Made by a program: the position numbers and the translations under genes
Virus record (IMG/VR): IMGVR_UViG_3300032797_000632
Coordinates: 1-64,000 of that record
Length of the DNA: 64,000 bases
Source of the DNA: a virus
Direction: 5' to 3' (one strand)
The notes under the pieces: model-generated
What the model was told of the DNA's origin: nothing
The model's input: the letters and a program-made list of their open reading frames with translations, nothing else
Database searches by the model: none
In this document: in pieces, positions 1 to 64,000 of the stretch
Layout of the letters: each line of letters begins with the position of its first letter
Numbering within the stretch: position 1 is the stretch's first letter

Positions 1-178
1 GCCGAAAACAGGTTGAATGCGGTCTGGAGCTATGAGTCCATTCCCGGCTACAAACCCCGGTACAGGAGGAAGAGATCCAAAAAGCCGGGGCGAAAGCCGG
101 ATCCGGTCCGGCCCGAGGACATGTCGAGCGTCATCCCCGGGCGAGTGAAGCGCCGGATCGAATTGTGAAGGGAACGAG

Positions 179-682
179 ATGGAGGATCGGGACAAGGTAA
201 AATTTGATGTCTGCATGGTCAGGCCAACCGATTTCCGATACTGGGGATTCGGAGCCCGCGGGAAGGGATATGGGGCCCAGGTCAAGGTGGAATTCATGTA
301 CGGAAAGGTTCCGAATAAAGGCACGCCGAGTCGCACGCATCGCAGAAGCATGGATTTCGGGCGGCTCATAGGTGCGAGGCACTACATCGATGGCAAGGTG
401 ATCGAGCATGGGAACAGTGGATACAGGTTTGTGTCCGTCGGGGTTGATCAGATGCTGGCAGAGGTGGCCCGGGCGGTCGAGGAGAGGCTGTTCGCCGATT
501 GGCCGTCTGCCTGTTCCGCAAGCGATGCGATCAAGCGGAGGCTTGCGGATTTGATCACGGACGGCGAGGCAGGCAAGGGAGATGCATCCGCCTATGTGGT
601 GTTTGGCCTAGTTCAACGGGCTGCGTTCGAGCGCCAGGCCCCGCCCGATTCCTCCCGGCCAAAGAGGATGATCACGCTGTGA
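179..682 (+). CDS. Hypothetical protein ending in the shared RPKRMITL motif
   Basis: 167-aa ORF with AAGGGA SD-like sequence; C-terminal motif shared with 10488-10991. Confidence 0.7.
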   Translation: MEDRDKVKFDVCMVRPTDFRYWGFGARGKGYGAQVKVEFMYGKVPNKGTPSRTHRRSMDFGRLIGARHYIDGKVIEHGNSGYRFVSVGVDQMLAEVARAVEERLFADWPSACSASDAIKRRLADLITDGEAGKGDASAYVVFGLVQRAAFERQAPPDSSRPKRMITL

Positions 683-710
683 CCGGCTCCCTTCGATGGG
701 AGTCCAATTG

Positions 711-720
711 GGGGTATAAT
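711..720 (+). promoter_or_regulatory. Putative -10 element (GGTATAAT) upstream of 738
   Basis: GGGGTATAAT followed by AAGGAGG SD; GGTATAAT also precedes genes at 19527 and 25771. Confidence 0.5.
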
Positions 721-737
721 AAAACAAGGAGGTAATC

Positions 738-1019
738 ATGCCGGAGGAGGAAAAGGGACAGCAGCCGATGGTCGATGCGATGCCGGAGTACATCGCATTG
801 CCCATGACCCTGATATTCGACAAGCGGGCTTTGGGGCGGGCGGTGGAGCGGGTCAAGGCCGAGGCCAAAAGGCACAAGTGGCATGCGAAGAGGATGGCGA
901 CCACTGCGGATTTCGCCGAGGCCATCCTGCAGGACCACCTATCAAAGTTCTTCGATTACGAGGCGTTCGACCCGCAGTCGGTGGCGCAGGCACTGAAAGC
1001 AGAGGGCTGGCTCGAATAG
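738..1019 (+). CDS. Hypothetical protein
   Basis: 93 aa, strong AAGGAGG SD. Confidence 0.75.
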   Translation: MPEEEKGQQPMVDAMPEYIALPMTLIFDKRALGRAVERVKAEAKRHKWHAKRMATTADFAEAILQDHLSKFFDYEAFDPQSVAQALKAEGWLE

Positions 1020-1097
1020 CGGGATTCCATAAGCCGGACAATGCACCATAGTGTATGAGATGGGCAAGGCATCTCCACAAACGTGGAGGGAGGAGTT

Positions 1098-1943
1098 ATG
1101 AAAAGCAAAGCGAAATGGTTATTGGGTTTGGGACTTGGTTTTCTGGCCGGGGTGGTGTTCGTAATCTCCTGCGGCCAGGAGGCCCGATCAACCGCCGAGG
1201 AAATTCTCAAGGCAATCGGGATTACCTTCGACCCTACGGGCACCGACCTGGCGGCACAGAACCTCCAGGACCTGGGGACGGAATTGGACACCAGGATCGT
1301 CGCCCTGGAAACGAAGATCGGCACTCCCGCGAACCCGGATACCGATCTCTCGGGGAGGGTTACGGCTCTGGAAACTCGAATGACCAATATAGAAACCATG
1401 CTGGTTCAGGTTCAGGGAATTGTTATCCAAATAGCAAGTATTGTAGCTACGCCCTCCCCCAATTCATTGATTCTTGAATGTTTGGAAAAGGAACTGGCAA
1501 GCTATCAGGTTCCGGCAGATTGGGTGGTTCTCGACAGCCAGACCCATGTCAATGGGTCGGTAACCTTGAGTCTGCCGTGTTCAATGTCCCTCCGATATTT
1601 GAAGATTGAAGCCACTTACACGAGTGACATGGGCCAAGTTAATATCTACGAAATCCAGGCTTTTGGCCCGGATGCACCGACCACGAACCTCGCCCTAAAT
1701 AAAACGGCGACCGCCATCTCCTCCCAGGGAGGGGACGCCGGGGGCCAAGGCCCGAGGATGGCGGTGGATGGAAATGTGGGAAGTCGATGGGCGAGTGAGA
1801 GGGGTTCGCCTGGCCCGGCGAGCGTGGCCGTTCCCCACTGGATAATGGTGGACCTCGGGCAGAACTATCAAGTCAACCAGATCGTGATCAACTCCGGGAA
1901 TTACAACGAGGATTACACCCTGCTGGGAAAGCGGGGCGAGTGA
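1098..1943 (+). CDS. Putative lipoprotein with coiled coil and discoidin (F5/8 type C)-like domain
   Basis: Signal peptide with ISC lipobox-like site; NLALNKTATA..S, AVDGN..SRWAS and WIMVDLG discoidin motifs. Confidence 0.75.
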   Translation: MKSKAKWLLGLGLGFLAGVVFVISCGQEARSTAEEILKAIGITFDPTGTDLAAQNLQDLGTELDTRIVALETKIGTPANPDTDLSGRVTALETRMTNIETMLVQVQGIVIQIASIVATPSPNSLILECLEKELASYQVPADWVVLDSQTHVNGSVTLSLPCSMSLRYLKIEATYTSDMGQVNIYEIQAFGPDAPTTNLALNKTATAISSQGGDAGGQGPRMAVDGNVGSRWASERGSPGPASVAVPHWIMVDLGQNYQVNQIVINSGNYNEDYTLLGKRGE

Positions 1944-2345
1944 CAGATTTCCACGATTGTGGATCGGGGGGCGGTAATCCGCACTGGATAGTCCTAGATT
2001 TCGGTGAGTCCCGGAGCATCGACGAGATAGCGGTAAACGCCGGGAGCTACGGGGGAGCTACATCGTCTACGGGCGGGCACCGTCCGGGTCCGATCCCTGC
2101 GGAAGCTGACGAAGAGGGGCCCATGGGAAAAGAGAAAAAACGCTCAGAACCGGAAAAATGCAAAAGAAACCCTCTGGGGGATGATCCGCTGGCCCGCACA
2201 GGAAGGCGAAAGTATCTGCCCGGGGATCTCTCGATCATAGATTTCTATTGCGGGCCGGGGAAGCAAACGGGGCCAAGGTTGGGCGATTCACGGCGAAAGG
2301 CCAGGCCATCGGAACCGGCCCGCATAAAAAAAACTAGGGGCGGAA

Positions 2346-2720
2346 GTGTTCGAAAGCAGACATGAGATCGTGATCGGCATGCTCAAGATGCATGCGAACA
2401 TCACCGTATCGTACAAGATCAAATCCCGCCCCTTTTATGAAATCACGGCGATACGGGCGTGGAAGGAGAGGGGCGGGAGGAGGAACGAATACCGGTGGCA
2501 CAAGCAGAGGGTCGGATACTGCTCTGGATGGGATCCCGACATCGTGGTGATGCGGGCGACTAGGCGCCGGCTTGGTGAATGGCATGGGCGTCGCCCCTGG
2601 CCCCGGCACCCTTGGTTCTGGGTTATGCTTGCGACCATCATGGCCCTGGCCGTGGCCAAGATCACATGGCGGAGGATCAGGCGGGGTCCCGGGTGGGAGA
2701 TGATGGAGGGGAGACAATGA
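2346..2720 (+). CDS. Hypothetical protein with one C-terminal TM helix
   Basis: 124-aa ORF; hydrophobic stretch WFWVMLATIMALAVA. Confidence 0.5.
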   Translation: MFESRHEIVIGMLKMHANITVSYKIKSRPFYEITAIRAWKERGGRRNEYRWHKQRVGYCSGWDPDIVVMRATRRRLGEWHGRRPWPRHPWFWVMLATIMALAVAKITWRRIRRGPGWEMMEGRQ

Positions 2721-3004
2721 GCGGAAGGGATTTTATCGATGAGGTTTATAAAATGGCCGAGGACGAGGGCCTCGAGGTGGTGGCGGGGGTGTTCGAGGGG
2801 GAGGGCCAGCCGATAGTCGTCTGCCGAACAGGCATAAAATTCGACCATGCCTTAGTCGTGGTGAATGAGATCATAAAATGCGTGGTGCTCGCCCTGCTCG
2901 AGGGAGGTAACGATGTGGAGGCTTTGAGGGGGGCGTGGCTTCACACCATCTCCCGGGGGATCGACGATGTCCACCGGGAGTGGAAGGAGAGCCGGGGGAA
3001 TTGA
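2717..3004 (+). CDS. Hypothetical protein
   Basis: ATGA overlap with the upstream gene; GGAGGG SD. Confidence 0.65.
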   Translation: MSGRDFIDEVYKMAEDEGLEVVAGVFEGEGQPIVVCRTGIKFDHALVVVNEIIKCVVLALLEGGNDVEALRGAWLHTISRGIDDVHREWKESRGN

Positions 3005-3281
3005 AAAGGTCCTGCCCGAACTGCACAAGCTACCGGCGCCCGTCCAACCTTCCCCTGCTGGATCTGTACCCGCTCCAGTTTCTCTGCATGGGGAAAAACA
3101 AGGTGATGGGGCTCCCGCTCCCGGACGGGTGCGAGCTTTACTATCCGGCATTTGAGAACCAGCACAAGGCGGCGGCGAGGCGGAGGGAGTGGAGGTTGTC
3201 GGGAAAATCAAGGAGGCCCGGGGAGGCCCGGGGCGGGGATCGCAGAGTCGCAAAGAATGAGAAGGCGGGAAAGAGGATGAG

Positions 3282-4568
3282 ATGAGCAACAAGACAAGCA
3301 CAAACGCAGATGCCCGGCGTGCGGTTTCTAAATTTACGAAGGTTAGGACAAAATCTAAATTGAGCATAATCCTCTCCGGGGGAGTGTCCGTCGGCCTAGG
3401 AACGGACTGTATTTTCGACTACATAAGAAACCTGATCCTGCACCGGATATTCGCCGATGGCGGGGTAGTTTGCCAGCGGTGCATGATTTTCTGGGTGGCG
3501 GAGGACAAAACCGAGGCCCGCTTGAACGCAAGCGAGAGGATGGCCACAGGGGGGGGGCGGTGCGACGATTCGCCTCCGAAACCGGTCTCCGACCAAGGGG
3601 ATAAGTCGCTGGATGAGGCCCATCCCCGGCTGTTCGGGTATATGCGTTCCGCAGGACTGGAGCCGGCGTTCATGTCGCAGGATGCTGCCTTGCTCTCCTG
3701 CCCCGGGAGGGTGGTGGTCGTCGTCAAGAAGGAAGGGGCACAGATGATTGTCCACGAGTACGGGGGCGGGGATCCGGTGCTGGATGCGGACCGGATCCTC
3801 GAGGCGGCCCCCGAGCTCCGGCCAACCCCCATAATGGAGGAGCAGGAAGACGCCATTTTCATCAATGCCATGATGATCGGCGAGACGGTCAGCTTCAAGC
3901 GACTGAAGCTTTACGCAAAGCCCCTAGCCTCCTATCTGGAGACAAACTACTGCGGGGAGGTGGTCGGGGCTACCAACAGACTGATAAGGCAGATCGGGAC
4001 GAGGGAGTGCATTGGCCGGACGGTCATCCTGCAGGGCCCCCCGGGGACGGGCAAGTCCTACTGGATCAAGGGTCTGGCGAAGACGCTCGAGAAGATGTAT
4101 GTCCCGGTGCTAGTGGTCCAGCCGATGAATTTCTTCTCCAACCCGATGCCCTACCTCCACACCGTGGATAGGTACGGGGAGGACGGCGGGAGGCTGATGT
4201 TCATATTCGAGGACTGCGGGAGGATGCTGGCTACCGAGTCACAGATGGACATGCCCCAGGTAGAGTCCCTGCTCCTCAACATAAGCGACGGCCTGCTGGG
4301 ATCCGGCAGGGAGGACATATTCGTTTTCACCTTCAACTTCGAGGTGGGGTCGGTCATCCCGGCCATCCAGCGTCCGGGTCGTCTCCTAGCGGGGATCAGT
4401 TTCGCACCCCTAAACGGGGACGAGATTGCGAGGTTTGTGGCCTCGATCGGGGGCGATGGGCATGGATGGGGCGGGGAGAGCAAGACGCTGGCCGAACTTT
4501 ATTCGATGATCCTTCTCGGCCAAGGCGAGGAGGCCCCCCGGAAAAAGGCTATGGGATTCTTGAAATGA
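3282..4568 (+). CDS. AAA+ ATPase
   Basis: Walker A GPPGTGKS; Walker B MFIFEDC; LLNISDGL; Arg finger RPGRL; C-terminal MGF. Confidence 0.88.
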   Translation: MSNKTSTNADARRAVSKFTKVRTKSKLSIILSGGVSVGLGTDCIFDYIRNLILHRIFADGGVVCQRCMIFWVAEDKTEARLNASERMATGGGRCDDSPPKPVSDQGDKSLDEAHPRLFGYMRSAGLEPAFMSQDAALLSCPGRVVVVVKKEGAQMIVHEYGGGDPVLDADRILEAAPELRPTPIMEEQEDAIFINAMMIGETVSFKRLKLYAKPLASYLETNYCGEVVGATNRLIRQIGTRECIGRTVILQGPPGTGKSYWIKGLAKTLEKMYVPVLVVQPMNFFSNPMPYLHTVDRYGEDGGRLMFIFEDCGRMLATESQMDMPQVESLLLNISDGLLGSGREDIFVFTFNFEVGSVIPAIQRPGRLLAGISFAPLNGDEIARFVASIGGDGHGWGGESKTLAELYSMILLGQGEEAPRKKAMGFLK

Positions 4569-4637
4569 TCCGGATAGAAGACATAAAGAAACGAAGCGAT
4601 AAAATGATCGCCGTAAACGAGAAGAAAGGGAGGAGAG

Positions 4638-4967
4638 ATGAGAAAATGGGAAAAGGTAAAGTACGAGGCTGACATCGCCATTTTCGGCCTTGGGGCCCTC
4701 GTGGTCGTGGTCGCCGGGATCGCCCAGGGATTCAGGGCAAGCGAGGTCGTGGTGGCCGCATGCTTCCTCGCCCTGACGCTGGTCAAGGCGTTCACCTATG
4801 TCGCCCGGGAAAAACAGATGGGCGGGAAGGGACGGAAGCCGAAACCGATCAAAGAGGGGATCGAGAAAAAAGGCGGGGTGAATGAAAAGCCGGAAGCCAT
4901 GCCGGCCCCGCTCTTCGAAAAACGGGAAGGTTCGGATACTTCCCCGGCACAACCCGAAAAGATATAA
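4638..4967 (+). CDS. Small membrane protein (2 TM)
   Basis: Two hydrophobic helices, basic tail, GGAGGAG SD. Confidence 0.65.
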   Translation: MRKWEKVKYEADIAIFGLGALVVVVAGIAQGFRASEVVVAACFLALTLVKAFTYVAREKQMGGKGRKPKPIKEGIEKKGGVNEKPEAMPAPLFEKREGSDTSPAQPEKI

Positions 4968-5045
4968 ATATTTAGCCCCCGTGGTGCAAGGGACTTTGCG
5001 GGTGCTTATAAGGGGAATCAGTACCAAGTAGACCATAGGACTAAC

Positions 5046-5570
5046 ATGGCGATCCGAAGAGTTGTCGAAGCTTTTAATATGGGATACAGGGTGACTAAAG
5101 ACGGAAGGGTTGTTTCGCCTGAGCAAAAGGAGAGAAAATTAAGCGTCGGACCTCAAGGATATTATACTTTTACCGTGCGAATTAGAGGTAAAAATCGGGA
5201 GGCATGGACCATCAAAGTGCATAGATTGGTCGCTTACCAAAAGTATGGTGAGGCACTTTATGAACCCGGAATTGAGGTCAGGCACTTAGACAATAATAAG
5301 TTAAATAATTGCGATGACAATATTTCCATAGGAACACACCCTGAAAACATGATGGACATACCAAGAGGAAAAAGAATATCCATTGCCAAAAATGCATCGA
5401 GTAAATCCATTTGTTTTACAAGGAAGTTAACCATAGAAAAGCTAAAAGAATTCAGAACAGATAGAAAATTGGGCATGTCCTATCATGAGCTTATGAGGAA
5501 ATACAATTTATCTAAAGATACGGTTTCGTATATTGTAAATGGCAAAACTTATGGGGATGTATCTCAATAG
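5046..5570 (+). CDS. Free-standing HNH homing endonuclease with C-terminal HTH
   Basis: VHRLVA...EVRHLDNNKLNN...GTHPENM motif; AT-rich compared with flanks. Confidence 0.88.
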   Translation: MAIRRVVEAFNMGYRVTKDGRVVSPEQKERKLSVGPQGYYTFTVRIRGKNREAWTIKVHRLVAYQKYGEALYEPGIEVRHLDNNKLNNCDDNISIGTHPENMMDIPRGKRISIAKNASSKSICFTRKLTIEKLKEFRTDRKLGMSYHELMRKYNLSKDTVSYIVNGKTYGDVSQ

Positions 5571-5629
5571 GATAGAGAATTAGTTTCCTAAACTAAAAGT
5601 TGCAGGTTCGAGTCCTGTCATCCCCACCA
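5553..5629 (+). tRNA. tRNA-Arg(CCU) with encoded CCA
   Basis: Acceptor GGGGATG/CATCCCC-A-CCA; D stem TCTC/GAGA; anticodon stem TTAGT/ACTAA with loop TTCCTAA; T arm GCAGG-TTCGAGT-CCTGT. Confidence 0.93.
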
Positions 5630-5646
5630 TAAAAGGAAGGGCCTGA

Positions 5647-6090
5647 ATGGAAGAGTCTATGAATCACGCAGTGGTTGGGTTCATGTTTGACCCGCAAGGG
5701 AAGAATGTGGTCCTGATAAACAAAAACCGCCCCGAATGGCAGAGGGGGATGTGGAATGGCCCCGGGGGCAAGGTTCGGATGGGCCAGGAGAGTGCCCGCG
5801 AGGCGATGGCGAGGGAGTTCCGGGAGGAGGCGGGCGTGGACACCGACTCGAGCCAGTGGGTGATCGTCGTGGTGATGAATGGGGTCGACAAGGAAGGGAA
5901 AGAGTGGGCGATCACATTCATGTACTCCTGCGCCGAGCACGGGATCGAGGAGGCTAAGACGGTCACCGACGAGCGGGTCGAGGTATTTCCGGTCGGCAAA
6001 CTGCCCGACAATCTGGTGCGGGGCCTGAGGTGGATTATTCCCCTGTGCCTAGACAACATATATTTTCCATTGATGGTCATTTCAAAATAA
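5647..6090 (+). CDS. NUDIX hydrolase
   Basis: Nudix box GGKVRMGQESAREAMAREFREEAGV. Confidence 0.9.
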   Translation: MEESMNHAVVGFMFDPQGKNVVLINKNRPEWQRGMWNGPGGKVRMGQESAREAMAREFREEAGVDTDSSQWVIVVVMNGVDKEGKEWAITFMYSCAEHGIEEAKTVTDERVEVFPVGKLPDNLVRGLRWIIPLCLDNIYFPLMVISK

Positions 6091-6103
6091 GGAGGAGGAG
6101 ATC

Positions 6104-6361
6104 ATGGATCCGATCAAATGCAACATATGTAAGCTGCCGAACCAGCACTTCGCCTGGGTGGTCACGAGCGACCCGGCCAAGGCGTCGGCGGTGTGCCGGG
6201 AGTGCTTTGCCGATGGCATTCTGTTCCTCGAGGAGCTGGCGAAGTTTCTCGACGCTCTCAAGACCATATGCCCCGAGAGGCAGGTGACGGGGGAGGGGGC
6301 GAAGACCATCGGGGTGGCCGTGACGCTCCCCGAGTCCAAAGACCAGCCGGACAAGGGGTAG
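6104..6361 (+). CDS. Small zinc-finger protein
   Basis: CNIC...CREC; strong SD. Confidence 0.6.
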   Translation: MDPIKCNICKLPNQHFAWVVTSDPAKASAVCRECFADGILFLEELAKFLDALKTICPERQVTGEGAKTIGVAVTLPESKDQPDKG

Positions 6362-6363
6362 GT

Positions 6364-6738
6364 GTGGATCCCCGGCTGGTTTTTGTCTGCTCCCGGCTGG
6401 CGGGAGATATCCATCTTAATATCAGCCTGACCGCCCACCATTGCCGGTATGTGTTCCGGCAGGGGCTCGTGCCGGTGGCCCCCCACCTGTATCTCGGGAT
6501 GATCCTCGACGACAACAGGCCGGCGGAAAGGGAGATGGGCATCGGACTCGGCAGGGAGGTTATGAACCTCTGCTCCCAGTTCTGGGCGTTCCATGATGGC
6601 GGGTTGTCGTCCGGAATGCAGGACGACATCAACTATTGGATAGCGACGCTCGGCAGGGGAGGGGGAACCGTTAGACGGATCCGCTTCCGATGCGAGGGTT
6701 TTGGATCCCCGATCTACACCCCTGACGAGGCACCATAG
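6364..6738 (+). CDS. DUF4406/nucleoside deoxyribosyltransferase-like protein
   Basis: VFVCSRLAGD...PVAPHLY...REMGI...CSQFWAF...SSGMQ pattern. Confidence 0.7.
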   Translation: MDPRLVFVCSRLAGDIHLNISLTAHHCRYVFRQGLVPVAPHLYLGMILDDNRPAEREMGIGLGREVMNLCSQFWAFHDGGLSSGMQDDINYWIATLGRGGGTVRRIRFRCEGFGSPIYTPDEAP

Positions 6739-6759
6739 AATGCGAGGGAGGGAATAGCC

Positions 6760-7227
6760 ATGAGGACGAGGGATCAGATAGCAGAGTATTACAAGGGCAG
6801 AAAGAGGTGGGATACCCTCGGGTTTGAGGCCGAGGTTCTTCTGCCGTACCTGGACACGGAGCATCTCCGGCCATTCTGTAAGGAGGGGGCGGACCTGTCC
6901 AAGCATAGAGCACAGCCCCTGACCGAGCCGAGGGTGATCCGGGAGATGAAATCCTATATGGAGTTCGCCTGGGGCAAGGTCATCGACCACCGGGGGATAT
7001 CGGCGGGGAGGAGCGTCCAGAAGATGCGGGCCTGGCTCTGGCTTTTGGGGGACGATGAGCTGGTGTCCTTCTGCGACGACGAGAGAAACTACCCGCAGTA
7101 CGGGGCCCCCATATTGAGAAGGATATGCCAGAAATACAAGCTACCGATTCCGAAGGGGGAGATGGTGGACCGGATGGCCCGGGGGCTGGCCTGCCAGGCC
7201 GGGTGTGATATGGGGTGCGGGAGATGA
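6760..7227 (+). CDS. Hypothetical phage protein
   Basis: 155 aa; GGAGGG SD; follows a GCACCATAG element. Confidence 0.7.
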   Translation: MRTRDQIAEYYKGRKRWDTLGFEAEVLLPYLDTEHLRPFCKEGADLSKHRAQPLTEPRVIREMKSYMEFAWGKVIDHRGISAGRSVQKMRAWLWLLGDDELVSFCDDERNYPQYGAPILRRICQKYKLPIPKGEMVDRMARGLACQAGCDMGCGR

Positions 7228-7898
7228 GGCGCGACGGGGGCGAGGTCCTGATGGTGTCGTCTCTGCTGATCCGGAGGTGGTTCGCACGCCTAGAATTGAT
7301 ATTGTACCCGGTGCTTGTGGCCGTGATCGTCTCCATCGTATGGCTTGGATGGGAGGTTTCGAAGATCAAGGTGGAACTCAAGCCACCGGTCAAGGTCCAG
7401 CGGAGTGCGAACTTCGTCAATTTCATCCTCGAGGGGAATCCCAATTTGACCCCTGCAGAGGTGGATTTCATCTTGTCGATGGTCGACGCCGTGCACAAGG
7501 TCACCGGGATCAAGCAGGAGCTGTTGCTCGCCATCCCGAGGCGGGAGAGCGACTTCAAGCCGGAGGCGGTCAGCCCGACGGGGGCGATTGGGGTGTTGCA
7601 GGTCCATCCTGCGGCGTGGGCGGATGCCAGTGCGGACCTCGAGGATGGGATGCGATCCGGATATATGAAGTTCATCCACTATTATGCCCGGGAGAATAAC
7701 AACATCGTCCGGGCACTCATGAGTTATCTTTCGGGAAGCCCCGATGGGGTTCCCCGGGGGCGGGGGCAGAGGAAGGACAAGGAATGGGTCGAGAAGAAAA
7801 AGGCGGAGGCGCGAAGATATGTTCAGGATATCTTCGACTACGTCGCTAGGTTGGAGCGGGGAGAGTGGGCAATCCCGAAAAAATCAGGCGGGAAATAG
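7215..7898 (+). CDS. Membrane-anchored lytic transglycosylase (SLT)
   Basis: N-terminal TM; RESDFKPEAVSPTGAIGVLQV SLT motifs; ALMSY. Confidence 0.85.
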   Translation: MREMRRDGGEVLMVSSLLIRRWFARLELILYPVLVAVIVSIVWLGWEVSKIKVELKPPVKVQRSANFVNFILEGNPNLTPAEVDFILSMVDAVHKVTGIKQELLLAIPRRESDFKPEAVSPTGAIGVLQVHPAAWADASADLEDGMRSGYMKFIHYYARENNNIVRALMSYLSGSPDGVPRGRGQRKDKEWVEKKKAEARRYVQDIFDYVARLERGEWAIPKKSGGK

Positions 7899-8083
7899 GA
7901 TCCGAGAGTCGGAATATAAGCTCCAATTCGCACAGGGGTACATTTAAGAAGGGGGCCACGGCCCGCCTGACCGGGAAGCCCATGTCGGCGTGCCCCCACC
8001 GCAGGGACAATTCATTCTCGGCGGTCCATTACAAATACTGGAGGATGGGATGGGAGTCGGCAGACCGAAAAATTATGGGCTGA
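7865..8083 (+). CDS. Ribosome-modulation-factor-like small protein
   Basis: G..A..TGKPMSACPH...W..GW pattern. Confidence 0.5.
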   Translation: MGNPEKIRREIGSESRNISSNSHRGTFKKGATARLTGKPMSACPHRRDNSFSAVHYKYWRMGWESADRKIMG

Positions 8084-8100
8084 GATCCGGGCCGGAGACT

Positions 8101-8373
8101 ATGGAGGCCATAGCCTACGAGCCGTCGACCATAAGGGAAGAGATCGTCGGGCTATTCGAGTCGACGGGCTTGAGGATCGGGGAATACGCCCGGTTGGTGG
8201 GGATAAGCGACTCTTCGGTGAAGAACATTCTGACGGGGACAACCGCCCCGTCCGTCGAGGTTCTTCGCAAGCTGGCGATGTACCACAAGGTGGCGTTTCT
8301 GGTTCATGGCCGGCGCCGGATGATTACGGGCAGGTTCGAGTGCAAGGCCAAGGGAAACGGAAAGGGGGGATGA
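8101..8373 (+). CDS. XRE-family helix-turn-helix regulator
   Basis: EYARLVGISDSSVKNILTGTTAPSVEVLRKLA. Confidence 0.75.
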   Translation: MEAIAYEPSTIREEIVGLFESTGLRIGEYARLVGISDSSVKNILTGTTAPSVEVLRKLAMYHKVAFLVHGRRRMITGRFECKAKGNGKGG

Positions 8374-8852
8374 GGATGTTTGTGGGACTGGAGGCTCCTA
8401 GGGGGGCAAAGACGATCATCGTGGTGGCCATTCTGTTGATTGCGGGGACGGCCATCTCCGCAATGATCTTCGGTGTCGCCCGGCTCGCCGGGAGGAAGGA
8501 TCAGCCCCATTCCACAATCGTGGAAATATCGGCACCTGACCAGCATCCGGCCAAGGCCCCGGAAAAGACGCAGGCGGGGCGGGCTCCGGTCCCCGGGAAG
8601 GCCATAAGCCGGGAGGAACTCCACTTGCGGGTCCAACTGGATCTGTGCCTCATCCGCCTCGAGGAGCTTCGGGACAAAAGACCAAGGATTCCGGCTAGGC
8701 CGATGGATGCGGACGAGATTCTCGAGCGGACGGAGCTGGACAGGTGGTGGGATCGGAAGGAGGACGAGGTTCGGCAGGAATGTCTGCGCCTGAAAATGAT
8801 GGCCGAAAGGGCGGAGGGAAGGCATGGCGATAAACAAGCCCATTCTTACTAA
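8370..8852 (+). CDS. Membrane-anchored hypothetical protein
   Basis: N-terminal TM helix; ATGA overlap. Confidence 0.6.
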   Translation: MRMFVGLEAPRGAKTIIVVAILLIAGTAISAMIFGVARLAGRKDQPHSTIVEISAPDQHPAKAPEKTQAGRAPVPGKAISREELHLRVQLDLCLIRLEELRDKRPRIPARPMDADEILERTELDRWWDRKEDEVRQECLRLKMMAERAEGRHGDKQAHSY

Positions 8853-9321
8853 GCCGGCGGGGGAGTCGACGCTCGGGTCCTACGGGGGAGGATATTGGAA
8901 TAACGAGCACCACGGAACGGACGGCCCCGTGACCTGCGAGATATGCGGGACGAACCACTCGGAGGACAGGGACGGTGGCTATCTGGTGAGCACATTCCTC
9001 GGCCTGCAGGTCGTGGAGGACTGCTGCGGCAAAGTGCTGGACGTTATCTACAGTGAGTCGGGTGAGGAGTTTTGCCAGAGGTATCTTGAGGAGTTTGCGG
9101 ACAACCCGGCGGACCCCCGATATTTCATTTTCAGGAAGCGACTGGCCGAGTGCATGGCTAGGGCGTTCAAAAACATGAAGGAGGCCAGCGAGCAGTTGAT
9201 GGCCATGAAGGATTTTATAAACATGCCCGATCTCGATCTCCCGGAGGGGAAGCCGGGGGAAAAGAAGGGCAAGGGTGGAAGGCTTCTTTTGCAGGAGGGA
9301 ATGAAGGGAAGGGGAAAATGA
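8824..9321 (+). CDS. Hypothetical protein with CxxC
   Basis: 165 aa; CEIC...CC; GGAGGG SD. Confidence 0.65.
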   Translation: MAINKPILTKPAGESTLGSYGGGYWNNEHHGTDGPVTCEICGTNHSEDRDGGYLVSTFLGLQVVEDCCGKVLDVIYSESGEEFCQRYLEEFADNPADPRYFIFRKRLAECMARAFKNMKEASEQLMAMKDFINMPDLDLPEGKPGEKKGKGGRLLLQEGMKGRGK

Positions 9322-9632
9322 AGTTCGTAATCATGGAGGTGCTGACGGCGACGCTGGGGAGGATAATCAACGAGTATTGGGAGATCGAGGGGTTTGCGTC
9401 CCGCCATGAGTTTCTGGATTACTGGATCAAAATCCATCCCCGGAAGAAGTTCGTTCCGGGCCAGGTGGTGCACATGCATAGGTTCGTGGACGCCGATCCG
9501 GAGCGGACAGACAGGCGGACGGTGCGGATCCCGTTCAAGCCGGAGATGGCAGAGCTGGTGAGGGCGGGGAAAAAGACAGCAACAACTAGGACCCGCAGGA
9601 TGGGAGGCCCTGGTGATGTGTTCGAGGTTTAG
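9318..9632 (+). CDS. ASCH-domain protein, apparently circularly permuted
   Basis: GKKTATTR motif near the C-terminus; EGF.S..EF..W motif near the N-terminus. Confidence 0.7.
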   Translation: MKFVIMEVLTATLGRIINEYWEIEGFASRHEFLDYWIKIHPRKKFVPGQVVHMHRFVDADPERTDRRTVRIPFKPEMAELVRAGKKTATTRTRRMGGPGDVFEV

Positions 9633-10075
9633 GCACCATAGATGGCGGAGGACATAATGCCGGAGAGCAGGCCATTTCATATTTCGCAAAGGGAGCTGGA
9701 TGATTGTCCGCCGGTGGGACACGATAACAGCGTCGTGTGTCCCCACTGCGGTAAAAGGCACAAATTGATCCCGCCGGACGATTGGCTTCAAACCTACCAC
9801 TGCGGGGAAAGGCTATGCCTCGGGGCCATCAACGGGCGGGATGTAACCGGAACGATAAAAACCGAAAGCCCAAGGAGGGCGGAATGAGCGAGAGAGAGAA
9901 ATGCAAGGAATGCCCTTTCTGCGGATATGATCCGGCGCCGGACTGCATTTATTACTGCTTCCTAGGAAGGACACCATTGGCATGCGAAATGCTCCAAGGG
10001 CGGGCCGGGAACGAGAACAAGAAGAGGTCGCTGGCCAGCAGATCGGACAGACGAAAAAAAAGAAAGGGGGCGTAA

Positions 10076-10486
10076 ATGTCCAGTTACAGCATGGGTATCG
10101 TGTTGGGAAATCTTGTGGCCGATCCCGAGATGAGATACTTGCAGTCAGGGACGGCGGTGACTTCCATGACGGTGGCGGTCAACTACAAGATCCCGGGCCG
10201 GGACGGCGGGGAGGCCCGGGACGAGGCATCGTTCTTTGATGTAACGGTCTTCGGGAAGCAGGCGGAGAACTGCTCGCAGTACCTTCACAAGGGATCGTCG
10301 GTGCTGGTCGAGGGTCGACTCAAGCAGGACAGGTGGGAGAAGGACGGCCAGAAGCGGTCGAAGATCATCATCGTGGCCAACGCCGTGCGGTTCGTCGGCC
10401 CTAAGCAAGACCGGAGCAAGGAGCGCGAGCCGGGCGAGGAGGAGGCCAGCGGATCCGGGGGGGCGGGCGAGGACATCCCCTTCTAA
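10076..10486 (+). CDS. ssb: Single-stranded DNA-binding protein
   Basis: LGNLVADPEMRY...FGKQAENC..YLHKGS.VLVEGRL; acidic tail EDIPF. Confidence 0.95.
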   Translation: MSSYSMGIVLGNLVADPEMRYLQSGTAVTSMTVAVNYKIPGRDGGEARDEASFFDVTVFGKQAENCSQYLHKGSSVLVEGRLKQDRWEKDGQKRSKIIIVANAVRFVGPKQDRSKEREPGEEEASGSGGAGEDIPF

Positions 10487-10487
10487 G

Positions 10488-10991
10488 ATGAAAGCCCTGC
10501 AGAGCTTCTGCCTCGGAACCGTATCCATAGACTGGAAAGACGACGGGGGCGGGCAGGACCCGGTCGCCGGCCCGAACTCCTTCGAGATATTAGGTCAGGC
10601 CAACACGGAGCTTGTGGGAGTTTTTGCCCACGGCGACGAGCTGTGGGCCGTGACCACCCGGGGAGAGCCGCCGGAGCCACTTCAAGACACCGTGATGAGG
10701 GTTTCGATATTCCCCGGCCCGTCCGCCTACGCCCAATATGAGCTCGACGATCCGAATTCTGCGGATGGCCGTCCATGCGTAAAGGTATATTATGCAGGGA
10801 CGGTAATGTTCGAAAGGAGAACATGCCCGCAGATACCATCGGAGCCGGTGAGGGTTCCAGGGCGGGTTGCCGGATATCTGGCGATTGGCCATGTGATGGT
10901 CGAGGACTTCAGGGGCAGGAGTGGGGCGGGAGACTCGGCGTTTAGAGTCGGGGACCCGAAGGATCGCCCGCGGAGGATGATCACCCTTTGA
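10488..10991 (+). CDS. Hypothetical protein ending in the shared RPRRMITL motif
   Basis: 167-aa ORF between ssb and an MTase. Confidence 0.65.
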   Translation: MKALQSFCLGTVSIDWKDDGGGQDPVAGPNSFEILGQANTELVGVFAHGDELWAVTTRGEPPEPLQDTVMRVSIFPGPSAYAQYELDDPNSADGRPCVKVYYAGTVMFERRTCPQIPSEPVRVPGRVAGYLAIGHVMVEDFRGRSGAGDSAFRVGDPKDRPRRMITL

Positions 10992-12496
10992 GCACCGAGT
11001 GGGACAATAAGATCCATCAGGGACACGCCCTCTCGGTCCTTCGGCAGATGCCGGATGGGTGCGTGGATTTGATCGTGACCTCTCCCCCCTATTGGGGCCT
11101 AAGAGATTACAGAACCGAACCCCTGATCTGGGACGACCCTGGAAATTGCGAACACCTGTGGGGCGAGGAATTGCCCGAGCATCACCCGGGACAAGTTGAG
11201 CAAACCAAATGGCCGGATGCGGAGGCTGCGGGCATGGGTCAAACGGCCAAGGGCGGGCGTTTCTGTACCAAATGCGGGGCGTGGATCGGGCACTTGGGAC
11301 AGGAGCCCATGTTCGAGCTTTACATCGATCACATCTGCCAAATATTCGACCAGGCGAGGCGGATACTTAAGCCGACGGGAACCCTGTGGGTGGTGATCGG
11401 GGACAGCTATTTCGGGGGCAAGGGCCGAAGCAACATGCAGTGGGTGTCCAAGGCCGAGGGCCGGAATACGATCCAAAAATCGTACCATAACATTTGCGGG
11501 GAAAACTACGGGGACGCCCGGCCAAACGATCTTCCCCAAGGAAACATCCAGCCGAAGTCCCTGATGATGATTCCCTCCCGGTTTGCGATAGCCATGATGG
11601 ATCGGGAGTGGATATTGAGGTCGGAGATTATCTGGGCCAAGGCCGTGTCCCTATCCGACACCGACTCGGGATCGTGCATGCCTGAATCTGTCGAGGACAG
11701 GCCGACCAGCTCCCATGAAAAAATATTCATGTTTGCCAAAGGCCAGAAATATCACTATGACCAGGATGCCGTGCGGGAGCCCCTGCGGGAGACATCGATC
11801 CGGAGAATAAACCAGCCGTCGTTCAGGCAACAACTGGGTGGCGAGAAGGATTATTTGCGGGGGGAAAACCCGAATCGGTCAGCGCGAAAAACCCTCGAGA
11901 ACTTCGCCAACAGATGTCGCAAGCCGGATCCCGAGGACCCGCGGAGCACTCACGGAAGCTATAAGACCGGGCATTCCGGGTTCTTTGATAGCGAGGGAAA
12001 TCTGCTGACCAATCTCAACGGCCGGAACCTTCGGAATATCTGGAGGATCAACCCCGAGCCATCTCGGGTCAAGCACTTCGCCACCTACCCCACAAGGCTC
12101 GTGCAGGTGATCCTTGATCTAGCCTGCCCGAAACGGGCGTGCGTCAAATGCGGGGTGCCGTGGGAGCCACAATTCGCTAGGACGGATATCGTTGATCCAT
12201 CCTCCAAAGGAAGCAGGTTTGATAAGGGGAAAACAGCGGAACATCAAATGGGAAGGGCACAAGATGGAGAAAGGTATTTGAGGGTGGCGTCTGGTGTTGC
12301 TCCCGGGTGTGAGTGCGGGGCGGGATTCGCCCCGGGGATAGTCCTTGATCCATTTTCCGGTAGCGGGACAACCCTCGTGGTGGCCAAACGAATGGGATTA
12401 AATTACATCGGAATAGAGTTGTCGGAGAGGTACTGCGAAATGATCCGTCGCCGGCTAAAGGACGAGATTGTCAGCCTAGAATTGTTTGGAAGATAG
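10988..12496 (+). CDS. DNA N4/N6 methyltransferase (beta class)
   Basis: VTSPPYW catalytic motif; HFATYP; VLDPFSGSGTT SAM-binding motif. Confidence 0.92.
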   Translation: MSTEWDNKIHQGHALSVLRQMPDGCVDLIVTSPPYWGLRDYRTEPLIWDDPGNCEHLWGEELPEHHPGQVEQTKWPDAEAAGMGQTAKGGRFCTKCGAWIGHLGQEPMFELYIDHICQIFDQARRILKPTGTLWVVIGDSYFGGKGRSNMQWVSKAEGRNTIQKSYHNICGENYGDARPNDLPQGNIQPKSLMMIPSRFAIAMMDREWILRSEIIWAKAVSLSDTDSGSCMPESVEDRPTSSHEKIFMFAKGQKYHYDQDAVREPLRETSIRRINQPSFRQQLGGEKDYLRGENPNRSARKTLENFANRCRKPDPEDPRSTHGSYKTGHSGFFDSEGNLLTNLNGRNLRNIWRINPEPSRVKHFATYPTRLVQVILDLACPKRACVKCGVPWEPQFARTDIVDPSSKGSRFDKGKTAEHQMGRAQDGERYLRVASGVAPGCECGAGFAPGIVLDPFSGSGTTLVVAKRMGLNYIGIELSERYCEMIRRRLKDEIVSLELFGR

Positions 12497-12499
12497 GGA

Positions 12500-15004
12500 A
12501 TGGCCTGGCCCGAGGATTACATCAACAAAATCGTCCGGGGGGATAGCCTCGAGGCGCTCAAATCGATGCCCGAGAAAAGCATCGACCTGATCGCCACCGA
12601 CCCTCCATACGGGTTGGGGTTTGCCGGGGAAAAGTGGGACCAGGATCTGCCCTCGGAGGATATCTGGCGGGAGTGTTTCAGGGTCCTCAAGCCCGGGGCC
12701 TTCGCCTTCGTGATAACCACCCCCCGGCAGGACTGTCTGGCAGAGCTGATCTCGAGGATGGGGCGGGCGGGGTTCGATGTCCAGTTCCCGAGCATCTACT
12801 GGACATACCTGTGTTTGTCTGCCGACACCGAGGTTTTGACAAAAGATGGGTGGATGGACCGGGAACGCTTGAATAAAACCAATACATCGACGAACATATT
12901 GGTGTATGAACCAGAAACCGGAGATTACCGCTGGGAGGTACCAGAGAAGTGGTCGTGTTATTACCACCGAGATACCGCCTACAGAATTAAATCAGATTTT
13001 ACAGACCAACTTGTCACCAGAGGCCATCGTTGCCTTATTGAACGACAGGGAGAGCTATTACTGGAATTTGCGGAAAGGCTATCCAAGCAAGAGAAGTTCC
13101 CCGTTTTGGTTTCTCTGCACGATTTGCCAGAATGCATTGTTTCGGCCATATCCCAACAAGGAGCAGAAGAATTTTGCATGCTCCAAAGAGTGCCAAGCGA
13201 AGTTGACATCGAAAAGCAATACTGGGAAATGGGACATATCGGAGAGAAAGTTAATAAAAAGAGTCTGCCAATTTTGCGGAGAGGTGTTTTATATTTATCC
13301 GGCTTGGTTGAGAAAGCAAAAGGGAAAATCTGGGACATATTGCTCGGCCAGCTGTCGCTCGAGGGTGAATATGAGAAAGTATGTACACCCGAAGATGCGA
13401 GCAAATGGTTCGTGGAAATGGACGGAGGAAAGAAAGAAAAATTGGTCCAAGAGGATAACGGGTGCGGGAAATCCATGTTGGAAGGGAGGGATAACTTACT
13501 TCAAAACGCACGGAAATTATCCTGCGGTGAAGTATGTGCGGTGTCCTCTGGAATATATGGAGATGGCCCGCAAGGACGGTTATGTAATGGAGCATCGCCT
13601 AATAGTAGCTCGGCAGATAGGGAGGCCATTAAAGCGAAGCGAAGTGGTACATCATTTGGATCACAATTCAGAAAACAATTCGACGGAGAACTTGATTTTA
13701 TTTGCGAGCAACCGGGATCACAAACTTCACGAAGGAGGAAGGGATATAGAACCACTTTGGCAAATGTCATCCCGGAATATTACGATGGAATAATTTATTG
13801 CCCCACCGTATCTACCGGATGTTTTGTGGCCCGCAGAAACGGCAAGATATTTCTTACCGGCAATTCTGGCTTTCCAAAAAGTTTAGATGTTTCCTTGGCT
13901 ATCGATTTGCGGCTCGGTGCTGAGCGTCCGGTGGCGGGCGAGGTGGCCCAGCCCGGGGGACAGATGCGGGAGTTGAGCCGGGGGGGCAGGGGGCGGGAAA
14001 AGGGCACCGCCTGGACCGGGATCAGGTATGACGATAAGCCGATAACCCCGCAGGCGGAGGCTTTCGCCGGATGGCGGAGCCCCGGGCTGAAGCCAGCGGT
14101 CGAGGTGATCGTCGTGGCCGCAAGGCCGATGTCCGAGAAGGACTATGCCAGCCAGGCGATTAGATCGCTGGAGGACGGGTCGGAGGGATCGGGGTGCTTC
14201 AACATTGGAGCCTGCCGGATCCCGTACCGGTCCCGGGAGGAGTTCGAGGAGATCCACGATGGGGCCTGCCGTTTCCGGTCCGGATCCCGCGGATTTTTCG
14301 GGTACGGGGAAAAGGGCAAGGGCGAGTGGAGGCCAGTGGACCCCGCCGGCAGGTACCCGGCAAACATGCTGGTTAGCGATAAAGCCCTGGACGACGGCGT
14401 GCAGAGGAAGGCGGGGGGATCGAGGTCGCCGGGCCGGGCAGGGCGGGGGGCTTTCCTGGCCGGCAGGGAGCACCAGTCCTTTGGGGACGAGGGATCCGCC
14501 GGCCGGCTGTTCGATCTTGATCTCTGGTGGGAGAAAATGGCGGAGTCCCTGCCGGACCGGACAAAAAGGACATTCCCGTTTCTGCTCGAGCCGAAGCCGT
14601 CCTCCGCGGAGCGGGACTCCGGGTGCGAGGGCCTTTACTGGGAGAGGGACGGAACCGAGTTCGGATACAAGCTGGTGGGCAAGGAGCGGTGGGAGGAGCT
14701 GGGCCGGGAGGAGGAGAGGATATCCGCGGAGACGGAGGCGCCCTGCAGCCTCCGCGCCCGGGGGAACATCCACATCACCGTCAAGCCCGTCAACCTGTTC
14801 TGCTATCTCATAACCCTCGCCTCGAGGGAGGGGCAGTTGATCCTCGACCCGTTTGCCGGAAGCGGAACCACCGGAGTAGCGGCCAAGATCCTCAACCGGC
14901 GGTATGTGCTGGTAGATATATATGAGGGAAACTGTGAGATCGCTCGCCGGAGGGTCCGGGATGCAGGGCTTCCCTTGTTTGATACTCGAGAAGATGCACC
15001 ATAG
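12500..15004 (+). CDS. DNA N4/N6 methyltransferase containing an intein
   Basis: TDPPYG; SGFPKS; HITVKP; ILDPFAGSGTT; intein at 12812-13864. Confidence 0.9.
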   Translation: MAWPEDYINKIVRGDSLEALKSMPEKSIDLIATDPPYGLGFAGEKWDQDLPSEDIWRECFRVLKPGAFAFVITTPRQDCLAELISRMGRAGFDVQFPSIYWTYLCLSADTEVLTKDGWMDRERLNKTNTSTNILVYEPETGDYRWEVPEKWSCYYHRDTAYRIKSDFTDQLVTRGHRCLIERQGELLLEFAERLSKQEKFPVLVSLHDLPECIVSAISQQGAEEFCMLQRVPSEVDIEKQYWEMGHIGEKVNKKSLPILRRGVLYLSGLVEKAKGKIWDILLGQLSLEGEYEKVCTPEDASKWFVEMDGGKKEKLVQEDNGCGKSMLEGRDNLLQNARKLSCGEVCAVSSGIYGDGPQGRLCNGASPNSSSADREAIKAKRSGTSFGSQFRKQFDGELDFICEQPGSQTSRRRKGYRTTLANVIPEYYDGIIYCPTVSTGCFVARRNGKIFLTGNSGFPKSLDVSLAIDLRLGAERPVAGEVAQPGGQMRELSRGGRGREKGTAWTGIRYDDKPITPQAEAFAGWRSPGLKPAVEVIVVAARPMSEKDYASQAIRSLEDGSEGSGCFNIGACRIPYRSREEFEEIHDGACRFRSGSRGFFGYGEKGKGEWRPVDPAGRYPANMLVSDKALDDGVQRKAGGSRSPGRAGRGAFLAGREHQSFGDEGSAGRLFDLDLWWEKMAESLPDRTKRTFPFLLEPKPSSAERDSGCEGLYWERDGTEFGYKLVGKERWEELGREEERISAETEAPCSLRARGNIHITVKPVNLFCYLITLASREGQLILDPFAGSGTTGVAAKILNRRYVLVDIYEGNCEIARRRVRDAGLPLFDTREDAP
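12812..13864 (+). mobile_element. Intein (351 aa) in the DNA methyltransferase
   Basis: Starts CLSADTEVLTKDGW; block B VTRGHR; ends CFVARRNGKIFLTGN followed by Ser; AT-rich. Confidence 0.88.
12906..13793 (+). CDS. HNH endonuclease with zinc fingers, in the +1 frame inside the intein
   Basis: CTIC..CSKEC and CQFC..CSASC; GNPCWKGG; YVMEHRLIV..VVHHLDHNSENNSTENL. Confidence 0.85.
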   Translation: MNQKPEITAGRYQRSGRVITTEIPPTELNQILQTNLSPEAIVALLNDRESYYWNLRKGYPSKRSSPFWFLCTICQNALFRPYPNKEQKNFACSKECQAKLTSKSNTGKWDISERKLIKRVCQFCGEVFYIYPAWLRKQKGKSGTYCSASCRSRVNMRKYVHPKMRANGSWKWTEERKKNWSKRITGAGNPCWKGGITYFKTHGNYPAVKYVRCPLEYMEMARKDGYVMEHRLIVARQIGRPLKRSEVVHHLDHNSENNSTENLILFASNRDHKLHEGGRDIEPLWQMSSRNITME

Positions 15005-15020
15005 GAATAAAGGAGGAGAG

Positions 15021-15212
15021 ATGCAGAATAAGATCAACTGCGGAAGGTGCGGGATCCGGTACAAGACAAGTTATGCGAGGAGAGACGAGAAGGACGACTC
15101 GTTGACCATCTGCCCGAAATGCAACCACCGGAACCCCGTCCCGCCTGCAGGCGGAACCGGTCAAGATGTGAAGCAGGAGGTGAAGCGGGATGAAGTGCCC
15201 CCGGTGCGATAA
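15021..15212 (+). CDS. Zinc-ribbon protein
   Basis: CGRC...CPKC; AGGAGG SD. Confidence 0.6.
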   Translation: MQNKINCGRCGIRYKTSYARRDEKDDSLTICPKCNHRNPVPPAGGTGQDVKQEVKRDEVPPVR

Positions 15213-15405
15213 GGAGATGCAAAAGGTGTACACGGGCGAGGAGGTCCGGTTTGCCCCGCCCGAGTATCCGTGGAACTGGGTCTGCGAATGCGGGGAGGCG
15301 GTGTTCGGGGGGATGGACCGGGACGGAGTGGCGTTCAAATCCAAGGTGCCCGGGCCGGCAGGGGCGAACAGGTATTACATGAATTTAGGGGCAGGGGCAA
15401 GGTAG
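15190..15405 (+). CDS. Zinc-ribbon protein
   Basis: CPRC...CEC. Confidence 0.6.
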   Translation: MKCPRCDKEMQKVYTGEEVRFAPPEYPWNWVCECGEAVFGGMDRDGVAFKSKVPGPAGANRYYMNLGAGAR

Positions 15406-15423
15406 GGAGGGTAATGCGGGTCA

Positions 15424-16089
15424 ATGCTCATAGCGAGGATATTTATAAACGAGGACAAAATAGGGGAGGTGGCCCTGCAGAGACTTGGGCCCCTCAACCT
15501 CGAGGGGGAGGGATGGCACGACTATGCCATCCGGATTCCCTGCGAGCACGCCGGCAAGGTTGTCAGGCATCGTTACAAGGACGGGTGGCGGGTGCTCCTG
15601 CGGATGGCAATTGAAACCATGGAGGGAGGGAAGATGGGGAAGGTGACCAAGGACATGATGTCGTTTGCGGGCAAGGCCAAGGAGGTCATGGATAGCAAAA
15701 CCGGGGCGGTTTGGTATGCCAGCAAGCCGGGATTTTATCCGCGGACATGGATGGCCCTCCGGTGGGGGGAAAAGGGGCGGGATCTTCTGGTGCTCGAAGT
15801 GATCGACGACCTCGGAATAGTGCTCGAGGAATGGCTGGAGGCCCCAAAGATGGTATCGACGGAGGTGGCTATGCTCAAAAACCCGGCGGAGACACTGGCC
15901 TACATCGACGCCCTGATCGTGTCTGCGGAGCGGGAGGCGTCCTCCCCTGGGGAGTCTTCCGAAACGGAGACGGGTGTCGCCTGCGGGCTGATCCTTGCGA
16001 TGCTCCAGCGGATCCGGCAGGAGCTGTTTGGGAGTATGCACCCGGCACTCAAGAAGGAGGATGGGGCACCCGCCCCGGGATTGAATTGA
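15424..16089 (+). CDS. Hypothetical protein (possible two-gene fusion, internal SD+ATG at 15634)
   Basis: 221-aa ORF. Confidence 0.6.
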   Translation: MLIARIFINEDKIGEVALQRLGPLNLEGEGWHDYAIRIPCEHAGKVVRHRYKDGWRVLLRMAIETMEGGKMGKVTKDMMSFAGKAKEVMDSKTGAVWYASKPGFYPRTWMALRWGEKGRDLLVLEVIDDLGIVLEEWLEAPKMVSTEVAMLKNPAETLAYIDALIVSAEREASSPGESSETETGVACGLILAMLQRIRQELFGSMHPALKKEDGAPAPGLN

Positions 16090-16090
16090 A

Positions 16091-16654
16091 ATGCTCTGGA
16101 AGATAGGAAATGTTCTGATAAACCTTGCCGAGCAGAAATCTCTGCCGAGCCTCGAGGTTTCTTATCGCCAGGAGACGGATAACACCCTTATTTATTATGT
16201 CCGGGTGGTATGGCCGCCGGCACAGGATTGTTCTAGCGCCGCATACCTAGAAAATCGAGAGGATTGCAAGGTGTTTATTAATGTCCAAATGGAGGTAGAG
16301 CTTTTCACCCGTGCGGTGGCTTATGTGCACAATCCGTCTTTGCGCATCGGGGACAGCTTGATATCGAGGCGGGACCTTTTGAATGTCGTGTCGATAAAAA
16401 AATATCCGCTGGAGGGAAAGCATGTGTTTGCACTAAATTATCCGAATTCCCAATTAAGTATAAAGTGCGATTCCGAAAAAATCGCCGACGAACTCGAGGC
16501 CAAGTGTATGGAGGAAATATCCATCCTGCGGGACCCTGACCGGCTCCGGGGGGCGGTGATAATATCGATGTCCCGTGATAAAGATCAGCCCCCGGACAAG
16601 AGGCCGCTGCGAATGATAGACATGGAAGGCAGGGCGGTGCCCGATGGCGGTTAG
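16091..16654 (+). CDS. Hypothetical protein with RPLRMIDM motif
   Basis: 187-aa ORF; motif at 16601-16624. Confidence 0.65.
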   Translation: MLWKIGNVLINLAEQKSLPSLEVSYRQETDNTLIYYVRVVWPPAQDCSSAAYLENREDCKVFINVQMEVELFTRAVAYVHNPSLRIGDSLISRRDLLNVVSIKKYPLEGKHVFALNYPNSQLSIKCDSEKIADELEAKCMEEISILRDPDRLRGAVIISMSRDKDQPPDKRPLRMIDMEGRAVPDGG

Positions 16655-17018
16655 GCTGAGCGTCAAAACCGACCACCCCCATGGTCCGGTGCTGGTGGAC
16701 CAAAACGGGGAACCGGTCAGGGGGATAATGATAGAGCGCCTAGATATCAACGCACCCGCCCAGCGTTTTCATTACGGAAACGGGAAAGACGGAATGGTGA
16801 GAATATCCGAGAGGCTGGAGATCAAGGCGGAGATATTGATAGAGGATATTTACGATGACACCGAGAGCGGGGCGAAGGGATCCGGGGCACCGACCCCGAT
16901 GCATTGGAGCGGGAGGCCCCTGCGGATGATGGACATGGACTCCACGAATGTGGAATCGCCGAGCCCCGCCGAAGGCACCATAGACACAAAGGGAAAGGAG
17001 GGGGGAGATGATCATTAA
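16644..17018 (+). CDS. Hypothetical protein with GRPLRMMDM motif
   Basis: 124-aa ORF; motif at 16911-16937. Confidence 0.65.
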   Translation: MAVRLSVKTDHPHGPVLVDQNGEPVRGIMIERLDINAPAQRFHYGNGKDGMVRISERLEIKAEILIEDIYDDTESGAKGSGAPTPMHWSGRPLRMMDMDSTNVESPSPAEGTIDTKGKEGGDDH

Positions 17019-17493
17019 TTTTGACGGTCTGTGCGAGCCCGCCCGGCCCGGGGGGCCAAGGAACCCCGGGGGCGTGGCCGCCTACGGGTACCTGATAACC
17101 TCGGACGAGGGCATAGAGCTCGCTTGCGGGTGCGGGGTTGTGGGGGAGGGCGAGGGCATGACGAACAATGTCGGGGAGTATTTCGCCTTGCTCAAGGGCC
17201 TCGAGCGGGCCCTGCTGATAGCCCCGGAGGGGGCCCGCCCGCAGTTTTTGGTCCGGGGGGACTCGCAACTTGTGATAAACCAGATGTCGGGAAAGTGGCA
17301 GATCAAATCCGAGATGCTCGGGGCGATAGCCATCGAGATCCGGGAGCTGGTGGAGGGGGCGGAGATCAAATACGAGTGGGTTCCGCGCGAGCGGAACGCC
17401 GCTGCCGACTCGATGGCCAACGAGGCGTACCAGAAGTTTTTGAAGGGCAAGATGGTGCCGGATCGAATCAGGAAAGAGGGGGGCGAGAAGTGA
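17008..17493 (+). CDS. Ribonuclease HI-like protein
   Basis: FDG...NPG; TNNVGEY; GDSQLVINQ; WVPRERNAAADSMAN. Confidence 0.9.
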   Translation: MIINFDGLCEPARPGGPRNPGGVAAYGYLITSDEGIELACGCGVVGEGEGMTNNVGEYFALLKGLERALLIAPEGARPQFLVRGDSQLVINQMSGKWQIKSEMLGAIAIEIRELVEGAEIKYEWVPRERNAAADSMANEAYQKFLKGKMVPDRIRKEGGEK

Positions 17494-17782
17494 GGCGGAG
17501 CACGGGGGGCAGAAGCCCCGGGGATTTGTTTATCCCCTACACCTCGGACTGCGAGCAATGCAAGTTCCGGCTGGACAGGTTCTCCCTGCGGTATAATGAG
17601 GCGAGGAAAAGGGTTGTGGGGTCCGGCAAGGACAGGATCCGGATGCCCTCCGGCAACAATCCGCAGATATGCTCGAACGGCGCCCCCAGGTTTCTCCGGC
17701 CATCCCTCCGGCCCGGCAAGTGCGGGAAGATGGGGGCGGGCCCGGGGCTGGACGCCATCGGGCTGAAAGAGGGGCCGGGGGC

Positions 17783-18130
17783 GTGAGCCCGCTGGTCTAC
17801 AAGAAGGCCTCCGGGGAGCTGGCGGAGGCCATAGAGCAGGTCCGCCAGGCGGGGGCCAAGGACATGGAGATGCCCCCGGTGGAGGAGGTGGAGCCCGTCT
17901 ACTACGCCATGAAGGAGCTGATCGGGTGGGAGGATGCCGGGCGGGAGTCGAACAGCCTAGCCCAGTACGCCGCCACCTGCGTGGTCGCCCGCAAGGGGGG
18001 GATCCCGGCCGGCATGTCCTTCGTGACCAACGACCAATGCATGCTCGAGAACCGGGGAACGCTGGAGGTGAAATACGGGATAGGTATCATATCCCTCCGG
18101 GAGCTACTGGAGATTCCCGGGGTTAAATAA
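17783..18130 (+). CDS. Hypothetical protein
   Basis: GTGA-overlap start; phage-like codon pattern. Confidence 0.55.
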   Translation: MSPLVYKKASGELAEAIEQVRQAGAKDMEMPPVEEVEPVYYAMKELIGWEDAGRESNSLAQYAATCVVARKGGIPAGMSFVTNDQCMLENRGTLEVKYGIGIISLRELLEIPGVK

Positions 18131-18140
18131 AGGGGGGGTT

Positions 18141-18743
18141 ATGGAAGCGGTGGGGATTGAGAAAAAAAGCGACGAGATGGTCGCCGGCTGGTTCAAGGAC
18201 CATGTGGTCAAGGAGCATGCGACCCAAAAGATCGGCATGGCGGGGCACGAGATCGAGTTGCTCATTTGGAAGCAACCCGGCACGAGGATATACCAGATCA
18301 ACTATCTCCGGATGGACAATGTCCTGATGGTCTCGGGGGATGTGGGGGAGGCGATCTACGCCTGGTCGGAGGTGAAAGACCTCCGGTGGATTTCGGGGCT
18401 GGACATCTCCTATTTCGCAAGCAAGTGCCAGGCATCGGAGAAGGGCAGTAAATACGAAGAATGGAACAGAGACCGGGCCAAAGAGATGCTCGAGGACCGT
18501 TTCAAATCAGATGAGGAAGATGGCGACAGAAAGACCCGCAAGATCGCCGAGGACCTCGGGGTGTGGCACGCCCTGTATTTCAGAGATGAATGGCTCATCT
18601 GGCTCGCACAGAATGGCCACGAGGTTTGGGAGGACCTCTCCGACCTGGCGGACATCGGGATGGAGGTCTCGCTCCGGTGCCGGTCACATCTGGCCGGACT
18701 GCGGATGGCGTTTGAAAGGATGGACAAGGCGGATGGGAAATAA
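18141..18743 (+). CDS. Hypothetical phage protein
   Basis: 200 aa; SD present. Confidence 0.7.
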   Translation: MEAVGIEKKSDEMVAGWFKDHVVKEHATQKIGMAGHEIELLIWKQPGTRIYQINYLRMDNVLMVSGDVGEAIYAWSEVKDLRWISGLDISYFASKCQASEKGSKYEEWNRDRAKEMLEDRFKSDEEDGDRKTRKIAEDLGVWHALYFRDEWLIWLAQNGHEVWEDLSDLADIGMEVSLRCRSHLAGLRMAFERMDKADGK

Positions 18744-19494
18744 AACCAAGATTGAGTATTGCGACGAGACGCTGAACATAGTGACCGGATGCAACCGGGG
18801 ATGTCCTTACTGCTACGCACGAAAGCTCGCCAATGGCCGGCTCAAGGACCGGTATCTCAACGGGGGCGGGATCCTCCTGACGGACAACCCGGCGGACCCC
18901 TTCGCCCCGAGGTTCTGGCCACAAAGGCTCGACGCCAGACTGCCGGGAAAGCCGTCGGTCATATTCCTGAACGACATGAGCGATGCCTGGGGAGAATGGG
19001 TGCCGGATCATGTGATCCGCCAGATGCTCGATTTCTGCCGGAAGAACATCGGCCATTCGTTTCTGCATTTGACCAAGAACCCGAAACGATACTGGATATT
19101 CAAGGATGCAATACCCCCCAATTGCTGGCTGGGGACGACCATAACCGGCGGGAGCGAGGGGCGGGACGAAGACCTGCGGGATTCCGCCGGCAAACACAGA
19201 AAATTCATATCCTTTGAGCCCCTGCTGGACAATGTGGTGGCCAACGGCGTGAGGCTCAGCGGGATCGACTGGGTCATAATCGGGGCCCAGACCAAGCCGG
19301 ATGTCCAGCCCCACACGGTATGGGTCAAGGCCATTCTGGAAAAGACGCAGAGAATGGGGATCCCGGTTTTCATGAAGGACAACCTCCGCCTGCCCTGGAT
19401 CAACGCCCAAAGGAAGAACCCGGCTAGGGAGGACTTGGGGAAAATCTCCTCCTTGATAAAGAACTGGAATAAAAAGACGCCGAGGACAAGGTGA
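18733..19494 (+). CDS. DUF5131 (phage gp37/gp68) radical-SAM-like protein
   Basis: TKIEY...VTGCNRGCPYCYAR; FLNDMSD; LTKNP; FISFEPLL; DWVIIGA. Confidence 0.88.
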   Translation: MGNKTKIEYCDETLNIVTGCNRGCPYCYARKLANGRLKDRYLNGGGILLTDNPADPFAPRFWPQRLDARLPGKPSVIFLNDMSDAWGEWVPDHVIRQMLDFCRKNIGHSFLHLTKNPKRYWIFKDAIPPNCWLGTTITGGSEGRDEDLRDSAGKHRKFISFEPLLDNVVANGVRLSGIDWVIIGAQTKPDVQPHTVWVKAILEKTQRMGIPVFMKDNLRLPWINAQRKNPAREDLGKISSLIKNWNKKTPRTR

Positions 19495-19526
19495 GATCGG
19501 GTACCCCTAATGGTATAATTTAGACT

Positions 19527-20156
19527 ATGCCGGAGGATAAAGAAGACAGCAAGTGGCGCCTGATAGCACGCCTTTTCGGGCTGGTGGCGGAGATGGGCTT
19601 GGAGCCGGACCGCTTTGCGGACGGGGGGGGATGGAACCCGGGGCAAAAGGAAAGATGCATCGTGGAGATGCAAAGCATGGTCAATCGCATGATGGCGATG
19701 AAAGAGCCGAGGATCAACCGAATGTTCGACGATGCATTCATAATTCTTGAGGGGGTTCGAAACGGAATAGTGAGCCGGGCGATGGCCAAGAGCATGGTGG
19801 ACGCCCTGCGGGATCGGGTGGATTTAGTTACAAATGCCATAAATGACGAGAGGGAACGATCGGCAAATCCCAGGAATCGGCAGCCGGATGGCTATCTTCA
19901 TCCCGGGGTCATCTTTCGGGAGGTGAACGATGTGTCTTCCGAGCCGGAGTCCCCCACCATCCCCGCCGTGGTGACCAGATCGGCGGAGATTATGGTCAGG
20001 ACGCCGGAGGGCCGGCGACGCGCCCATGTGGACGCCGAGGGGCAACTGATCATCGGGGAGCTGGTGGATCCAAAGGTGCCCGAGCCGGCCAAGGAGGACC
20101 CGGGCCCGAGATCCACCGTGATCCCGGGCAGGCTCCTGAGGAGGATCGATGCCTGA
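19527..20156 (+). CDS. Hypothetical protein ending GRLLRRIDA; possibly translated from a leaderless mRNA
   Basis: TGGTATAAT ends 7 nt before the ATG; no SD. Confidence 0.65.
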   Translation: MPEDKEDSKWRLIARLFGLVAEMGLEPDRFADGGGWNPGQKERCIVEMQSMVNRMMAMKEPRINRMFDDAFIILEGVRNGIVSRAMAKSMVDALRDRVDLVTNAINDERERSANPRNRQPDGYLHPGVIFREVNDVSSEPESPTIPAVVTRSAEIMVRTPEGRRRAHVDAEGQLIIGELVDPKVPEPAKEDPGPRSTVIPGRLLRRIDA

Positions 20157-20682
20157 GGCGACGACCGGGACTCTGCTCGAAGGGAGAACCGCAGAGATGT
20201 CGTTCGAGGTGCCGGGAATACCGATCCCGAAGCCGAGAATGACCCGCAGGGACAAATGGATAATGAAAAGGCCCCGGACGGCCAAGGACCTGGCCCGGGC
20301 CGGGGCCCTGAAAAGGTACTGGTCCTGGGTGGAGGCCGTCCGGATGTGCTTCCTGGGGACCTCCCGGGGCAGGATGAGATTCGCGCTGTGCAGGATGGGT
20401 TTCAAGTTCTTTGTGGCAGGGCATCCGGTGCTCGATCTCGACAACCTGATCAAGGGGGTCAAGGACGCCATCAAGGGGGCGGCCTTCGAGGACGACAACG
20501 CCCTCGTGGTCCGGGGGTACTACGACGATCCCGAGGTGGTATTCCTGTGCGACGACTGCAAGGAGAGGGATGTGATCTCCCGGGGCCCGAGGGCCGGGAT
20601 GCGCAAGCCCGACTGCGGGGATGTGGACCGGTGCAAACTGCCGAGGAGCGTGATCAAAATAAAGGGAGTGCTGGCGGGATAA
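20149..20682 (+). CDS. rusA: RusA-family Holliday junction resolvase
   Basis: FEVPGIPIPKPR; DLDNLIKGVKDAI; FEDD. Confidence 0.82.
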   Translation: MPEATTGTLLEGRTAEMSFEVPGIPIPKPRMTRRDKWIMKRPRTAKDLARAGALKRYWSWVEAVRMCFLGTSRGRMRFALCRMGFKFFVAGHPVLDLDNLIKGVKDAIKGAAFEDDNALVVRGYYDDPEVVFLCDDCKERDVISRGPRAGMRKPDCGDVDRCKLPRSVIKIKGVLAG

Positions 20683-20710
20683 AAGCACCATAGAGACGGA
20701 GGAGGGGCGA

Positions 20711-20977
20711 ATGGACACGACGAAGGATGCCAAGAGGTACAGCGAGGAGGCGAAGCGGAGGGTTTACATGAGGCAGCTTACGAGAACGATGGAGGCGATT
20801 CGCAGGAGCGGTTACAAGCTGGCGATCCTGCCGGTGGCGGCGCTGGAGGAGGAAGGCATCATGGCCGGGAGGTCGGACGGCCACCAGATAGGCAGGCTCA
20901 CCAGGGCGGTCTGCAAGAGGCGGAGGATGCGGCAGATCGCCGACGAGTCGAGGCGGATCAACCGCCGCATCCATTAG
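20711..20977 (+). CDS. Basic hypothetical protein
   Basis: 88 aa; GGAGG SD; follows GCACCATAG. Confidence 0.55.
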   Translation: MDTTKDAKRYSEEAKRRVYMRQLTRTMEAIRRSGYKLAILPVAALEEEGIMAGRSDGHQIGRLTRAVCKRRRMRQIADESRRINRRIH

Positions 20978-20985
20978 GAGGAGGC

Positions 20986-21162
20986 ATGGATCTGAGGGAG
21001 TCGATTTCCAAGAAGCTGGGGGAGGTCAGGAGGGTCTGCCAAGAGTGCAAGACCTGGAATAAAGATCAAGGGTGCGAGTCGCCGGACAATTGTCCGTCGC
21101 ACATCTCCCCGCAGGCGTTAATCATCATGTTCGAGGAGATTCTGCACCAGGCGGAGGGATAG
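20986..21162 (+). CDS. Small Cys-rich protein (58 aa, absent from the ORF track)
   Basis: AGGAGGAGG SD; MDLRESISKK...CQEC...C....C. Confidence 0.55.
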   Translation: MDLRESISKKLGEVRRVCQECKTWNKDQGCESPDNCPSHISPQALIIMFEEILHQAEG

Positions 21163-21558
21163 ATGGAGGAGCCGAAGGGCAGGCCAGATGTTCTGCCTGG
21201 CAACACGGTCAAGGTGGAGACCGCCCAATGCGAGAACTGCTATGTCACCCTGAACAAGCTGGGCGACAAGGAGTACGAGATCTGGCTCCGGCACGGAAAA
21301 ATGGGGGGGTGCGAGCAGGCCCACAAGCACGCCATCGGGGTGCTCATGTCGGTCGCCCTGCAGGCGGGGGTTTCCCCGGAGGAAATAGCTAGAAAGCTCA
21401 TGAGCATCGGGTGTCCGCATCCTAACCCATGGGGCAAGAAACCAAACAAATCATGCATTGACGGGATAGCGAAGGCCGTGCTGAAAGCGATGGGAAGAGA
21501 CGAGAATGTCAAAGAGCGAGTTCAACACGATCCCGGGCCTGCTGATCCACATACATAG
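21163..21558 (+). CDS. Stand-alone TSCPD domain (class II ribonucleotide reductase C-terminal-like)
   Basis: YVTLN...GKMGGC...MSVALQAGVSPEEI..KL.SI.C...SCIDGIAKA. Confidence 0.8.
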   Translation: MEEPKGRPDVLPGNTVKVETAQCENCYVTLNKLGDKEYEIWLRHGKMGGCEQAHKHAIGVLMSVALQAGVSPEEIARKLMSIGCPHPNPWGKKPNKSCIDGIAKAVLKAMGRDENVKERVQHDPGPADPHT

Positions 21559-22606
21559 GCTCGAGGTGCGGGCCGTGGCCACGCCCACGGCCATGAGGAC
21601 GCTCGCCATCCAGGCGTGCTCCATGATGGGCCTGTCCGAACTCGAGCCGGAGCTGGTCCGGATGAGCCCCTGGTGGTGCCTGCCACGGGAGGCCAAAGTG
21701 TCATCGGACGGCAGGGCCCTGCGGATGATCGACATGGGATCCGACCCGGTGCCGGCCTCCGGAAAGCCGCCCGTCGAGCTGGGGGCGATCATGGGGTGGA
21801 GCATCGGGCTCGTGGCCGACGACCAGCTTCCGCCGCACATCGTTCTGGTCAAATGCCGGGGTCCGATAGAACGCTACATCATGGGGGTGCTCGACCACCT
21901 TGCACAGCCGGAGGCCAAGGACGGCGGGGCCGAGATGATATGCCCGCGGTGCGGGGAGTCTGCCCCAATGCCGGGCGACAAATTGCCCGACGGCACCCCT
22001 GCCCCCTGGAAGTGTGGAAATAAGTGGTGCGGATATTATCCTGCAGGGGCCTACAGTATTGGACCGTCAGATTCAAGCCGGGTGTACCCTAGTGCCGCCT
22101 GTGGGGTGGTATATGGGACGACGACAAATGTTCCATTAACGCCAAGCTTCGGGGGGATGTTGCCGGTGGACAACTACGGGGTCGTGCGAGGGAATGGGGT
22201 AGGCACGCCCCCACCTACCCGGGAGGAACCCGGGGAGGAACAAGGCCCGGGGCGAATCAACATCGGCGGGCTGACCGCCGAGAATGCGGCGGAAAGGATA
22301 TGGCGACATTTTATCGAGCATACCCATTCAGAGATGTCGCTGTCCGCATACCGTGAGCAGGTGGTGACGGCGACCATGAGAAAGCGTGATCTTACTGATC
22401 AACAGAAGCACGAGATAATCAACCGCTTCGACCTCTTGGCGATCTCTCCCACAGGATGGAATGGCCTGGGAAGAGGAAGGCGAGGAAGAAGAGGGCACGA
22501 GCGGAGGATGATTGCGGCCACTCAGCAGACGGAGGCCCCCCCGAGCTCCAACGCCTCCAGACGCTGGTGGCGGGGCAACAGGGGATCGAACGGAAATGAG
22601 CGTTAA
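21506..22606 (+). CDS. Modular hypothetical protein with internal GRALRMIDM motif and zinc ribbon
   Basis: 366 aa; CPRC...CGNKWC. Confidence 0.55.
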   Translation: MSKSEFNTIPGLLIHIHRLEVRAVATPTAMRTLAIQACSMMGLSELEPELVRMSPWWCLPREAKVSSDGRALRMIDMGSDPVPASGKPPVELGAIMGWSIGLVADDQLPPHIVLVKCRGPIERYIMGVLDHLAQPEAKDGGAEMICPRCGESAPMPGDKLPDGTPAPWKCGNKWCGYYPAGAYSIGPSDSSRVYPSAACGVVYGTTTNVPLTPSFGGMLPVDNYGVVRGNGVGTPPPTREEPGEEQGPGRINIGGLTAENAAERIWRHFIEHTHSEMSLSAYREQVVTATMRKRDLTDQQKHEIINRFDLLAISPTGWNGLGRGRRGRRGHERRMIAATQQTEAPPSSNASRRWWRGNRGSNGNER

Positions 22607-23303
22607 GATAAGCATCGAGTCCGGTCCGGACTCCCTGATCATCGGCGGCCTGAAAGCCGAATCCGACTACAGGCATGTCGAGCAGGTCATGAGAAACATC
22701 TCCAACAAGAGCAATCATAGCCTAGTCTACCGGCGCCGGTTCGAGGAGGGGATCATCGAGATAAGGCAAAAGATGGGATGCGAATTCAGAACTCTGGTGG
22801 AGGAGGCGGTCAGGTCGATGATCCGCAGGTCCATCGTGGCGGTGGTCGAGGAGTTCGAGATGGGGCCGCTGGCCGACAGGCTTCGCCTCGGGAAGCCGGT
22901 TTACGATCCGGGGGCCGCCAGCGTATGGCTCGTGCGGGATCCCGACACTGAATCAATTAGGTACCTTGAGGAACACGAGTACATGCTTGACGCCCAAACC
23001 GGCACCATAATATTTACGGGGACGGCGGGCAAGGTGAGTGGCTCCCTGACAGTGAGATATTTCACGGAGATGGAGTCCTTAGGGGATCCGGACAGGATGC
23101 GGGAGGCTAAGGAGTACTACGAGTACAGTGATGATCGTGGCGAAACTTGGAGAGAATATATTTATAAGGAAACGAGGAAAGAGGATTATGAGGCCCGCCC
23201 GGAGAAGCAACGACCAGAGGACCCATCCCCTCCGGCACCTGCGGATCCGGAGATGTCGGAGCGATTCGGACGCCCTCTGCGCCGAATAATGCTGGACAAG
23301 TAG
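22596..23303 (+). CDS. Hypothetical protein ending GRPLRRIMLDK
   Basis: ORF start chosen at MSVKIS. Confidence 0.6.
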   Translation: MSVKISIESGPDSLIIGGLKAESDYRHVEQVMRNISNKSNHSLVYRRRFEEGIIEIRQKMGCEFRTLVEEAVRSMIRRSIVAVVEEFEMGPLADRLRLGKPVYDPGAASVWLVRDPDTESIRYLEEHEYMLDAQTGTIIFTGTAGKVSGSLTVRYFTEMESLGDPDRMREAKEYYEYSDDRGETWREYIYKETRKEDYEARPEKQRPEDPSPPAPADPEMSERFGRPLRRIMLDK

Positions 23304-23304
23304 C

Positions 23305-23664
23305 ATGCCTGCGGTGCAATTCAACGGAGAGGGGAGAACGGTGATTGTGGACCAACTCACCGTTTCCCAGTTCGAGGCACTCGAGAGGCTGTTGTTCGAC
23401 TTTGCGACGATCAACGGAAACATCTCGCTTTCGACCCGCAGGGAGATGCAGGTCGGCAAGATGGTAATCCACATACCGGAATATGGGGATTACAGGAAGG
23501 TGGAGAGATTCATAATGACCGTGGTCACGGACGACGACATCTGCCCCACGCCGGAGATCAGGAAAAACTGGGAGAAAAGGCACGCCGTCCAGACATTCAG
23601 GGATGGCAGGCCAATGAGAAGGATCGACATGGATTCCACGGATGTGGAAAAACCGAAGGAATAG
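23305..23664 (+). CDS. Hypothetical protein with GRPMRRIDM motif
   Basis: 119-aa ORF. Confidence 0.65.
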   Translation: MPAVQFNGEGRTVIVDQLTVSQFEALERLLFDFATINGNISLSTRREMQVGKMVIHIPEYGDYRKVERFIMTVVTDDDICPTPEIRKNWEKRHAVQTFRDGRPMRRIDMDSTDVEKPKE

Positions 23665-23673
23665 GAGGGGGCC

Positions 23674-23997
23674 ATGTGCGACTGCTACGAGCATCCATGC
23701 CTGGCGTGCAACAAGGAGATCCCGATGCACATCGGGGACTTCGCCGTGGCGAGGAACGAGATCGCCGTGATCCACGGCAAATGCCTCGAGCAGATGAACC
23801 CGAGGCCGGACAGGTTCGTGATGTGGGAGATCATCGAGATCGATGAAACCCAGTCCCGGGTGTGCGGGCTGTCCGCCGGCGACCAGATTGCGGTGGTTCC
23901 GCTGACCGAGGACGCCATTGAAACCTACGAGGACAACCATCCCAATGTGCTCGACTGCGAGATAATGGTCATGCGTGAGATGCCCGTGGCACCATAG
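23674..23997 (+). CDS. Hypothetical Cys/His-rich protein
   Basis: CDC..HPC..C...H..C; GGAGG SD. Confidence 0.6.
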   Translation: MCDCYEHPCLACNKEIPMHIGDFAVARNEIAVIHGKCLEQMNPRPDRFVMWEIIEIDETQSRVCGLSAGDQIAVVPLTEDAIETYEDNHPNVLDCEIMVMREMPVAP

Positions 23998-24003
23998 GAT
24001 GCG

Positions 24004-25377
24004 ATGAGGCCGTTGAGATATTTTTCGATGTTTTCTGGGATCGGAGGATTTGAAGTTGGGATCGAAAAGGCGCTCTGCAAGGGGCGGACCGAAGATAATC
24101 CAGAGGAGCGACGCCCGGCTCCGGGGCAGGATCGAGGAGCGGGACATTTGCCCGACCCTGAAGGCCGGGACGAAGGCCGGGGACACGGAGCCGCTGGTGA
24201 TCGTCCAGAAGCACCAAGATTGGCGCCAGAAGGGCGAGCCCCTGCGCAAGAGGGGGGATGTCTGCCCGACCCTGCGGTCCAACATGGGGGACAACATCCC
24301 GATGGTCGCCAGGAAACGGAAGGGCGGGTTTGTGGACAACCGGCTGGCGGATCCCGAGGGGATATCCCCGACGCTGATGAGCGTTCCGAACACCGGGGGG
24401 AACCACCAGGCGGGGATGGGCCAGAAGACGCCGTGCGTGATCGTCCCTCCGAGTGCGTCGGCTACTGCGAGATCGACCCCTACGCCATCTCCATCTACCG
24501 GCGCCACTGGCCGGGGCACCGGAACCTCGGGGACGCAACTCGAATTGATCCCGCCGGCATTCCGGACTTCGACCTTCTCGTTGGCGGATTTCCGTGCCCG
24601 GATTTCAGTATTGCTGGAAAACGCCGAGGGCTCGCTGACCCCCGGGGACGCCTCTTTTTTGAGATTATGCGGATCGCTCGGCATAAAAGACCTCAGCATC
24701 TGCTCCTTGAGAATGTCCTCGGGCTCCTCTCGCATGATGAGGGACGCACATTCCTGGCTATCCTCGAGGCACTGGACGAGGTGGGGTATGATGCGGAGTG
24801 GCAAACTTGCAATGGCAAATATTGGGTTCCACAGAACAGGGACCGGATTTTCATTGTCGGACATCTTAGAGGAGGATGCTCCTGCCAGGTATTTCCTCTC
24901 GGAGAAGGCCCTCAGGTCGGCTATGGAGAGGATCGAGAGGGCGGGGGAGAAGGGGAACGGCTGGCAACAGCCCTGGATACCGGCTACGCCAAGGGACCGG
25001 ACGGAAAAAGATCCCTGATACAGCTGGGCGACATCGGGGACGAGAACCGGCAGGCACATCGGGTATATGACCCCGCCGGGGTGGCGAAAACGATAGCCGG
25101 GTGCGCCGGGGGCCAGGGGGCCAAGACCGGGCTCTATCTGGTTGAGGATAGGGACGAAGGCGGGGGCGACATGAAATCAGGAGTCCGAAGATTGATGCCG
25201 GTGGAGTGCGAGCGCCTGATGAATTTTCCTGATCAGTGGACCGAATATGGAATCGATGCCAAAGGAAACGAGGTAAAGATATCCGACAGCCAGAGGTACA
25301 AGGTGCTCGGCAACGCCGTGATCTCCGGGGTCGTGGCCGAGATCGTCGGGGAGCTTTTGAGGCAATGGACACCGTGA
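24004..25377 (+). CDS. DNA cytosine-5 methyltransferase
   Basis: Motif I FSGIGGF; IV GFPC; VI ENV; VIII QNRDRIF; IX RRLMPVECERL; X YKVLGNAV. Confidence 0.93.
   Translation: MRPLRYFSMFSGIGGFEVGIEKALCKGRTEDNPEERRPAPGQDRGAGHLPDPEGRDEGRGHGAAGDRPEAPRLAPEGRAPAQEGGCLPDPAVQHGGQHPDGRQETEGRVCGQPAGGSRGDIPDADERSEHRGEPPGGDGPEDAVRDRPSECVGYCEIDPYAISIYRRHWPGHRNLGDATRIDPAGIPDFDLLVGGFPCPDFSIAGKRRGLADPRGRLFFEIMRIARHKRPQHLLLENVLGLLSHDEGRTFLAILEALDEVGYDAEWQTCNGKYWVPQNRDRIFIVGHLRGGCSCQVFPLGEGPQVGYGEDREGGGEGERLATALDTGYAKGPDGKRSLIQLGDIGDENRQAHRVYDPAGVAKTIAGCAGGQGAKTGLYLVEDRDEGGGDMKSGVRRLMPVECERLMNFPDQWTEYGIDAKGNEVKISDSQRYKVLGNAVISGVVAEIVGELLRQWTP
24056..25018 (+). CDS. Overlapping +1-frame polypeptide with TRD-like repeats inside the C5 MTase gene
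   Basis: ICPTLKAG, VCPTLRSN and ISPTLMSV repeats; SLSDILEEDAPARYFLSEKA; GGAGG 8 nt before the TTG at 24056. Confidence 0.7.
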   Translation: MGSKRRSARGGPKIIQRSDARLRGRIEERDICPTLKAGTKAGDTEPLVIVQKHQDWRQKGEPLRKRGDVCPTLRSNMGDNIPMVARKRKGGFVDNRLADPEGISPTLMSVPNTGGNHQAGMGQKTPCVIVPPSASATARSTPTPSPSTGATGRGTGTSGTQLELIPPAFRTSTFSLADFRARISVLLENAEGSLTPGDASFLRLCGSLGIKDLSICSLRMSSGSSRMMRDAHSWLSSRHWTRWGMMRSGKLAMANIGFHRTGTGFSLSDILEEDAPARYFLSEKALRSAMERIERAGEKGNGWQQPWIPATPRDRTEKDP

Positions 25378-25724
25378 GCAGGGAGAAAAGAAGCGAGATC
25401 ATGTCCCGCATCCGGAGCGAGAGCGGGATAGAGCGGATCCCGGGGTTTCTGCGGGGCCTGTTCCTCCGGAGGCATCCGCGGGGGGTCTTTGGCCGGCCGG
25501 ACTTCGCCAACAAGGAGAGAATGATCGCCGTTTTTATCGACGGCTGCTTCTGGCACGGCCACAAGGGATGCTATCGGGAGCCGAAGTCCAACAGGAAATT
25601 CTGGCGGGAGAAGATAGCCAGAAACATGGAGAGGGACAGGCTGGTCAACCGAACGCTCAGGTCGGAAGGATGGGAAGTGATCCGCATTTGGGAGTGCAAA
25701 CTCCCGCGCGAGAATATGGTATAA
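25365..25724 (+). CDS. vsr: Very-short-patch repair endonuclease
   Basis: MDTVSREKRSEIMSRIRS; GRPDF; FIDGCFWHGH; FWREKI..N.ERD; IWEC. Confidence 0.93.
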   Translation: MDTVSREKRSEIMSRIRSESGIERIPGFLRGLFLRRHPRGVFGRPDFANKERMIAVFIDGCFWHGHKGCYREPKSNRKFWREKIARNMERDRLVNRTLRSEGWEVIRIWECKLPRENMV

Positions 25725-25770
25725 TGGTTTTCGGCGCGCGTAGCGCCTGGGCCCAACATCGGAGGCGGAG

Positions 25771-26301
25771 ATGAAGGAAGGGCAGACCGCGGACATCGAG
25801 CTCGAGCCCGTCGACACGGTGGTCGAGCAGGTGGTGCCGGCCCCGCCCGGGGCCGGGGAGATTGTCATCCCGGATATTCTCATGTTCGAGGAGGCCGTGG
25901 AGCTGGCCACAAACCTGGCCCCCGACGGCCATCTTTCGGAGGGCATCTACAACGAGATCATCGACAGGCTGGCCCCGGAGTCCCATGTGGAGTTCAGCCT
26001 CGCCCTCGCATCCCGGGGAGTGATCGTGGTGCCCCCGATGGCCCCGCCCGACGCCGAGGGGCTGCGGGAGGCCCGGCGGATCGTGATGGGCAGGGTCGAG
26101 GAGGGCGGGGGGCTCGACGAGGCGACATACCGGGACCTGCTGGCGAGGTTCGGCCCGGGCACGGGCATCTACCTGAACCAATGGATCGTCAAATCCGGCA
26201 TCCCGATCGCCGGCGACTACAAAAAGGACCTCAAGAGGAAAATACCCGTCAAGCCGAAGACGAAGACAATCACGCTCGAGAGGCGCAAGAGAATAATTTG
26301 A
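25771..26301 (+). CDS. Hypothetical protein with two internal helical repeats
   Basis: GHLSEGIYNEII...RGVIVV and GGLDEATYRDLL...SGIPIA. Confidence 0.6.
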   Translation: MKEGQTADIELEPVDTVVEQVVPAPPGAGEIVIPDILMFEEAVELATNLAPDGHLSEGIYNEIIDRLAPESHVEFSLALASRGVIVVPPMAPPDAEGLREARRIVMGRVEEGGGLDEATYRDLLARFGPGTGIYLNQWIVKSGIPIAGDYKKDLKRKIPVKPKTKTITLERRKRII

Positions 26302-26876
26302 AGGAGTCGGTCAGGGAATTTGTGTCGATCTGCGCCGGGGCGGTCCCGGCGCCCGATCCGGTCTACGAGTTCGGATCCTTCCAGGTCGAGGGCCAGGAGG
26401 CGATAGCCGACCTGCGGGCGTTCTTCCCGGGCAGGGCCTACGTCGGATGCGACGTCCGGCCCGGGCGGGGGGTGGACAAGATCATGGACGTCATGGCCAT
26501 CCCCCTGCCGGACGAGAGCGTGGGGACGCTGATCTTTGTGGAAACGCTCGAGCACGTGCCCGATCCCTTCAGGGCGATGGCCGAGACACGAAGGGTGCTC
26601 GCCCCCCGGGGAATCCTGATCATGTCGACCTGCATGATCTTCCACATCCACGACAAGCCCATCGACTACTGGAGGTTCTGCCCGGACGGCATCAGGCTTC
26701 TGCTCAAGGGCTACGGCAAGGTCGTCCTCGAGACCCTCGGGGCGCACCCGAAAATGCCGCACTCGATAATGGCCCTGGCGTCGAAGGACCCGGGCCTCGA
26801 CACGGCCGCCCTCGAGCGGTCCCTGGCGCAGTGGAAGAGGAAGAACTCGAGGCCGGTCTACAACCTGAAAACCTGA
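26298..26876 (+). CDS. Class I SAM-dependent methyltransferase
   Basis: VYEFGS; YVGCD; ETLEHV; RVLAPRG; DYWRF. Confidence 0.85.
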   Translation: MKESVREFVSICAGAVPAPDPVYEFGSFQVEGQEAIADLRAFFPGRAYVGCDVRPGRGVDKIMDVMAIPLPDESVGTLIFVETLEHVPDPFRAMAETRRVLAPRGILIMSTCMIFHIHDKPIDYWRFCPDGIRLLLKGYGKVVLETLGAHPKMPHSIMALASKDPGLDTAALERSLAQWKRKNSRPVYNLKT

Positions 26877-26905
26877 TTGACAAGCGCCCCGAACGGGGGT
26901 AATGT
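26877..26905 (+). promoter_or_regulatory. Sigma70-type promoter upstream of the WYL gene
   Basis: TTGACA-17 nt-TAATGT; spacer contains a CCCCG/CGGGG inverted repeat. Confidence 0.65.
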
Positions 26906-26945
26906 TCGGAGTCGCTTGAGACGGGGATTTTGATCGGAGGAGATC

Positions 26946-27218
26946 ATGGCGCCGGAAGAGAGACCCCAAAATCCGCTGAGCATCATCATCCAGGCGATGA
27001 GGGAGCGGAAAATGCTCTCCATCGTCTACACCGACAGAAAGGGCGAGAGGACGCAGAGGGCGGTCGAGCCTTACGAGATAAAGGCCGGCGCCCTCTTTGC
27101 CTTCGACCCGGCGAAGGGATCGATCAGGCAGTTCAAGCTGCCCAACATCGCCGACCCCCGTATGCTCGAGGCTTCGTTCGAGCCCCGGTGGCCGGTGCGC
27201 GACATGGCGGAGGCGTGA
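26946..27218 (+). CDS. Stand-alone WYL-domain protein
   Basis: LSIVYTDRKGERTQRAVEPY...RQFKL. Confidence 0.82.
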   Translation: MAPEERPQNPLSIIIQAMRERKMLSIVYTDRKGERTQRAVEPYEIKAGALFAFDPAKGSIRQFKLPNIADPRMLEASFEPRWPVRDMAEA

Positions 27219-27787
27219 TGAATAGCGAAGACAACGGATTGGAATTGTTTGATGATAAAACCGTTTTAAATGGAAAAGATGAATTTAATTTCTTTAAAAT
27301 ATGGCCTTCGGAAAAATATCCTGGTTATTTTTATATGGACAGAATTTGCCTCAAAGATCCCCCTGCCTACGGAGAAACAACCAGGCGTCCAATGACCAAA
27401 GAAGGGATATTTCTTCTTTTAAAGTACCTTGAGGATGAGAAAGAAATAATAACGGATCAAATTGAATGGCAAGGCGAGAAGTGGGATGGCGAGGAGTGGA
27501 ATCCCCTTGATTGTCCTCTGAAAAATAAAAACAAAGAGAATGTTTATTTTATAGAAGCTATCGGTACGGGATTTGTGAAGATAGGCAGGGGTAGCGGTAT
27601 TTGCAGGGTTGTGGAACTGCAAAACGGTTGTCCTTTTCCGCTAAGGCTGATTTGCGAAATTCAAGGAAAGCCTGGTCTTGAGCAGAAGCTTCACAAGAAG
27701 TTTAAAAATAGCATTTTCCGAGGCGAGTGGTTTTATATTTCTCAAGAGATAAAATCCTTCATTGAAAAATGCAAAATAATAAATTAA
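27218..27787 (+). CDS. T5orf172/GIY-YIG-like nuclease-domain protein
   Basis: VYFIE..VKIG...LQNGCP...EQKLHKKF....RGEWF; AT-rich. Confidence 0.8.
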   Translation: MNSEDNGLELFDDKTVLNGKDEFNFFKIWPSEKYPGYFYMDRICLKDPPAYGETTRRPMTKEGIFLLLKYLEDEKEIITDQIEWQGEKWDGEEWNPLDCPLKNKNKENVYFIEAIGTGFVKIGRGSGICRVVELQNGCPFPLRLICEIQGKPGLEQKLHKKFKNSIFRGEWFYISQEIKSFIEKCKIIN

Positions 27788-28251
27788 CTGATTCTGAAAA
27801 CAAGTATAGGATACTGGCAGAGGTTCCCTCTTGCTCGGGAGTTTACATTATCAGAATTCCTGGCATAGTTCTTTATGTTGGCCAGAGCGTTTGCATTAAA
27901 AACAGGATCAAGGCACATTTTGATTCTTTCCCGATGGTGCGGTGTTTGAAATTTTCCGATTTGAGCATTGAATGCCTGCCGACCACAGATAGATTAAATA
28001 AAGAAAAGGAACTTATAGAAAAGTTACAGCCTCTCTTTAATAATCGATCAAGCCAATGGGTCGGCATGGAAATAAAATCTATCCTTACCGGAAAAACATA
28101 TATGGAATTGCTCGAAGAAGAAATGGCCCAAGAAACCGATGGTGATCTTTTAATGTTATATGAAATTATCAAGAAACAAAGGATATTATGTCAGGAAATG
28201 AAGGGGCAGTTTTCGGCGAGGGTTCCCGCCCGAGACGAGCAGGAGGTTTGA
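27769..28251 (+). CDS. GIY-YIG nuclease
   Basis: SGVYII...LYVGQS...RIKAHF...E.ELI...QPLFN. Confidence 0.82.
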   Translation: MQNNKLTDSENKYRILAEVPSCSGVYIIRIPGIVLYVGQSVCIKNRIKAHFDSFPMVRCLKFSDLSIECLPTTDRLNKEKELIEKLQPLFNNRSSQWVGMEIKSILTGKTYMELLEEEMAQETDGDLLMLYEIIKKQRILCQEMKGQFSARVPARDEQEV

Positions 28252-28252
28252 A

Positions 28253-29338
28253 ATGGCAAAAAAGGAAATAGAATTCCATCCCTTGGCGAACATTTTTCCC
28301 TTGATGCCCGAGAAGTTAATTTGCAGACTCGCCGATGATATTAAAAAAAATGGCCTGCAGGAAGTAATAACTATTTTTGAGGGCAAGATTCTCGACGGAC
28401 GTAACCGATACCTAGCCTGCCGAAAAGCCGAAGTTGCTCCATTATTCAAGGATTTCAAAGGTAACAATCCTTTAGCATTTGTGCTCTCTTCAAATGCCAA
28501 TCGTCAGCACTTTAACGAAAGCCAGCGGGGCTTGGTGGGGGCGAGGCTGGCGAACTTGCCTCCCCATAGACCAGAAAATAAGTCCGCATCAATGCGGACT
28601 TATTCATATACCCAGCCCGAGGCCGCCAAGCTTCTCAATGTCAGCGAGCGACTGATCCAGTATGCGAAAGTGATCCTAGAAGAAGCACCGGAGGAAGTGC
28701 CGGCAATAGAACAAGGCGACAAAACAATAATTCAAGTTATCAGGGAAATAAAAAGAAAAAATATTCAACAGAAGATATTGCAGGCCCCAAAGGGAAAGTA
28801 CCGGGTGATCTACTCCGATCCGCCGTGGCGATATTCGGACGACATGGTTGGGCTCGACGAGAAGGGCTACGGGGTGGCGGCGGAGCGGCACTATCCCACG
28901 ATGTCGATCCAGGAGCTGTGCGACCTGCCGGTCAAGGACTGGGCCGACGAGAATGCGGTCCTGTTTCTGTGGGTGACGAGCCCGATGCTCGAGGCGTGCT
29001 TCAAGGTCATAAACGCCTGGGGGTTCGAGTATACGACGAGCATCGTCTGGGACAAGGACGCCCACAACTTCGGCCATTATGTGAGCGTCAGGCACGAGTT
29101 CCTTCTGATCTGCACCCGGGGGTCCTGCCTGCCCGACACCAAGAAGCTTCTCCCCTCCGTCGTCAAGATCAAGCGGAGCAAGACCCATTCCGAGAAGCCG
29201 GAGAGGTTTAGGGAGATGATCGACGAAATGTATTGCCGGGGTCAGCGAATCGAGCTGTTTGCGAGAAATCCCGTGCCGAGGGGAAATTGGGTTTATTACG
29301 GGAACGAGGCGGATTTGCCCGATGGCAGTGAACGTTGA
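28253..29338 (+). CDS. ParB-like domain fused to MT-A70 adenine methyltransferase
   Basis: HPLANIFP..ILDGRNRY (ParB-like); YSDPPW, HYPTM, LFLW, HSEKP, IELFAR (MT-A70). Confidence 0.9.
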   Translation: MAKKEIEFHPLANIFPLMPEKLICRLADDIKKNGLQEVITIFEGKILDGRNRYLACRKAEVAPLFKDFKGNNPLAFVLSSNANRQHFNESQRGLVGARLANLPPHRPENKSASMRTYSYTQPEAAKLLNVSERLIQYAKVILEEAPEEVPAIEQGDKTIIQVIREIKRKNIQQKILQAPKGKYRVIYSDPPWRYSDDMVGLDEKGYGVAAERHYPTMSIQELCDLPVKDWADENAVLFLWVTSPMLEACFKVINAWGFEYTTSIVWDKDAHNFGHYVSVRHEFLLICTRGSCLPDTKKLLPSVVKIKRSKTHSEKPERFREMIDEMYCRGQRIELFARNPVPRGNWVYYGNEADLPDGSER

Positions 29339-29870
29339 GAACATTCCGCTGAAGCCTTATGGGATTCTTCAGGAGCAATCCGACATCAGAGTGCACGTTT
29401 CCATATCGACCAGAGCTTTTTATGTTTTCAAAACGGCAGGGGTTCGGGATCTTATAATAAGCAATCCGGACAAATACAAAATAGCAAAAGCAAAACAGCC
29501 GGGTGTTGTCGGCGTGACGGCGGAAGGCTGGCTAGTCCCCGTCGAGGACGTGCCGGATTTGAGACGGGTGGAATGGAACGAAGGGGGCTTCCCTTGGTGG
29601 GACAGCTTCTCCGAGGAGGATGCGACAAGCGAGAAGGGCAGGAAGGCCACCATGATGGTCAAGTTCCTGCTGAAAAAAGGTTTGATACCATTGTGGGCCG
29701 AATCCGAAGAGCCATCGGACAACAACATTCAGATAATGGGGGTGGATATAATTTTGATAAAGAATCTTCGCCTGCAAGTTAAGTGTGACTGGCGTTGCGG
29801 TCCAAGGCCGGATGGTAGTGGAAACTTCTTCATCCAGAAGGCCGAAATAAATCCAATGAAAAAGTTCTGA
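29322..29870 (+). CDS. Hypothetical protein, possible PD-(D/E)xK nuclease
   Basis: GVDIIL...LQVKCD...GNFFIQ. Confidence 0.55.
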   Translation: MAVNVENIPLKPYGILQEQSDIRVHVSISTRAFYVFKTAGVRDLIISNPDKYKIAKAKQPGVVGVTAEGWLVPVEDVPDLRRVEWNEGGFPWWDSFSEEDATSEKGRKATMMVKFLLKKGLIPLWAESEEPSDNNIQIMGVDIILIKNLRLQVKCDWRCGPRPDGSGNFFIQKAEINPMKKF

Positions 29871-29886
29871 TCCTTGAGGAGGTCTG

Positions 29887-30294
29887 GTGGGGAAAAAGAA
29901 AGCAATTGAGTTCGACGGCTGGGACGATCCGAATTTCGTTCCGGCACCGCAAATATTCTACGACCATTACATGGCCCATTTGACGCTGGCCGAGACCAGA
30001 ATCCTTTTGTACCTGTTCCGCCGAACCTACGGCTTCCAAAGGAGTAGCGACACGATATCGATATCCCAAATGTGCAAGGGGATGAAATCCGCGGACGGGA
30101 GGAGGCTCGACGACGGAACGAACATGAGCAAGAGATCGATCCTGCCGGCGCTGAAGTCCCTCGAGGAGAAGGGCATGATAAAAAGGGAGCGCCAGAGCGA
30201 TCATTTGGTCGGAGACAAACCAACTCGATACAGCCTGAGGTTCAGGGGCGATCCCCCAATGGATAGAAAAATCAGGAAGGCCGCCTGGAAGTAG
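29887..30294 (+). CDS. Phage replication initiator-like winged-HTH protein (frame continues past the TAG to 30498)
   Basis: FVPAP..F.D...L..AE.RILLYL.RRTYGF...ISISQ...LKSLEEKG.I. Confidence 0.75.
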   Translation: MGKKKAIEFDGWDDPNFVPAPQIFYDHYMAHLTLAETRILLYLFRRTYGFQRSSDTISISQMCKGMKSADGRRLDDGTNMSKRSILPALKSLEEKGMIKRERQSDHLVGDKPTRYSLRFRGDPPMDRKIRKAAWK

Positions 30295-30494
30295 ATGAAT
30301 TTATTGCCCGTGGGGAAGGAAGGTGACCACGGGGGGCGAAATGTCTTCGCCTCTCCCGTGGCGATGTTCTTTCCCCACACAATATACAGAAACAGGATAT
30401 ACAGGTTTATGGGTGTATTAATTTCTTCTCTTCAGGAAATGATCACTGATATGATAGGCGGGAAAACAAAGAAGCGGGATAATCCAAACAAGGG

Positions 30495-30866
30495 GTGATA
30501 GGCATGGGATACGAGGGGGCGGGGCAAGTGCGGGAAGAGAGTTTTGCGGATTTTTTGAAAACACTGAGTTTTTATAATATAATAGAGCAGGAGATAAGTT
30601 CATCGGTCATGGCGAGCAGGGAATGGATGAAAAGCAGATTCGCCTCTTTCCTTAAGGGACCGGCCCGGGAGTGGGATCCGGGGACGCTGGAGTTCTGCCG
30701 GGCACAGTGCCCGGAGCTGGCGGAGGCCGTATGTAAGGGGCTCCGCACGGCGGAGGCGATGATTATGGACGGGGCGGGAATGGCCGAGTTTGAGTCCGTA
30801 ATAAAAAATCTCGAGGAGTCTTGCCGGAGGGCGATGGATGCCCGGGCGGATGAAAGGCCGTTTTAA
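30495..30866 (+). CDS. Hypothetical protein
   Basis: 123-aa ORF. Confidence 0.5.
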   Translation: MIGMGYEGAGQVREESFADFLKTLSFYNIIEQEISSSVMASREWMKSRFASFLKGPAREWDPGTLEFCRAQCPELAEAVCKGLRTAEAMIMDGAGMAEFESVIKNLEESCRRAMDARADERPF

Positions 30867-30885
30867 CACCCCAAAGGAGGAGGGT

Positions 30886-32601
30886 ATGGATTATAAAATT
30901 GGGCAGATGGTTGAGGTCGACGGGGAGTTTGGAAATGTGGTCGGATACGAGGGCGATTACGCCCTCGTTTTCATGCTGAGGCGGGGCGAGACCGTGCCGG
31001 TGGATCCGGAGAAGATCGCCGGGATCAAGGCGGAGGCCGCAGCCCCCAAGCAGAACACCGGGGAGCCGGAGGAGCCCAAGGGGGCGGCGGACACGGCCAT
31101 CAGGCTGTGGTCGATGGGCTACCGCGGGCAGCACCTGGCCGACCAGATGGAGGAGCTGGGCTTCTCGAAGGCCGAGTCCGAGAAGGCAATCGCCGCCGCC
31201 CAGGACGAGTACCGGGCCCGGAGGGAGGACGGCGGGGGGTACTGGGAGATCCAGAAGGATGAGCGGGTCAAGCTGGCCACCGGCGAGTGGGGAAGGGTCG
31301 TCGAGGCGGAGCGGGACGAATCCATCGGCGTCGAGTTCTCCGACGGGAAGCGGGAGCTGATCCTGGTGTCCGACCTGGACGACAGGTTCCTGGCCGGCAG
31401 AAGGCTGATGGGCCGGATCGACAATCTGATCGGGATGATCGAGGGTTCGCTCGAGAAGGGGGCGGACGAGGAGATCGAGATATCCTATCAGGCGCCCGGG
31501 GGCGGGCGGGAGCGCAAGCGGTTCCGCAACCAGGAGGAGATGGGCAAGTTCCTCAAGGAGATGGAGGAGTCCGGAAAGGGCAAGGTCGAGATCGAGGTCG
31601 GGGCGGCGGAGGAAGAGGAGATCGAGATCGCATATCAGGTTCCCGGCGACCCGTTCAAGCGAAAGAAATTCAGGTCCGAGAAAGAGGTGCAGAAATTTAT
31701 CGAGAAACTCAAGGACAAATATGGCGAGGGGATCAGGCTCGACATCAGAAGGCAGGCGGCGGAGCCGGCGCCCGAGCTGGAGACCGAGCCGGAGGCCGGA
31801 CCCCTGCGGGAGGAATGGAAATTTCCACGCGATAAGGTGAAGCCTATTGTGGAAATCGTTCCCGATGAAATCAGAAAGGAAGTGGAAAAAGTCGAGAGAC
31901 AAACCATTAGGCCACTCGAACATACCTTGATTGACCGCATGGAGAAGATGTTTGCTTTATACCAGGATCTTGAAATAAGGGAGACCGTACTCAAAGAACT
32001 CAAGGCTAAAGCCAAGCAAACATACGAGGCCCAGGACGCCGAGTACAAGACGCTGGACAAACAATACCGGGAGCTATTTGCCGACTTGATGTCGCAAATA
32101 AGGAGCATGGAAGGCAAGGCCGAGGATGGGAAAAGCATCCTGCGGAAATGGAAGGATGTGCTCCTGCGGATAAAAGTCCAGATCCAAAGATCCGAGGGCA
32201 AGCCGCTGGTGGTGGACGCTGAGGAGGGTTACGAACTTCTTCTGCAGAGCCTAGCGGACGAGCTGGACGATAAGGCCCTACAGACTGTGTACGACACCAT
32301 CCAGGCGATCATGGACACGAGGGAGGCTGGCGAGGAGTGGATGGAGCTCGAGCCGAAGGGGGTTAAGTCGCCCGGGCTGGTGCCCGAGGGCCGGACCGCC
32401 GGCATCCTCGAGGATGTCGGAAACCTTTTCCGGGGAATATGGGACCGGATCAGGGATCTTGGCCGGAGGTTCAACGAGGCCATGATGGGTGCCGAGAGGG
32501 TAAACAAGATGGTCGACGACCTCGAGACTACCCTAGACATGGCCGAAACGAGGTCCGCCGCCAGGCGGGCCGTCCGGGGGAGGAATGCGGTTCGTCGGTA
32601 G
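30886..32601 (+). CDS. Modular acidic protein, probably head-associated, with an internal tandem repeat
   Basis: AGGAGG SD; EEIEISYQAPG..RKRFR / EEIEIAYQVPG..RKKFR repeat; coiled coil. Confidence 0.7.
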   Translation: MDYKIGQMVEVDGEFGNVVGYEGDYALVFMLRRGETVPVDPEKIAGIKAEAAAPKQNTGEPEEPKGAADTAIRLWSMGYRGQHLADQMEELGFSKAESEKAIAAAQDEYRARREDGGGYWEIQKDERVKLATGEWGRVVEAERDESIGVEFSDGKRELILVSDLDDRFLAGRRLMGRIDNLIGMIEGSLEKGADEEIEISYQAPGGGRERKRFRNQEEMGKFLKEMEESGKGKVEIEVGAAEEEEIEIAYQVPGDPFKRKKFRSEKEVQKFIEKLKDKYGEGIRLDIRRQAAEPAPELETEPEAGPLREEWKFPRDKVKPIVEIVPDEIRKEVEKVERQTIRPLEHTLIDRMEKMFALYQDLEIRETVLKELKAKAKQTYEAQDAEYKTLDKQYRELFADLMSQIRSMEGKAEDGKSILRKWKDVLLRIKVQIQRSEGKPLVVDAEEGYELLLQSLADELDDKALQTVYDTIQAIMDTREAGEEWMELEPKGVKSPGLVPEGRTAGILEDVGNLFRGIWDRIRDLGRRFNEAMMGAERVNKMVDDLETTLDMAETRSAARRAVRGRNAVRR

Positions 32602-32908
32602 GATCGACGGAGAGGATGTGGAGATGGACATCACCCGCCCCCCCCGGGGGGACGGGCAGAGCTTCTGCGACGAGGCCGTGATATCCGACGCCCGGAAAGG
32701 CATGGAGCTATCCGTGCCGGTTTCCACAATCGTGGAATTTTTGACGGAGGACTGCGGGATGGATGTGGTACCCCGCCGGTCCCTCAGGGAAAAAATAAAG
32801 GACTCGGCCTCGCCCGATATGGTTCGCAAGGCCGGGCTCGTCCGGGACCGGATGGAGGGCAGAACGGGGTCGCCATACATGAGAGGGAATCTGAGGGTTG
32901 TAAAATAA
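32585..32908 (+). CDS. Hypothetical protein
   Basis: 107 aa; GGAGG SD. Confidence 0.6.
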   Translation: MRFVGRIDGEDVEMDITRPPRGDGQSFCDEAVISDARKGMELSVPVSTIVEFLTEDCGMDVVPRRSLREKIKDSASPDMVRKAGLVRDRMEGRTGSPYMRGNLRVVK

Positions 32909-32987
32909 CGGGATCGTGAAAGAGAACGAGAATGAGACGAGGGCAGGTATCCAACCAAGGGTTTGAAAGCAACCGCAGGAGGTGTTC

Positions 32988-33506
32988 ATGGCCGCCTCGA
33001 TATCTCACGATCCAACCAGCAATGTCTTCACGATAATCGCCGACGACGGCGAGATGATGTTGGGCGTCGGGATCACCCACGCCAAGGAAATTCTGAAAAG
33101 GGAGCCGTTTCTGCTCTCGGAGCCGCAGGCACGGGAGGCCGTGCTGCAGGCGTTCTCGAGGATCGGGGCGCCGTTTTCTCTTGAGATCATAAAAAAGATC
33201 GCCTCCGGCAGGCCGATCTTGGCCGTCAACGCCTCCGAGATCATGGCCCTCGCCCTGTCCGGGGACACGGCCCGGTCCATCAGGGACGAGGATGTCACGG
33301 ACGATAACCTGACCCAGAACCTGGCTAGGGCGACAGACCTCTCGAAGAAGATCGGGACGGCCTTCGCCCAGATGTCGGACGCCGTCAAAAGGAAGATGGC
33401 CACGATGGGAACCGAGCAGAAGGCGGACAAGGCGCGCGAGGTGGGGGGCATGGCCGATGTGCTGACCGCCATCATCGACGCACTCAGGACCGTCGGAAGG
33501 CTGTAA
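32988..33506 (+). CDS. Hypothetical protein upstream of the portal
   Basis: AGGAGG SD; helical composition. Confidence 0.65.
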   Translation: MAASISHDPTSNVFTIIADDGEMMLGVGITHAKEILKREPFLLSEPQAREAVLQAFSRIGAPFSLEIIKKIASGRPILAVNASEIMALALSGDTARSIRDEDVTDDNLTQNLARATDLSKKIGTAFAQMSDAVKRKMATMGTEQKADKAREVGGMADVLTAIIDALRTVGRL

Positions 33507-33563
33507 AACAAATCAACCGAGAACGGGAAGAGAAGAGACGAGACCGAAGGGAGGGTCGGAAAA

Positions 33564-36500
33564 ATGGCACTGATAATCAAGGCAAACAAATACGGGAATC
33601 CGAGACAACAGGCCGCATCCTCCCCCATCTCCGATAGGGAGATGGAGAGAAGGCGGGAGGCGATGCAGAAGTTCGCCCCGATGCTTAAGGGCCGGGGCAT
33701 GAACCCGATGCGGATCCGGGGGCAGATCCCCGGCACCATGACGATGGACCAGGCCGGGACGATCGGGACCCCGGGCACAGGCGGGCGGGGGCAGATGATA
33801 ACCTCCTCCCCAATCTACTACGATCCCCGGTTTTACACCCTTGACCGATTCTACTTTCCGCGGACGAGGGAGCAGGCTTACGCCATCTGGAAGATTTTCT
33901 ATGACCGTGACCCGGCGTGCGGGGTAGGGACGGACCTCTACTGTTGCCCCAAAGATGAAAAGATAATAGTCAATTCCGGGCTTTATGATGCAGGAAAAAT
34001 AAAGGCGGGCACGAGGATTGTCGCAAACGGCGGGTACGAGACCGTCCAGAAGACATTCGAAAGGGACTTCGACGGTGATCTTTTCAGAGTGGAGGGCGTT
34101 GGAATGATGCCCTTCAGGATAACCAAAAACCACTCCATACTTGCCGTGCACGGCGAGTGGGTTCGTAACACCGATCCAAACAAGAGCAGATGGCGATTGG
34201 AGTTGAAGGGAGAGTCCTTCACCCCCGTGCAGGATTTCAATCCCGAGAGCGATTTCCTTAAGGTTCCCAAGCTCAGACAATCGATAGGCGAGCACACCGT
34301 GGATCTTCTGTCCTTGATCCAGTCGGAGCATGTTGTTTCCATCAAGAGCATGGATGGCGAGGATTACATTTGCATTTATTGCGGGGGTGGATCGGCTACC
34401 AACCATTATGTGCGGAGGTTCATAAAATTCGATTCTAATGTGGCCGAGTTGCTCGGATGGCATGTGGCCGAGGGGCATGTGGACAAAAGAAGTCGCGGAG
34501 TACAGTACTCCTTCGGTTTGATGAATTTGCTACAGGCGGTTCGGGTCTGGCAACTATTCAACGATGTGTTTCGCTTCCGGGATAAATCCGGGATCCTTAA
34601 AAAACCGATCAGCCTTGTGCGACGGGGAGGCAGATACAGGGTGATGCTCTCCTCGAAGATAGTTAATAGATTTCTGCATGAGATGTGTGGTCCTCATGGT
34701 TCGGTAAAGAAGGTTCCGCAGCCAATAATGGAGGGTCCTCGGGATTGGGCATCGGCTTTTTTGATGGGATACCTTTGGGGCGATGGGCATTTGTTTGGCA
34801 AAGGCCATGATGTGCGGGCGGGAAGCATATCGATGGCACTCTCCTACCAGATACAGTTGTTGGCCACTAAATGCGACTGCTTTTTCAGGATGCACAGAAG
34901 GCCAGCGGGGAAATCGAGGAACCGGGATTTCTACTCGCTCGACTGCACAAAGAAGCAGGTGTATCCAAACATATTCGGATGGGATCCTCCCGGGGGCAAG
35001 AAGGTTGAGAATTACATCAGGGACATGGGGGATTATTTCCTCGTCCCGATATGGACAATAGAGAAAAGCCATTATTCAGGAAGGGTGTGCGGGTTCAAGA
35101 CGCCCAGCTCTACATACTGCGTTCCGGCGGTTCTTCACAATTCCGATCTCCCGTGGAGCGATTTCGACATCCTCGGAATCGACGACCCGAAGGTCAAGCA
35201 ATTCTACGAAGATATGTTCTCGGAGCTTAACCTGCCGTCCATCCTCCCGCAGATGACGAACGAGTATTTAAAAATGGGGGTGTGCGTCCCCCATCTGGTC
35301 CTTGACGGGCGCACCGGCTATTGGAGCACGGTGTTCGCCCACAACCCCAACTACATAAGAGTCACACCCATCCCCATCCCCGGGGCCGAGCCCATGCTCG
35401 ACCTTAAGCCCAGCCCGGAGCTGAGGGATTTTGCCGTGTCCCGGGACCCGCGGGTGATGACCATGAGGGCCCTGTTGCCCGATGTTTTCATCCAGAGGCT
35501 GATGGCCGGAATGCCCATCCCCCTAGACCCGATAAACGCCACCTATCTGGCCCGCAGAAGCTCCCCCTACGATCTCGAGGGGGTTTCGCTCTATAGCCGG
35601 GTCTACCGCATAAACATGATCGAGGACTTCCTGACCAATGCCACCATCGCCGTTACGCAGCGGAACGCCGCCCCGATACGGCTTTTCAAACTCGGGGACC
35701 GGGACACCGGATGGCTCCCGGAGAAGGAGGACGAGGAGGCGTTGGCCGAGATGCTGGCGGCCTGCGAGACCGACCCGATGGGCGCCATCATCTACCACTA
35801 TGGGATCGAGGTGGAGTATGTGGGGGTGAGCGACAAGGCTTACCTGCTGGGCCGGGACTGGGACATGATCGAGCGGATCAAGTTCTTGGCGATGGGCATA
35901 AATAAGAGCTTCCTGCTGGGCGAGACCTCGTTTGCGGCGGCGGTGGCTGGCCTGCAGACGATGGCCGAGAGGCTTCTGGCCCTGCGGGACAAGTTCGAAA
36001 CACTCTGGATATACCCCAAGGTCATCAGGAATGTCGCCAAGATGAACCAGATGTATCGGCGCAAGGCGTGCGAGCTTTCCCACCGGATCCGCACCACCGC
36101 CCATATTGATTCCAACCTCATAGTGCCCAAGATCAAGTGGCGCAAGACCCTCGAGCCCACGCAGGACACCTCGCTCCTCCGGGTCTGGCAGGAGATCAAG
36201 GATAAGGGGATATGCTCCGACAGGACCTTGGCCTCGGGGGCGGGGCTCGACATAGACACGGAGCGAAAAAACCTGATTGAGGAGGCCGAGTACCGCAGGA
36301 AATCGCTTAAAGACCACCCGGAACTTATGCCCCAGGAGGCGTCGCTGATCAGAAAGGCGTTGAAGCATAGGATGTCAAAAGACAAGGACAAGACCAATGG
36401 CCGGCACAGGTACCACGCCCCCTCGCACATCCTCGAATCCAAGATATGGGACCGGGAGGGCAAGTACGCCGGGATATCCTACCAAGACATCGAGCCCATC

Positions 36501-36818
36501 GTGGAGCTACTCAAAGACGGGACCACCTCCGATCCAGAATGGGAACGCATCAAGGCCGATTGGGGGCCGATAGGGGCGGAGCTTGACCGAAGGGGCTATA
36601 CCGAGGAGCAGATCGAGCGTGTGGCCGATATTCTGCGCGAGGAGGGCATACAATCCGGGGAGCACGAGATTCTGGACATGCTGGAAGGATTCGAGCAGAA
36701 AATAAGGGAGGAGTCGCAGAAACATGAGAGGGGTCTTTCGGGGAGCAAATTCCTAGCCGGGCACGATCCAGCTAGGATCAGACTTCCGGGGCAGGACAAG
36801 GGGGTTGATCGGCAGTGA
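33564..36818 (+). CDS. Portal protein with LAGLIDADG intein
   Basis: Extein motifs FYDRDP...DLY/SDLP, G.S.YSR.YR and PIRLFKLG resemble portals of large myophages; lies upstream of the protease and capsid. Confidence 0.78.
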   Translation: MALIIKANKYGNPRQQAASSPISDREMERRREAMQKFAPMLKGRGMNPMRIRGQIPGTMTMDQAGTIGTPGTGGRGQMITSSPIYYDPRFYTLDRFYFPRTREQAYAIWKIFYDRDPACGVGTDLYCCPKDEKIIVNSGLYDAGKIKAGTRIVANGGYETVQKTFERDFDGDLFRVEGVGMMPFRITKNHSILAVHGEWVRNTDPNKSRWRLELKGESFTPVQDFNPESDFLKVPKLRQSIGEHTVDLLSLIQSEHVVSIKSMDGEDYICIYCGGGSATNHYVRRFIKFDSNVAELLGWHVAEGHVDKRSRGVQYSFGLMNLLQAVRVWQLFNDVFRFRDKSGILKKPISLVRRGGRYRVMLSSKIVNRFLHEMCGPHGSVKKVPQPIMEGPRDWASAFLMGYLWGDGHLFGKGHDVRAGSISMALSYQIQLLATKCDCFFRMHRRPAGKSRNRDFYSLDCTKKQVYPNIFGWDPPGGKKVENYIRDMGDYFLVPIWTIEKSHYSGRVCGFKTPSSTYCVPAVLHNSDLPWSDFDILGIDDPKVKQFYEDMFSELNLPSILPQMTNEYLKMGVCVPHLVLDGRTGYWSTVFAHNPNYIRVTPIPIPGAEPMLDLKPSPELRDFAVSRDPRVMTMRALLPDVFIQRLMAGMPIPLDPINATYLARRSSPYDLEGVSLYSRVYRINMIEDFLTNATIAVTQRNAAPIRLFKLGDRDTGWLPEKEDEEALAEMLAACETDPMGAIIYHYGIEVEYVGVSDKAYLLGRDWDMIERIKFLAMGINKSFLLGETSFAAAVAGLQTMAERLLALRDKFETLWIYPKVIRNVAKMNQMYRRKACELSHRIRTTAHIDSNLIVPKIKWRKTLEPTQDTSLLRVWQEIKDKGICSDRTLASGAGLDIDTERKNLIEEAEYRRKSLKDHPELMPQEASLIRKALKHRMSKDKDKTNGRHRYHAPSHILESKIWDREGKYAGISYQDIEPIVELLKDGTTSDPEWERIKADWGPIGAELDRRGYTEEQIERVADILREEGIQSGEHEILDMLEGFEQKIREESQKHERGLSGSKFLAGHDPARIRLPGQDKGVDRQ
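33942..35141 (+). mobile_element. Intein (400 aa) with LAGLIDADG homing endonuclease
   Basis: Starts CCPKDEKI; block B ITKNH; LLGWHVAEG and FLMGYLWGDG; ends VLHN followed by Ser. Confidence 0.92.
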
Positions 36819-36934
36819 AGCCTGGCCACTTGTTATCCCCGGCCCTGGCCAGGGGGTGTCATCTACCCAACCTCGGGCCGGGGAGCGTTTAAAAGCCATT
36901 CGGGGCCGGAGATTAAATATTAAAGGAGGGGGGA

Positions 36935-38485
36935 ATGGACAGGCGGGCGAAGCTGGTCGAAAGCGACCTCCAGAAGATAAAGGACCTTTACCAGGACGCC
37001 ACAGGGGCCATAGAGGCGGTGTCTGCGGTCCGGAGGGATTTCATGCTGAGCCTCGGGTCGGATGGATATGCTTTGTCCGACGAGACTTGGGCGAGGGCAG
37101 ACGATGAGCAGAAGGCGTCCATCAGGGAGATGCAGTCGATCATTTCCGAGTCGGACGAGCTTCTCCTAAAGGCGAAGGATTCGTTGCAGTTGTTGTTATC
37201 GATCTTAAGCTATATGAAAGGGGGAAAATTTATGGCTTCGATTCGGGATTTAAGGATGGAGGCGGGGGCAAGGGCGGATCTGACGGACGAGGATGTGCGG
37301 TTGCTCGAAGGCGTGGCCGATCTCGCCCTGAATTTTCCGGGCGTAAGATCGGCGGTCCCGGATCTCGAGGAGATGGCGATGATGGCCGACGATTTCCTTA
37401 AGGCGACGCCCTCCGCCGCCACCATCGGGGGCGACGCCACGGTCCAGGCCAAACTCGAGGAGATGTTGAATGCATATGGGGAATTCATGGTGGCCGCAGA
37501 TGATGTGAAGACATATGCGAGAATAATCGGCAAAGCGGCGAAGTGGCTTTTGGCCGCCGGGGCTGGCAGGTAGGGGGGGCGGGAGGATGCCATACGGAAA
37601 TTTCGCCACATTCTCCGAGTCCCCGGAATATTGGGAGATGATCGTCGAGGCCATGCTGGACGCACAGGACCCGGCGGAGGCCGCTTCGGAAATAGCCAGT
37701 CTGATTAGAAATTACATAGACGAGGTAGTCCGAAGGGCCATGCCGAAGCTCATAAGGGATATAGTTGACGATGGGCTGATATCCCGGCAGGAAATGGATG
37801 AGAATTCCTCGATGCTACATGTGGACATGGTCGACAGCTATTGGGATGTCATCAAGACCGAGCTTGAGAAGATAAGGGCTCTTTTTTAGGGGGGCAAATG
37901 AGGCTTGCGCGGAACATCGATGAGATTGAGGGCCTGCTCGAGTCGCTCGAGGACGGTGCCTTCGATCTGGTGGGGGTGGCGGAGTACCTGATCATCATCC
38001 TTGGGGACATGGAGGACACGGGGGTGGGGATGGATGTGATTCGCCTAGCGGCGGACGAGATCGCCGGCCAGATGGACGAGGTGCTGGACCGGGTGGAAAT
38101 AATCCGGACGGAGATGTTTGCGGCGGTCAAGGCCCGGCCCGAGCCCACAAGTGCGGAAAAGGGCGATTCGACATTGGAGTATTTTTTCCAGTGAGGAGGA
38201 AACATGCCGAGAATGGTTGAGGATCCGGTAAGCATCGAAGAGGCATCGGAGGAATTCAAAGACGAGATGATGGGCCACTATGAAGAGATGACGGATATCT
38301 TCGACGACCTGGAAGAATGCCTGCAGGAATTTGTGGCCTATGCGGCGAGGGGGGACGAGTTGTTCGGCGGAAAACTGGGCGAGGAAACGAACAGGCTGGC
38401 CGATGCCATAAGGTCGGCAATACAAGGCGTTAGGAGTGCATTGAGGCCCGTGGTGGATCAAATATCGAAGATCAAGGATTTTTAA
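36935..38485 (+). other. Four small acidic helical proteins (36935-37573, 37587-37889, 37898-38194, 38204-38485), putative head-internal proteins
   Basis: Consecutive ORFs with SDs; D/E-rich helical composition. Confidence 0.6.
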
Positions 38486-38497
38486 GCAAAGGGAAAA

Positions 38498-39121
38498 ATG
38501 CCGGCGAGCGACAAAACCCTTTCCATGCTTCTGGATCCGGCAATAAGCCGGGACTCCAACGGCCTGCTTATAAACGGCAACTTTGCCGGTCAGCAGGAGC
38601 AGACCCGGTTTCTGGCGGATCTGCTCTACCGGATAAGGCCAGCCAAGATTCTGGAGACCGGAACCCTCGGCGGGCTGTTCTGCTACTTCGCCCTAGAGCT
38701 TCTGAAAAAAACGGCCATCTTCACTTTCGACATCGACCCCCATGCTCAAAAGGCGGTGGACATTTTAAACGAGCATTACGGAAACCGGATAAAATTCACC
38801 CTGGGGGACAGCAAGGCGACCCTGCGGGCACTCGGCGAGCCCGGGATCAGGTTCGCATGGATAGACGGGGGGCATGACCAGAAGACCTGCTTCTACGATT
38901 TACGGAACTGCTCGAGGCTGGGGATCCCCCACATATGCGTGGACGATTACAAGATGTGCCCGGGGGTGAGGCCGGCCGTGAGGGATTTCTGCGGGCTGGG
39001 GGCGTATGCGGTGGCCGGGGCGGACGACTTCAAAAAGGACAACAGGGGAATTGTCTATCTAAGGAGACAGGTCAAAAAGAATAAAACGAAAGGGAGGCAA
39101 CATGGATCGGGATCGGTTTAG
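38498..39121 (+). CDS. Class I SAM-dependent methyltransferase (Methyltransf_24-like)
   Basis: ILETGT..G; FDID; GDS; WIDGGH; VDDY. Confidence 0.85.
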   Translation: MPASDKTLSMLLDPAISRDSNGLLINGNFAGQQEQTRFLADLLYRIRPAKILETGTLGGLFCYFALELLKKTAIFTFDIDPHAQKAVDILNEHYGNRIKFTLGDSKATLRALGEPGIRFAWIDGGHDQKTCFYDLRNCSRLGIPHICVDDYKMCPGVRPAVRDFCGLGAYAVAGADDFKKDNRGIVYLRRQVKKNKTKGRQHGSGSV

Positions 39122-42100
39122 AATGAGGCGGTTTTCGAAGGTTTACCCCTCGGAGCGGAGGATGTTCCTTCCCAAGCCTCCGGTATGGGTGGCGGACAGG
39201 GATCTGTGGGAGAAGATTTCCAAGAAGGTCGGCGGCTACGGGCGGGGATATGGCTGGTCCCTGACCGAGGCCACGAGGATCTACCGGGAGGAGGGCGGCG
39301 CGATCCGGCGGGCACCGGCCCGGTTCGACGAGTACAAGAAGGCCTCCCGCATGCGGGCGAGGATCGCCCGCCTCGGAGTTCTGCGGGCGGAACGGGAGGA
39401 GAGGCTGGGGGCCCCTCGCCGGGATCCACGCAGAGGGGGATCGGACATCTGGGACGAGTTGGTTGGGGGTTTTGCCGGCCCGGAGGAAATCGCCCACGGT
39501 CTAAACATTATGCTCGAGACAGCCGAATTGATCTTCGAGGCCATATCCACTATTCCTCGGGCCAAGATTGAAAAGGCCCAACAGAAGTATGAACGCAGAA
39601 TGGGCCTGGAGGAGTCGGACCGGCCAGTATCCCCACACCTGCGGATGGGGGCTAAGGGTGCCGGGAGGGTGTCGGAGGCTGTCGGATCAATAAGAAGGAG
39701 GATGGGCATGGCGATGGGGGACATGAAGGCCTTCAACCAGAGGTTTTTCAAGGATGTCCCGCAGGGGAAGGACATCAAATGGTACGGCAACAAGGGCGTG
39801 CTCGCACTCCCCGGGGGAAAGAATGCGGAGATAAAGCTGAACGACAGCCACATTTCTCGTCATTATGACGAGTATGTCGTGAGCATCATCGACGCCACGG
39901 GGCACGGGAAGATCACATCGCATCGGTTCCCCTTCGAGCAGTATTTGGACCCGAGCAAGCGCAAGGATAAACGGGGGGATTACGAGGGGTTCTACGCCTG
40001 GCAGTACTCGTCGGCACAACCGCTGGAATGGTACATCGCCGTCCCCTCCGACGACAATGTCCGGGCGATGGCCGAGGAGATCATGAGCTTCATCAAGGAC
40101 TACACCGTTTAGGGGGGATTTATGGGCATCAACGCCAAGGTGATCAGAATCAGGGAAATGGTGGCCGGGGAAAAACGGACTCCGAGGCGCATGGCCTTGA
40201 CCGACTTCCCCCGGAATTGGGACGTGGCCAAGGAGGTCACGGACTGGAATTCCGCCCTAGACTTCCTTGACAAATACAAGGACCGGGCCAAGGAATGGTG
40301 GAACCAGCTTCTGGACCGCCTAAAGCATGACGACTACGACAAGCCGGCCGGCCTGATAGACAAGGCCCTCGGGGCGATTCCCCTGCCGGCCAGCCGGAGA
40401 ATCCACAGGGCGGATGTGGACAGATCGAAAATATCGGAGGTGCGGAGGGCGGTCAAAAAGGAGTTCCCCAATTTGAGGTTCAACATCAGGGAGGTGGGGT
40501 TCTCCGATTTGGCCAGAGGCTCCCGGTATTTTTTCAGCGCCTCGAATTGGGACAGCCCCGAGACCTTCAAGCGGGTCGAGGAGATCGTCAAAAGCATCGC
40601 CCCCGAGATCATCGTAAGCGAGGGGGGCGTGATGATGGGTCCGGAACCCGCAAGCCGGCGGGAAAGGCATCAAAAAAGGAGGGAGATTGTCATGGAAGGA
40701 AAATCGGGGATGATCCTGCGGAGGGGCCTGGAGGAGGGGGAGGAGGAATTGGCTACCGTAGAATATGACGATGTTTTTGATGACAAAACCTCCGAGGTTT
40801 ACAGCAGGATAGAGAGCGAATGCACGGAGGCCGCCGACAAGGTGCAGGAGGCGATTGTCGAGGCCATCAACGAGATGGAGGAATCGCTGGTGGATATCGT
40901 GGAGGGCGTGATCGACGAGATGGAAACCGCCCTCGACCGGAAGCTTACCGAAGACGAAAAGGGCGAGGTGAGGGAAAAGCTGGCGGACGATTACAGGGAT
41001 GTCGCCAGCCAGTTCAGCACTGCGGAGTATGATTTCCACTCCTCGGTCGCATACTGGAACCCGAGGCGGTAGACCGTGCCCGAGTTCAAACTGAAAATAA
41101 CCATCGATGGCCGGCAGGCGGCGATTATGGTCGTCAGCGCCGACACGAAGGAGGAGGCGATGAGAAACATCAGGGAGCGGATCGACATCTCCGTGGTGGG
41201 GCAGGAGCCCCGGGGGTCGAGGCGGGTGCGGAGCCGGAGGTCGCTCCGCGAATGGGCCGACGACATTATGAACGCCGCCAAGGAGATCAAGTCGAAGCAG
41301 GAGGAGCTGGGCCAGAAGGCATGGAACATCATAATGCCTTCCCTCAAGGAGATCGTAATCGCCGCACAGGCGATTCAGTATGATCTTTTCTCGGAGTCGT
41401 TGCGAAACGCCTCCTTGAGGGAGGTCAAATCCCAGGAAGTGGCCGATGTGGTGTCCGACCCCGGGTTCCAGGAGCTGGTCGCCCCGGTGTCCGAGGGCAT
41501 AGTACAGCAGATGGGCGAGGTGGTGATGAGGACCGTCGACCAGATCGCCGGGCCGATCGAGGAGGTCCTTGATCGCCCCCTGGCCGAGGAGGAGCTGCCC
41601 GATGTCCACGAGGTGGCCACCGACATGGTCCAGGAGTCGCTCTCCCAGGTGTCCCGGGGGATCGCCGAGACCGCCCCGGCTCCCGGGGTCGAGGCCAGAA
41701 GGAGGGCCCGTTGGGCGAGGGGCTGATAATGACAAACCTGGTCGAGCTGGCCAGGGGGAGGATCGGCAAGCTCCCGGGCGTGGTGTCCGTGGGGCTGGCG
41801 GACATAAGCGGCATGGAGTACCTGTCCGTGACCCTAAAGCCCGGGGCCAAGAAGGGCGATGTGGTCCGGGCGATCAAGAGCCTGGAAAAGGAGGGCGACG
41901 GGGCGATCCCCTACGCCATCTGGCGGAAGGGGGAGCCGGTGCCAGAGGAGACGAGGCCCGGGATCCCGGAGCCCAAACCAAGGAAAAAGGGGGGCAGCAT
42001 GGGGTTGGTGGGGAAATCAATGGCCATAAGACGGATGCTCGGCAAGGAGGGCAAGGAGGCGGTCGAGGCGATGGTGGTCGAGTTTCTGTCCGGGAACCCG

Positions 42101-43632
42101 ACCCCGTCCGACCCGGAGGTGCATGAGTTCGCCGAGGGGATCGGCGAGGATACGGAGGCGGTCGAGGCCGCCTTCTACGCTCTGGCCGGAAAGTTCGTCG
42201 AGGTCCTGATGGCGGGCCGGGCCAACGAGAAGGGGTTCAGCGTCGAGGACGCCGACCCGGACGAGCTGGCGATGGGGATCAAGGTCGAGATGGAGCACAC
42301 CGGAAACAAGGACCTGGCCCAGAGGATCGCCCTGGACCATCTGGCCGAGGCGGACAAATACTATTCGGCACTCAAGGAAATGGAGGCGGGTTTGGGGATC
42401 GAAGGGAGGGAGGTCAAGGCCAAGATGATCCCGGCGCTCGAGTTCATCGAGGGGGCCGGGAGCACGCAGCCCTTGGCCGTCAACCGGTTCGACTCGGGGG
42501 AGCAGGCGGCGAAGTACGTCAGGAAGCTGGAGTCGCTCGGGGCGAAGGTTTTCATTGACGAGACCTATGGCGAGGGGCCCGACAAGTGGGCGGACGCCAT
42601 CATGGTGAAGCTCCCTAGGAGCATAACCCCGGATCTCCTCAAGGTGGTCGCCGAGGGAAGGGCCGACGACATGGGCATGCAGGGAGAGTATTTCCGGATG
42701 TGGTGGGATTAAACGGGAGGGGGCGAAATGATATCCCAAAAGGCGAAAGCGATAAGGAGCCGGCTGGTGGGGGCAGGAATCCCTCCAGAATGGTCGAAGC
42801 GGGAGGACATTCTCAAGATCGATGCCGGCGGAGTTTATGCGGTCTTGAATCGGAAATATCTGGGCGACTACCAATGGATGCTCAAGGAAGCCAATACCCG
42901 ATGGAACAGTGCCGTGGAGGGATTTCAAGAGTCGTTGGTCTCGGGTGCGGACTTCTGGGCCAATTTCAAGGGGGCACCGATTCAGAATATGACATCGGAG
43001 CAGTTAGATATGGCGCTTGATACTGCCGGGGACATCGAGGAGCAAGGACTCGGTTTACCAAAACCTCCCGCCCAATATTTTATCGCCACCGATGGCCAGC
43101 GCCGGGTGGCGGTGGATTCGGAGGGATATGAATATTGGAGGTATGTTGGAATCATCATTCCCGAAGCGACAGGGTTAATAAAGCTGGCGCAAATGATGCT
43201 GAACGACAATCCCGACATCAAGTACATCGCCATCGAGGAAGATGGAGATTTTATGGCCGGATATGATTCCCGTGGCGAGATGCTCGATGGCATTGAAATA
43301 GAGGAAGATTATTCCTTCGGGGGATAGGAGGCGGGATGCGAAGGGAAATAATGGCGATCAGGAGAATGCTTCGGAAGGCCGGACCATATCCATATCTGGA
43401 GGAGTCCATGCTCAAGGCGAGCCACTCGCTCGGATTTGCCATCGACGACCTCGAGGAGGCGTCTCGGGAGGCGGAGAAAGCCGGCATCACGGGCATGGCC
43501 AACCGCATGGACGAGATCAGGGAGGCCCTGCTGGAGCAGAAAAAGGGGCTGGATTCCAACCTGGGGCTGGCGTCGCAGTGGGGCCCGAGTGGGCCGATGC
43601 CGGAGCCGTGGGTGGAGAGGAAAAGGCGATGA
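39102..43632 (+). other. Six modular proteins with Arg-rich leaders (39102-40112, 40122-41072, 41076-41726, 41729-42712, 42728-43327, 43336-43632)
   Basis: 41729-42712 contains DUF5661-like ELAMGIKVEMEH..IALDHL.E..YY; acidic domains separated by R-rich linkers. Confidence 0.6.
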
Positions 43633-44651
43633 CGATAACGAGGGATGCAAGGCGCCTGCGGGCGATGCTCGAGGTTTTCGCCGTCCCCGATCCCCTCGGG
43701 GGATACATCGGGTGCAAGCAGAAGATAGTCGAATGGATCATGGAAAACATCCCGGAGGAGGCCGGGTGGGGGCTGGACGCCTTCTCCGGTAGTGCCGTGG
43801 TGGGTTACAACATGAAGGAGAAGGGCATGAAGGTCTGGACCAACGACGCCCTCCTCTATCCCTACCACCAGGCCCGGGCCCTGGTCCAGAATTCCAAGGA
43901 AAAGCTGACCGACGACGAGATCAAGGCCCTCGGGGCGCTCAATGGCAAGGCGGGGTTCATCACCGAGATTTACGGCGGGGTGTTCCTCAGCCCCGGAATC
44001 CTTCAGTACATGGACGCCGTGCGGGAGAAGCTCGAGGAGCTGGAGGGGTTCAAGCGGGACATCGCCCTGGCCGCCCTCTGCAAGCTGGCAATAAGGGCCA
44101 AGAGCCACGGGCGGTTCTCCGGCAAGGGTGTGGAGCTGACCCCGGAGAAATTCAAGGAGGGATACCCCGAGCTGCTCGGCGCCTACAACGACCTGATCAT
44201 CGAGGGCGACGAGTGCGAGGCCCACAACGAGAACATATTCGACCTCCTCCCCGAATTCGAGGGGGACTTCGTATATTACGATCCGCCCTACGTGACCGAG
44301 TTTTCCAACACCCGGTATGACCGGGACTACAACTTTCTCGAGGTGGTGTGCATCGGCCCGGAGGTCGAGCTGCTCAGCGAGGAGGAGCAAAAGAAAACCA
44401 GGAAGGTGGATGTGGCGGGGGACTTCATAACCAAGGGCACCGCTGTGGAGTGGTTCGAGCGCCTGTTCGAGGCGTCGAAGAACATTCCTTTCTGGATCCT
44501 GTCCTACCCCGACCATTCCATCCCCACGGATACGGAGCTCAAAAAGATGATCCCGGGCAAGGTCGAGCAGAAAAGCAAGGACTTCGATTACCGGGGGGCG
44601 CACGAGAAGAGCAAGAACCGGAAGGAGCACATTTTCATCGTTAAGGTATAG
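43629..44651 (+). CDS. Dam/D12-class DNA adenine methyltransferase
   Basis: YIGCKQK; DAFSGSAVV; TND; YYDPPY; WILSY. Confidence 0.88.
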   Translation: MTITRDARRLRAMLEVFAVPDPLGGYIGCKQKIVEWIMENIPEEAGWGLDAFSGSAVVGYNMKEKGMKVWTNDALLYPYHQARALVQNSKEKLTDDEIKALGALNGKAGFITEIYGGVFLSPGILQYMDAVREKLEELEGFKRDIALAALCKLAIRAKSHGRFSGKGVELTPEKFKEGYPELLGAYNDLIIEGDECEAHNENIFDLLPEFEGDFVYYDPPYVTEFSNTRYDRDYNFLEVVCIGPEVELLSEEEQKKTRKVDVAGDFITKGTAVEWFERLFEASKNIPFWILSYPDHSIPTDTELKKMIPGKVEQKSKDFDYRGAHEKSKNRKEHIFIVKV

Positions 44652-44661
44652 GAGGCGGAAG

Positions 44662-44883
44662 ATGCGGGAAGATAAAAGGATGCTGATTTTCAAGATCGTC
44701 AAATACGGCATGCTGGCCACCTTTGCCTGCCTAGGGGTGCTGGTGATGATGGCCAGCGGGCTGGGGACCGGGAAGATCGTCTCCGGGGCTTATTTGGCTG
44801 CCGGGGTTTTTATGGTGGCGGTCCCCATCATCATCCTCGTGGTCGATGTCTGGTTTACGGACGAGGGGGACGGGAAGGGTTAA
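44662..44883 (+). CDS. Small two-TM membrane protein
   Basis: Two hydrophobic helices. Confidence 0.65.
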   Translation: MREDKRMLIFKIVKYGMLATFACLGVLVMMASGLGTGKIVSGAYLAAGVFMVAVPIIILVVDVWFTDEGDGKG

Positions 44884-44913
44884 GGTTTCCACGATAGTGG
44901 AAAGGTGGCATAA

Positions 44914-45849
44914 ATGGTAAAAACATCGATAATCGGAATCGGCGGGGCGGGTGCCAACATCGTGGGATCCATTTGCGGGGCGTTCAAGGGGAAAAACCTC
45001 CCCGCCGAGTTTGCCGTCCTGAACACGGATGTGCAGGCACTCGGATCGATAGTCGAAAGGCATAAGCTGGATCCGGCGATATCCCACCAGATAGGCAAGC
45101 GGTCCACCAATGGCCTCGGGGCAGGAAGCATTCCCGAGATCGGGGCTGCCGCCGCCAAGGAGGATATTGCATTAATAAGAAGCCTAGTTCAGGGCCGGGA
45201 TCTCGTCATGGCCGTGGTCGGCATGGGAGGGGGGACCGGATCCGGGGCCTCCCCTATCCTCATGCACGAGGCCCGGGAGGCCGGAGCTCTGACCGTCTGC
45301 TGGATGGTAATGCCCTTCTCCTGCGAGGGGGCCAAGAGGGCCAAAATCGCCCGGGCGGCACAGAAGGAGGCCGAGGCAGAGTCGGACGCCCATGTGGTGG
45401 TGGCCAACGATGTGGTCGAGGACTTGGTTTTCAAGGATGCGATGGCGAATATCAACTCGACCATTGGCCGGGGGATCGAGGTCATGATCCAGGTGCTACT
45501 TGACCCTAGCCTGATCAACTTGGACTTCGCTGACTTCCGGACTGTGCTCAAGGCCGGGGGCCGGGCACTATTCTCCTTCGCCGGATACGATGGGGAGAGG
45601 CGGGCCGGCAAGGTGTCGGACGATCTGCTGAAATTCTCCCTCCAGCCGGCCACAAACACCAAGCGAATCAGGCAGTGCATAATATTCATCCGCGGGGGAT
45701 CCGACATGAGGCGGGACGAGATCGAGGGCGTATCCACCGCAGTGCAGAAAAAACTGGATGAGGACGCCCTGATGCTCATGGGCGTATCGGTGGGAGCGGA
45801 AAAGGGCCCGCTCGAGGCCGTGTTCTTCGGGACGATGGCGGAGAAATAA
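44914..45849 (+). CDS. ftsZ: FtsZ-family GTPase lacking the C-terminal linker and tail
   Basis: GIGGAGAN; NTD; GLGAG; tubulin signature GMGGGTGSG; PF..EG; T7 loop INLDFAD. Confidence 0.92.
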   Translation: MVKTSIIGIGGAGANIVGSICGAFKGKNLPAEFAVLNTDVQALGSIVERHKLDPAISHQIGKRSTNGLGAGSIPEIGAAAAKEDIALIRSLVQGRDLVMAVVGMGGGTGSGASPILMHEAREAGALTVCWMVMPFSCEGAKRAKIARAAQKEAEAESDAHVVVANDVVEDLVFKDAMANINSTIGRGIEVMIQVLLDPSLINLDFADFRTVLKAGGRALFSFAGYDGERRAGKVSDDLLKFSLQPATNTKRIRQCIIFIRGGSDMRRDEIEGVSTAVQKKLDEDALMLMGVSVGAEKGPLEAVFFGTMAEK

Positions 45850-45864
45850 ACCAGGAGGGAAACC

Positions 45865-48056
45865 ATGCCAGTGGACTACGGAAGGTTCAGGGTTGAGTTT
45901 GAGGTCGAATGGAACATCAACATCCGCGAGGTTTTACCCGATAACCCGATCGACATCATCAAAGATTTTGATTACCGTCTGGCCAACAGGCTGGTTGCTA
46001 TGTCCAAGGTGGAGGCGGATTATGACCGCCTGCCCGAGGAACCAATTGTGATCATTATAAAAGGATGGGCCGAGATCGATGTGCCATTGCCTGAGGACAC
46101 GGAGGGCATGTCGGATAAGGACATCGAGTCGGAGTTGAAGTCCAATGCGAGATACGAGCTGGTGCGGGATCTAAAAATTGATCAAGTGGATGTGGATGTC
46201 CTGAGCATAGTTCAGGCGTGAAACATAAGGAGGGCAAGATGCCATTATGGGAAGCCGAAGTGACCATTGGATTCGAGGAGAGCTTGATCATTAAGGCCAC
46301 GGAAGAAATGGTGAAAAAGCTCTACGAGGACTCTTTAAGCAAGGTGCTGGCGGAGGAGATTCTTGAAAGCCCCGAGCTTAATTTCGGATCTTCGGCCATG
46401 CTGGGATCCGTCGACGAGCCGAACATGAGGTTCGGGGTGCGGGGGAAAATCCGGACGGAGGCCAAAGACAAGGAGTCTGCCCGGGCGGATATCAAAGCCA
46501 GAATCAAGAGCAAGTTGGAGTTGTCGGGGCTGGGGGTTTACGCCGTGGCCATAAGGAGCATAAAGGAATTGGAGCAGCCGAAGGAGGGCAGGATGCACAA
46601 CATCGGGGCAGACAAGGGGAGCGTCGCCGAGAAGGCGTGGCTGTGGATCGTTGACGAACTGGAGAGCGACGGCCCTTACAAAAGCAACGACGAGGTATGG
46701 GATGCCTTTTGGGAGAAGGCCCACGAGTGGGCAAAGGATCCCGATAACGCCAAGGCCCTAGAGGATGCAGACATGGCGGTGGACGACATCACCGACCACA
46801 TCGAGGGGACCGAAGACATCGAGATATGGTTCGTCGAGGGTCAGCAAGAACAGGAAAAGCTCGATGATCCCGTCATCGCCCGGATCGAGAAGGTGGAGGA
46901 GTTCAAGCGGGGCGGGCCGAACTACGGTGCCGACATCGGGATGAACCCCGGGGATGAGGTGCTCATCTGGCATGACAAAGTGGTCATGTCCTCCGGTGGT
47001 TTTCAGGAGGGATATTACCGGGTCGGGCTCCGGGGAAAAATCAACCCGGATGGAACCACCGTCATATTCACCCACTATTGGTGGGAGGACATGCCGGAGG
47101 CTTACGAGGACATGCTTTACGATGATGCGATGGCACTTGCAGATTCTGTAGGGGAATAAATAAAGGAGGAAATATGGATCGCAGAGAAATGAGGCGTCGA
47201 CGGGCGGTTTATGGGGATATTGTTGATTTTAGCATTCGAGATATTTCCGAATTTCAATTGGATAAATTGAGCGACGAACTCGAATCGCTAGGCTTGGCAA
47301 TGGGGGATGATTACGGCTGGAGAAAGCGCGACAAGACAGGCTGGATAAGGCGGGAGTTCATTCAGGGCGATGTCGCCGCCGCTCTCGAAGAATACGGATT
47401 AGTTGAAACGAAGGAGGGCAATATGAGTCGCACGGACATAAGGCGACGGCGGGCGGCGGAGCCGATTCTTGAGATCGAGAAGGCGGACGAAGAGATGCTT
47501 GGGGGCCTGTTCGAGAAGGCCCTGCGGGAGGAGGCGATAAGGGGGAAGATAATGGAGATGGCGTGGGATGCGGCGGAGCACATCGCACAGGAAGGTCCCC
47601 ACATGGATCGGCTTGCACAGATCGTGATGGAGGAGGGGTTTGCCGACAATGAGTCCGACGCCATCGATATAGTCATCGAGCTGGCCGAATGGTGGATGCC
47701 CGAGGTATCGGCCATGATTCGCAAAGGCATCGATCAATAAAGGAGGAGGAGAAATGGGCAGGGAATTATTGAGGAGAAGGGCGGTGCACGCCGACGAGCT
47801 GGACCCGGAAGATGTCAAGATGCTCGGGCGACTGTTCGTCAAGGCGATAAAGGGGGTCGAGAAGGAGATCGCTGGCGAGGTGGAGGAGTTCGTCATGGAG
47901 CTGGTCCTGGGCGGACCGCACCAGAAGCTTCTCTGGCAGATCGTGATCGACGAGGGATTCGCCGGAGACACGGACGAGGCTTCCGACTTGGTGATCGACC
48001 TGACGCACCTGTGGGAGCCGGAAATCACGAGGATCGTCCACGAGGCGATTCCGTAG
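45865..48056 (+). other. Four acidic proteins (45865-46221, 46239-47159, 47174-47740, 47754-48056); the last two share a paralogous domain
   Basis: Strong SDs; shared MLG.LF.KA...GPH...QIV..EGFA...VI.L...W.PE. Confidence 0.65.
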
Positions 48057-48058
48057 GC

Positions 48059-48421
48059 ATGCTGGAGACCCCAAAACCCAGGGTCGTCTACGATCTGGAC
48101 GGGACCCTGTGCGAGTATGCATACCCGGACTTCGGGCCCCCGCGGTGGGATGTCATCGAGACCGTCTGGGAGTTCAAGCGGGCGGGGTTCGAGGTGTGGG
48201 TGAGTAGCTCGAGGACGAGCCCGCTGGCCAACCCGGACCCGGCGGAGAGGGAGAGGCATTTCCAGATGATGCTGGCATTTCTGGAGGAGATCGGGTTCCC
48301 GGCGGACTATGTGGACGACGGCACCCTGGGGAAGATCCCGGGGTTTAAGATAGACGACGAGTGCGTGTCGGCTTTTAGGGCGGAGGATATCTTGGCCGCC
48401 CTAGGCACGATGATGGATTAA
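48059..48421 (+). CDS. HAD-superfamily phosphatase-like protein
   Basis: VVYDLDGTL; SSR; GK; IDD. Confidence 0.78.
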   Translation: MLETPKPRVVYDLDGTLCEYAYPDFGPPRWDVIETVWEFKRAGFEVWVSSSRTSPLANPDPAERERHFQMMLAFLEEIGFPADYVDDGTLGKIPGFKIDDECVSAFRAEDILAALGTMMD

Positions 48422-48431
48422 AGGAGGAAAG

Positions 48432-49676
48432 ATGCCCGACATATGGAGCTTTGACACGGTCATCGAGATGATCGTCGAGGATGTGGAGGAGATGATGAGG
48501 CAGTATTGGAAGGAAGAGCCGACGGAAGGATCCCGAGTCATGGGACCGTGGATCGGGCTTGCGATGGACGCCTTTGCCGAGGAGATCGCCGCCCGGGTGG
48601 AGAGGGCCGTTGTGGACGCCCTTGTAAAAAAGAGGTACGAGATAGTTTAAGGAGGATGCCATGCCCAAATTGACATTCAAGACCGATGATCTGCTCGAGA
48701 TGTTCGGGCTTCCGACCATCGAGCAAATGGAGGATACCGGCGAGCAGATGGTCGATTATGCCTACCAGGAAAAGGACATCGACGAGACGCTCGAGGATTA
48801 CGGGATCGAGGACACGGAGAAAAACCGGGAGTCCGTGCGGATGGCCCTGATCGACGCCATATCGTTGGCCACGAGGGGAAACGCCGTGCAGCAGGTGCTC
48901 CAGACCCTCGGGTCCGTGCTGGACGAGTTCTCGGATTACAAGTACAGCTACGACATCATGGGCGAGAAGGGGTTCGAGGGGATGCAAGGAAAGGCCCGGG
49001 GGATCATTAGCCACAATATCGACTGGGAGAAAACGGTGGTCGAGGTGGCCGACGATTTCGGGCATGTGATCAACGATCTTCTGTCCGGGGAGGGAACGAT
49101 TCCGCCGGGCACCTATGCCGAGGATTACGACGCGAAGCAAATGCAGGGGTCGTTTCATGTTTTGAGCATGTATTGGGATGTCTACGGCGGGAGGATGCCC
49201 GAGGTCGGGGATTTCGACGCCGACATTGATAAGCATTATTTCAAGGAAAGGCTGGAGGAAGAGGGGCTCCTGAAAAAGCCCCGGAGGAGGAGATAAACAT
49301 GCCCGGCAAAAGACGCCTCGATCTTGGGAGCAGGACATTCGAATCCAGCAGTGTTTTCGACGAGGAGGCCGACGGCCCGATCCCGAGGAAGGAGCAGATG
49401 GCCGAGTGGGTGAAGTATATCATCGAAGAGCAGGCGGACCTGGAGGGAAGCTTGCCTGATGATTGGACGGATTGGGATGTGGAGATATCCGGCGAGGTGG
49501 CCGGCAAGGAGGACGACCCGGACATGGACTGGTCTTGTGAGGCCGAGTTTGAGCTGACCGATCCGGACGGGCATCCCGCCGTGTGGGGCACCATCTGGGT
49601 GCAGGGCCACCACCCCGACCCGAGGAAGATCGATTCGATTGTGGTGCACGAGGTGGGCATATCCGCGGAGGTCTGA
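48432..49676 (+). other. Three highly acidic proteins (48432-48650, 48661-49296, 49299-49676)
   Basis: AGGAGG SDs; D/E-rich. Confidence 0.6.
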
Positions 49677-49677
49677 C

Positions 49678-50436
49678 ATGGAGCGAGAGGCATACATCAG
49701 CAAGGAAAAAGGCAAGTGGTGAGTTCGTAGCGAGAAAAACCCCTCCTGGTCAGGAGGCTGCTACGACACCAAGCCAGAGGCCGAGGACAGGTTGGCACAG
49801 GTAGAAAGGATCAAGCACATGAAAGGCGGTGCCATGAACAAGGAAGGCGGGTTGCCGAAAACGGAAGAGGAGCTGAAGAATTATTATTGCCCGGAGTGCG
49901 GGCAGAACCCCGACAACCCGGAGCAGATCGTCTACGAGCCGAACCCGCATTATTTCTCCCCCTATGTTTGCACCGACTGCGGAAAGAGCGTGATCCCCGT
50001 CAGCAAGGACACGGGGAAGCAAATAAGCATTGAGGAATGGAAAAAGGAGCGCGAACTCCTGAAAGGAGGATCGATGGGAAAAGGCGTGATATCTGACGGC
50101 ATCAAAAAGATCGAGGACATCTTGGCCGCCAAGGAGGAGCCCGAGGAGAAGGCGGAGGGCGGGGAGGCTGAGGGTGGCGAGGAAGAGGAGCTTGTCCTCG
50201 AAACCGAGGAGGATGTGGCGGAGCTCTACGAGGAGGCCAAGGAAAAGGCCATTGAGCTTCTCGACGCCGTCATCGAGGCCACCATCGAGGAGGAGGGAAA
50301 TCCTCCCAAGTGGGTCAAGAACCCGGCGATCTGGGAGAAGGCCAAGGAGGCGGTGGAGCCGTACAGGGATAAGTATGATGAGCCCTACGCTGTTATCTCT
50401 TGGCTCTACCAAAGGCTCGGCGGAAAAATTAAGTAA
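49678..50436 (+). CDS. Modular head-associated protein with in-frame UGA at codon 15 (candidate selenocysteine)
   Basis: GGAGG SD then ATG 49678; TGA 49720-49722; frame continues into track ORF 49792-50436; SECIS-like hairpin follows. Confidence 0.7.
49723..49767 (+). promoter_or_regulatory. Putative bacterial SECIS element
   Basis: Lower stem TCGTAGC/GCTACGA; upper stem CCTCCT/AGGAGG; apical loop GGTC 25 nt after the UGA. Confidence 0.65.
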
Positions 50437-50489
50437 ATCCATTGGGTTGGGGGAGAAAACTGCTTCGGCATAACCGAAAGGAGCCGATC

Positions 50490-50846
50490 ATGGGCGTGGC
50501 ATTGAAGGCGGGAATCGTCAGGCGGGCCCTGCGCACCGGCATGAGGCGGGTGGCCGGATACACGCACTACTGGAGCTATCCGCAGGGAAGCGAGTTCGGG
50601 GGCAGGCGAAACGCCCGGGGCGAAGGCGTCGTGGGAGTTGGGGCATGGAACGATTTGCTTGGCGGAATTCACGACATTGACGTCAAAATCGATACCGCCA
50701 TATCGGCCATCGGAACCGTGGGGCTTGGATTATACAATGCGGATCAAGTGCTCAAGGCCATAAAGCCCGCCCTCAAGGAGGCTTCCGAAAAGCTGGCGGA
50801 GGTGAATAAAATCGCTAGGGATATAGCGGAGACCTACTACAGGTAA
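50490..50846 (+). CDS. Hypothetical protein with Arg-rich leader
   Basis: AAGGAG SD; IVRRALRTGMRRVAG. Confidence 0.6.
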   Translation: MGVALKAGIVRRALRTGMRRVAGYTHYWSYPQGSEFGGRRNARGEGVVGVGAWNDLLGGIHDIDVKIDTAISAIGTVGLGLYNADQVLKAIKPALKEASEKLAEVNKIARDIAETYYR

Positions 50847-50852
50847 TGCCCA

Positions 50853-51617
50853 ATGAGACGCAGGTCGTACTATCTCGGGATTGACCGGGCGACGCCAGTC
50901 GAGAACACCGAGGAGTCCTTCGATATGTATCAGTGGGACCAGACGGTGATGGACGAGCCCCATCCGCCGGCCCGGGTGGAGCAGTACCCGCCCCGGTGGA
51001 GCCTCGATATCCAGCGCCGGGAGCGGTGGCGGGAGAGGATGTACCGCCCGTTTCGCACGGACAAGTCCCGCACGCCGGCCTTCATAAAGAGGAGGCGGGA
51101 GACAAACCCGCGGGTGGAGATCGGAATGCAGGCGGGCATCATCCGCCTCATCTTGGCCGGGTATTTCGATATCGACCCCGAGAAAATCCACACTCTTTAC
51201 CACTCCACCCCTTCCACGAATGTGGAAAGCATCATGTCCCGTGGGCTGGTCCCCGGCCCTCCCCATAAGGGGGAAGATCCGGCGAAGCCGTGGCTCAAAA
51301 ATGTCGTGTGGATGGCCGACAGTCCGGAGGCGGCCAAGCACCACGGGCTCAGGCAGATGGAAAAGAAGGATGTGGCCGGGGGGCTGACGGTGCTCGAGAT
51401 CCAGTTCGACCCCAAGAAGATCAACCTTTACAAGGCACTGGCCCCCGGGTTTTTCACGACGGACGAGGCAATTCCCCCGGAATGGATCAGGGTGGTGGAG
51501 ACGGTCAAGAGGGCGGAGACGGGGGCGGATATGCATCCTTTGTTGGCGGAGAATCTCCGCAGGGCCCGGGAGGCAGTTGGAAGATTGGCGGAAAGATACA
51601 GGAAGGGATCCTCTTGA
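50853..51617 (+). CDS. ADP-ribosyltransferase-fold protein (Tpt1/KptA-like NAD-binding domain)
   Basis: LYHSTP..NVESIMSRGL.P...VWMA...A..HG...VLEI...IPPEWI. Confidence 0.65.
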   Translation: MRRRSYYLGIDRATPVENTEESFDMYQWDQTVMDEPHPPARVEQYPPRWSLDIQRRERWRERMYRPFRTDKSRTPAFIKRRRETNPRVEIGMQAGIIRLILAGYFDIDPEKIHTLYHSTPSTNVESIMSRGLVPGPPHKGEDPAKPWLKNVVWMADSPEAAKHHGLRQMEKKDVAGGLTVLEIQFDPKKINLYKALAPGFFTTDEAIPPEWIRVVETVKRAETGADMHPLLAENLRRAREAVGRLAERYRKGSS

Positions 51618-51647
51618 CGATGAAGTTAGGCAATGAATAGATTTCCA

Positions 51648-52712
51648 TTACATTACCCTTTGAATGCTCGGGGACTCCAGGCTCCCGAGGGTCGGCAGGG
51701 TGCGGGCGAGGATGTTCCGCGCTCCGACGGTGTCGGCGTCGTTTGCGTGGCCGCAGGCGACGCACAGAAAGTCCTCTCCCCTGCGATTCAGCATGTCAGT
51801 CGTGCCACAGACGGGGCATTGCCGGGAGGTGTTGGCCGGATCCACGGCCACGGGCAGAACACGGTTCTCCCGGGCTTTGAGCTCGATCCGGTTGAGCACC
51901 CGCCGGTAAACCCACGGCGACATGGCCTTGCGAAATGCTTTATTTCTGTTCGGCTTCTTTCCGGTCTTGAGATGCTTGAGCTTCTCGATGCCTACGGCCC
52001 GGAGCTCGGGCCACGGGAGCTGGTTGACGGTGCGGTTGATGAGGTTGTCCCGCTCCCGGTGGGCCCGGAGTCGGCCCTTGGATCCTGGCCGGCGCCGGCG
52101 GACTCGATCCCTGATGCACTTGAAGTCGGTGCCGTAGTGGTGGCCATCGGAGTCGGAGATCAGCTTATTGACGCCGAGGTCGAGGCCGAGGATCCGGCCC
52201 TCGGTCTTGGGGGCTTGGTCGGGGATGTCGACCCAGAGGATCATCGAGTCTTCGGAGAGAGAGCATCCCTGAATGATCCTCGCCCCGGGCTGGGCCAGCC
52301 ACTTGTTGAGCACGGCGGTTTTCCGGGTGGGGATGGTGATCCGATGGCCTTGATTCAAAACCGAGAGTTTGATGATCAGATCAAAGGACTCCTCGCCCTC
52401 CTCGACGGCGACGAACTTGGCGTCGAGGGTGGCGTTGCCGTCGAACACCGGGCGGGAGGGGGGTTTGCCGAGTTCCCGGGCGGACCGTTGGGTGGCGATG
52501 ACGATTTCGATGGCTTGCTTGAGTGCGGTGCTTTTGTACCGAGCGGAGAGGCGGGAGTGCTCGAGGATTTGGTATGGGGGGATTCCGGGTTCGTCCCACA
52601 AGTTTTTGATGTAGAAGTTGACGGCGACCCGGTAGGATTCGAGGAGTGCATTAATGGCCCGTCGTTTCCGGGCGGTAGCGAATTTGAGGGTGATTTTGCA
52701 GGCCCGCTTCAT
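51648..52712 (-). CDS. tnpB: TnpB/Cas12f-like RNA-guided nuclease (no adjacent transposase)
   Basis: RuvC I LGLDLG; II IEKL; TSRQCPVC..CVAC; III DADTVGARNI. Confidence 0.9.
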   Translation of the reverse strand: MKRACKITLKFATARKRRAINALLESYRVAVNFYIKNLWDEPGIPPYQILEHSRLSARYKSTALKQAIEIVIATQRSARELGKPPSRPVFDGNATLDAKFVAVEEGEESFDLIIKLSVLNQGHRITIPTRKTAVLNKWLAQPGARIIQGCSLSEDSMILWVDIPDQAPKTEGRILGLDLGVNKLISDSDGHHYGTDFKCIRDRVRRRRPGSKGRLRAHRERDNLINRTVNQLPWPELRAVGIEKLKHLKTGKKPNRNKAFRKAMSPWVYRRVLNRIELKARENRVLPVAVDPANTSRQCPVCGTTDMLNRRGEDFLCVACGHANDADTVGARNILARTLPTLGSLESPSIQRVM

Positions 52713-52829
52713 CGATGGTAATGGTTGATCATGAAAGATATATAGTCAAGAGAAATTAGTTGTTGTGTGATGGAAGTTTCAATATAATACAATGAAGAGC
52801 AAGGGTAGGCATCGGGAGAGGAGGACGAG

Positions 52830-53006
52830 ATGAGCATGTTTAAAACGGGAGAGGCGAAGATCGAGGCGGTTCTTGAGCTCTGCTGCAAATGCGGCAAGAA
52901 CTTCGTCAAGGCCGGCGAAGGGGCGATCTGCCCTGCATGCCTGGCGAAGGCGGAGACGGGCGGGGACCGAGGCGAGGAATGCAAAGGGGCGGGGAAACCC
53001 GAATAA
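52830..53006 (+). CDS. Small zinc-ribbon protein (58 aa, absent from the ORF track)
   Basis: GAGGAGG SD; CCKCGK...CPAC. Confidence 0.6.
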   Translation: MSMFKTGEAKIEAVLELCCKCGKNFVKAGEGAICPACLAKAETGGDRGEECKGAGKPE

Positions 53007-53022
53007 ATAAGGAGGGATTCGA

Positions 53023-53868
53023 ATGCACTTCATCACGGCCAATGCGAAGGTCACGGCGGCGGGAGTAATGGGCGGGGCCCCGGGGAAGGACATTCTCCGG
53101 AGGTTCGGAGCGAGGAAGGAGCTACTCGATCCGCAGATCTTCTCCGCCGTGGCGGAGAGGTACCGGATATCTAGGAACCCCCAGGACTATGTCTACACCA
53201 TTGCCCGGGCGGTGTCGACGGATGTCCCCAACCACAACGGGGACGCATTCCCCGAGGAGGAGCTGCTGAGCCTGAACCCGCACGCTGGGGTCATGGTCTA
53301 CCAGACCTTCATCAACGACCCTCTGCACATCGAGCATCTGAGCGACGATCCGACCACCGCCCTCGGGTTCATCCTCGACTCCCACTACAACACCGAGGCC
53401 CAGCACGACAAGTTCGTCGAGACCCTTGTGCTGGTGGACAAAAAGAAAAACGTCGCCCTGGCGTCGGAGATCGCCTCCGGGCGGAGGGATTCCTTCTCCA
53501 TGGGGTGCCTCTGCGAGATCGAGGTGTGCTCCTACTGCAATAAGGCGTCGAGGTCGGACGACGAGTTCTGCGACCACATGATGCACATGCGGATGCAGAG
53601 AATCGCCGGCCAGCTGGTCTACGGGAAATGCTACGGGGTCACATTCACCGAGCTATCATCGGTGGCCCAGCCGGCGGACGCCAAGGCCCGACAGAGGTTC
53701 CTGCTGGCGGCCTCGAGCCGGCGGAAGGCCGAGTCAGTACCCCTCATAGCGAGGATCGGGTTCTCCGGGGACAAGGCCCGGGAGGTTGCCCGCTATCTCG
53801 AGGCCCGCATGGGGGAGTTGCCCCCGGCGATGGTCGAGTTGGGCGAGAAGCTTTTCGGGGAGGTTTGA
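53023..53868 (+). CDS. Prohead (capsid maturation) protease
   Basis: NHNGDAF; HIEH; GFILD; FSMGC..CSYC..CDH; FTELSSV..PAD. Confidence 0.85.
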   Translation: MHFITANAKVTAAGVMGGAPGKDILRRFGARKELLDPQIFSAVAERYRISRNPQDYVYTIARAVSTDVPNHNGDAFPEEELLSLNPHAGVMVYQTFINDPLHIEHLSDDPTTALGFILDSHYNTEAQHDKFVETLVLVDKKKNVALASEIASGRRDSFSMGCLCEIEVCSYCNKASRSDDEFCDHMMHMRMQRIAGQLVYGKCYGVTFTELSSVAQPADAKARQRFLLAASSRRKAESVPLIARIGFSGDKAREVARYLEARMGELPPAMVELGEKLFGEV

Positions 53869-54078
53869 TTGGATCCGGTCAAGCTCCAGGCGGTGTACGC
53901 ATTCATCGAGGAGGTCCTCGCTGAGAACTTCTACGGGAAGATAGTGCTTAACTGCCAGGGCGGGGTGGTGAGTACGGTGCAGGTGGAGAACACGGTCAGG
54001 GTTTCGGATCTGGTGGACGCCATGGGCGAGGCCGGCGAGCCTGGGGAGATTGCGGAGGAGGAGGTACCGGAGGAATGA
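53869..54078 (+). CDS. Small DUF2292/YezD-like protein
   Basis: FYGKIVLNCQGG.V..V...T. Confidence 0.5.
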   Translation: MDPVKLQAVYAFIEEVLAENFYGKIVLNCQGGVVSTVQVENTVRVSDLVDAMGEAGEPGEIAEEEVPEE

Positions 54079-54086
54079 CCCGGGTA

Positions 54087-54115
54087 TTGACAAGGGGTTT
54101 CTGCTGGTGTATTTT
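54087..54115 (+). promoter_or_regulatory. Sigma70-type promoter upstream of the capsid operon
   Basis: TTGACA-17 nt-TATTTT. Confidence 0.6.
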
Positions 54116-54266
54116 GGAAGCAATTGAGCATGAAAAGGCGATGAATCGTTAGAGAAACGGAACCGAGTATGTAGGCAAGGGCGAGACGAGGAAAATCGGA
54201 GGGCCAATCATGGCGACGGGGACAACCCGAGCCCGGCCCGCAAACCGAGACATCGGACGAGGAGGA

Positions 54267-54298
54267 AGGCTCCAGCCGAAAAGGCAGGAGCCTTTTTT
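54267..54298 (+). terminator. Intrinsic terminator/attenuator-like hairpin overlapping the SD of 54302
   Basis: AGGCTCC-AGCC-GAAA-AGGC-A-GGAGCCT followed by a T run. Confidence 0.6.
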
Positions 54299-54301
54299 AT
54301 T

Positions 54302-54727
54302 ATGGGAAAAATCGAGCTGGAAAGAATGGTCGGAAGGTTCCTGCGGAGGGCCCAGCCCCCCGAGGGCGAGCCCGAGGAGAAGATAGAGGAAGTGGAGGAG
54401 AAGATCGATGAGCATGAGGAAAAGCTGAACGAGCAAGAGGAGAAGATGGATGATTTGGCCGACGAGGTGCCCGGATCGGCCCCGGCGGGTTCGCCGGAGC
54501 AGGACGAGAACCTGTTTCAGGAGGTGAGGGATCTCAGGAGGAAGCTCGAGGAATTGCTCGAGACCTCGGTCGGGACGCAGGAGACGATCACGAACATGAT
54601 GGACCTGATTGTCGAGACCAACCCCAACCTGATGGACAGGCGGATCGAAAAGATGAAGGACCGAGTCAGGCCAGACACCACGATTACCGAACAAGAGTTC
54701 GGGATCATGAGCCCAGGTTACTACTAA
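54302..54727 (+). CDS. Acidic coiled-coil head assembly protein
   Basis: RFLRRAQ leader; E-rich coiled coil; position. Confidence 0.6.
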   Translation: MGKIELERMVGRFLRRAQPPEGEPEEKIEEVEEKIDEHEEKLNEQEEKMDDLADEVPGSAPAGSPEQDENLFQEVRDLRRKLEELLETSVGTQETITNMMDLIVETNPNLMDRRIEKMKDRVRPDTTITEQEFGIMSPGYY

Positions 54728-54746
54728 ACGGAGAAGGAGGTCGACT

Positions 54747-55664
54747 GTGGCCAGAAACGCAAATGTACTGAGGGCCTTGAGGAATCGCAGGATTTCCAAG
54801 AGGCAAATTTCCGCCCAACCGGCGGAAGAGGCCCCCAAGACCCTGTCCGAGCAGGTGAAGCTCGAAGAGGTCAAGGACCAGATGGAGACCGTCAAGCCTC
54901 CGCAGCCGGAAATCACCACCGAGAAGCAGCTTCAGAAGGTCACCGAGGAGACGAAGGAAAAGCTCCCCGAGACCATGAAGCCCGAGGAGCTCTCCGCCCG
55001 GGTCGAGGGCGAGGATGTGGTGATTCTCCACCAGCGGAAGCCGGCGTTCGTCATCCCGTCCGCGGGCCTCAAAAAGCTCCAGAAGGAGGTCAAGGGGAGC
55101 AGGGGACTGCAGAGCCGCATCCTCAAGGAGGTTTTGAGTGACGGACTGGCGGCGGTCCTCAAGAGGTACGGTGCCAAGAAGGTAGGCGAGGAGAAGGCGA
55201 AGGGCATGGAGACGCAGGAGGCTTATGCGGCCATCCGTTCCCATCTGAAACGCTGTCTCCAGCTGGCCTTTACGGCGATGGGCAAGAACATCATGGACAA
55301 CCCCATCAAGCACGAGTTCCACGAGGCGCTCGAGGCTGCGGGTATCGAGGACCCGGTCCCGGTGATCGAGTCCGCATACTCCCGGTCCATCGGGCCGGCG
55401 CTCGAGGCGGCCTTCGCCAAGGCCGATGAGTACTCTAGGCTGACCGACGAAGGGTTCGTGGAGGTGGAGGCCGAGATCGAGAAGGCGGGCACGATCACGC
55501 CCCGGGCCGAGAGCAAGGAAAGTGCGGAAGCCGAGACGATGAAGAGGAGGGCAAGCCTCGGATCGCTCACCCCGATGGGGCTGGGCTCCGGGGACCCGGT
55601 GGACGAGCGGAGAGCCAAATACAGGGACATCATTCCGAGGATCGGGGTGTTCCGGAGCATGTAG
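54747..55664 (+). CDS. Putative capsid scaffold protein
   Basis: Between protease and capsid genes; charged helical composition; R-rich leader. Confidence 0.6.
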   Translation: MARNANVLRALRNRRISKRQISAQPAEEAPKTLSEQVKLEEVKDQMETVKPPQPEITTEKQLQKVTEETKEKLPETMKPEELSARVEGEDVVILHQRKPAFVIPSAGLKKLQKEVKGSRGLQSRILKEVLSDGLAAVLKRYGAKKVGEEKAKGMETQEAYAAIRSHLKRCLQLAFTAMGKNIMDNPIKHEFHEALEAAGIEDPVPVIESAYSRSIGPALEAAFAKADEYSRLTDEGFVEVEAEIEKAGTITPRAESKESAEAETMKRRASLGSLTPMGLGSGDPVDERRAKYRDIIPRIGVFRSM

Positions 55665-55703
55665 GCCCGTAAAAGAAGAAGAAAGGAATAAGGAGGAAAG
55701 ACC

Positions 55704-56405
55704 ATGTTAGATAAAAATCGTTGCACCGTGAACAACAGGTTCTCCTATGTGGTGGACCCGGGCATCCAGTTCGAGGCCGGCCAGGTCGGCAAGCTCGTTC
55801 TCGGTGCCGACGGGCAGCCCACCATCGAGCTCTGCAACAGCGGGGAGCTTCCCCACGGGATCCTGTGGAACGACAAGGCGCTGGGGATGACGATGACCGT
55901 GAACGAGGAAGAGGTGACCTTCAATGTGGTGACCAAGAGCCTGAAACACAACAACCTGGTGGCCAGTCAGGAGCGGGTGACCAACACCGCCAGGACCATC
56001 ACCTATGTCAAGGGTGTGGACTACAACCTTGACGAGTCCGCCGGCCAGATTTCGAGGATTCCGGGCATGGGCATCGCTGCCAGCCAGAAGGTCCTCGTGA
56101 CCTACCGGTTCCAGATCCTGGCCAAGGACCTGTACATCTACGGGCAGGGCCAGAATTTCATCAACGACTCCACCCTGGGCTCCGGCAAAATCGCCGTGGC
56201 AGAGGATTTTGCCATCATCTACTCCTACATCTACGACACCCAGGTCCCCTACGCCATCGGGGACCCCCTGAGGGTCAAGGACGGCGGAATCATCACCTCC
56301 GACCCCTACGAGGTCGGACCGGTGATCGGCAAGGTCATCAAGCCCCCGATGGCCGGCGATCCGGCGCTCGGGTTCGAGACGAGAATAGTGCTGCCGAACG
56401 ATTAG
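55704..56405 (+). CDS. Putative capsid decoration/cement protein
   Basis: Directly upstream of the MCP; beta-rich; DSTLGSGKI, Y..GDPL.V, GKVIKPP. Confidence 0.6.
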   Translation: MLDKNRCTVNNRFSYVVDPGIQFEAGQVGKLVLGADGQPTIELCNSGELPHGILWNDKALGMTMTVNEEEVTFNVVTKSLKHNNLVASQERVTNTARTITYVKGVDYNLDESAGQISRIPGMGIAASQKVLVTYRFQILAKDLYIYGQGQNFINDSTLGSGKIAVAEDFAIIYSYIYDTQVPYAIGDPLRVKDGGIITSDPYEVGPVIGKVIKPPMAGDPALGFETRIVLPND

Positions 56406-56444
56406 TATCGGTTTCGGCCAACCAACGAAACGGAGGTGTGAACA

Positions 56445-57566
56445 ATGAGTTCTCCCTACATTACAAAACCGGTGCTGGACAGGCGGACCGGCGAGCCTGT
56501 CAACATGCAGGCCTTCGGCGGATTCACCAGAGCGGGGTCCCCGAAGTACAGCGAAAAGGAAAAGATGTTCAATGACGCCGGCGTGATCAACGCCTCGAAT
56601 CCGGCCGACGCCCTGCGGATGATTCAGCATATCCTCTCGCAGGTCGGCTCCGGAGAGATCCAGCCGGTTCCGGCAATCCCCGAGCGGGCTGTCCCGCCCG
56701 AGGAGGTCGTGGCCAGGATCAAAGAGGCCATGCTCGACGAGTCTGGCGTGGGGATGAAAATCCTCGGCCAGGAAATCCTGAACCCCATCCGGGAGGTCAT
56801 CGACTACGAGGGCTTCTCGAGGAAGGTCCTGCTCCCCCGGCCGGTGGGCCCGGGCGAAGTCGTGAGGTACGACAAAGATCCGTACATCGTGGCCTGGGTC
56901 ATCGCCGAGGACGGCATCACCCCGGAATCCCGCGCTGGCGGAGCCTATGTCTACCCGCCGGAATTCGAGGTGACCTCCAGGCCGACCATCGAATTGCGGC
57001 ACATCTACCAGGCGCAGTTCGATATCCTCTCCAGGATCATGGACCGCGCCAGGCAGGGCATCGAGCAGCAGGAGGATGAAAACCTCGTCAAGCTGCTCCG
57101 GTCTGCGGCCAATGTGGTCAACACCACGCAGGGCTTCAGCGCCCTGACGGTCAATGCCCTCGAAAACCTGCGGTACGAGGTCGAGAGGCACCGCCTGATC
57201 GTCGAGAAGTTCCTCATCCACCGGCGGGAGATCACCGACATCGTCGCCCTGGCCCAGCTGGGCTATGTCGACCCGGTGACCCAGAGAGAGCTGATCATGG
57301 CCGGCTACATCGGTTATGTGCTGAACGCCATGATCATCACCACCGCTGGCGTCGGGACCAACGAGTTCAAGGTCCTCGAGCCGGGCGAGGTTTTCGCCGT
57401 GTGCGGCGGGGACCACCTCGGAGGCATGCCGGTGAGGGTGGAGCTCTTCAACGAGCCGATCGTCGGGTTCCACGAAGGCAAGCCCGTCCGGGGCTGGTTC
57501 TTCTACGAGCTCGTCGGTCAGATCATCATCAACTCCAAGGCGGTGGCACGCGGGGTGAAGATCTAA
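56445..57566 (+). CDS. Major capsid protein (HK97 fold)
   Basis: 373 aa; PIR..IDYEG..RKVL, YDKD, PPEFEV...PTI, FDIL.R...ARQ.I..QED resemble large-myophage MCPs; biased codon use. Confidence 0.85.
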   Translation: MSSPYITKPVLDRRTGEPVNMQAFGGFTRAGSPKYSEKEKMFNDAGVINASNPADALRMIQHILSQVGSGEIQPVPAIPERAVPPEEVVARIKEAMLDESGVGMKILGQEILNPIREVIDYEGFSRKVLLPRPVGPGEVVRYDKDPYIVAWVIAEDGITPESRAGGAYVYPPEFEVTSRPTIELRHIYQAQFDILSRIMDRARQGIEQQEDENLVKLLRSAANVVNTTQGFSALTVNALENLRYEVERHRLIVEKFLIHRREITDIVALAQLGYVDPVTQRELIMAGYIGYVLNAMIITTAGVGTNEFKVLEPGEVFAVCGGDHLGGMPVRVELFNEPIVGFHEGKPVRGWFFYELVGQIIINSKAVARGVKI

Positions 57567-57585
57567 CCGAAAGGAGGCAGATCCC

Positions 57586-58476
57586 ATGTTGGAAAAAAAG
57601 AGAGCCATGATCCAGGCCGAGATCGACCTGATCGCCTCCGACCTTGACCGGTCGGGGTACCCGGATCTGGCGGAAGGGGTGGATCGCCTCGGGTTCGAAT
57701 TCTCCCGCGGGGAGATCGGTGCCGAGAAAGTGACCGCGGATCTCAGGGTAATCAACGCCAGGGTGGCCGAGGACAGGGCCAAGGTCCGGGAGTCCAAGAA
57801 GGAGAAGGAGCCGGCGGAGAAGGAAAAAGAGGAGACCGAGGAGGAGCGGGAAGCCGCCCTTAAACAGCTCGATCTTCTGGCCGCCGACCTTGACCGGAGC
57901 GGACACCGGCGCATGGCCGAGATCGTCGATGACCTGGCCCGCGAGTACTCCCGGGGAAGCATGAGAGACTCCGAGGTCGAGGCAGAGCTGGACAGGGTCC
58001 GGCACGCCATCTCCTACGGGCGGTTCGCAAAGAAGGAAAAACCCGAGGAGAAGGAAGAGGAAGAGAAGGAAAAAGAGGCCAGGCGGCTGCGGATCGCCCG
58101 CATGCGCATAAGGCTGCGCGCCGCCCGCCGGGCAAGGGAGATGCGGGAGCGGGGGTTCCGCATCAGACCGCTGGGGCTCAGGGGCGGGCGCCCCGAGTCC
58201 GAGGTTCCGGACCGCGAGGCCAGGAGGGAGCGCATTCAAAGGCTCCTGATGCGGTCCAGGCGGGAGATGCGTACCGGCCTGGGGGGCGGGGAGACGGGCT
58301 TGTCCCGGATCCGGCGCCCCGACATCCGGGAACGCATGGAGGCCCGCCGGAGGCTCGCCGAAAGGCTCCGGGAGCGCCAGAGGCTCTCCCGGGAAACCGA
58401 GCCCCGGAGGCCGCTGCGAAGCCGGTTAGGGGAGCGATACCCCGTCAGCCGGTTTCGGCCCCGCAGGAGCTGGTAG
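57586..58476 (+). CDS. Protein with two helical repeats and an Arg-rich C-terminal half
   Basis: IDLIASDLDRSGY..LA..VD / LDLLAADLDRSGH..MA..VD; protamine-like tail. Confidence 0.7.
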   Translation: MLEKKRAMIQAEIDLIASDLDRSGYPDLAEGVDRLGFEFSRGEIGAEKVTADLRVINARVAEDRAKVRESKKEKEPAEKEKEETEEEREAALKQLDLLAADLDRSGHRRMAEIVDDLAREYSRGSMRDSEVEAELDRVRHAISYGRFAKKEKPEEKEEEEKEKEARRLRIARMRIRLRAARRAREMRERGFRIRPLGLRGGRPESEVPDREARRERIQRLLMRSRREMRTGLGGGETGLSRIRRPDIRERMEARRRLAERLRERQRLSRETEPRRPLRSRLGERYPVSRFRPRRSW

Positions 58477-58503
58477 CGGATCATCCCCGGCCCCTCGGGG
58501 GCC

Positions 58504-59974
58504 GTGGAGTGGCGAGACATGGCGGAGCTTGCCGATCTGCTGGGAAAGGTTATCCGCCTGAACAGGGCAGACAGCACGATCAACGGCATCTTCTTCAACC
58601 CCCTATTCGCGGAGAGGATGCCGGATCTGCTGCCCTCCCTGGCCGAGGCAGGTTTCTCGTTCGGGACTTCTGAGCATGAGCTGTTCGATGCGGACATCGT
58701 GGCGGCTAGGCTCGAGGCCCCGAACGGGAAAAGCCTCGATCTCGGCGAGGTGGCGGTGACCCCCGAAGGGGATATCGAGCCCTCCGGGCTCGTAAGAATA
58801 ACGAGGCTATTGGGCTTCGTTTCGGAGAATGAGTAGCGACGAAAGGAGGATGAGATGGCGGAGTTAAATCTGAACAGACTGATCGAGGCCAAGAAGGACA
58901 TCTGGGTCCGGAATCCGAGCAGGGACATGAGGATCAACCTCAAGGTCACCGGCATGGAGGGCGTGCTTCCTGCCATAGACCCGGGGGAGACCAGGTGCCT
59001 GTCGGAGGAGCTGAGCTACAAGCAGATCGACGAGAGCGACCTGCGGAAGCTCATCCGCCCGCGGGGGGGCAAGCCGGCCCCGCTGATGTTGCTCGACCCT
59101 GACGAGATGGAGGGCACGCCCAAGGTCCCCAAGCAGCTCGAGCCCGTCCCCGATGTGACCGCGGAGGACCAGGAGGCCAGCCGTGTCAAGACGACCATCA
59201 TCACCGAGGCGGAAGTAAACCCGAGGATCCAGCAGATCAGGCTCTCGCTCACGGGCAAGACGATGGACGCCCATGCGGCCATCGAGGAGCTTCGGAGGCT
59301 CGAGCCCAACCTGCAGGATCAGGACCTGGCGTTCATGCAGACGGGGAAGGATGTCCCGGCCGCGGTCAAAAAATGGGCGGCCACGGCCCTCGATAAGAGG
59401 CAGAGGCCGCCGGCTCCGGCCCCGAAGGGCAAGCAGGCGGGGCATGACCAGCCGGCCACAACCACATAAAGGAGCGTCGGGAGAATGGCCGAAGAGATCA
59501 AATTCCGCGAGGAAGACAGGCATAAATGGTCCGCATTCTGGCGGACCGCCGGGGGAGAGCAGGGATGCAGGAAGATTGCCGAGGAGCTCGGATTAAACGG
59601 GCCGAGGTTCGTGAACGCCATCCGGAGCTTCCTGTTCCCGTCCCCCGACCACGAGAGGGCGGCCCGCCTTCTCGAGGGCCTGAGAGAAGTGAGGGAGACG
59701 ATAAGGAGGGGTGTTTATGAAGGTGACCGATCGGGGATTGGCGGCTTTTCTGTACATGCGGAACATTCCGCTCGTTAGTTGGCGAAAGATCGACGGGGGC
59801 AGTGGCAGGGGTGGAAGGCTGGAGTTCGATTTTGAAATAGGCGAGCAGGCGTTCGACGAGCAAAAGATCCAGTACTTCAACTCGCAATTGCAGAAGTTCG
59901 ACCAGGCCAAGATAAGCCTGATGAAGATCGTCGACAGCGGATCGTATGAGAGAAAGGCCGCCTCCCCCGCATAA
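58504..59974 (+). other. Four small genes (58504-58836, 58855-59469, 59485-59778, 59717-59974); the last is DUF5659-like
   Basis: SDs present; TD..LAAFL motif in the last. Confidence 0.55.
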
Positions 59975-59989
59975 AGGGGGGATGGCCCG

Positions 59990-60898
59990 TTGGAATTCAA
60001 CGACCAAAACATAATCATCATGCGGAGGCGGACGGCCACCAAGTTTCCGCTGGTGATAGTCGATCCCGAGAAGGATGTCCCCCTCCAGATAAAGAAGGTG
60101 ACATACTCCTTCGTCGACTCTTTCGACAAGGAGGTTTGGGGCGGGGAGTTCGGGCCGGAGGGGGACCACGACCACGGGATCGACAAGGATCCCACGAAGC
60201 CGAACCTTTTCTGGTTTTCGATGGACCTCAGGAAGGCCTTCGGCGGGATCGAGTACCTCTCCTTCTTCGAGTCGGAGCTGCAGGGGGCCGACTCGGAAAT
60301 TCTGAGGAACTACAAGCTCATCAAATGCCTGGACAACGTCTATTACCGCTTGATGCCAGTCCTCCGGGGACAGATAGACAAGGCGCGGAAGACAGCCCAG
60401 CGCCTCGACATCGACGGCAAAGACTATAATTTCGACGGGCTGGACTGGGACTACAAGGACTACCAGCTAGCCACATACCTCGATCTGGGGGTGCAGATGA
60501 TAAACCTGATCAGCCCCCAGACCTACTTCTCGGTGAACAACTTCCCGCACCAGTATTTCGGGTCGCTCCTGATACTGGCCGCCATGATCTCCGCACTCGA
60601 CGCGCAGAAGCTTTTCTCGATAGACACGGACTTCGACTACTCCCTCGGGGGCAACGCCATCCGGGTGGACCATTTCACCCCCCTGAACACGTTCAACCGG
60701 GACATCGTCGAGCGCTTCAACGCCACGGTCAAGGTTTTCAAGCAGAGATATAGGAGCAAGGGCACGGCGATAATCCAGGTCCAGTACGGGATCGGGCTCG
60801 GGCGGTTCCTGAATGTGGTGCCGTCCGGCTGGTGGAGCCGGTTCGGGATAGCCGTGACCCCGCCGTCGATACCGACGAGGTTCAGCAACTGGAGCTGA
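59990..60898 (+). CDS. Putative head-tail adaptor (neck) protein
   Basis: Position after the MCP; D..L..YL......IN...P.T pattern. Confidence 0.6.
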   Translation: MEFNDQNIIIMRRRTATKFPLVIVDPEKDVPLQIKKVTYSFVDSFDKEVWGGEFGPEGDHDHGIDKDPTKPNLFWFSMDLRKAFGGIEYLSFFESELQGADSEILRNYKLIKCLDNVYYRLMPVLRGQIDKARKTAQRLDIDGKDYNFDGLDWDYKDYQLATYLDLGVQMINLISPQTYFSVNNFPHQYFGSLLILAAMISALDAQKLFSIDTDFDYSLGGNAIRVDHFTPLNTFNRDIVERFNATVKVFKQRYRSKGTAIIQVQYGIGLGRFLNVVPSGWWSRFGIAVTPPSIPTRFSNWS

Positions 60899-60900
60899 TC

Positions 60901-61794
60901 GTGAGTCTATTCTGGACAGAGCCTCAGCGAGTATTAAGCCGGACATGGAAGGTCAGTTTGGCCGTCCGGCAGAACCACCATCTGCTTCAAATAGCCGGCG
61001 AGCCGGTCTATCTCCTGCGGAGGATCCGGGCCGAGGACAGGGAGCCGATCGAGGGGAAAAACCCCTCCGTGGACATCGACCCGGTGACCGGACTCTATTA
61101 TTTCAATATCTGGCAGGACCCGTCCGACAAGCCGTTCCCCGACGACCGGAGCATTGCGGTGACGGTAAACGGCGAGGCTTGGCAGCAGGCATTCGACAAA
61201 TACAGCCTCGTGGGCGGCGACAAGGAGTTTGCCATCGAGATTTTCAGGAACGCCATAACGCCGGCCGGCACCCCGATAGGGGACAAGGTGGTGATCTGGC
61301 TGAGCACCCCGCCGTTTGCCCCCGCCGACGCCGTGGCATACACCTACAAGGAAATCCAAAAGACGGTGGACACGAGGACCATGCAGCCGGGTCGGGTGGA
61401 CTGCCCCGCCGGCGGTTCCGGGGCGGGTCCGGGTGCGGACAGCAAATCCCTATATGGCCTCGAGCAGTACAAAAACCCCCGGTCCATGTGGAGGGGAAAG
61501 CTTCTGCCGAACACATTCCCCCTGGCCTTTCCGGATGTCATGCGGGACAGGGTAGAGCTGTCAAACGCCGGATTCGTGAGGATATCGGAGATGAAGCATT
61601 GGACCTCCCCTCCCCCCCTGTGCCCGGCGGTGCGCGAGCACGACTATATCGTCCGCAGGACAAACGGGCGCCGGTACGAGGTGACGAATCAAACGGAGAT
61701 CAGGCTGGGGTACCGGCTGGTCCAGCAGCAGTTTGATGTGACGGAGGTCGACGCCTCGAGCTCGGTGCAGAACATCCCGGTGGAGACGAACTAA
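60901..61794 (+). CDS. Putative head closure/neck protein
   Basis: GEPVYLLRR; HWT; DYIVR..NGRRYEV; QQFDV. Confidence 0.6.
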   Translation: MSLFWTEPQRVLSRTWKVSLAVRQNHHLLQIAGEPVYLLRRIRAEDREPIEGKNPSVDIDPVTGLYYFNIWQDPSDKPFPDDRSIAVTVNGEAWQQAFDKYSLVGGDKEFAIEIFRNAITPAGTPIGDKVVIWLSTPPFAPADAVAYTYKEIQKTVDTRTMQPGRVDCPAGGSGAGPGADSKSLYGLEQYKNPRSMWRGKLLPNTFPLAFPDVMRDRVELSNAGFVRISEMKHWTSPPPLCPAVREHDYIVRRTNGRRYEVTNQTEIRLGYRLVQQQFDVTEVDASSSVQNIPVETN

Positions 61795-62232
61795 ATGTAT
61801 ACGATGGAGATCAGGCCATTCAACAGGGCGGCCAAGAAGCTGGCCAACCCGCGGATGTTCCGGGATAGCCTCATCCGGCAGATCCCGATCCTGGCGGACG
61901 CCACCTACGGGATTCTGGTCAAGGAGGCCGTCAACCGGGGCTTTCTGGATTTCGCCATGAGCGTGACCCTAGACCCCAAAAGGGGCCGTATTTACACGAT
62001 CCCCGGGGCGTATGTGCAAAAGGGGCAGGCGAAGGGCATGGAGGCCACCACGCAGAAGGCAATGGCCAAGGACATGCTTGAGAGGGCCAAGGAAAAGGCC
62101 GGGGAAGGGGACGAAAAGGCCGTAAGGGGCACGATCAAGCCCACAAGCGAGGAATTGTCCTCCCTTATCAAGGCCGTGGCCCCACGGGCGTTTGATGCGG
62201 TACGAGAAGACATGGTGGAGGAGCTGGCATAG
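61795..62232 (+). CDS. Hypothetical morphogenesis protein
   Basis: 145 aa within the neck cluster. Confidence 0.55.
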   Translation: MYTMEIRPFNRAAKKLANPRMFRDSLIRQIPILADATYGILVKEAVNRGFLDFAMSVTLDPKRGRIYTIPGAYVQKGQAKGMEATTQKAMAKDMLERAKEKAGEGDEKAVRGTIKPTSEELSSLIKAVAPRAFDAVREDMVEELA

Positions 62233-62828
62233 TGTTTTACTACCGGCTGACAAAAAAGGCGTCCCTCGAGCTGATAAACTATTTCAAGAAGTGCTTTTTC
62301 GCCTGGGAAAAGGGGCGGATTCAATTTGCGGACGGGCAAAACAAGATCCCGTTATGCAAGATGCCGGAGGTCATGCGGGAGGAGAAGTGGGAGCTTCGGA
62401 CATATCCGGCGGTCCTCGTGGGGTCCCCCCGGGGCGATCCTTTTCCAATGTCCATCAACAAGGATTATATGGACACGGACGAGACATACGGGAAGCCGGT
62501 CTACGGGTCCTATGTGGAAATGACCCTGCCGGTTTCCACGATTGCGGAAACCCGGGAGGAGAGCAACGACCTGGCGGACTTCTGCCTGATGATGATCCTC
62601 CGCCCGGACGCCAAGGAATATCTTCTCGGGTTGGGGATCGAGATACCGAAGCCCCCAAGCCTAGACGGAGACTCCTACCTCAAGGATCAAACATCGGAGT
62701 TTGGGCTCTACCGGACGGACATAGGAGTGTCCCTGAATTTTCATTGGGCAGAGATATTCGATCCGCTTGAGACGGTGCTGGATATATTCACGGATCCGGA
62801 GTTTGTGTCAGCGTTTGAATTGATATAG
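62232..62828 (+). CDS. Putative tail terminator/completion protein
   Basis: YPAVLV; ST.AETREE.NDLAD pattern; position. Confidence 0.6.
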   Translation: MFYYRLTKKASLELINYFKKCFFAWEKGRIQFADGQNKIPLCKMPEVMREEKWELRTYPAVLVGSPRGDPFPMSINKDYMDTDETYGKPVYGSYVEMTLPVSTIAETREESNDLADFCLMMILRPDAKEYLLGLGIEIPKPPSLDGDSYLKDQTSEFGLYRTDIGVSLNFHWAEIFDPLETVLDIFTDPEFVSAFELI

Positions 62829-62912
62829 AATATTATAAAAGAGGGCCGGCCACCAAACTGGCCGGGGGTTGCCGGGGCCCCATCCCGGGGCATGGAGGAA
62901 ACATGGGATACT

Positions 62913-64000
62913 TTGACACTCTCCCGATCAAGATGCCGGGGGATTCTCGGGACTTGTGGTGCAAGGGTACCGAAGGGCCTGCCCGGCCCTTAAAATGTTA
63001 AGGGATGCGTTGAGATCACGATGGATGGTGAGACCACAGTGAGGACAGCGATGGATGCGGATGCTCAGGTCTTTGGGCACGAGGATTCCGCACCGGGAGC
63101 ACACCTGCGAGGTGTTCTTGGCCGGGACTTCGACGATCTGGCGGGCAACAGCTTCTTCCGCTTTTTGCCTGAGAATCGTGAAGAACCCGAACCACGCCAC
63201 ATCCCTCATGGATTTGTTAAGCGATCTCCAACTATTCCAAGATTTCATTTGTTCGATATAAATAATGTCATAGCTTTTGAGCAGACTGTTGGCAGTCTTA
63301 AAATGGAAGTCCCGACGCTGATTAGCGATCTTGGCGTGGGTACGGGCGACAAGAATTTGGGCCTTGTGCCTACGGCCAGAACCCTTCTGCCTCCCATCTT
63401 TCCGACGCTGGCGCATAGCAAGCTGGCTCTCGGATTGTTTGAAGAATCTGGGGTTGTCGACGATCTTTCCGTCGCTGGAGGTAAAGAACGATTCGCATCC
63501 CACATCGATGCTGGCCTCCCTGCCCGTTGGTGGCATGGGTCGGGTAGGAACATCATCGCAGGAAAAGGAAACAAACCATTGGCCAGCAGAGGTTCGGCGG
63601 ATAGTTACGGTCTTTATTTTTCCTTCGATGGGGCGGGAGAGGCGGATTGTGAATCGGCCTACCTTCTTGATAATCAGATGTTTGCCGTTGAGCTTCCATC
63701 CTGCCTGTTCGAGGGTAAAGGAATCGTAGCGATCCCGGCCCCTAAACCGAGGCAATCCTGGCCTATTGTCTCCCAGTTTCCATTGCTTTATTCTTCGAAA
63801 GAAACCTTTGTAGGACGAATCCAATCGTTCAAGGACATCTTGGAGAACTTGCGAACCGACCTTACTGAACTCGGGGAATTCTGCCTTCAGAGCAGGAAGT
63901 TCTTTCATCTGGGCATATTTATTGATGGATATTCGGTTTTGCCTGTAGGCGGAGATCCGTTGCTCGAGAGCAGTGTTATACAATCGACGGCAAAGCTCAA
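62913..64000 (-). mobile_element. tnpB: IS200/IS605-family element with TnpB (CDS 62928 to beyond the window edge)
   Basis: IDVG, IEQM, TSQVCSRC..CPHC, HRDLNASLNI; right end GAATCCCCCGGC..CGGGAGAGTGTCAA on the minus strand. Confidence 0.9.

Follow-up and report, generated by a model that had tools for sequence, protein, structure and literature searches.

Peptides of the IXI type bind to the groove of the alpha-crystallin domain of small heat-shock proteins (sHSPs), where they serve self-assembly and, in eukaryotes, are also used by partner proteins. Cdc48/p97 and the proteasomal ATPases have docking motifs of their own, comprising HbYX, the p97 tail with its PUB/PUL readers and the arginine-rich VBM; we know of no instance in which p97 and its partners share one peptide. 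The HbYX and GQYL tails of proteasome activators have hydrophobic-Tyr-X or Gln-Tyr-Leu as their very last residues and a peptidase ring as partner. Furthermore, an AAA ATPase and proteins of the families DUF1257, DUF2997 and DUF3150 make up a widespread set for which, to our knowledge, no function of any member is known. We take the AAA family of this module to be Ycf46. A cyanobacterial DUF2997-ycf35-fed7 cluster is listed in PMC4284462, and according to PMC9963277 the tail of SspB binds to the N domain of ClpX. In the publications retrieved on the module families the genes are only listed, while a shared tail and its spread are not described, and a literature search retrieved no publication on the shared tail.

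Results

The window analyzed here is a stretch of 64,000 nucleotides, positions 1 to 64,000 of the IMG/VR virus record IMGVR_UViG_3300032797_000632, which comprises 126,141 bp and stems from a large, uncultured phage. A sequence-only reading had noted eight sites of a short basic-hydrophobic motif in this window. By a six-frame scan all eight peptides were recovered on the plus strand, with their first Arg at positions 656, 10965, 16601, 16914, 20130, 21713, 23271 and 23608; for five of them the earlier coordinates lay one codon upstream, at the Gly. The true number of sites is larger. A ninth one, GRVKRRIEL (first Arg at 142, span 142-165), forms the end of the 5'-open ORF 1-168, and a tenth, REKRRIDMNPTAN at 101276, is located outside the window at the C-terminal end of a Cdc48-like AAA ATPase. 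All nine window sites reside within ORFs accepted by our own codon-usage gene caller, which called 169 ORFs. Enrichment over shuffled proteins, suggested earlier as a check, was evident: the regular expression R[PLAV][KRLM]R[RM][IM] matched nine times, where 200 per-protein shuffles gave 0.15 matches on average and never more than 2 (approximately 60-fold), and the looser R..R[RM][IM].[ALMIV] matched 12 times (shuffles: mean 0.77, maximum 4), both expressions having been picked post hoc, after inspection of the data. With a self-trained matrix, the ten sites scored at least 21.8 bits and the next best 10.0. As had been reported, the position is mostly C-terminal, since the motif starts at most 18 residues from the end in eight of the ten proteins; in one protein it starts 34 residues from the end and in another it is internal (residue 70 of 366, gene 21506-22606). 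The Pro-rich linker described as frequent was recovered in the pooled data, in which Pro accounts for 13.5% of 200 residues upstream of the motif versus 5.0% in the proteome, but the excess is driven by three of the ten carriers.

The carriers are mutually unrelated ORFans, in agreement with the initial impression. Searches of Pfam and PHROG gave no family for any of the nine window carriers, and all-against-all BLASTP disclosed no mutual similarity except for 18 residues around the motif of the genes starting at 16644 and 23305. All nine are encoded on the plus strand. The 5'-open ORF 1..168 ends in GRVKRRIEL (139-165). Two ORFans of 167 aa (179..682 and 10488..10991) end in RPKRMITL (656-679) and RPRRMITL (10965-10988), respectively, the latter gene being located directly 3' of the SSB gene. 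The SSB of this phage has the C-terminus ..EDIPF. In the ORFans of 187 aa (16091..16654) and 124 aa (16644..17018), RPLRMIDM (16601-16624) and GRPLRMMDM (16911-16937) are followed by 9 and 26 further residues. The 209-aa ORFan 19527..20156 ends in GRLLRRIDA (20127-20153) after a Pro-rich stretch. The predicted gene model 21506..22606 (366 aa) contains the internal GRALRMIDM (21710-21736) and a second, weaker site, HERRMIAA, close to the C-terminus. An ORFan of 235 aa (22596..23303) ends in GRPLRRIMLDK (23268-23300) after a Pro/acidic linker, and in the 119-aa ORFan 23305..23664, GRPMRRIDM (23605-23631) precedes the last 10 residues. A possible weak further site, GTVRRIRF (6664..6687, plus strand), lies 16 residues before the end of ORF 6364-6738, site and ORF both being uncertain.

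The motif is kept as protein and not as DNA. Copies with the same amino acid had the codon in common in 78 of 201 comparisons, where codon usage predicts 69.1, and the copies were less alike at third positions (0.514) than at first and second positions (0.598), which agrees with the selection at the protein level postulated earlier. The motif is also conserved in close variants. A cluster mate of 179..682 retains the tail with two differences. The variant P0002, 88% identical to the product of 16091..16654, has kept DKRPLRMIDM, while seven of the nine residues beyond the motif have changed; in P0283, a variant of 16644..17018, six of the seven differences lie beyond the motif and none in GRPLRMMDMDSTN.

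Outside the window, the record encodes a module composed of a Cdc48/p97-like AAA ATPase whose first ATPase domain is degenerate (record 99860-101317), a DUF1257-family protein (101344-101739), a DUF2997 protein (101755-101952), a 69-residue protein (101933-102142) and a DUF3150 protein (102172-103074). The ATPase matched PF00004 (E 7.9e-25) and phrog_8638 (E 5.4e-84), and both halves of its predicted model align with D1-D2 of p97/Cdc48/Rix7 (Foldseek E 3e-20). Its final 16 residues, which contain the tail, are disordered (residues 470-485, pLDDT < 50). The DUF2997 protein encoded 3' of the ATPase gene was matched at E 1e-15. The 131-residue neighbor of the ATPase alone gave no Pfam match to DUF1257; orthologues from 25 ORFs could be aligned with it, and PF06868 (DUF1257) was matched by 15 of the 21 members in the alignment. 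Its predicted model showed no recognizable peptide-binding fold, the best matches being in the noise (VIA Z 6.0; Foldseek E > 0.01). The DUF3150 protein (PF11348, E 1.8e-23) ends in GRYKRAIWMD, which agrees with the DUF3150 tail form [ST]-G-x-[YF]-[KR]-R-x-[ILV]-x-[LIVM]. The tail is present on both the AAA and the DUF3150 protein of this phage.

Relatives of the AAA were found at 27 IMG/VR loci (32-47% identity, G+C 22-57%), which have only the five module genes in common with this phage. The strict tail expression fits the ORF ends of 12 of the 27 (e.g., GKRRVQL) and a further six end in RR[VIL]-x, looser forms occurring in AT-rich loci. For DUF3150, a C-terminal tail (e.g., SGNYKRMIDLS) was seen in 14 of 15 viral orthologue rows. 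Among 149 distant representatives (at most 50% identity), the C-terminal expression fitted 93, compared to 8 of 149 control ends, which were pseudo-ends placed 30 residues upstream, and [YFWLI]xRx[IVLMF] occurred within the last 20 residues of 110 (control ends: 7). The consensus tail of the family is T-G-x-Y-[KR]-R-[KR]-I-x-L. A matrix built solely from 90 foreign DUF3150 tails was used to scan the 169-protein set of our phage (approximately 37,000 positions). The top six matches, all near C-termini, were ORF 1-168 (17.2 bits), the gene starting at 22596 (12.5 bits), the phage's own DUF3150, the genes at 23305 (10.7 bits) and 6364 (GTVRRIRF, 10.3 bits) and that at 19527; four window carriers and the own DUF3150 are among them. 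Lower scores were obtained for carriers lacking Gly at position 0 or having Met at position 5. On sequence grounds, the window motif is the same peptide as the family tail of the module.

In five related phage records analyzed over their full length the tail occurs on AAA and DUF3150 only, except that one of them (G005) has two additional ORFs with the tail-like ends QRRIVLEGGT and RDGRRMIVTNPKR. The spread to many proteins is therefore a trait of particular lineages. At two AT-rich phage loci (L016 and L029) the tail is spelled in the partners as it is in the AAA. Five such tails were counted in the cultured Aeromonas phage HJ05, which also has numerous Arg-rich C-termini, that of the portal protein included.

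We also surveyed bacterial genomes. From 540 relatives, 80 loci were kept, of which 71 were evaluable and nine were dropped for short flanks. DUF1257/DUF2997 neighbors were present at 21 of 23 tail-bearing AAA loci and at 14 of 48 tail-less ones (Fisher p = 6e-7, uncorrected for phylogeny); contigs of metagenome-assembled genomes (MAGs) may be phage DNA. In bacteria, too, the tail of the AAA recurs on partner proteins. The AAA of gut and rumen bacteria has the C-terminus SRGGRTLDF and adjoins one to eight helix-hairpin-helix paralogues that end in ER-x-[IVL]-D-[LFI], and a Thermodesulfobacteriota MAG encodes a third protein ending in FTYRRAIDLS. A general test for a tail dialect within loci was not significant (25 of 105 for own loci, 98 of 525 for controls, score of at least 18). 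On IncC and Pseudomonas plasmids, DUF3150 lies beside another ATPase pair, MoxR plus VWA, and has instead an acidic-aromatic tail in common with its neighbors Bet and Exo. The type of the tail thus follows the associated machine and not the host.

Discussion

On balance, we lean towards the view that G-R-P-[LMK]-R-[RM]-[IM]-x-[LM] is the form taken in this phage by a conserved docking tail of the module, by which its bearers would be tethered to one site within the module. The nine or more unrelated carriers most likely plug into one shared candidate docking site. In its general form, the tail combines a pair of basic residues with a subsequent hydrophobic-x-hydrophobic, located at a flexible end, and no fewer than nine unrelated ORFan proteins of the presumed early region have also gained it. 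We infer the binding, its site and the fate of the carriers as follows. The tail would tether its bearer to a single binding site in the AAA/DUF1257/DUF2997/DUF3150 module, the likeliest candidates being the conserved tail-less members DUF2997/DUF1257 and, alternatively, the AAA ring. Carriers might then come to the unfoldase either in the role of clients or as adaptors for targets of their own. The association of the tail with the neighbors in bacteria favors a site within the module. Since the AAA itself is tailed, the tail would fit poorly as a plain degron recognized by this ATPase, and the receptors named here are candidates. Several observations do not fit this docking tail well. DUF1257/DUF2997 neighbors are still found at the 14 tail-less loci, the dialect test was not significant, the DUF1257 model lacks a recognizable peptide-binding fold, in the five related records hardly any protein besides AAA and DUF3150 is tailed, and the peptide resembles the tails of two host proteins, IbpA and SspB. 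The sequence-only reading had already proposed a common docking tag. This idea fits the presence of the same tail on the Cdc48-like AAA and on DUF3150 in this phage and, as the conserved family tail of both, across many phages and bacteria, but two of the partners named for it were not supported: the 3282 AAA ATPase is without such a tail and belongs to another family, the relevant AAA being that at record 99860-101317, and for RNA polymerase no supporting evidence was found.

A resemblance to the IXI motif of sHSPs had also been pointed out, and this likeness is real. E. coli IbpA ends in EAKKPRRIEIN and IbpB contains QRIAIS; a few residues from its end IbpA shows two basic residues and then I-x-I, as do KRRIEL, KRRIEM and RPRRMITL, and this pattern is also the family consensus [KR]R[KR][ILV]x[LIV]. 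The tail might accordingly be an IXI-type peptide lying in the beta4-beta8 groove of the alpha-crystallin domain of a host sHSP, so that carriers and AAA are recruited to sHSP assemblies. The near universal occurrence of sHSPs (13 of 14 control genomes) would suit a module with so broad a range of hosts. We nevertheless consider this unlikely. No HSP20 domain (PF00011) is encoded in the 126-kb record (64% complete) or in five related records, i.e., four viral records and phage HJ05, and an sHSP partner would thus have to be host-encoded. Moreover, the AAA tail tracks its DUF1257/DUF2997 neighbors, the DUF3150 tail type switches with the ATPase on plasmids of similar hosts, and some spellings, such as the AAA ends RRRIN and GRRVE, misfit IXI.

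It is quite unlikely that the tail, like that of SspB, binds the N-terminal zinc-binding domain of host ClpX, with the carriers being adaptors, self-delivering substrates or competitors of ClpXP. E. coli SspB ends in DDEPPQPPRGGRPALRVVK, and RGGRPxLRV[VIM]K was present in 118 of 121 sequences (E. coli and the 120 homologues listed, those listed being all enterobacterial). This tail partly matches GRPLRRIML and GRPLRMIDM, with G-R-P, L-R and then aliphatic residues in common, and the order of folded domain, Pro/acidic disordered linker and short terminal peptide appears to match as well. However, only this phage shows the G-R-P likeness, the consensus of the family (T-G-x-Y-[KR]-R-[KR]-I-x-L) being far less similar, and the hydrophobic spacing differs (i, i+2 in the phage tail). 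Furthermore, the phage motif can be internal or up to 26 residues short of the end, and the tail tracks module neighbors, bacteria included. Genes for ClpX and ClpP were looked for in the phage record and none was found.

A generic basic tail without specific docking, which contacts nucleic acid, a membrane or the AAA pore as an AT-hook-like or arginine-rich DNA/RNA anchor or as an unstructured tag for threading initiation, seems very improbable to us. It would agree with the richness of the tails in arginine, with the many Arg-rich C-termini of HJ05 and with the DNA-binding partners elsewhere, namely the helix-hairpin-helix proteins and a DUF3150 beside recombination genes. According to the matrices, however, conservation of the hydrophobic positions and of their spacing equals that of the arginines, acidic or polar residues are allowed between them, and the spellings are specific to lineages, which argues for a shaped protein site rather than for charge alone. 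Finally, the notion that the motif is a repeat of the DNA (a signal for a promoter, for ribosome binding or for recombination) or arose by chance, and is only being read as protein, is largely refuted, although several sites lie at gene ends beside the start of the next gene, by the codon sharing near expectation, the least conserved third positions, the enrichment over shuffles and the recurrence of the peptide in relatives across G+C 22 to 57%.

The putative docking tail may be compared with described systems. Like SspB, carriers may combine a disordered Pro/acidic linker with a short end peptide, which in SspB tethers the protein to an AAA+ unfoldase (GRPALRVVK compared to GRPLRRIML); unlike there, the ATPase of the phage module itself bears the tail. 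Phage tails and IbpA both have a flexible C-terminus with basic residues and then [IVL]-x-[IVL], whereas the window carriers are devoid of an alpha-crystallin domain (no Pfam family in nine). As in Cdc48/p97, whose partners have short linear motifs, the phage's Cdc48-like ATPase possesses a disordered C-terminal tail, but here ATPase and partners bear one identical peptide. A tail of the HbYX/GQYL type was rejected, as none of the ten tails has a penultimate Tyr and no ClpP/peptidase partner was found in the record. The SSB tail (..DDDIPF) is similar in that numerous proteins without mutual relationship are brought together by a single short peptide at a C-terminus, and the IncC plasmid DUF3150, Bet, Exo and a neighbor have acidic-aromatic ends. 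With SSB, however, the tail sits on the hub and is recognized by the clients, while in the phage it is the putative clients that bear it, and the chemistry is basic instead of acidic. The phage module itself comprises the same families as the Ycf46 (AAA)/Ycf35 (DUF1257)/DUF2997 set of cyanobacteria and plastids and the DUF3150 of mobile elements, sharing with them a PF00004 AAA of two-lobed build, DUF2997, DUF1257 in 15 of 21 orthologues, and DUF3150.

The C-terminal motif and its carriers

The sequence-only reading had listed eight peptides of the G-R-P-[LMK]-R-[RM]-[IM]-x-[LM] type. All of them were recovered by a six-frame scan on the + strand, in frame with long ORFs. The scan disclosed a ninth copy, GRVKRRIEL, at the end of the 5'-open ORF 1-168. 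A tenth copy, REKRRIDMNPTAN, terminates a gene at position 101276 in the rest of the 126,141-bp IMG/VR record, which is estimated to be 64% complete and whose first 64 kb make up the window. Each carrier ORF was accepted by our own codon-usage gene caller, which yielded 169 genes (+ strand: 166). Enrichment over shuffled proteomes, named as a check by the same reading, was indeed obtained: in the 169-gene set the expression R[PLAV][KRLM]R[RM][IM] occurred nine times, compared to a mean of 0.15 and a maximum of 2 in 200 per-protein shuffles, and a looser expression occurred 12 times (shuffle mean 0.77), both expressions having been composed after the data had been seen. A self-trained matrix gave at least 21.8 bits for ten sites and not more than 10.0 bits for all others. 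The motif started within 18 residues of the C-terminus in eight of the ten proteins, 34 residues from the end in one and internally in another. Three weaker motif-like sites, all on the + strand, may be degenerate or extra carriers: GTVRRIRF (6664-6687) near the C-terminus of ORF 6364-6738, HGRRRMITG (8308-8331) near the C-terminus of ORF 7990-8373, and RINRRIH (20954-20974), which terminates ORF 20711-20977.

The carriers turned out to be as unrelated as they had seemed. Neither a Pfam nor a PHROG family was detected in any of the nine window proteins, which are presumed to be early from gene content, and mutual similarity was confined to a single pair, in which it covered an 18-residue stretch around the motif. 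Carrier 22596 (carriers are named by their ORF starts) had no relative in viral contigs, carrier 19527 none in metagenome contigs, and carrier 16091 matched only near-identical proteins among 5.8 billion. The ESM Atlas gave no lead for carrier 22596 (best feature score 0.80, structure TM ≤0.40). Near-identical phage DNA was absent from the phage collection, and relatives reached via gene 18712-19494 comprised three distant loci, none with a plausible ORF showing the motif pattern. The carriers remain ORFans.

The ATPase module

The tenth carrier (99860-101317) is a classic AAA ATPase (PF00004, E 7.9e-25; phrog_8638, E 5.4e-84). Both halves of its AlphaFold model (mean pLDDT 79.5) aligned with D1-D2 of p97/Cdc48/Rix7 (Foldseek E 3e-20), and the last 16 residues are disordered in the model. 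Four genes lie directly downstream, encoding a 131-residue protein, a DUF2997 protein (E 1e-15), a 69-residue protein and a DUF3150 protein (E 1.8e-23). The 131-residue protein alone did not match Pfam DUF1257, a family matched by 15 of its 21 aligned orthologues, and its model (pLDDT 79.7) revealed no recognisable fold match in the PDB. The DUF3150 protein ends with GRYKRAIWMD, having the pattern G-R-x-x-R-x-I-x-M in common with the window motif. The AAA ATPase at 3282, which had been named among the proteins to be co-folded with the peptide, was ruled out as the hub: it comes from a different family, has no such tail and shows no joint conservation with it.

Pfam found nothing in the 69-residue protein (record positions 101933-102142). 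Its orthologues in 16 loci have the conserved end N-[PQK]-W-C-G, and a Cys-rich CxxCxxC segment occurs in just one of their two subgroups. Flanking the module region are two paralogous HARE-HTH proteins (103086-103955 and 115687-116478; 59% identity in a 71-residue stretch), followed by SbcD-like and SbcC-like genes, the latter two judged from N-terminal sequence only. Elsewhere in the record, a close FtsZ homologue is encoded at 44914-45849 on the + strand (Tubulin domain E 4.6e-30; TIGR00065 ftsZ E 6.5e-59, below the cut-off of the model), in which no obvious C-terminal partner-binding peptide was seen. Only three genes were called on the minus strand, and two of these, at 51648-52712 and 80147-81205, are TnpB-like ORFs with 78.5% identity across 354 residues; sought as a clue to the host, they had no relative in contigs of the genome collection.

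The tail in related phages

Relatives of the AAA ATPase were detected in 27 IMG/VR loci (32-47% identity, G+C 22-57%), which have only the five module genes in common with this phage. The AAA ends resembled GKRRVQL in 12 of the 27 ORF-end rows and RRRIN or RRVE in six more, and AT-rich phages exhibited looser basic-aliphatic forms. Viral DUF3150 proteins ended with [ST]-G-x-Y-[KR]-R-x-[ILV]-[DE]-[LM] in 14 of 15 rows (e.g., SGNYKRMIDLS), which is nearly letter for letter the GRPLRMIDM of the window. An exhaustive profile-free search gave 1,544 DUF3150 relatives, of which the top 149 cluster representatives (clusters at 50% identity) were examined. The tail expression was present at the C-terminus of 93 of these 149, compared to eight when pseudo-ends 30 residues upstream were used, and [YFWLI]xRx[IVLMF] was located within the last 20 residues of 110 (pseudo-ends: 7). 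A matrix made from 90 foreign DUF3150 tails was then applied to this phage. Its top six sites, all near C-termini, belonged to ORF 1-168, carrier 22596, the DUF3150 protein of this phage, carrier 23305, ORF 6364 and carrier 19527. With foreign tails picking out carriers of the window, the window motif is identified as the family tail of the module, copied onto unrelated proteins. Among cultured phages, DUF3150 was found in a single record, a plasmid-like Salmonella entry, and two single DUF3150 representatives used as queries for a locus search found nothing. The module is present in cultured Aeromonas and Pseudomonas phages, the latter belonging to Samunavirus.

Five related, module-bearing records fetched as a whole (43-76 kb, estimated to be 56-84% complete) contained clear tails on AAA and DUF3150, and in one of them (G005) two further ORFs had tail-like ends. 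In other lineages the tail has spread to further proteins. In AT-rich phage loci, the AAA is followed by two to four small proteins that end in the spelling of the respective phage, as KRR[RK]I[FI]S[VI]KTL.EL beside an AAA ending with RRNITYIQKTNH, or KRKISILG beside KRKVSKITSLG. A Thermodesulfobacteriota MAG, whose contigs may be phage DNA, harbored a third carrier with the end FTYRRAIDLS. The cultured Aeromonas phage HJ05 encodes a 28%-identical AAA and has five tails counted as motif-like; when ten of its Arg-tailed proteins were compared with Pfam, two received a name, one as a portal protein and one as RNase H/ligase-like. A general score of tail similarity within loci was not significant (25 of 105 own loci vs 98 of 525 controls), and AAAs with NPF-type tails had no partner with the same tail in their loci. 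Import into a phage nucleus or targeting to the capsid was rejected as the role of the tail, as small module-bearing records keep it and bacterial chromosomes have the system too. A large set of paralogues was noticed on an AT-rich 110-kb viral contig (L016) just upstream of its AAA module: about 25 tandem ORFs of 73-136 residues (459-9789 and 16301-17209) with the common C-terminal pattern ..A.EW[IL]ES..[IL]..K[LM]..

Bacterial and plasmid loci

The AAA family is common in bacterial genomes and MAGs (at least 540 relatives), where MAG contigs may be phage DNA. The best 80 loci were kept, of which nine were dropped; the 71 analyzed contained the AAA end in full and 1.5 kb or more of downstream sequence. 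DUF1257 and/or DUF2997 adjoined the AAA in 21 of 23 tailed loci vs 14 of 48 tail-less ones (Fisher p = 6e-7, without correction for phylogeny). DUF3150 was absent from the bacterial AAA loci of this cellular set, and the tail therefore belongs to the core of AAA, DUF1257 and DUF2997. SRGGRTLDF is the end of the AAA in gut and rumen bacteria. In these, one to eight tandem helix-hairpin-helix paralogues (PF12836) precede the AAA/DUF2997 genes, their ends ER-x-[IVL]-D-[LFI] matching the GRTLDF of the AAA. Such arrays were found in L108 (2284-7326) and also in the loci L093, L106, L116, L126, L128, L130, L131, L137 and L138.

A different setting was seen on IncC and Pseudomonas plasmids, where DUF3150 is accompanied by a MoxR ATPase and a VWA protein. 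The end of the plasmid DUF3150 is acidic-aromatic (DYFF, EEFCL), a property common to the adjoining Bet, Exo and a hypothetical protein. In the MoxR-AAA/SSB/Bet/Exo/DUF3150/VWA cluster of the Yersinia ruckeri IncC plasmid pYR1 (79840-92550), the 302-aa hypothetical protein ends with DHFF, Bet with GSYY, Exo with TFYW and DUF3150 with GDYFF; ends on a Pseudomonas putida plasmid were EFCL, AFCL and AFCV. The plasmid ends seem to form a second code of this type and recall the tail of SSB. The kind of tail thus depends on the machine with which it is associated and not on the type of host.

Possible receptors and alternative explanations

A tail that follows the machine favours a receptor within the module. 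As the AAA is itself a tail bearer, the simplest candidates would be DUF2997 and DUF1257, which are conserved and lack the tail, with a pocket of the AAA ring as the alternative. Against a receptor in the module stand the 14 tail-less AAAs that still adjoin DUF1257/DUF2997, the DUF1257 model without a fold match and the non-significant similarity score.

Another explanation is that the tail mimics the IXI motif of host small heat-shock proteins, to which the sequence-only reading had likened it. The likeness itself stood, as E. coli IbpA ends with the similar KKPRRIEIN and the resemblance holds for the family consensus. However, mimicry leaves the link of the tail to its module neighbours unexplained, and no HSP20 domain was found in the 126-kb record or the five related records; we regard it as quite improbable. 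Just as doubtful is mimicry of the C-terminus of SspB. E. coli SspB ends with PPRGGRPALRVVK after an acidic, Pro-rich linker, similar to the tail, and this peptide tethers SspB to the N domain of ClpX (PMC9963277). The G-R-P likeness is, however, peculiar to the spelling of this phage and weak for the family consensus, and the record revealed neither a ClpX zinc-finger domain nor ClpP. Since HSP20, the ClpX zinc finger and ClpP are all missing from the record, a partner of either type would therefore be a host protein. Complex predictions of the 47-residue tail segment of carrier 22596 with two copies of residues 1-60 of E. coli ClpX and with the phage AAA scored 0.26 and 0.19, both under the mark of 0.32, and speak neither for nor against any partner.

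Among the motif copies, the same codon was used in 78 of 201 cases of a shared amino acid, codon usage predicting 69.1, and the likeness between copies was 0.514 at third codon positions vs 0.598 at first and second positions. DNA identity was 0.57 within the motif, and the flanks had only about 0.29-0.30. The shuffle enrichment and the codon-position data contradict an origin of the motif from a DNA repeat or by chance, which is essentially excluded. In the few close public variants the motif is kept and adjacent tail residues vary: an 88%-identical relative of carrier 16091 contained DKRPLRMIDM unchanged and differed in 7 of the 9 residues behind it, and in a variant of 16644 six of seven differences lay just past the motif and none within. 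Selection acts on the peptide, as had been proposed from the divergent codons.

Implications and comparison with known systems

Short docking peptides that gather proteins on hubs organise replication, proteolysis and chaperone networks; known hub peptides are the SSB tail, clamp-binding motifs, HbYX, the SspB tail and IXI. The principle of one peptide on many proteins is already known; as far as found, the present system and its peptide are undescribed. In the partly accessible literature on DUF3150, DUF2997, DUF1257, Ycf46/Ycf35 and phage AAA tails, we found no paper describing the shared tail. The accessible DUF3150, DUF2997, DUF1257 and Ycf46 literature consisted of gene lists or unrelated work, and no functional study of the ATPase module was found in it. 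New are one of the larger tail expansions, comprising nine early-region ORFans, the association in bacterial genomes between the AAA tail and DUF1257/DUF2997, the arrays of helix-hairpin-helix partners and the contrasting tail of plasmid DUF3150 systems. The module is widespread (at least 540 bacterial places and 27 viral contigs). Its tail peptide offers a direct experimental handle on its partner and function, and clients of the module can be listed by the tail in any genome from sequence alone. For the nine ORFan early proteins of this phage it is the first functional clue.

The tail of about nine residues could be a portable address code of a phage and bacterial Cdc48-like unfoldase, which would make its bearer a client or adaptor. 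The nine early ORFans would then be target-specific adaptors and the helix-hairpin-helix arrays of gut bacteria the cellular version; as a whole, we consider this reading tentative and rather unlikely. Each of the ORFans might seize a host protein, e.g., a defence or housekeeping factor, and pass it to the phage unfoldase, leading to its inactivation. Should the carriers prove to be unfoldase adaptors, the phage would take over its host in a novel way, which would be the counterpart in prokaryotic viruses of the hijacking of p97 or ubiquitin-ligase adaptors by eukaryotic viruses.

What the first reader, a model, noticed from the sequence alone, without database searches (positions are those of the whole stretch)
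49678..50436. Candidate phage-encoded selenoprotein: in-frame UGA with a bacterial SECIS hairpin in a head-associated gene
Seen: GGAGG SD, then ATG 49678 reading MEREAYISKEKGKW-UGA-VRSEKNPSWSGGCYDTKPEAEDRLAQVERIKH, continuing in frame to 50436 (252 aa). Directly after the UGA is a two-stem hairpin (TCGTAGC/GCTACGA; CCTCCT-GGTC-AGGAGG) whose G-initiated loop starts 25 nt downstream. Established: bacterial SECIS elements lie just 3' of the UGA with a G-containing apical loop, and the E. coli fdhF loop contains GGUC. From memory, similar small phage domains read KWCV at this position (unverified), and Cys28 could pair with residue 15. Inference: the phage uses host SelB/tRNA-Sec to make a Sec-containing, possibly redox-active virion protein, or to tie its synthesis to selenium supply. 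This implies a Sec-utilising host.
Basis: partly seen in the sequence, partly recalled or inferred. Interest (0 to 1): 0.92.

Follow-up and report, generated by a model that had tools for sequence, protein, structure and literature searches.

The report
Possible selenocysteine codon in phage gene
A gene of an uncultured large phage has a UGA "stop" exactly where nearly all related proteins have one cysteine of a conserved pair, followed by an RNA hairpin of the kind bacteria use to insert selenocysteine, so it may encode a selenium-containing protein, but a recent knock-out mutation is not excluded.

Summary
GGAGG, ATG 49678, an in-frame TGA at 49720-22 and an open frame to 50436 are all there.

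The TGA lies in a ~50-aa phage domain. Of 88 domain instances, 79 have Cys at both positions 15 and 28, and 6 have neither. Three have Cys28 but begin at residue 16, all from one close lineage. Both flanks of the TGA align in frame with homologs.

The hairpin after the UGA meets all four published bSECIS criteria. It is more stable than 2,998 of 3,000 synonymous recodings. None of 58 same-length homolog regions can form it.

Against: no relative whose DNA I could read has TGA (0 of 114 loci; IMG/VR pattern 0 TGA versus 40 TGY). 15% of all TGA triplets in this genome pass the loose bSECIS model. The host is unknown, and the 64%-complete contig carries no Sec genes. A restart at Met48 would give a viable truncated product.

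A "second Sec gene" noted elsewhere in this genome is better read as two genes.

Odds: selenocysteine about 0.5, recent nonsense mutation about 0.3. The scan has noted similar candidates on other phage DNA; the papers I searched report none.

The parts
49666..49670 (+). Shine-Dalgarno GGAGG, 7 nt before ATG 49678; the upstream ORF stops at TGA 49674-76
49678..50436 (+). Full reading frame of 252 codons if UGA 15 is decoded. It has three modules: N-domain (residues 1-52), zinc ribbon (58-115) and C-terminal domain (about 150-252).
49678..49833 (+). N-domain (three strands plus a helix) of a widespread family of uncultured phages; it holds the paired positions 15 and 28
49720..49722 (+). In-frame TGA, codon 15, aligned with Cys in 79 of 85 complete homolog domains
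49759..49761 (+). TGC, Cys28, the covarying partner of position 15
49717..49771 (+). Two-stem hairpin (candidate SECIS). Lower stem 49725-31/49760-66, upper stem 49742-47/49752-57, loop GGUC 49748-51, A-rich 5' internal loop 49735-41.
49819..49821 (+). ATG of Met48 (the conserved M of the KHM motif). This is the start chosen by one gene caller (P0002, 205 aa). It is the restart point if the UGA terminates.
49792..49794 (+). TTG (Leu39), the start chosen by the record's own gene call (P0161, 214 aa)
49849..50022 (+). CPEC...CTDC zinc-ribbon module (weak Pfam zinc-ribbon hits, all below the curated cut-offs)

Best explanation
Codon 15 (UGA 49720-22) is read as selenocysteine by the host's SelB and tRNA-Sec, directed by the hairpin at 49717-49771. 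The product is a 252-residue protein. In its N-terminal three-strand-plus-helix domain, Sec15 takes the place of the usual Cys15 and pairs with Cys28 on the neighbouring strand, as a selenenylsulfide instead of a disulfide. Shown: the UGA, the Cys alignment, the covariation, the hairpin and its codon-level selection. Inferred: decoding as Sec, the Sec15-Cys28 bond and the host machinery.
For: (1) Sec/Cys signature. P0003 and P0006 read ...YCVRSE / ...WCVRSE at the site. Of 88 domain instances, 79 have Cys at both 15 and 28, 6 have neither, and none has only one. The only exceptions are 3 calls that start at residue 16.
(2) Both flanks are intact and homologous in one frame. tblastn alignments run through the TGA (72% identity over 50 aa to P0003, E 1.8e-18). 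A strong SD and ATG are kept. Codon 16 is GTT, so residues 16-47 cannot be started there.
(3) The hairpin meets all four bSECIS criteria quoted in PMC13188914 (passages). These are a 4-nt loop, a 6-bp upper stem, GG at the start of the loop, 25-nt spacing and MFE -23.8.
(4) The hairpin is selected at codon level. It scores z -3.43 against synonymous recodings, with 2 of 3,000 as stable. It uses the rare codons CGT (0.05), TCA (0.06) and GTT (0.17).
(5) The hairpin is specific to this lineage. 58 same-length homolog regions form at most 13 of its 20 pairs, and 0 of 58 form the 6-bp upper stem.
(6) The stop is not private to one assembly. Truncated gene calls (205 or 214 aa) occur on 3 JGI contigs. 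A 94-97% identical contig of another run covers 49689-49902 without gaps and shows no difference row at 49720-22 (17 rows were hidden, so this is probable, not certain). A more distant lineage (P0004, P0005, P0007) is called from a GTG at codon 16, which implies a stop just upstream, yet keeps residues 16-47 at 81% identity with family-typical residues.
(7) TGA is a normal stop in this phage, so genome-wide recoding does not explain it.
(8) A model of a natural homolog puts residue 15 in strand 13-18 and residue 28 in strand 25-29 (pLDDT 85-96).
Against: No relative whose DNA I could read has TGA at the site: 0 of 108 loci and 0 of 6. The IMG/VR pattern scan found 0 TGA versions against 40 TGY versions, though the window's own record and near kin are withheld there. 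Conservation and covariation of UGA plus hairpin are therefore untested.
The bSECIS model is loose. 14.8% of the genome's 3,152 TGA triplets pass it, and 5.1% pass with an MFE at least as low.
Hairpins are fairly common in this part of the homologs' genes. 19% of 68 have z < -2 in the synonymous test, and 2 others reach z < -3. The window ranks 4th of 89 by MFE.
No Rfam SECIS family matched.
The E. coli-type features, 11-nt spacing and a bulged U, are absent.
The contig has no tRNA-Sec, SelA, SelB or SelD and the host is unknown.
The Cys pair looks like a structural staple that 6 of 85 domains do without, whereas known Sec sites are mostly catalytic.
Met48 with an AGGA 8 nt upstream offers a restart giving a plausible truncated product, because the three modules also occur separately.
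The supposed second Sec gene of this phage did not hold up.
Confidence: 0.5

Rival explanations
1. Recent nonsense mutation (TGC or TGT to TGA, one base). The N-domain is dead or dying. The phage makes only a 14-residue peptide plus a truncated zinc-ribbon and C-domain protein, started at Met48 (or TTG39). The hairpin is chance or has another role.
For: Gene callers give exactly such products (P0002 205 aa, P0161 214 aa). The modules occur separately in many proteins, so a truncated form is viable. TGA is absent from every other family member with readable DNA. Hairpins of similar strength occur in some Cys or non-Cys homologs.
Against: Of roughly 25 single-base routes to a stop within codons 1-47 (my estimate), the mutation hit the one conserved paired Cys. 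Both flanks show no decay, frameshift or second stop. The hairpin exceeds 2,998 of 3,000 synonymous recodings and is unique to this lineage. The stop seems shared by strains 3-6% apart, and the only visible difference between TGA and Met48 is synonymous (49792). A more distant lineage also seems to carry a stop there while conserving residues 16-47.
Confidence: 0.3
2. SelB-independent leaky read-through. UGA is occasionally read by a near-cognate tRNA (Trp or Cys), as in the read-through protein of phage Q-beta (recalled, not from a call). This gives a low level of full-length protein.
For: It has the same flank conservation as the Sec reading. No Sec machinery could be shown.
Against: The short product would be a useless 14-mer. 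Trp never occurs at position 15 in 85 complete domains. A downstream hairpin with a G-rich loop at bSECIS spacing is the Sec signal, not a known bacterial read-through signal.
Confidence: 0.1
3. Assembly or sequencing error at 49722.
For: It is a single base in a metagenome assembly, and no raw reads could be laid (one search listed only one contig-level run).
Against: Truncated calls occur on 3 JGI contigs. A distinct strain's contig covers the site with no listed difference.
Confidence: 0.03
4. The phage or its host reads TGA as a sense codon generally (stop-codon recoding with a suppressor tRNA).
For: Recoding is known in large phages (recalled). The contig is only 64% complete, so a suppressor tRNA could lie in the missing part.
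Against: TGA ends 60 of 171 crude plus-strand genes, as often as TAG (57) and TAA (54). Recoding TGA gains no coding coverage, and same-frame ORF pairs split by TGA (52) are no more common than those split by TAA (52) or TAG (44). The only tRNAs found are Arg(cct), Met and Thr(cgt).
Confidence: 0.02

Closest known systems
Bacterial selenoprotein genes with an in-ORF SECIS read by SelB (consensus bSECIS model; prototype E. coli fdhF)
   Same: In-frame UGA aligned with Cys in homologs, conserved flanks, and a hairpin directly 3' of the UGA. The hairpin has a small loop starting with GG, a 6-bp upper stem, 25-nt spacing and MFE below -7.5.
   Different: It is encoded by a phage, in a protein family with no known redox function. 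The upper stem starts 19 nt after the UGA, not 11, and there is no bulged U. No SelB, tRNA-Sec or host is known. The UGA has not yet been seen in any relative's DNA.
Sec/Cys homolog pairs used for SECIS-independent selenoprotein prediction
   Same: The TGA/Cys alignment with conservation on both sides is exactly the criterion described in PMC13188914 and PMC12013277 (passages).
   Different: There is only one lineage with TGA against dozens with Cys, and the Sec trait of the decoding organism cannot be checked.
Stop-codon-recoded phages (TGA or TAG read as sense with phage suppressor tRNAs)
   Same: An in-frame stop codon in a gene next to the structural module of a large uncultured phage.
   Different: There is one site only, TGA is a frequent genuine stop, and no suppressor tRNA is present.
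HicB N-terminal / YegP-like small beta-beta-beta-alpha domains
   Same: Same order of secondary-structure elements. These are the best but weak Foldseek rows (E 0.6-1.5).
   Different: No significant match, so this is a lead only. The phage domain has no Pfam or PHROG family.

Membership tests
SelB/SECIS-dependent bacterial-type selenoprotein gene | In-frame UGA aligned with Cys in homologs | tested here: met
   79 of 85 complete domain instances have Cys at position 15; tblastn alignments run through the TGA.
SelB/SECIS-dependent bacterial-type selenoprotein gene | Sequence conservation in the same frame on both sides of the UGA | tested here: met
   AYISKEKGKW before the UGA and VRSEKNPSWSGGCY after it match the family consensus.
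SelB/SECIS-dependent bacterial-type selenoprotein gene | bSECIS model: loop 3-9 nt, upper stem 4-16 bp, G in the first two loop positions, 16-37 nt from UGA to loop, MFE <= -7.5 | tested here: met
   Loop GGUC, 6 bp, 25 nt, -23.8 kcal/mol; criteria from PMC13188914 passages. Specificity is low: 14.8% of 3,152 TGA triplets pass.
SelB/SECIS-dependent bacterial-type selenoprotein gene | UGA and hairpin kept, with compensatory changes, in relatives | tested here: inconclusive
   0 of 114 loci and 0 IMG/VR pattern hits carry TGA. Indirect signs come from truncated calls and one contig.
SelB/SECIS-dependent bacterial-type selenoprotein gene | selA, selB, selC and selD in the decoding organism | not testable with these tools
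   The host is unknown. None of these genes is on the 126-kb, 64%-complete phage contig.
SelB/SECIS-dependent bacterial-type selenoprotein gene | Selenium found in the protein (75Se label or MS) | not testable with these tools
   Needs an experiment.
E. coli fdhF-type SECIS | 17-nt upper stem-loop 11 nt after the UGA, bulged U17, loop G23 and U24 | tested here: not met
   The loop has G then U at its 2nd and 3rd positions, but the upper stem starts 19 nt after the UGA and has no bulged U (against the PMC8659212 passage).
Stop-codon-recoded phage (TGA as sense) | In-frame TGA in many genes, TGA avoided as a stop, suppressor tRNA present | tested here: not met
Unnamed phage beta3-alpha domain (...G.Y[C]V.S...GG[C]Y.T..EAE.RL.QVE.FKHM) | Profile or sequence match over residues 1-52 with invariant V16, S18, W24, G26, G27, A35, R38, L39, E43, K46 | tested here: met
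   439 proteins at E <= 1e-3 for the whole query, across all three modules. 88 N-domain instances recovered. Invariant columns.

The most novel reading that the evidence does not exclude
A bacteriophage encodes a true selenoprotein. Sec15 replaces one half of a cross-strand Cys-Cys staple in a small domain common in huge uncultured phages. It forms a selenenylsulfide that can close under the reducing, anoxic conditions (landfill or sediment type) where a disulfide would not, and the phage has evolved its own SECIS to borrow the host's SelB.
Probability: 0.3. Interest if true: 0.85.

Novelty: new variant of a known kind. Interest (0 to 1): 0.65.

Why it matters
I found no paper reporting a natural selenoprotein of a virus of bacteria. 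Four full-text searches covered selenocysteine/selenoprotein with phage and bSECISearch. In addition, 'phage', 'virus' and 'viral' occur 0 times in the 2026 review PMC13188914.

If this is real, three things follow:
- Phages can evolve SECIS elements matched to a host's SelB.
- Gene callers systematically truncate such phage genes.
- Sec can be used in a structural or redox staple of a small phage domain.

It would also mark the unknown host as a Sec user. The claim is cheaply testable with a reporter fusion and with the DNA of a few named relatives.

Tried and rejected
Searches that gave nothing.
- Pfam and PHROGs gave nothing for the N-domain, only weak zinc-ribbon hits.
- Rfam at E <= 10 over 49000-51000 gave no SECIS family.
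- tblastn against GenBank phages gave no match.
- The ESM Atlas returned only unnamed viral clusters.
- Foldseek against the PDB gave nothing at E <= 0.001.
- The search for related loci for candidate 2 in IMG/VR found no relative.
- The search of earlier findings by place (relatives) and by sequence gave nothing beyond this genome.

Genome-wide TGA recoding: rejected.

+1 frameshift at the UGA: rejected, because homology continues in the zero frame.

AGGAGG of the hairpin as an SD for a restart: rejected, because there is no ATG, GTG or TTG in 49758-49773.

Second Sec candidate from earlier notes (genome 74330-32, locus L115:10330-32).
- The pattern CCTC-N1-4-GGTC-N1-6-GAGG does occur only twice in the genome, both 22-25 nt after these two TGAs.
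- Its hairpin is not unusual: z 0.13, and 54% of synonymous recodings are as stable.
- The upstream protein ends at residue 95 in a 67% identical relative too.
- The downstream ORF is called from GTG L115:10372, behind GGAGG 10362-66. A relative with 81% identity is called from the same position.
- I read this as two genes with a hairpin that sequesters the SD.

Sequencing runs.
- Only one run was listed, with a small share of words, and no RNA holder was listed.
- Laying it showed a related contig. 17 difference rows were not shown, so the state of 49722 there is inferred, not read.

Synteny of neighbours with the homolog loci was almost nil.

Supplementary files of papers were not opened. 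Lists of predicted selenoproteins in them could in principle include prophage genes.

Full report
WHAT IS THERE.

The window is the first 64 kb of a single 126,141-bp contig. It is an IMG/VR virus record, linear, with a CheckV completeness estimate of 64% and GC 0.58.

At 49666-70 lies GGAGG. At 49678 lies ATG, one base after the TGA stop of the upstream ORF. Codon 15 is TGA (49720-22), and the frame then stays open to TAA at 50434-36. Read through, the product has 252 residues.

The phage otherwise uses the standard code.
- In a crude plus-strand gene set, TGA ends 60 genes, TAG 57 and TAA 54, out of 171.
- Recoding any one stop gives no gain.
- Same-frame ORF pairs split by TGA (52) are no more frequent than those split by TAA (52) or TAG (44).
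- The only tRNAs are Arg(cct), Met and Thr(cgt).

THE PROTEIN.

A scan of 1.84 billion cluster representatives gave 439 proteins at E <= 1e-3. The matches fall on three separable modules:
- an N-domain (residues 1-52);
- a zinc ribbon (58-115; only weak Pfam hits);
- a C-terminal domain (about 150-252).

The N-domain has no Pfam or PHROG family and no match in GenBank phages. It is common in uncultured phages, many of them huge, on contigs up to 512 kb.

An AlphaFold2 model of a natural homolog (P0012, with 42 aligned sequences) gives strands 5-10, 13-18 and 25-29 and a helix 32-50, with pLDDT 85-96 over the first 40 residues. Foldseek against the PDB gives nothing at E <= 0.001. The best weak rows are HicB N-terminal domains.

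Neighbouring genes:
- a tubulin/FtsZ-like gene at 44914-45849;
- a TnpB transposase gene at 51648-52712 on the minus strand;
- a head maturation protease at 53023-53868;
- the major head protein at 56445-57566.

'Head-associated' is therefore positional only.

THE SITE.

The closest full-length relatives read ...GEYCVRSENNPDWSGGCY (P0003) and ...KQWCVRSENNPDWCGGCY (P0006). I recovered 88 N-domain instances from the protein hits:
- 79 have Cys at both 15 and 28;
- 6 have neither (E/T three times, V/S, V/A, H/I);
- none has one Cys without the other, apart from 3 entries (P0004, P0005, P0007) that begin at residue 16 and keep Cys28.

The same coupling is visible in the translated loci: CV.S...WSGGCY versus EVKS...WSGGTY, VV.S...GG[TS]Y and others.

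In the model, residue 15 lies in strand 13-18 and residue 28 in strand 25-29. With a 19-24 loop the register would place 15 opposite 28. This is my inference from the strand limits, because no coordinates were available.

Position 15 is thus one half of a genuine Cys pair, and the partner Cys28 (TGC 49759-61) is retained in the window. tblastn of natural homologs against the genome runs straight through the TGA (72% identity over 50 aa to P0003, E 1.8e-18). It finds only this one copy of the domain.

THE HAIRPIN.

RNAfold gives a 20-pair, two-stem structure over 49717-49771 at -23.8 kcal/mol (z -2.85). A 2026 review (PMC13188914, passages seen) states the bacterial SECIS model as:
- a loop of 3-9 nt;
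- an upper stem of 4-16 bp;
- a G in the first two loop positions;
- 16-37 nt between the UGA and the loop;
- MFE <= -7.5.

The window has loop GGUC, 6 bp, 25 nt and -23.8, so all criteria are met.

The model is loose. Of the genome's 3,152 TGA triplets on both strands, 14.8% pass it, and 5.1% pass with an MFE at least as low as the window's for the same 60-nt frame.

Three further tests bear on the hairpin.
- Synonymous recoding. Against 3,000 recodings drawn from the phage's own codon usage, the native sequence has z -3.43, and only 2 are as stable. It uses the rare codons CGT (0.05), TCA (0.06) and GTT (0.17) in the stems.
- The same test on 68 homolog regions. The window ranks second. However, 19% of the regions have z < -2 and two others reach z < -3, so this stretch tends to fold in other members too. 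By plain MFE the window is 4th of 89.
- Threading the window's pairing scheme onto 58 distinct same-length homolog regions. They give at most 13 of 20 pairs (mean 8.9). None has the 6-bp upper stem and none the 7-bp lower stem.

The hairpin is therefore a derived feature of the lineage that has the TGA, which is what a newly evolved SECIS would look like.

It is not an E. coli-type element. The upper stem begins 19 nt after the UGA rather than 11, and there is no bulged U (PMC8659212 passage). No Rfam family matched.

IS THE TGA REAL AND OLD?

The indirect evidence is as follows.
- The identical C-terminal 205 residues are called from Met48 on a 16,144-nt JGI contig. They are called from TTG39 on two contigs, including the window's. 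No caller could extend upstream on three contigs.
- One public run (a landfill metagenome, coded X1) holds a 7,840-nt contig that is 94-97% identical. It carries a different 411-nt cassette in place of the upstream gene. It covers 49689-49902 without gaps and with 7 differences. The three listed ones (49792, 49839, 49848) are all synonymous in this frame, and no row is listed at 49720-22.
- 17 rows of that table were hidden. From the pattern of what was shown, I judge it about 80-85% likely that this strain also has TGA.
- P0004, P0005 (Logan) and P0007 (JGI, written with V first, hence GTG) all start at codon 16, on contigs of 7,071, 105,688 and 7,256 nt. This implies a stop just upstream in that lineage.
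- Their residues 16-47 are 81% identical to the window's, and every difference is a residue common in the family. That argues that this stretch is still translated in both lineages.
- In the window, codon 16 is GTT, so residues 16-47 can be translated only from ATG 49678 through the UGA.

Against this, the comparative record is empty.
- None of the 108 loci from IMG/VR and metagenomes has TGA, and none of the 6 from GTDB genomes.
- A degenerate DNA pattern for TGA-V-[KR]-S...W.GGC[YF] finds 0 IMG/VR contigs, while the TGY version finds 40.
- The pattern is correct, but the window's own record and near kin are withheld from those scans.

THE 'SECOND SEC GENE'.

Other first-stage notes on this genome proposed a second read-through, at genome 74330-32, with the same GGUCAGG apex. 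The motif coincidence is real. CCTC-N1-4-GGTC-N1-6-GAGG occurs exactly twice in the 126 kb, each time 22-25 nt after the TGA in question.

The other evidence goes against it.
- That hairpin is not unusual.
- The upstream protein ends at residue 95 also in a 67% identical relative, and no Cys-containing or fused homolog exists.
- The downstream ORF is called from a GTG five bases behind the GGAGG that forms the hairpin's 3' arm. An 81% identical relative is called from the same position.

I read it as two genes with an SD-sequestering hairpin. It adds little or nothing to the Sec case. No relative of it is in IMG/VR.

MACHINERY AND HOST.

The contig has no SelB wing domain, SelA, SelD or tRNA-Sec. 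This defining feature is untestable here.

WEIGHING.

For Sec:
- the stop is TGA;
- it sits on the one codon where a conserved, covarying Cys belongs;
- both flanks and the translation start are intact;
- a codon-level-selected, lineage-specific hairpin of the right geometry follows;
- the stop appears to persist across strains and probably across a more distant lineage.

For a recent nonsense mutation:
- no TGA relative is visible;
- a truncated product is viable;
- the SECIS model is loose;
- the Cys pair is dispensable in some members.

I put Sec at about 0.5, nonsense at 0.3, SelB-independent read-through at 0.1, assembly error at 0.03 and general recoding at 0.02.

NOVELTY.

Four full-text searches and a term search of the 2026 review of prokaryotic selenoproteomes (0 occurrences of phage, virus or viral) turned up no natural selenoprotein of a bacterial virus.

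This scan's own notes list several other phage candidates on other genomes and in other protein families. Those are unchecked by me and are not counted as evidence.

If real, this is bacterial-type Sec insertion in a new setting and a new protein family: a new variant of a known kind.

Noticed in passing
window 51648-52712 (-): A TnpB / IS605-type ORF of 354 aa (Pfam Cas12f1-like TNB domain 1.3e-15; PHROG transposase 4.8e-21). It sits between this gene block and the head protease, on the opposite strand to nearly all other genes.
   Followed up: partly
window 44914-45849 (+): A tubulin/FtsZ-family GTPase (Pfam Tubulin 4.6e-30; weak PhuZ PHROG), as in phages that build a spindle or nucleus-like compartment.
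   Followed up: no
L115:10045-10530 (genome 74045-74530): A 95-aa gene ends in TGA. It is followed by a hairpin CCUCUAC-GGUCAG-GUGGAGG whose 3' arm is the SD of a 52-aa gene starting at GTG 10372. The apex GGUCAGG is the same as in the window's hairpin, and the composite motif occurs only at these two places in the genome. This is an unexplained coincidence, or a shared binding site for some factor.
   Followed up: yes
homolog loci, e.g. L041, L039, L009, L074, L083 (codons 14-32 of the N-domain): Many homologs, with Cys codons or with other residues at position 15, have their own, different, unusually stable hairpins in this part of the gene. 19% of 68 have z < -2 against synonymous recodings. 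No explanation.
   Followed up: partly
window 49279-49688 versus the contig of run X1: In a 94-97% identical strain, the 125-aa gene just upstream (49299-49676) is replaced by 411 unrelated bases, so this is a swappable cassette directly in front of the candidate gene.
   Followed up: no
window 39177-39311 (+): A weak paralog (31% identity over 45 aa, E about 0.01) of the C-terminal PPxWV...W.K module of the candidate protein.
   Followed up: no
window 53023-53868 and 56445-57566 (+): Head maturation protease (PHROG 2e-37) and major head protein (PHROG 5.9e-53). These mark the start of the structural module downstream of the finding.
   Followed up: partly
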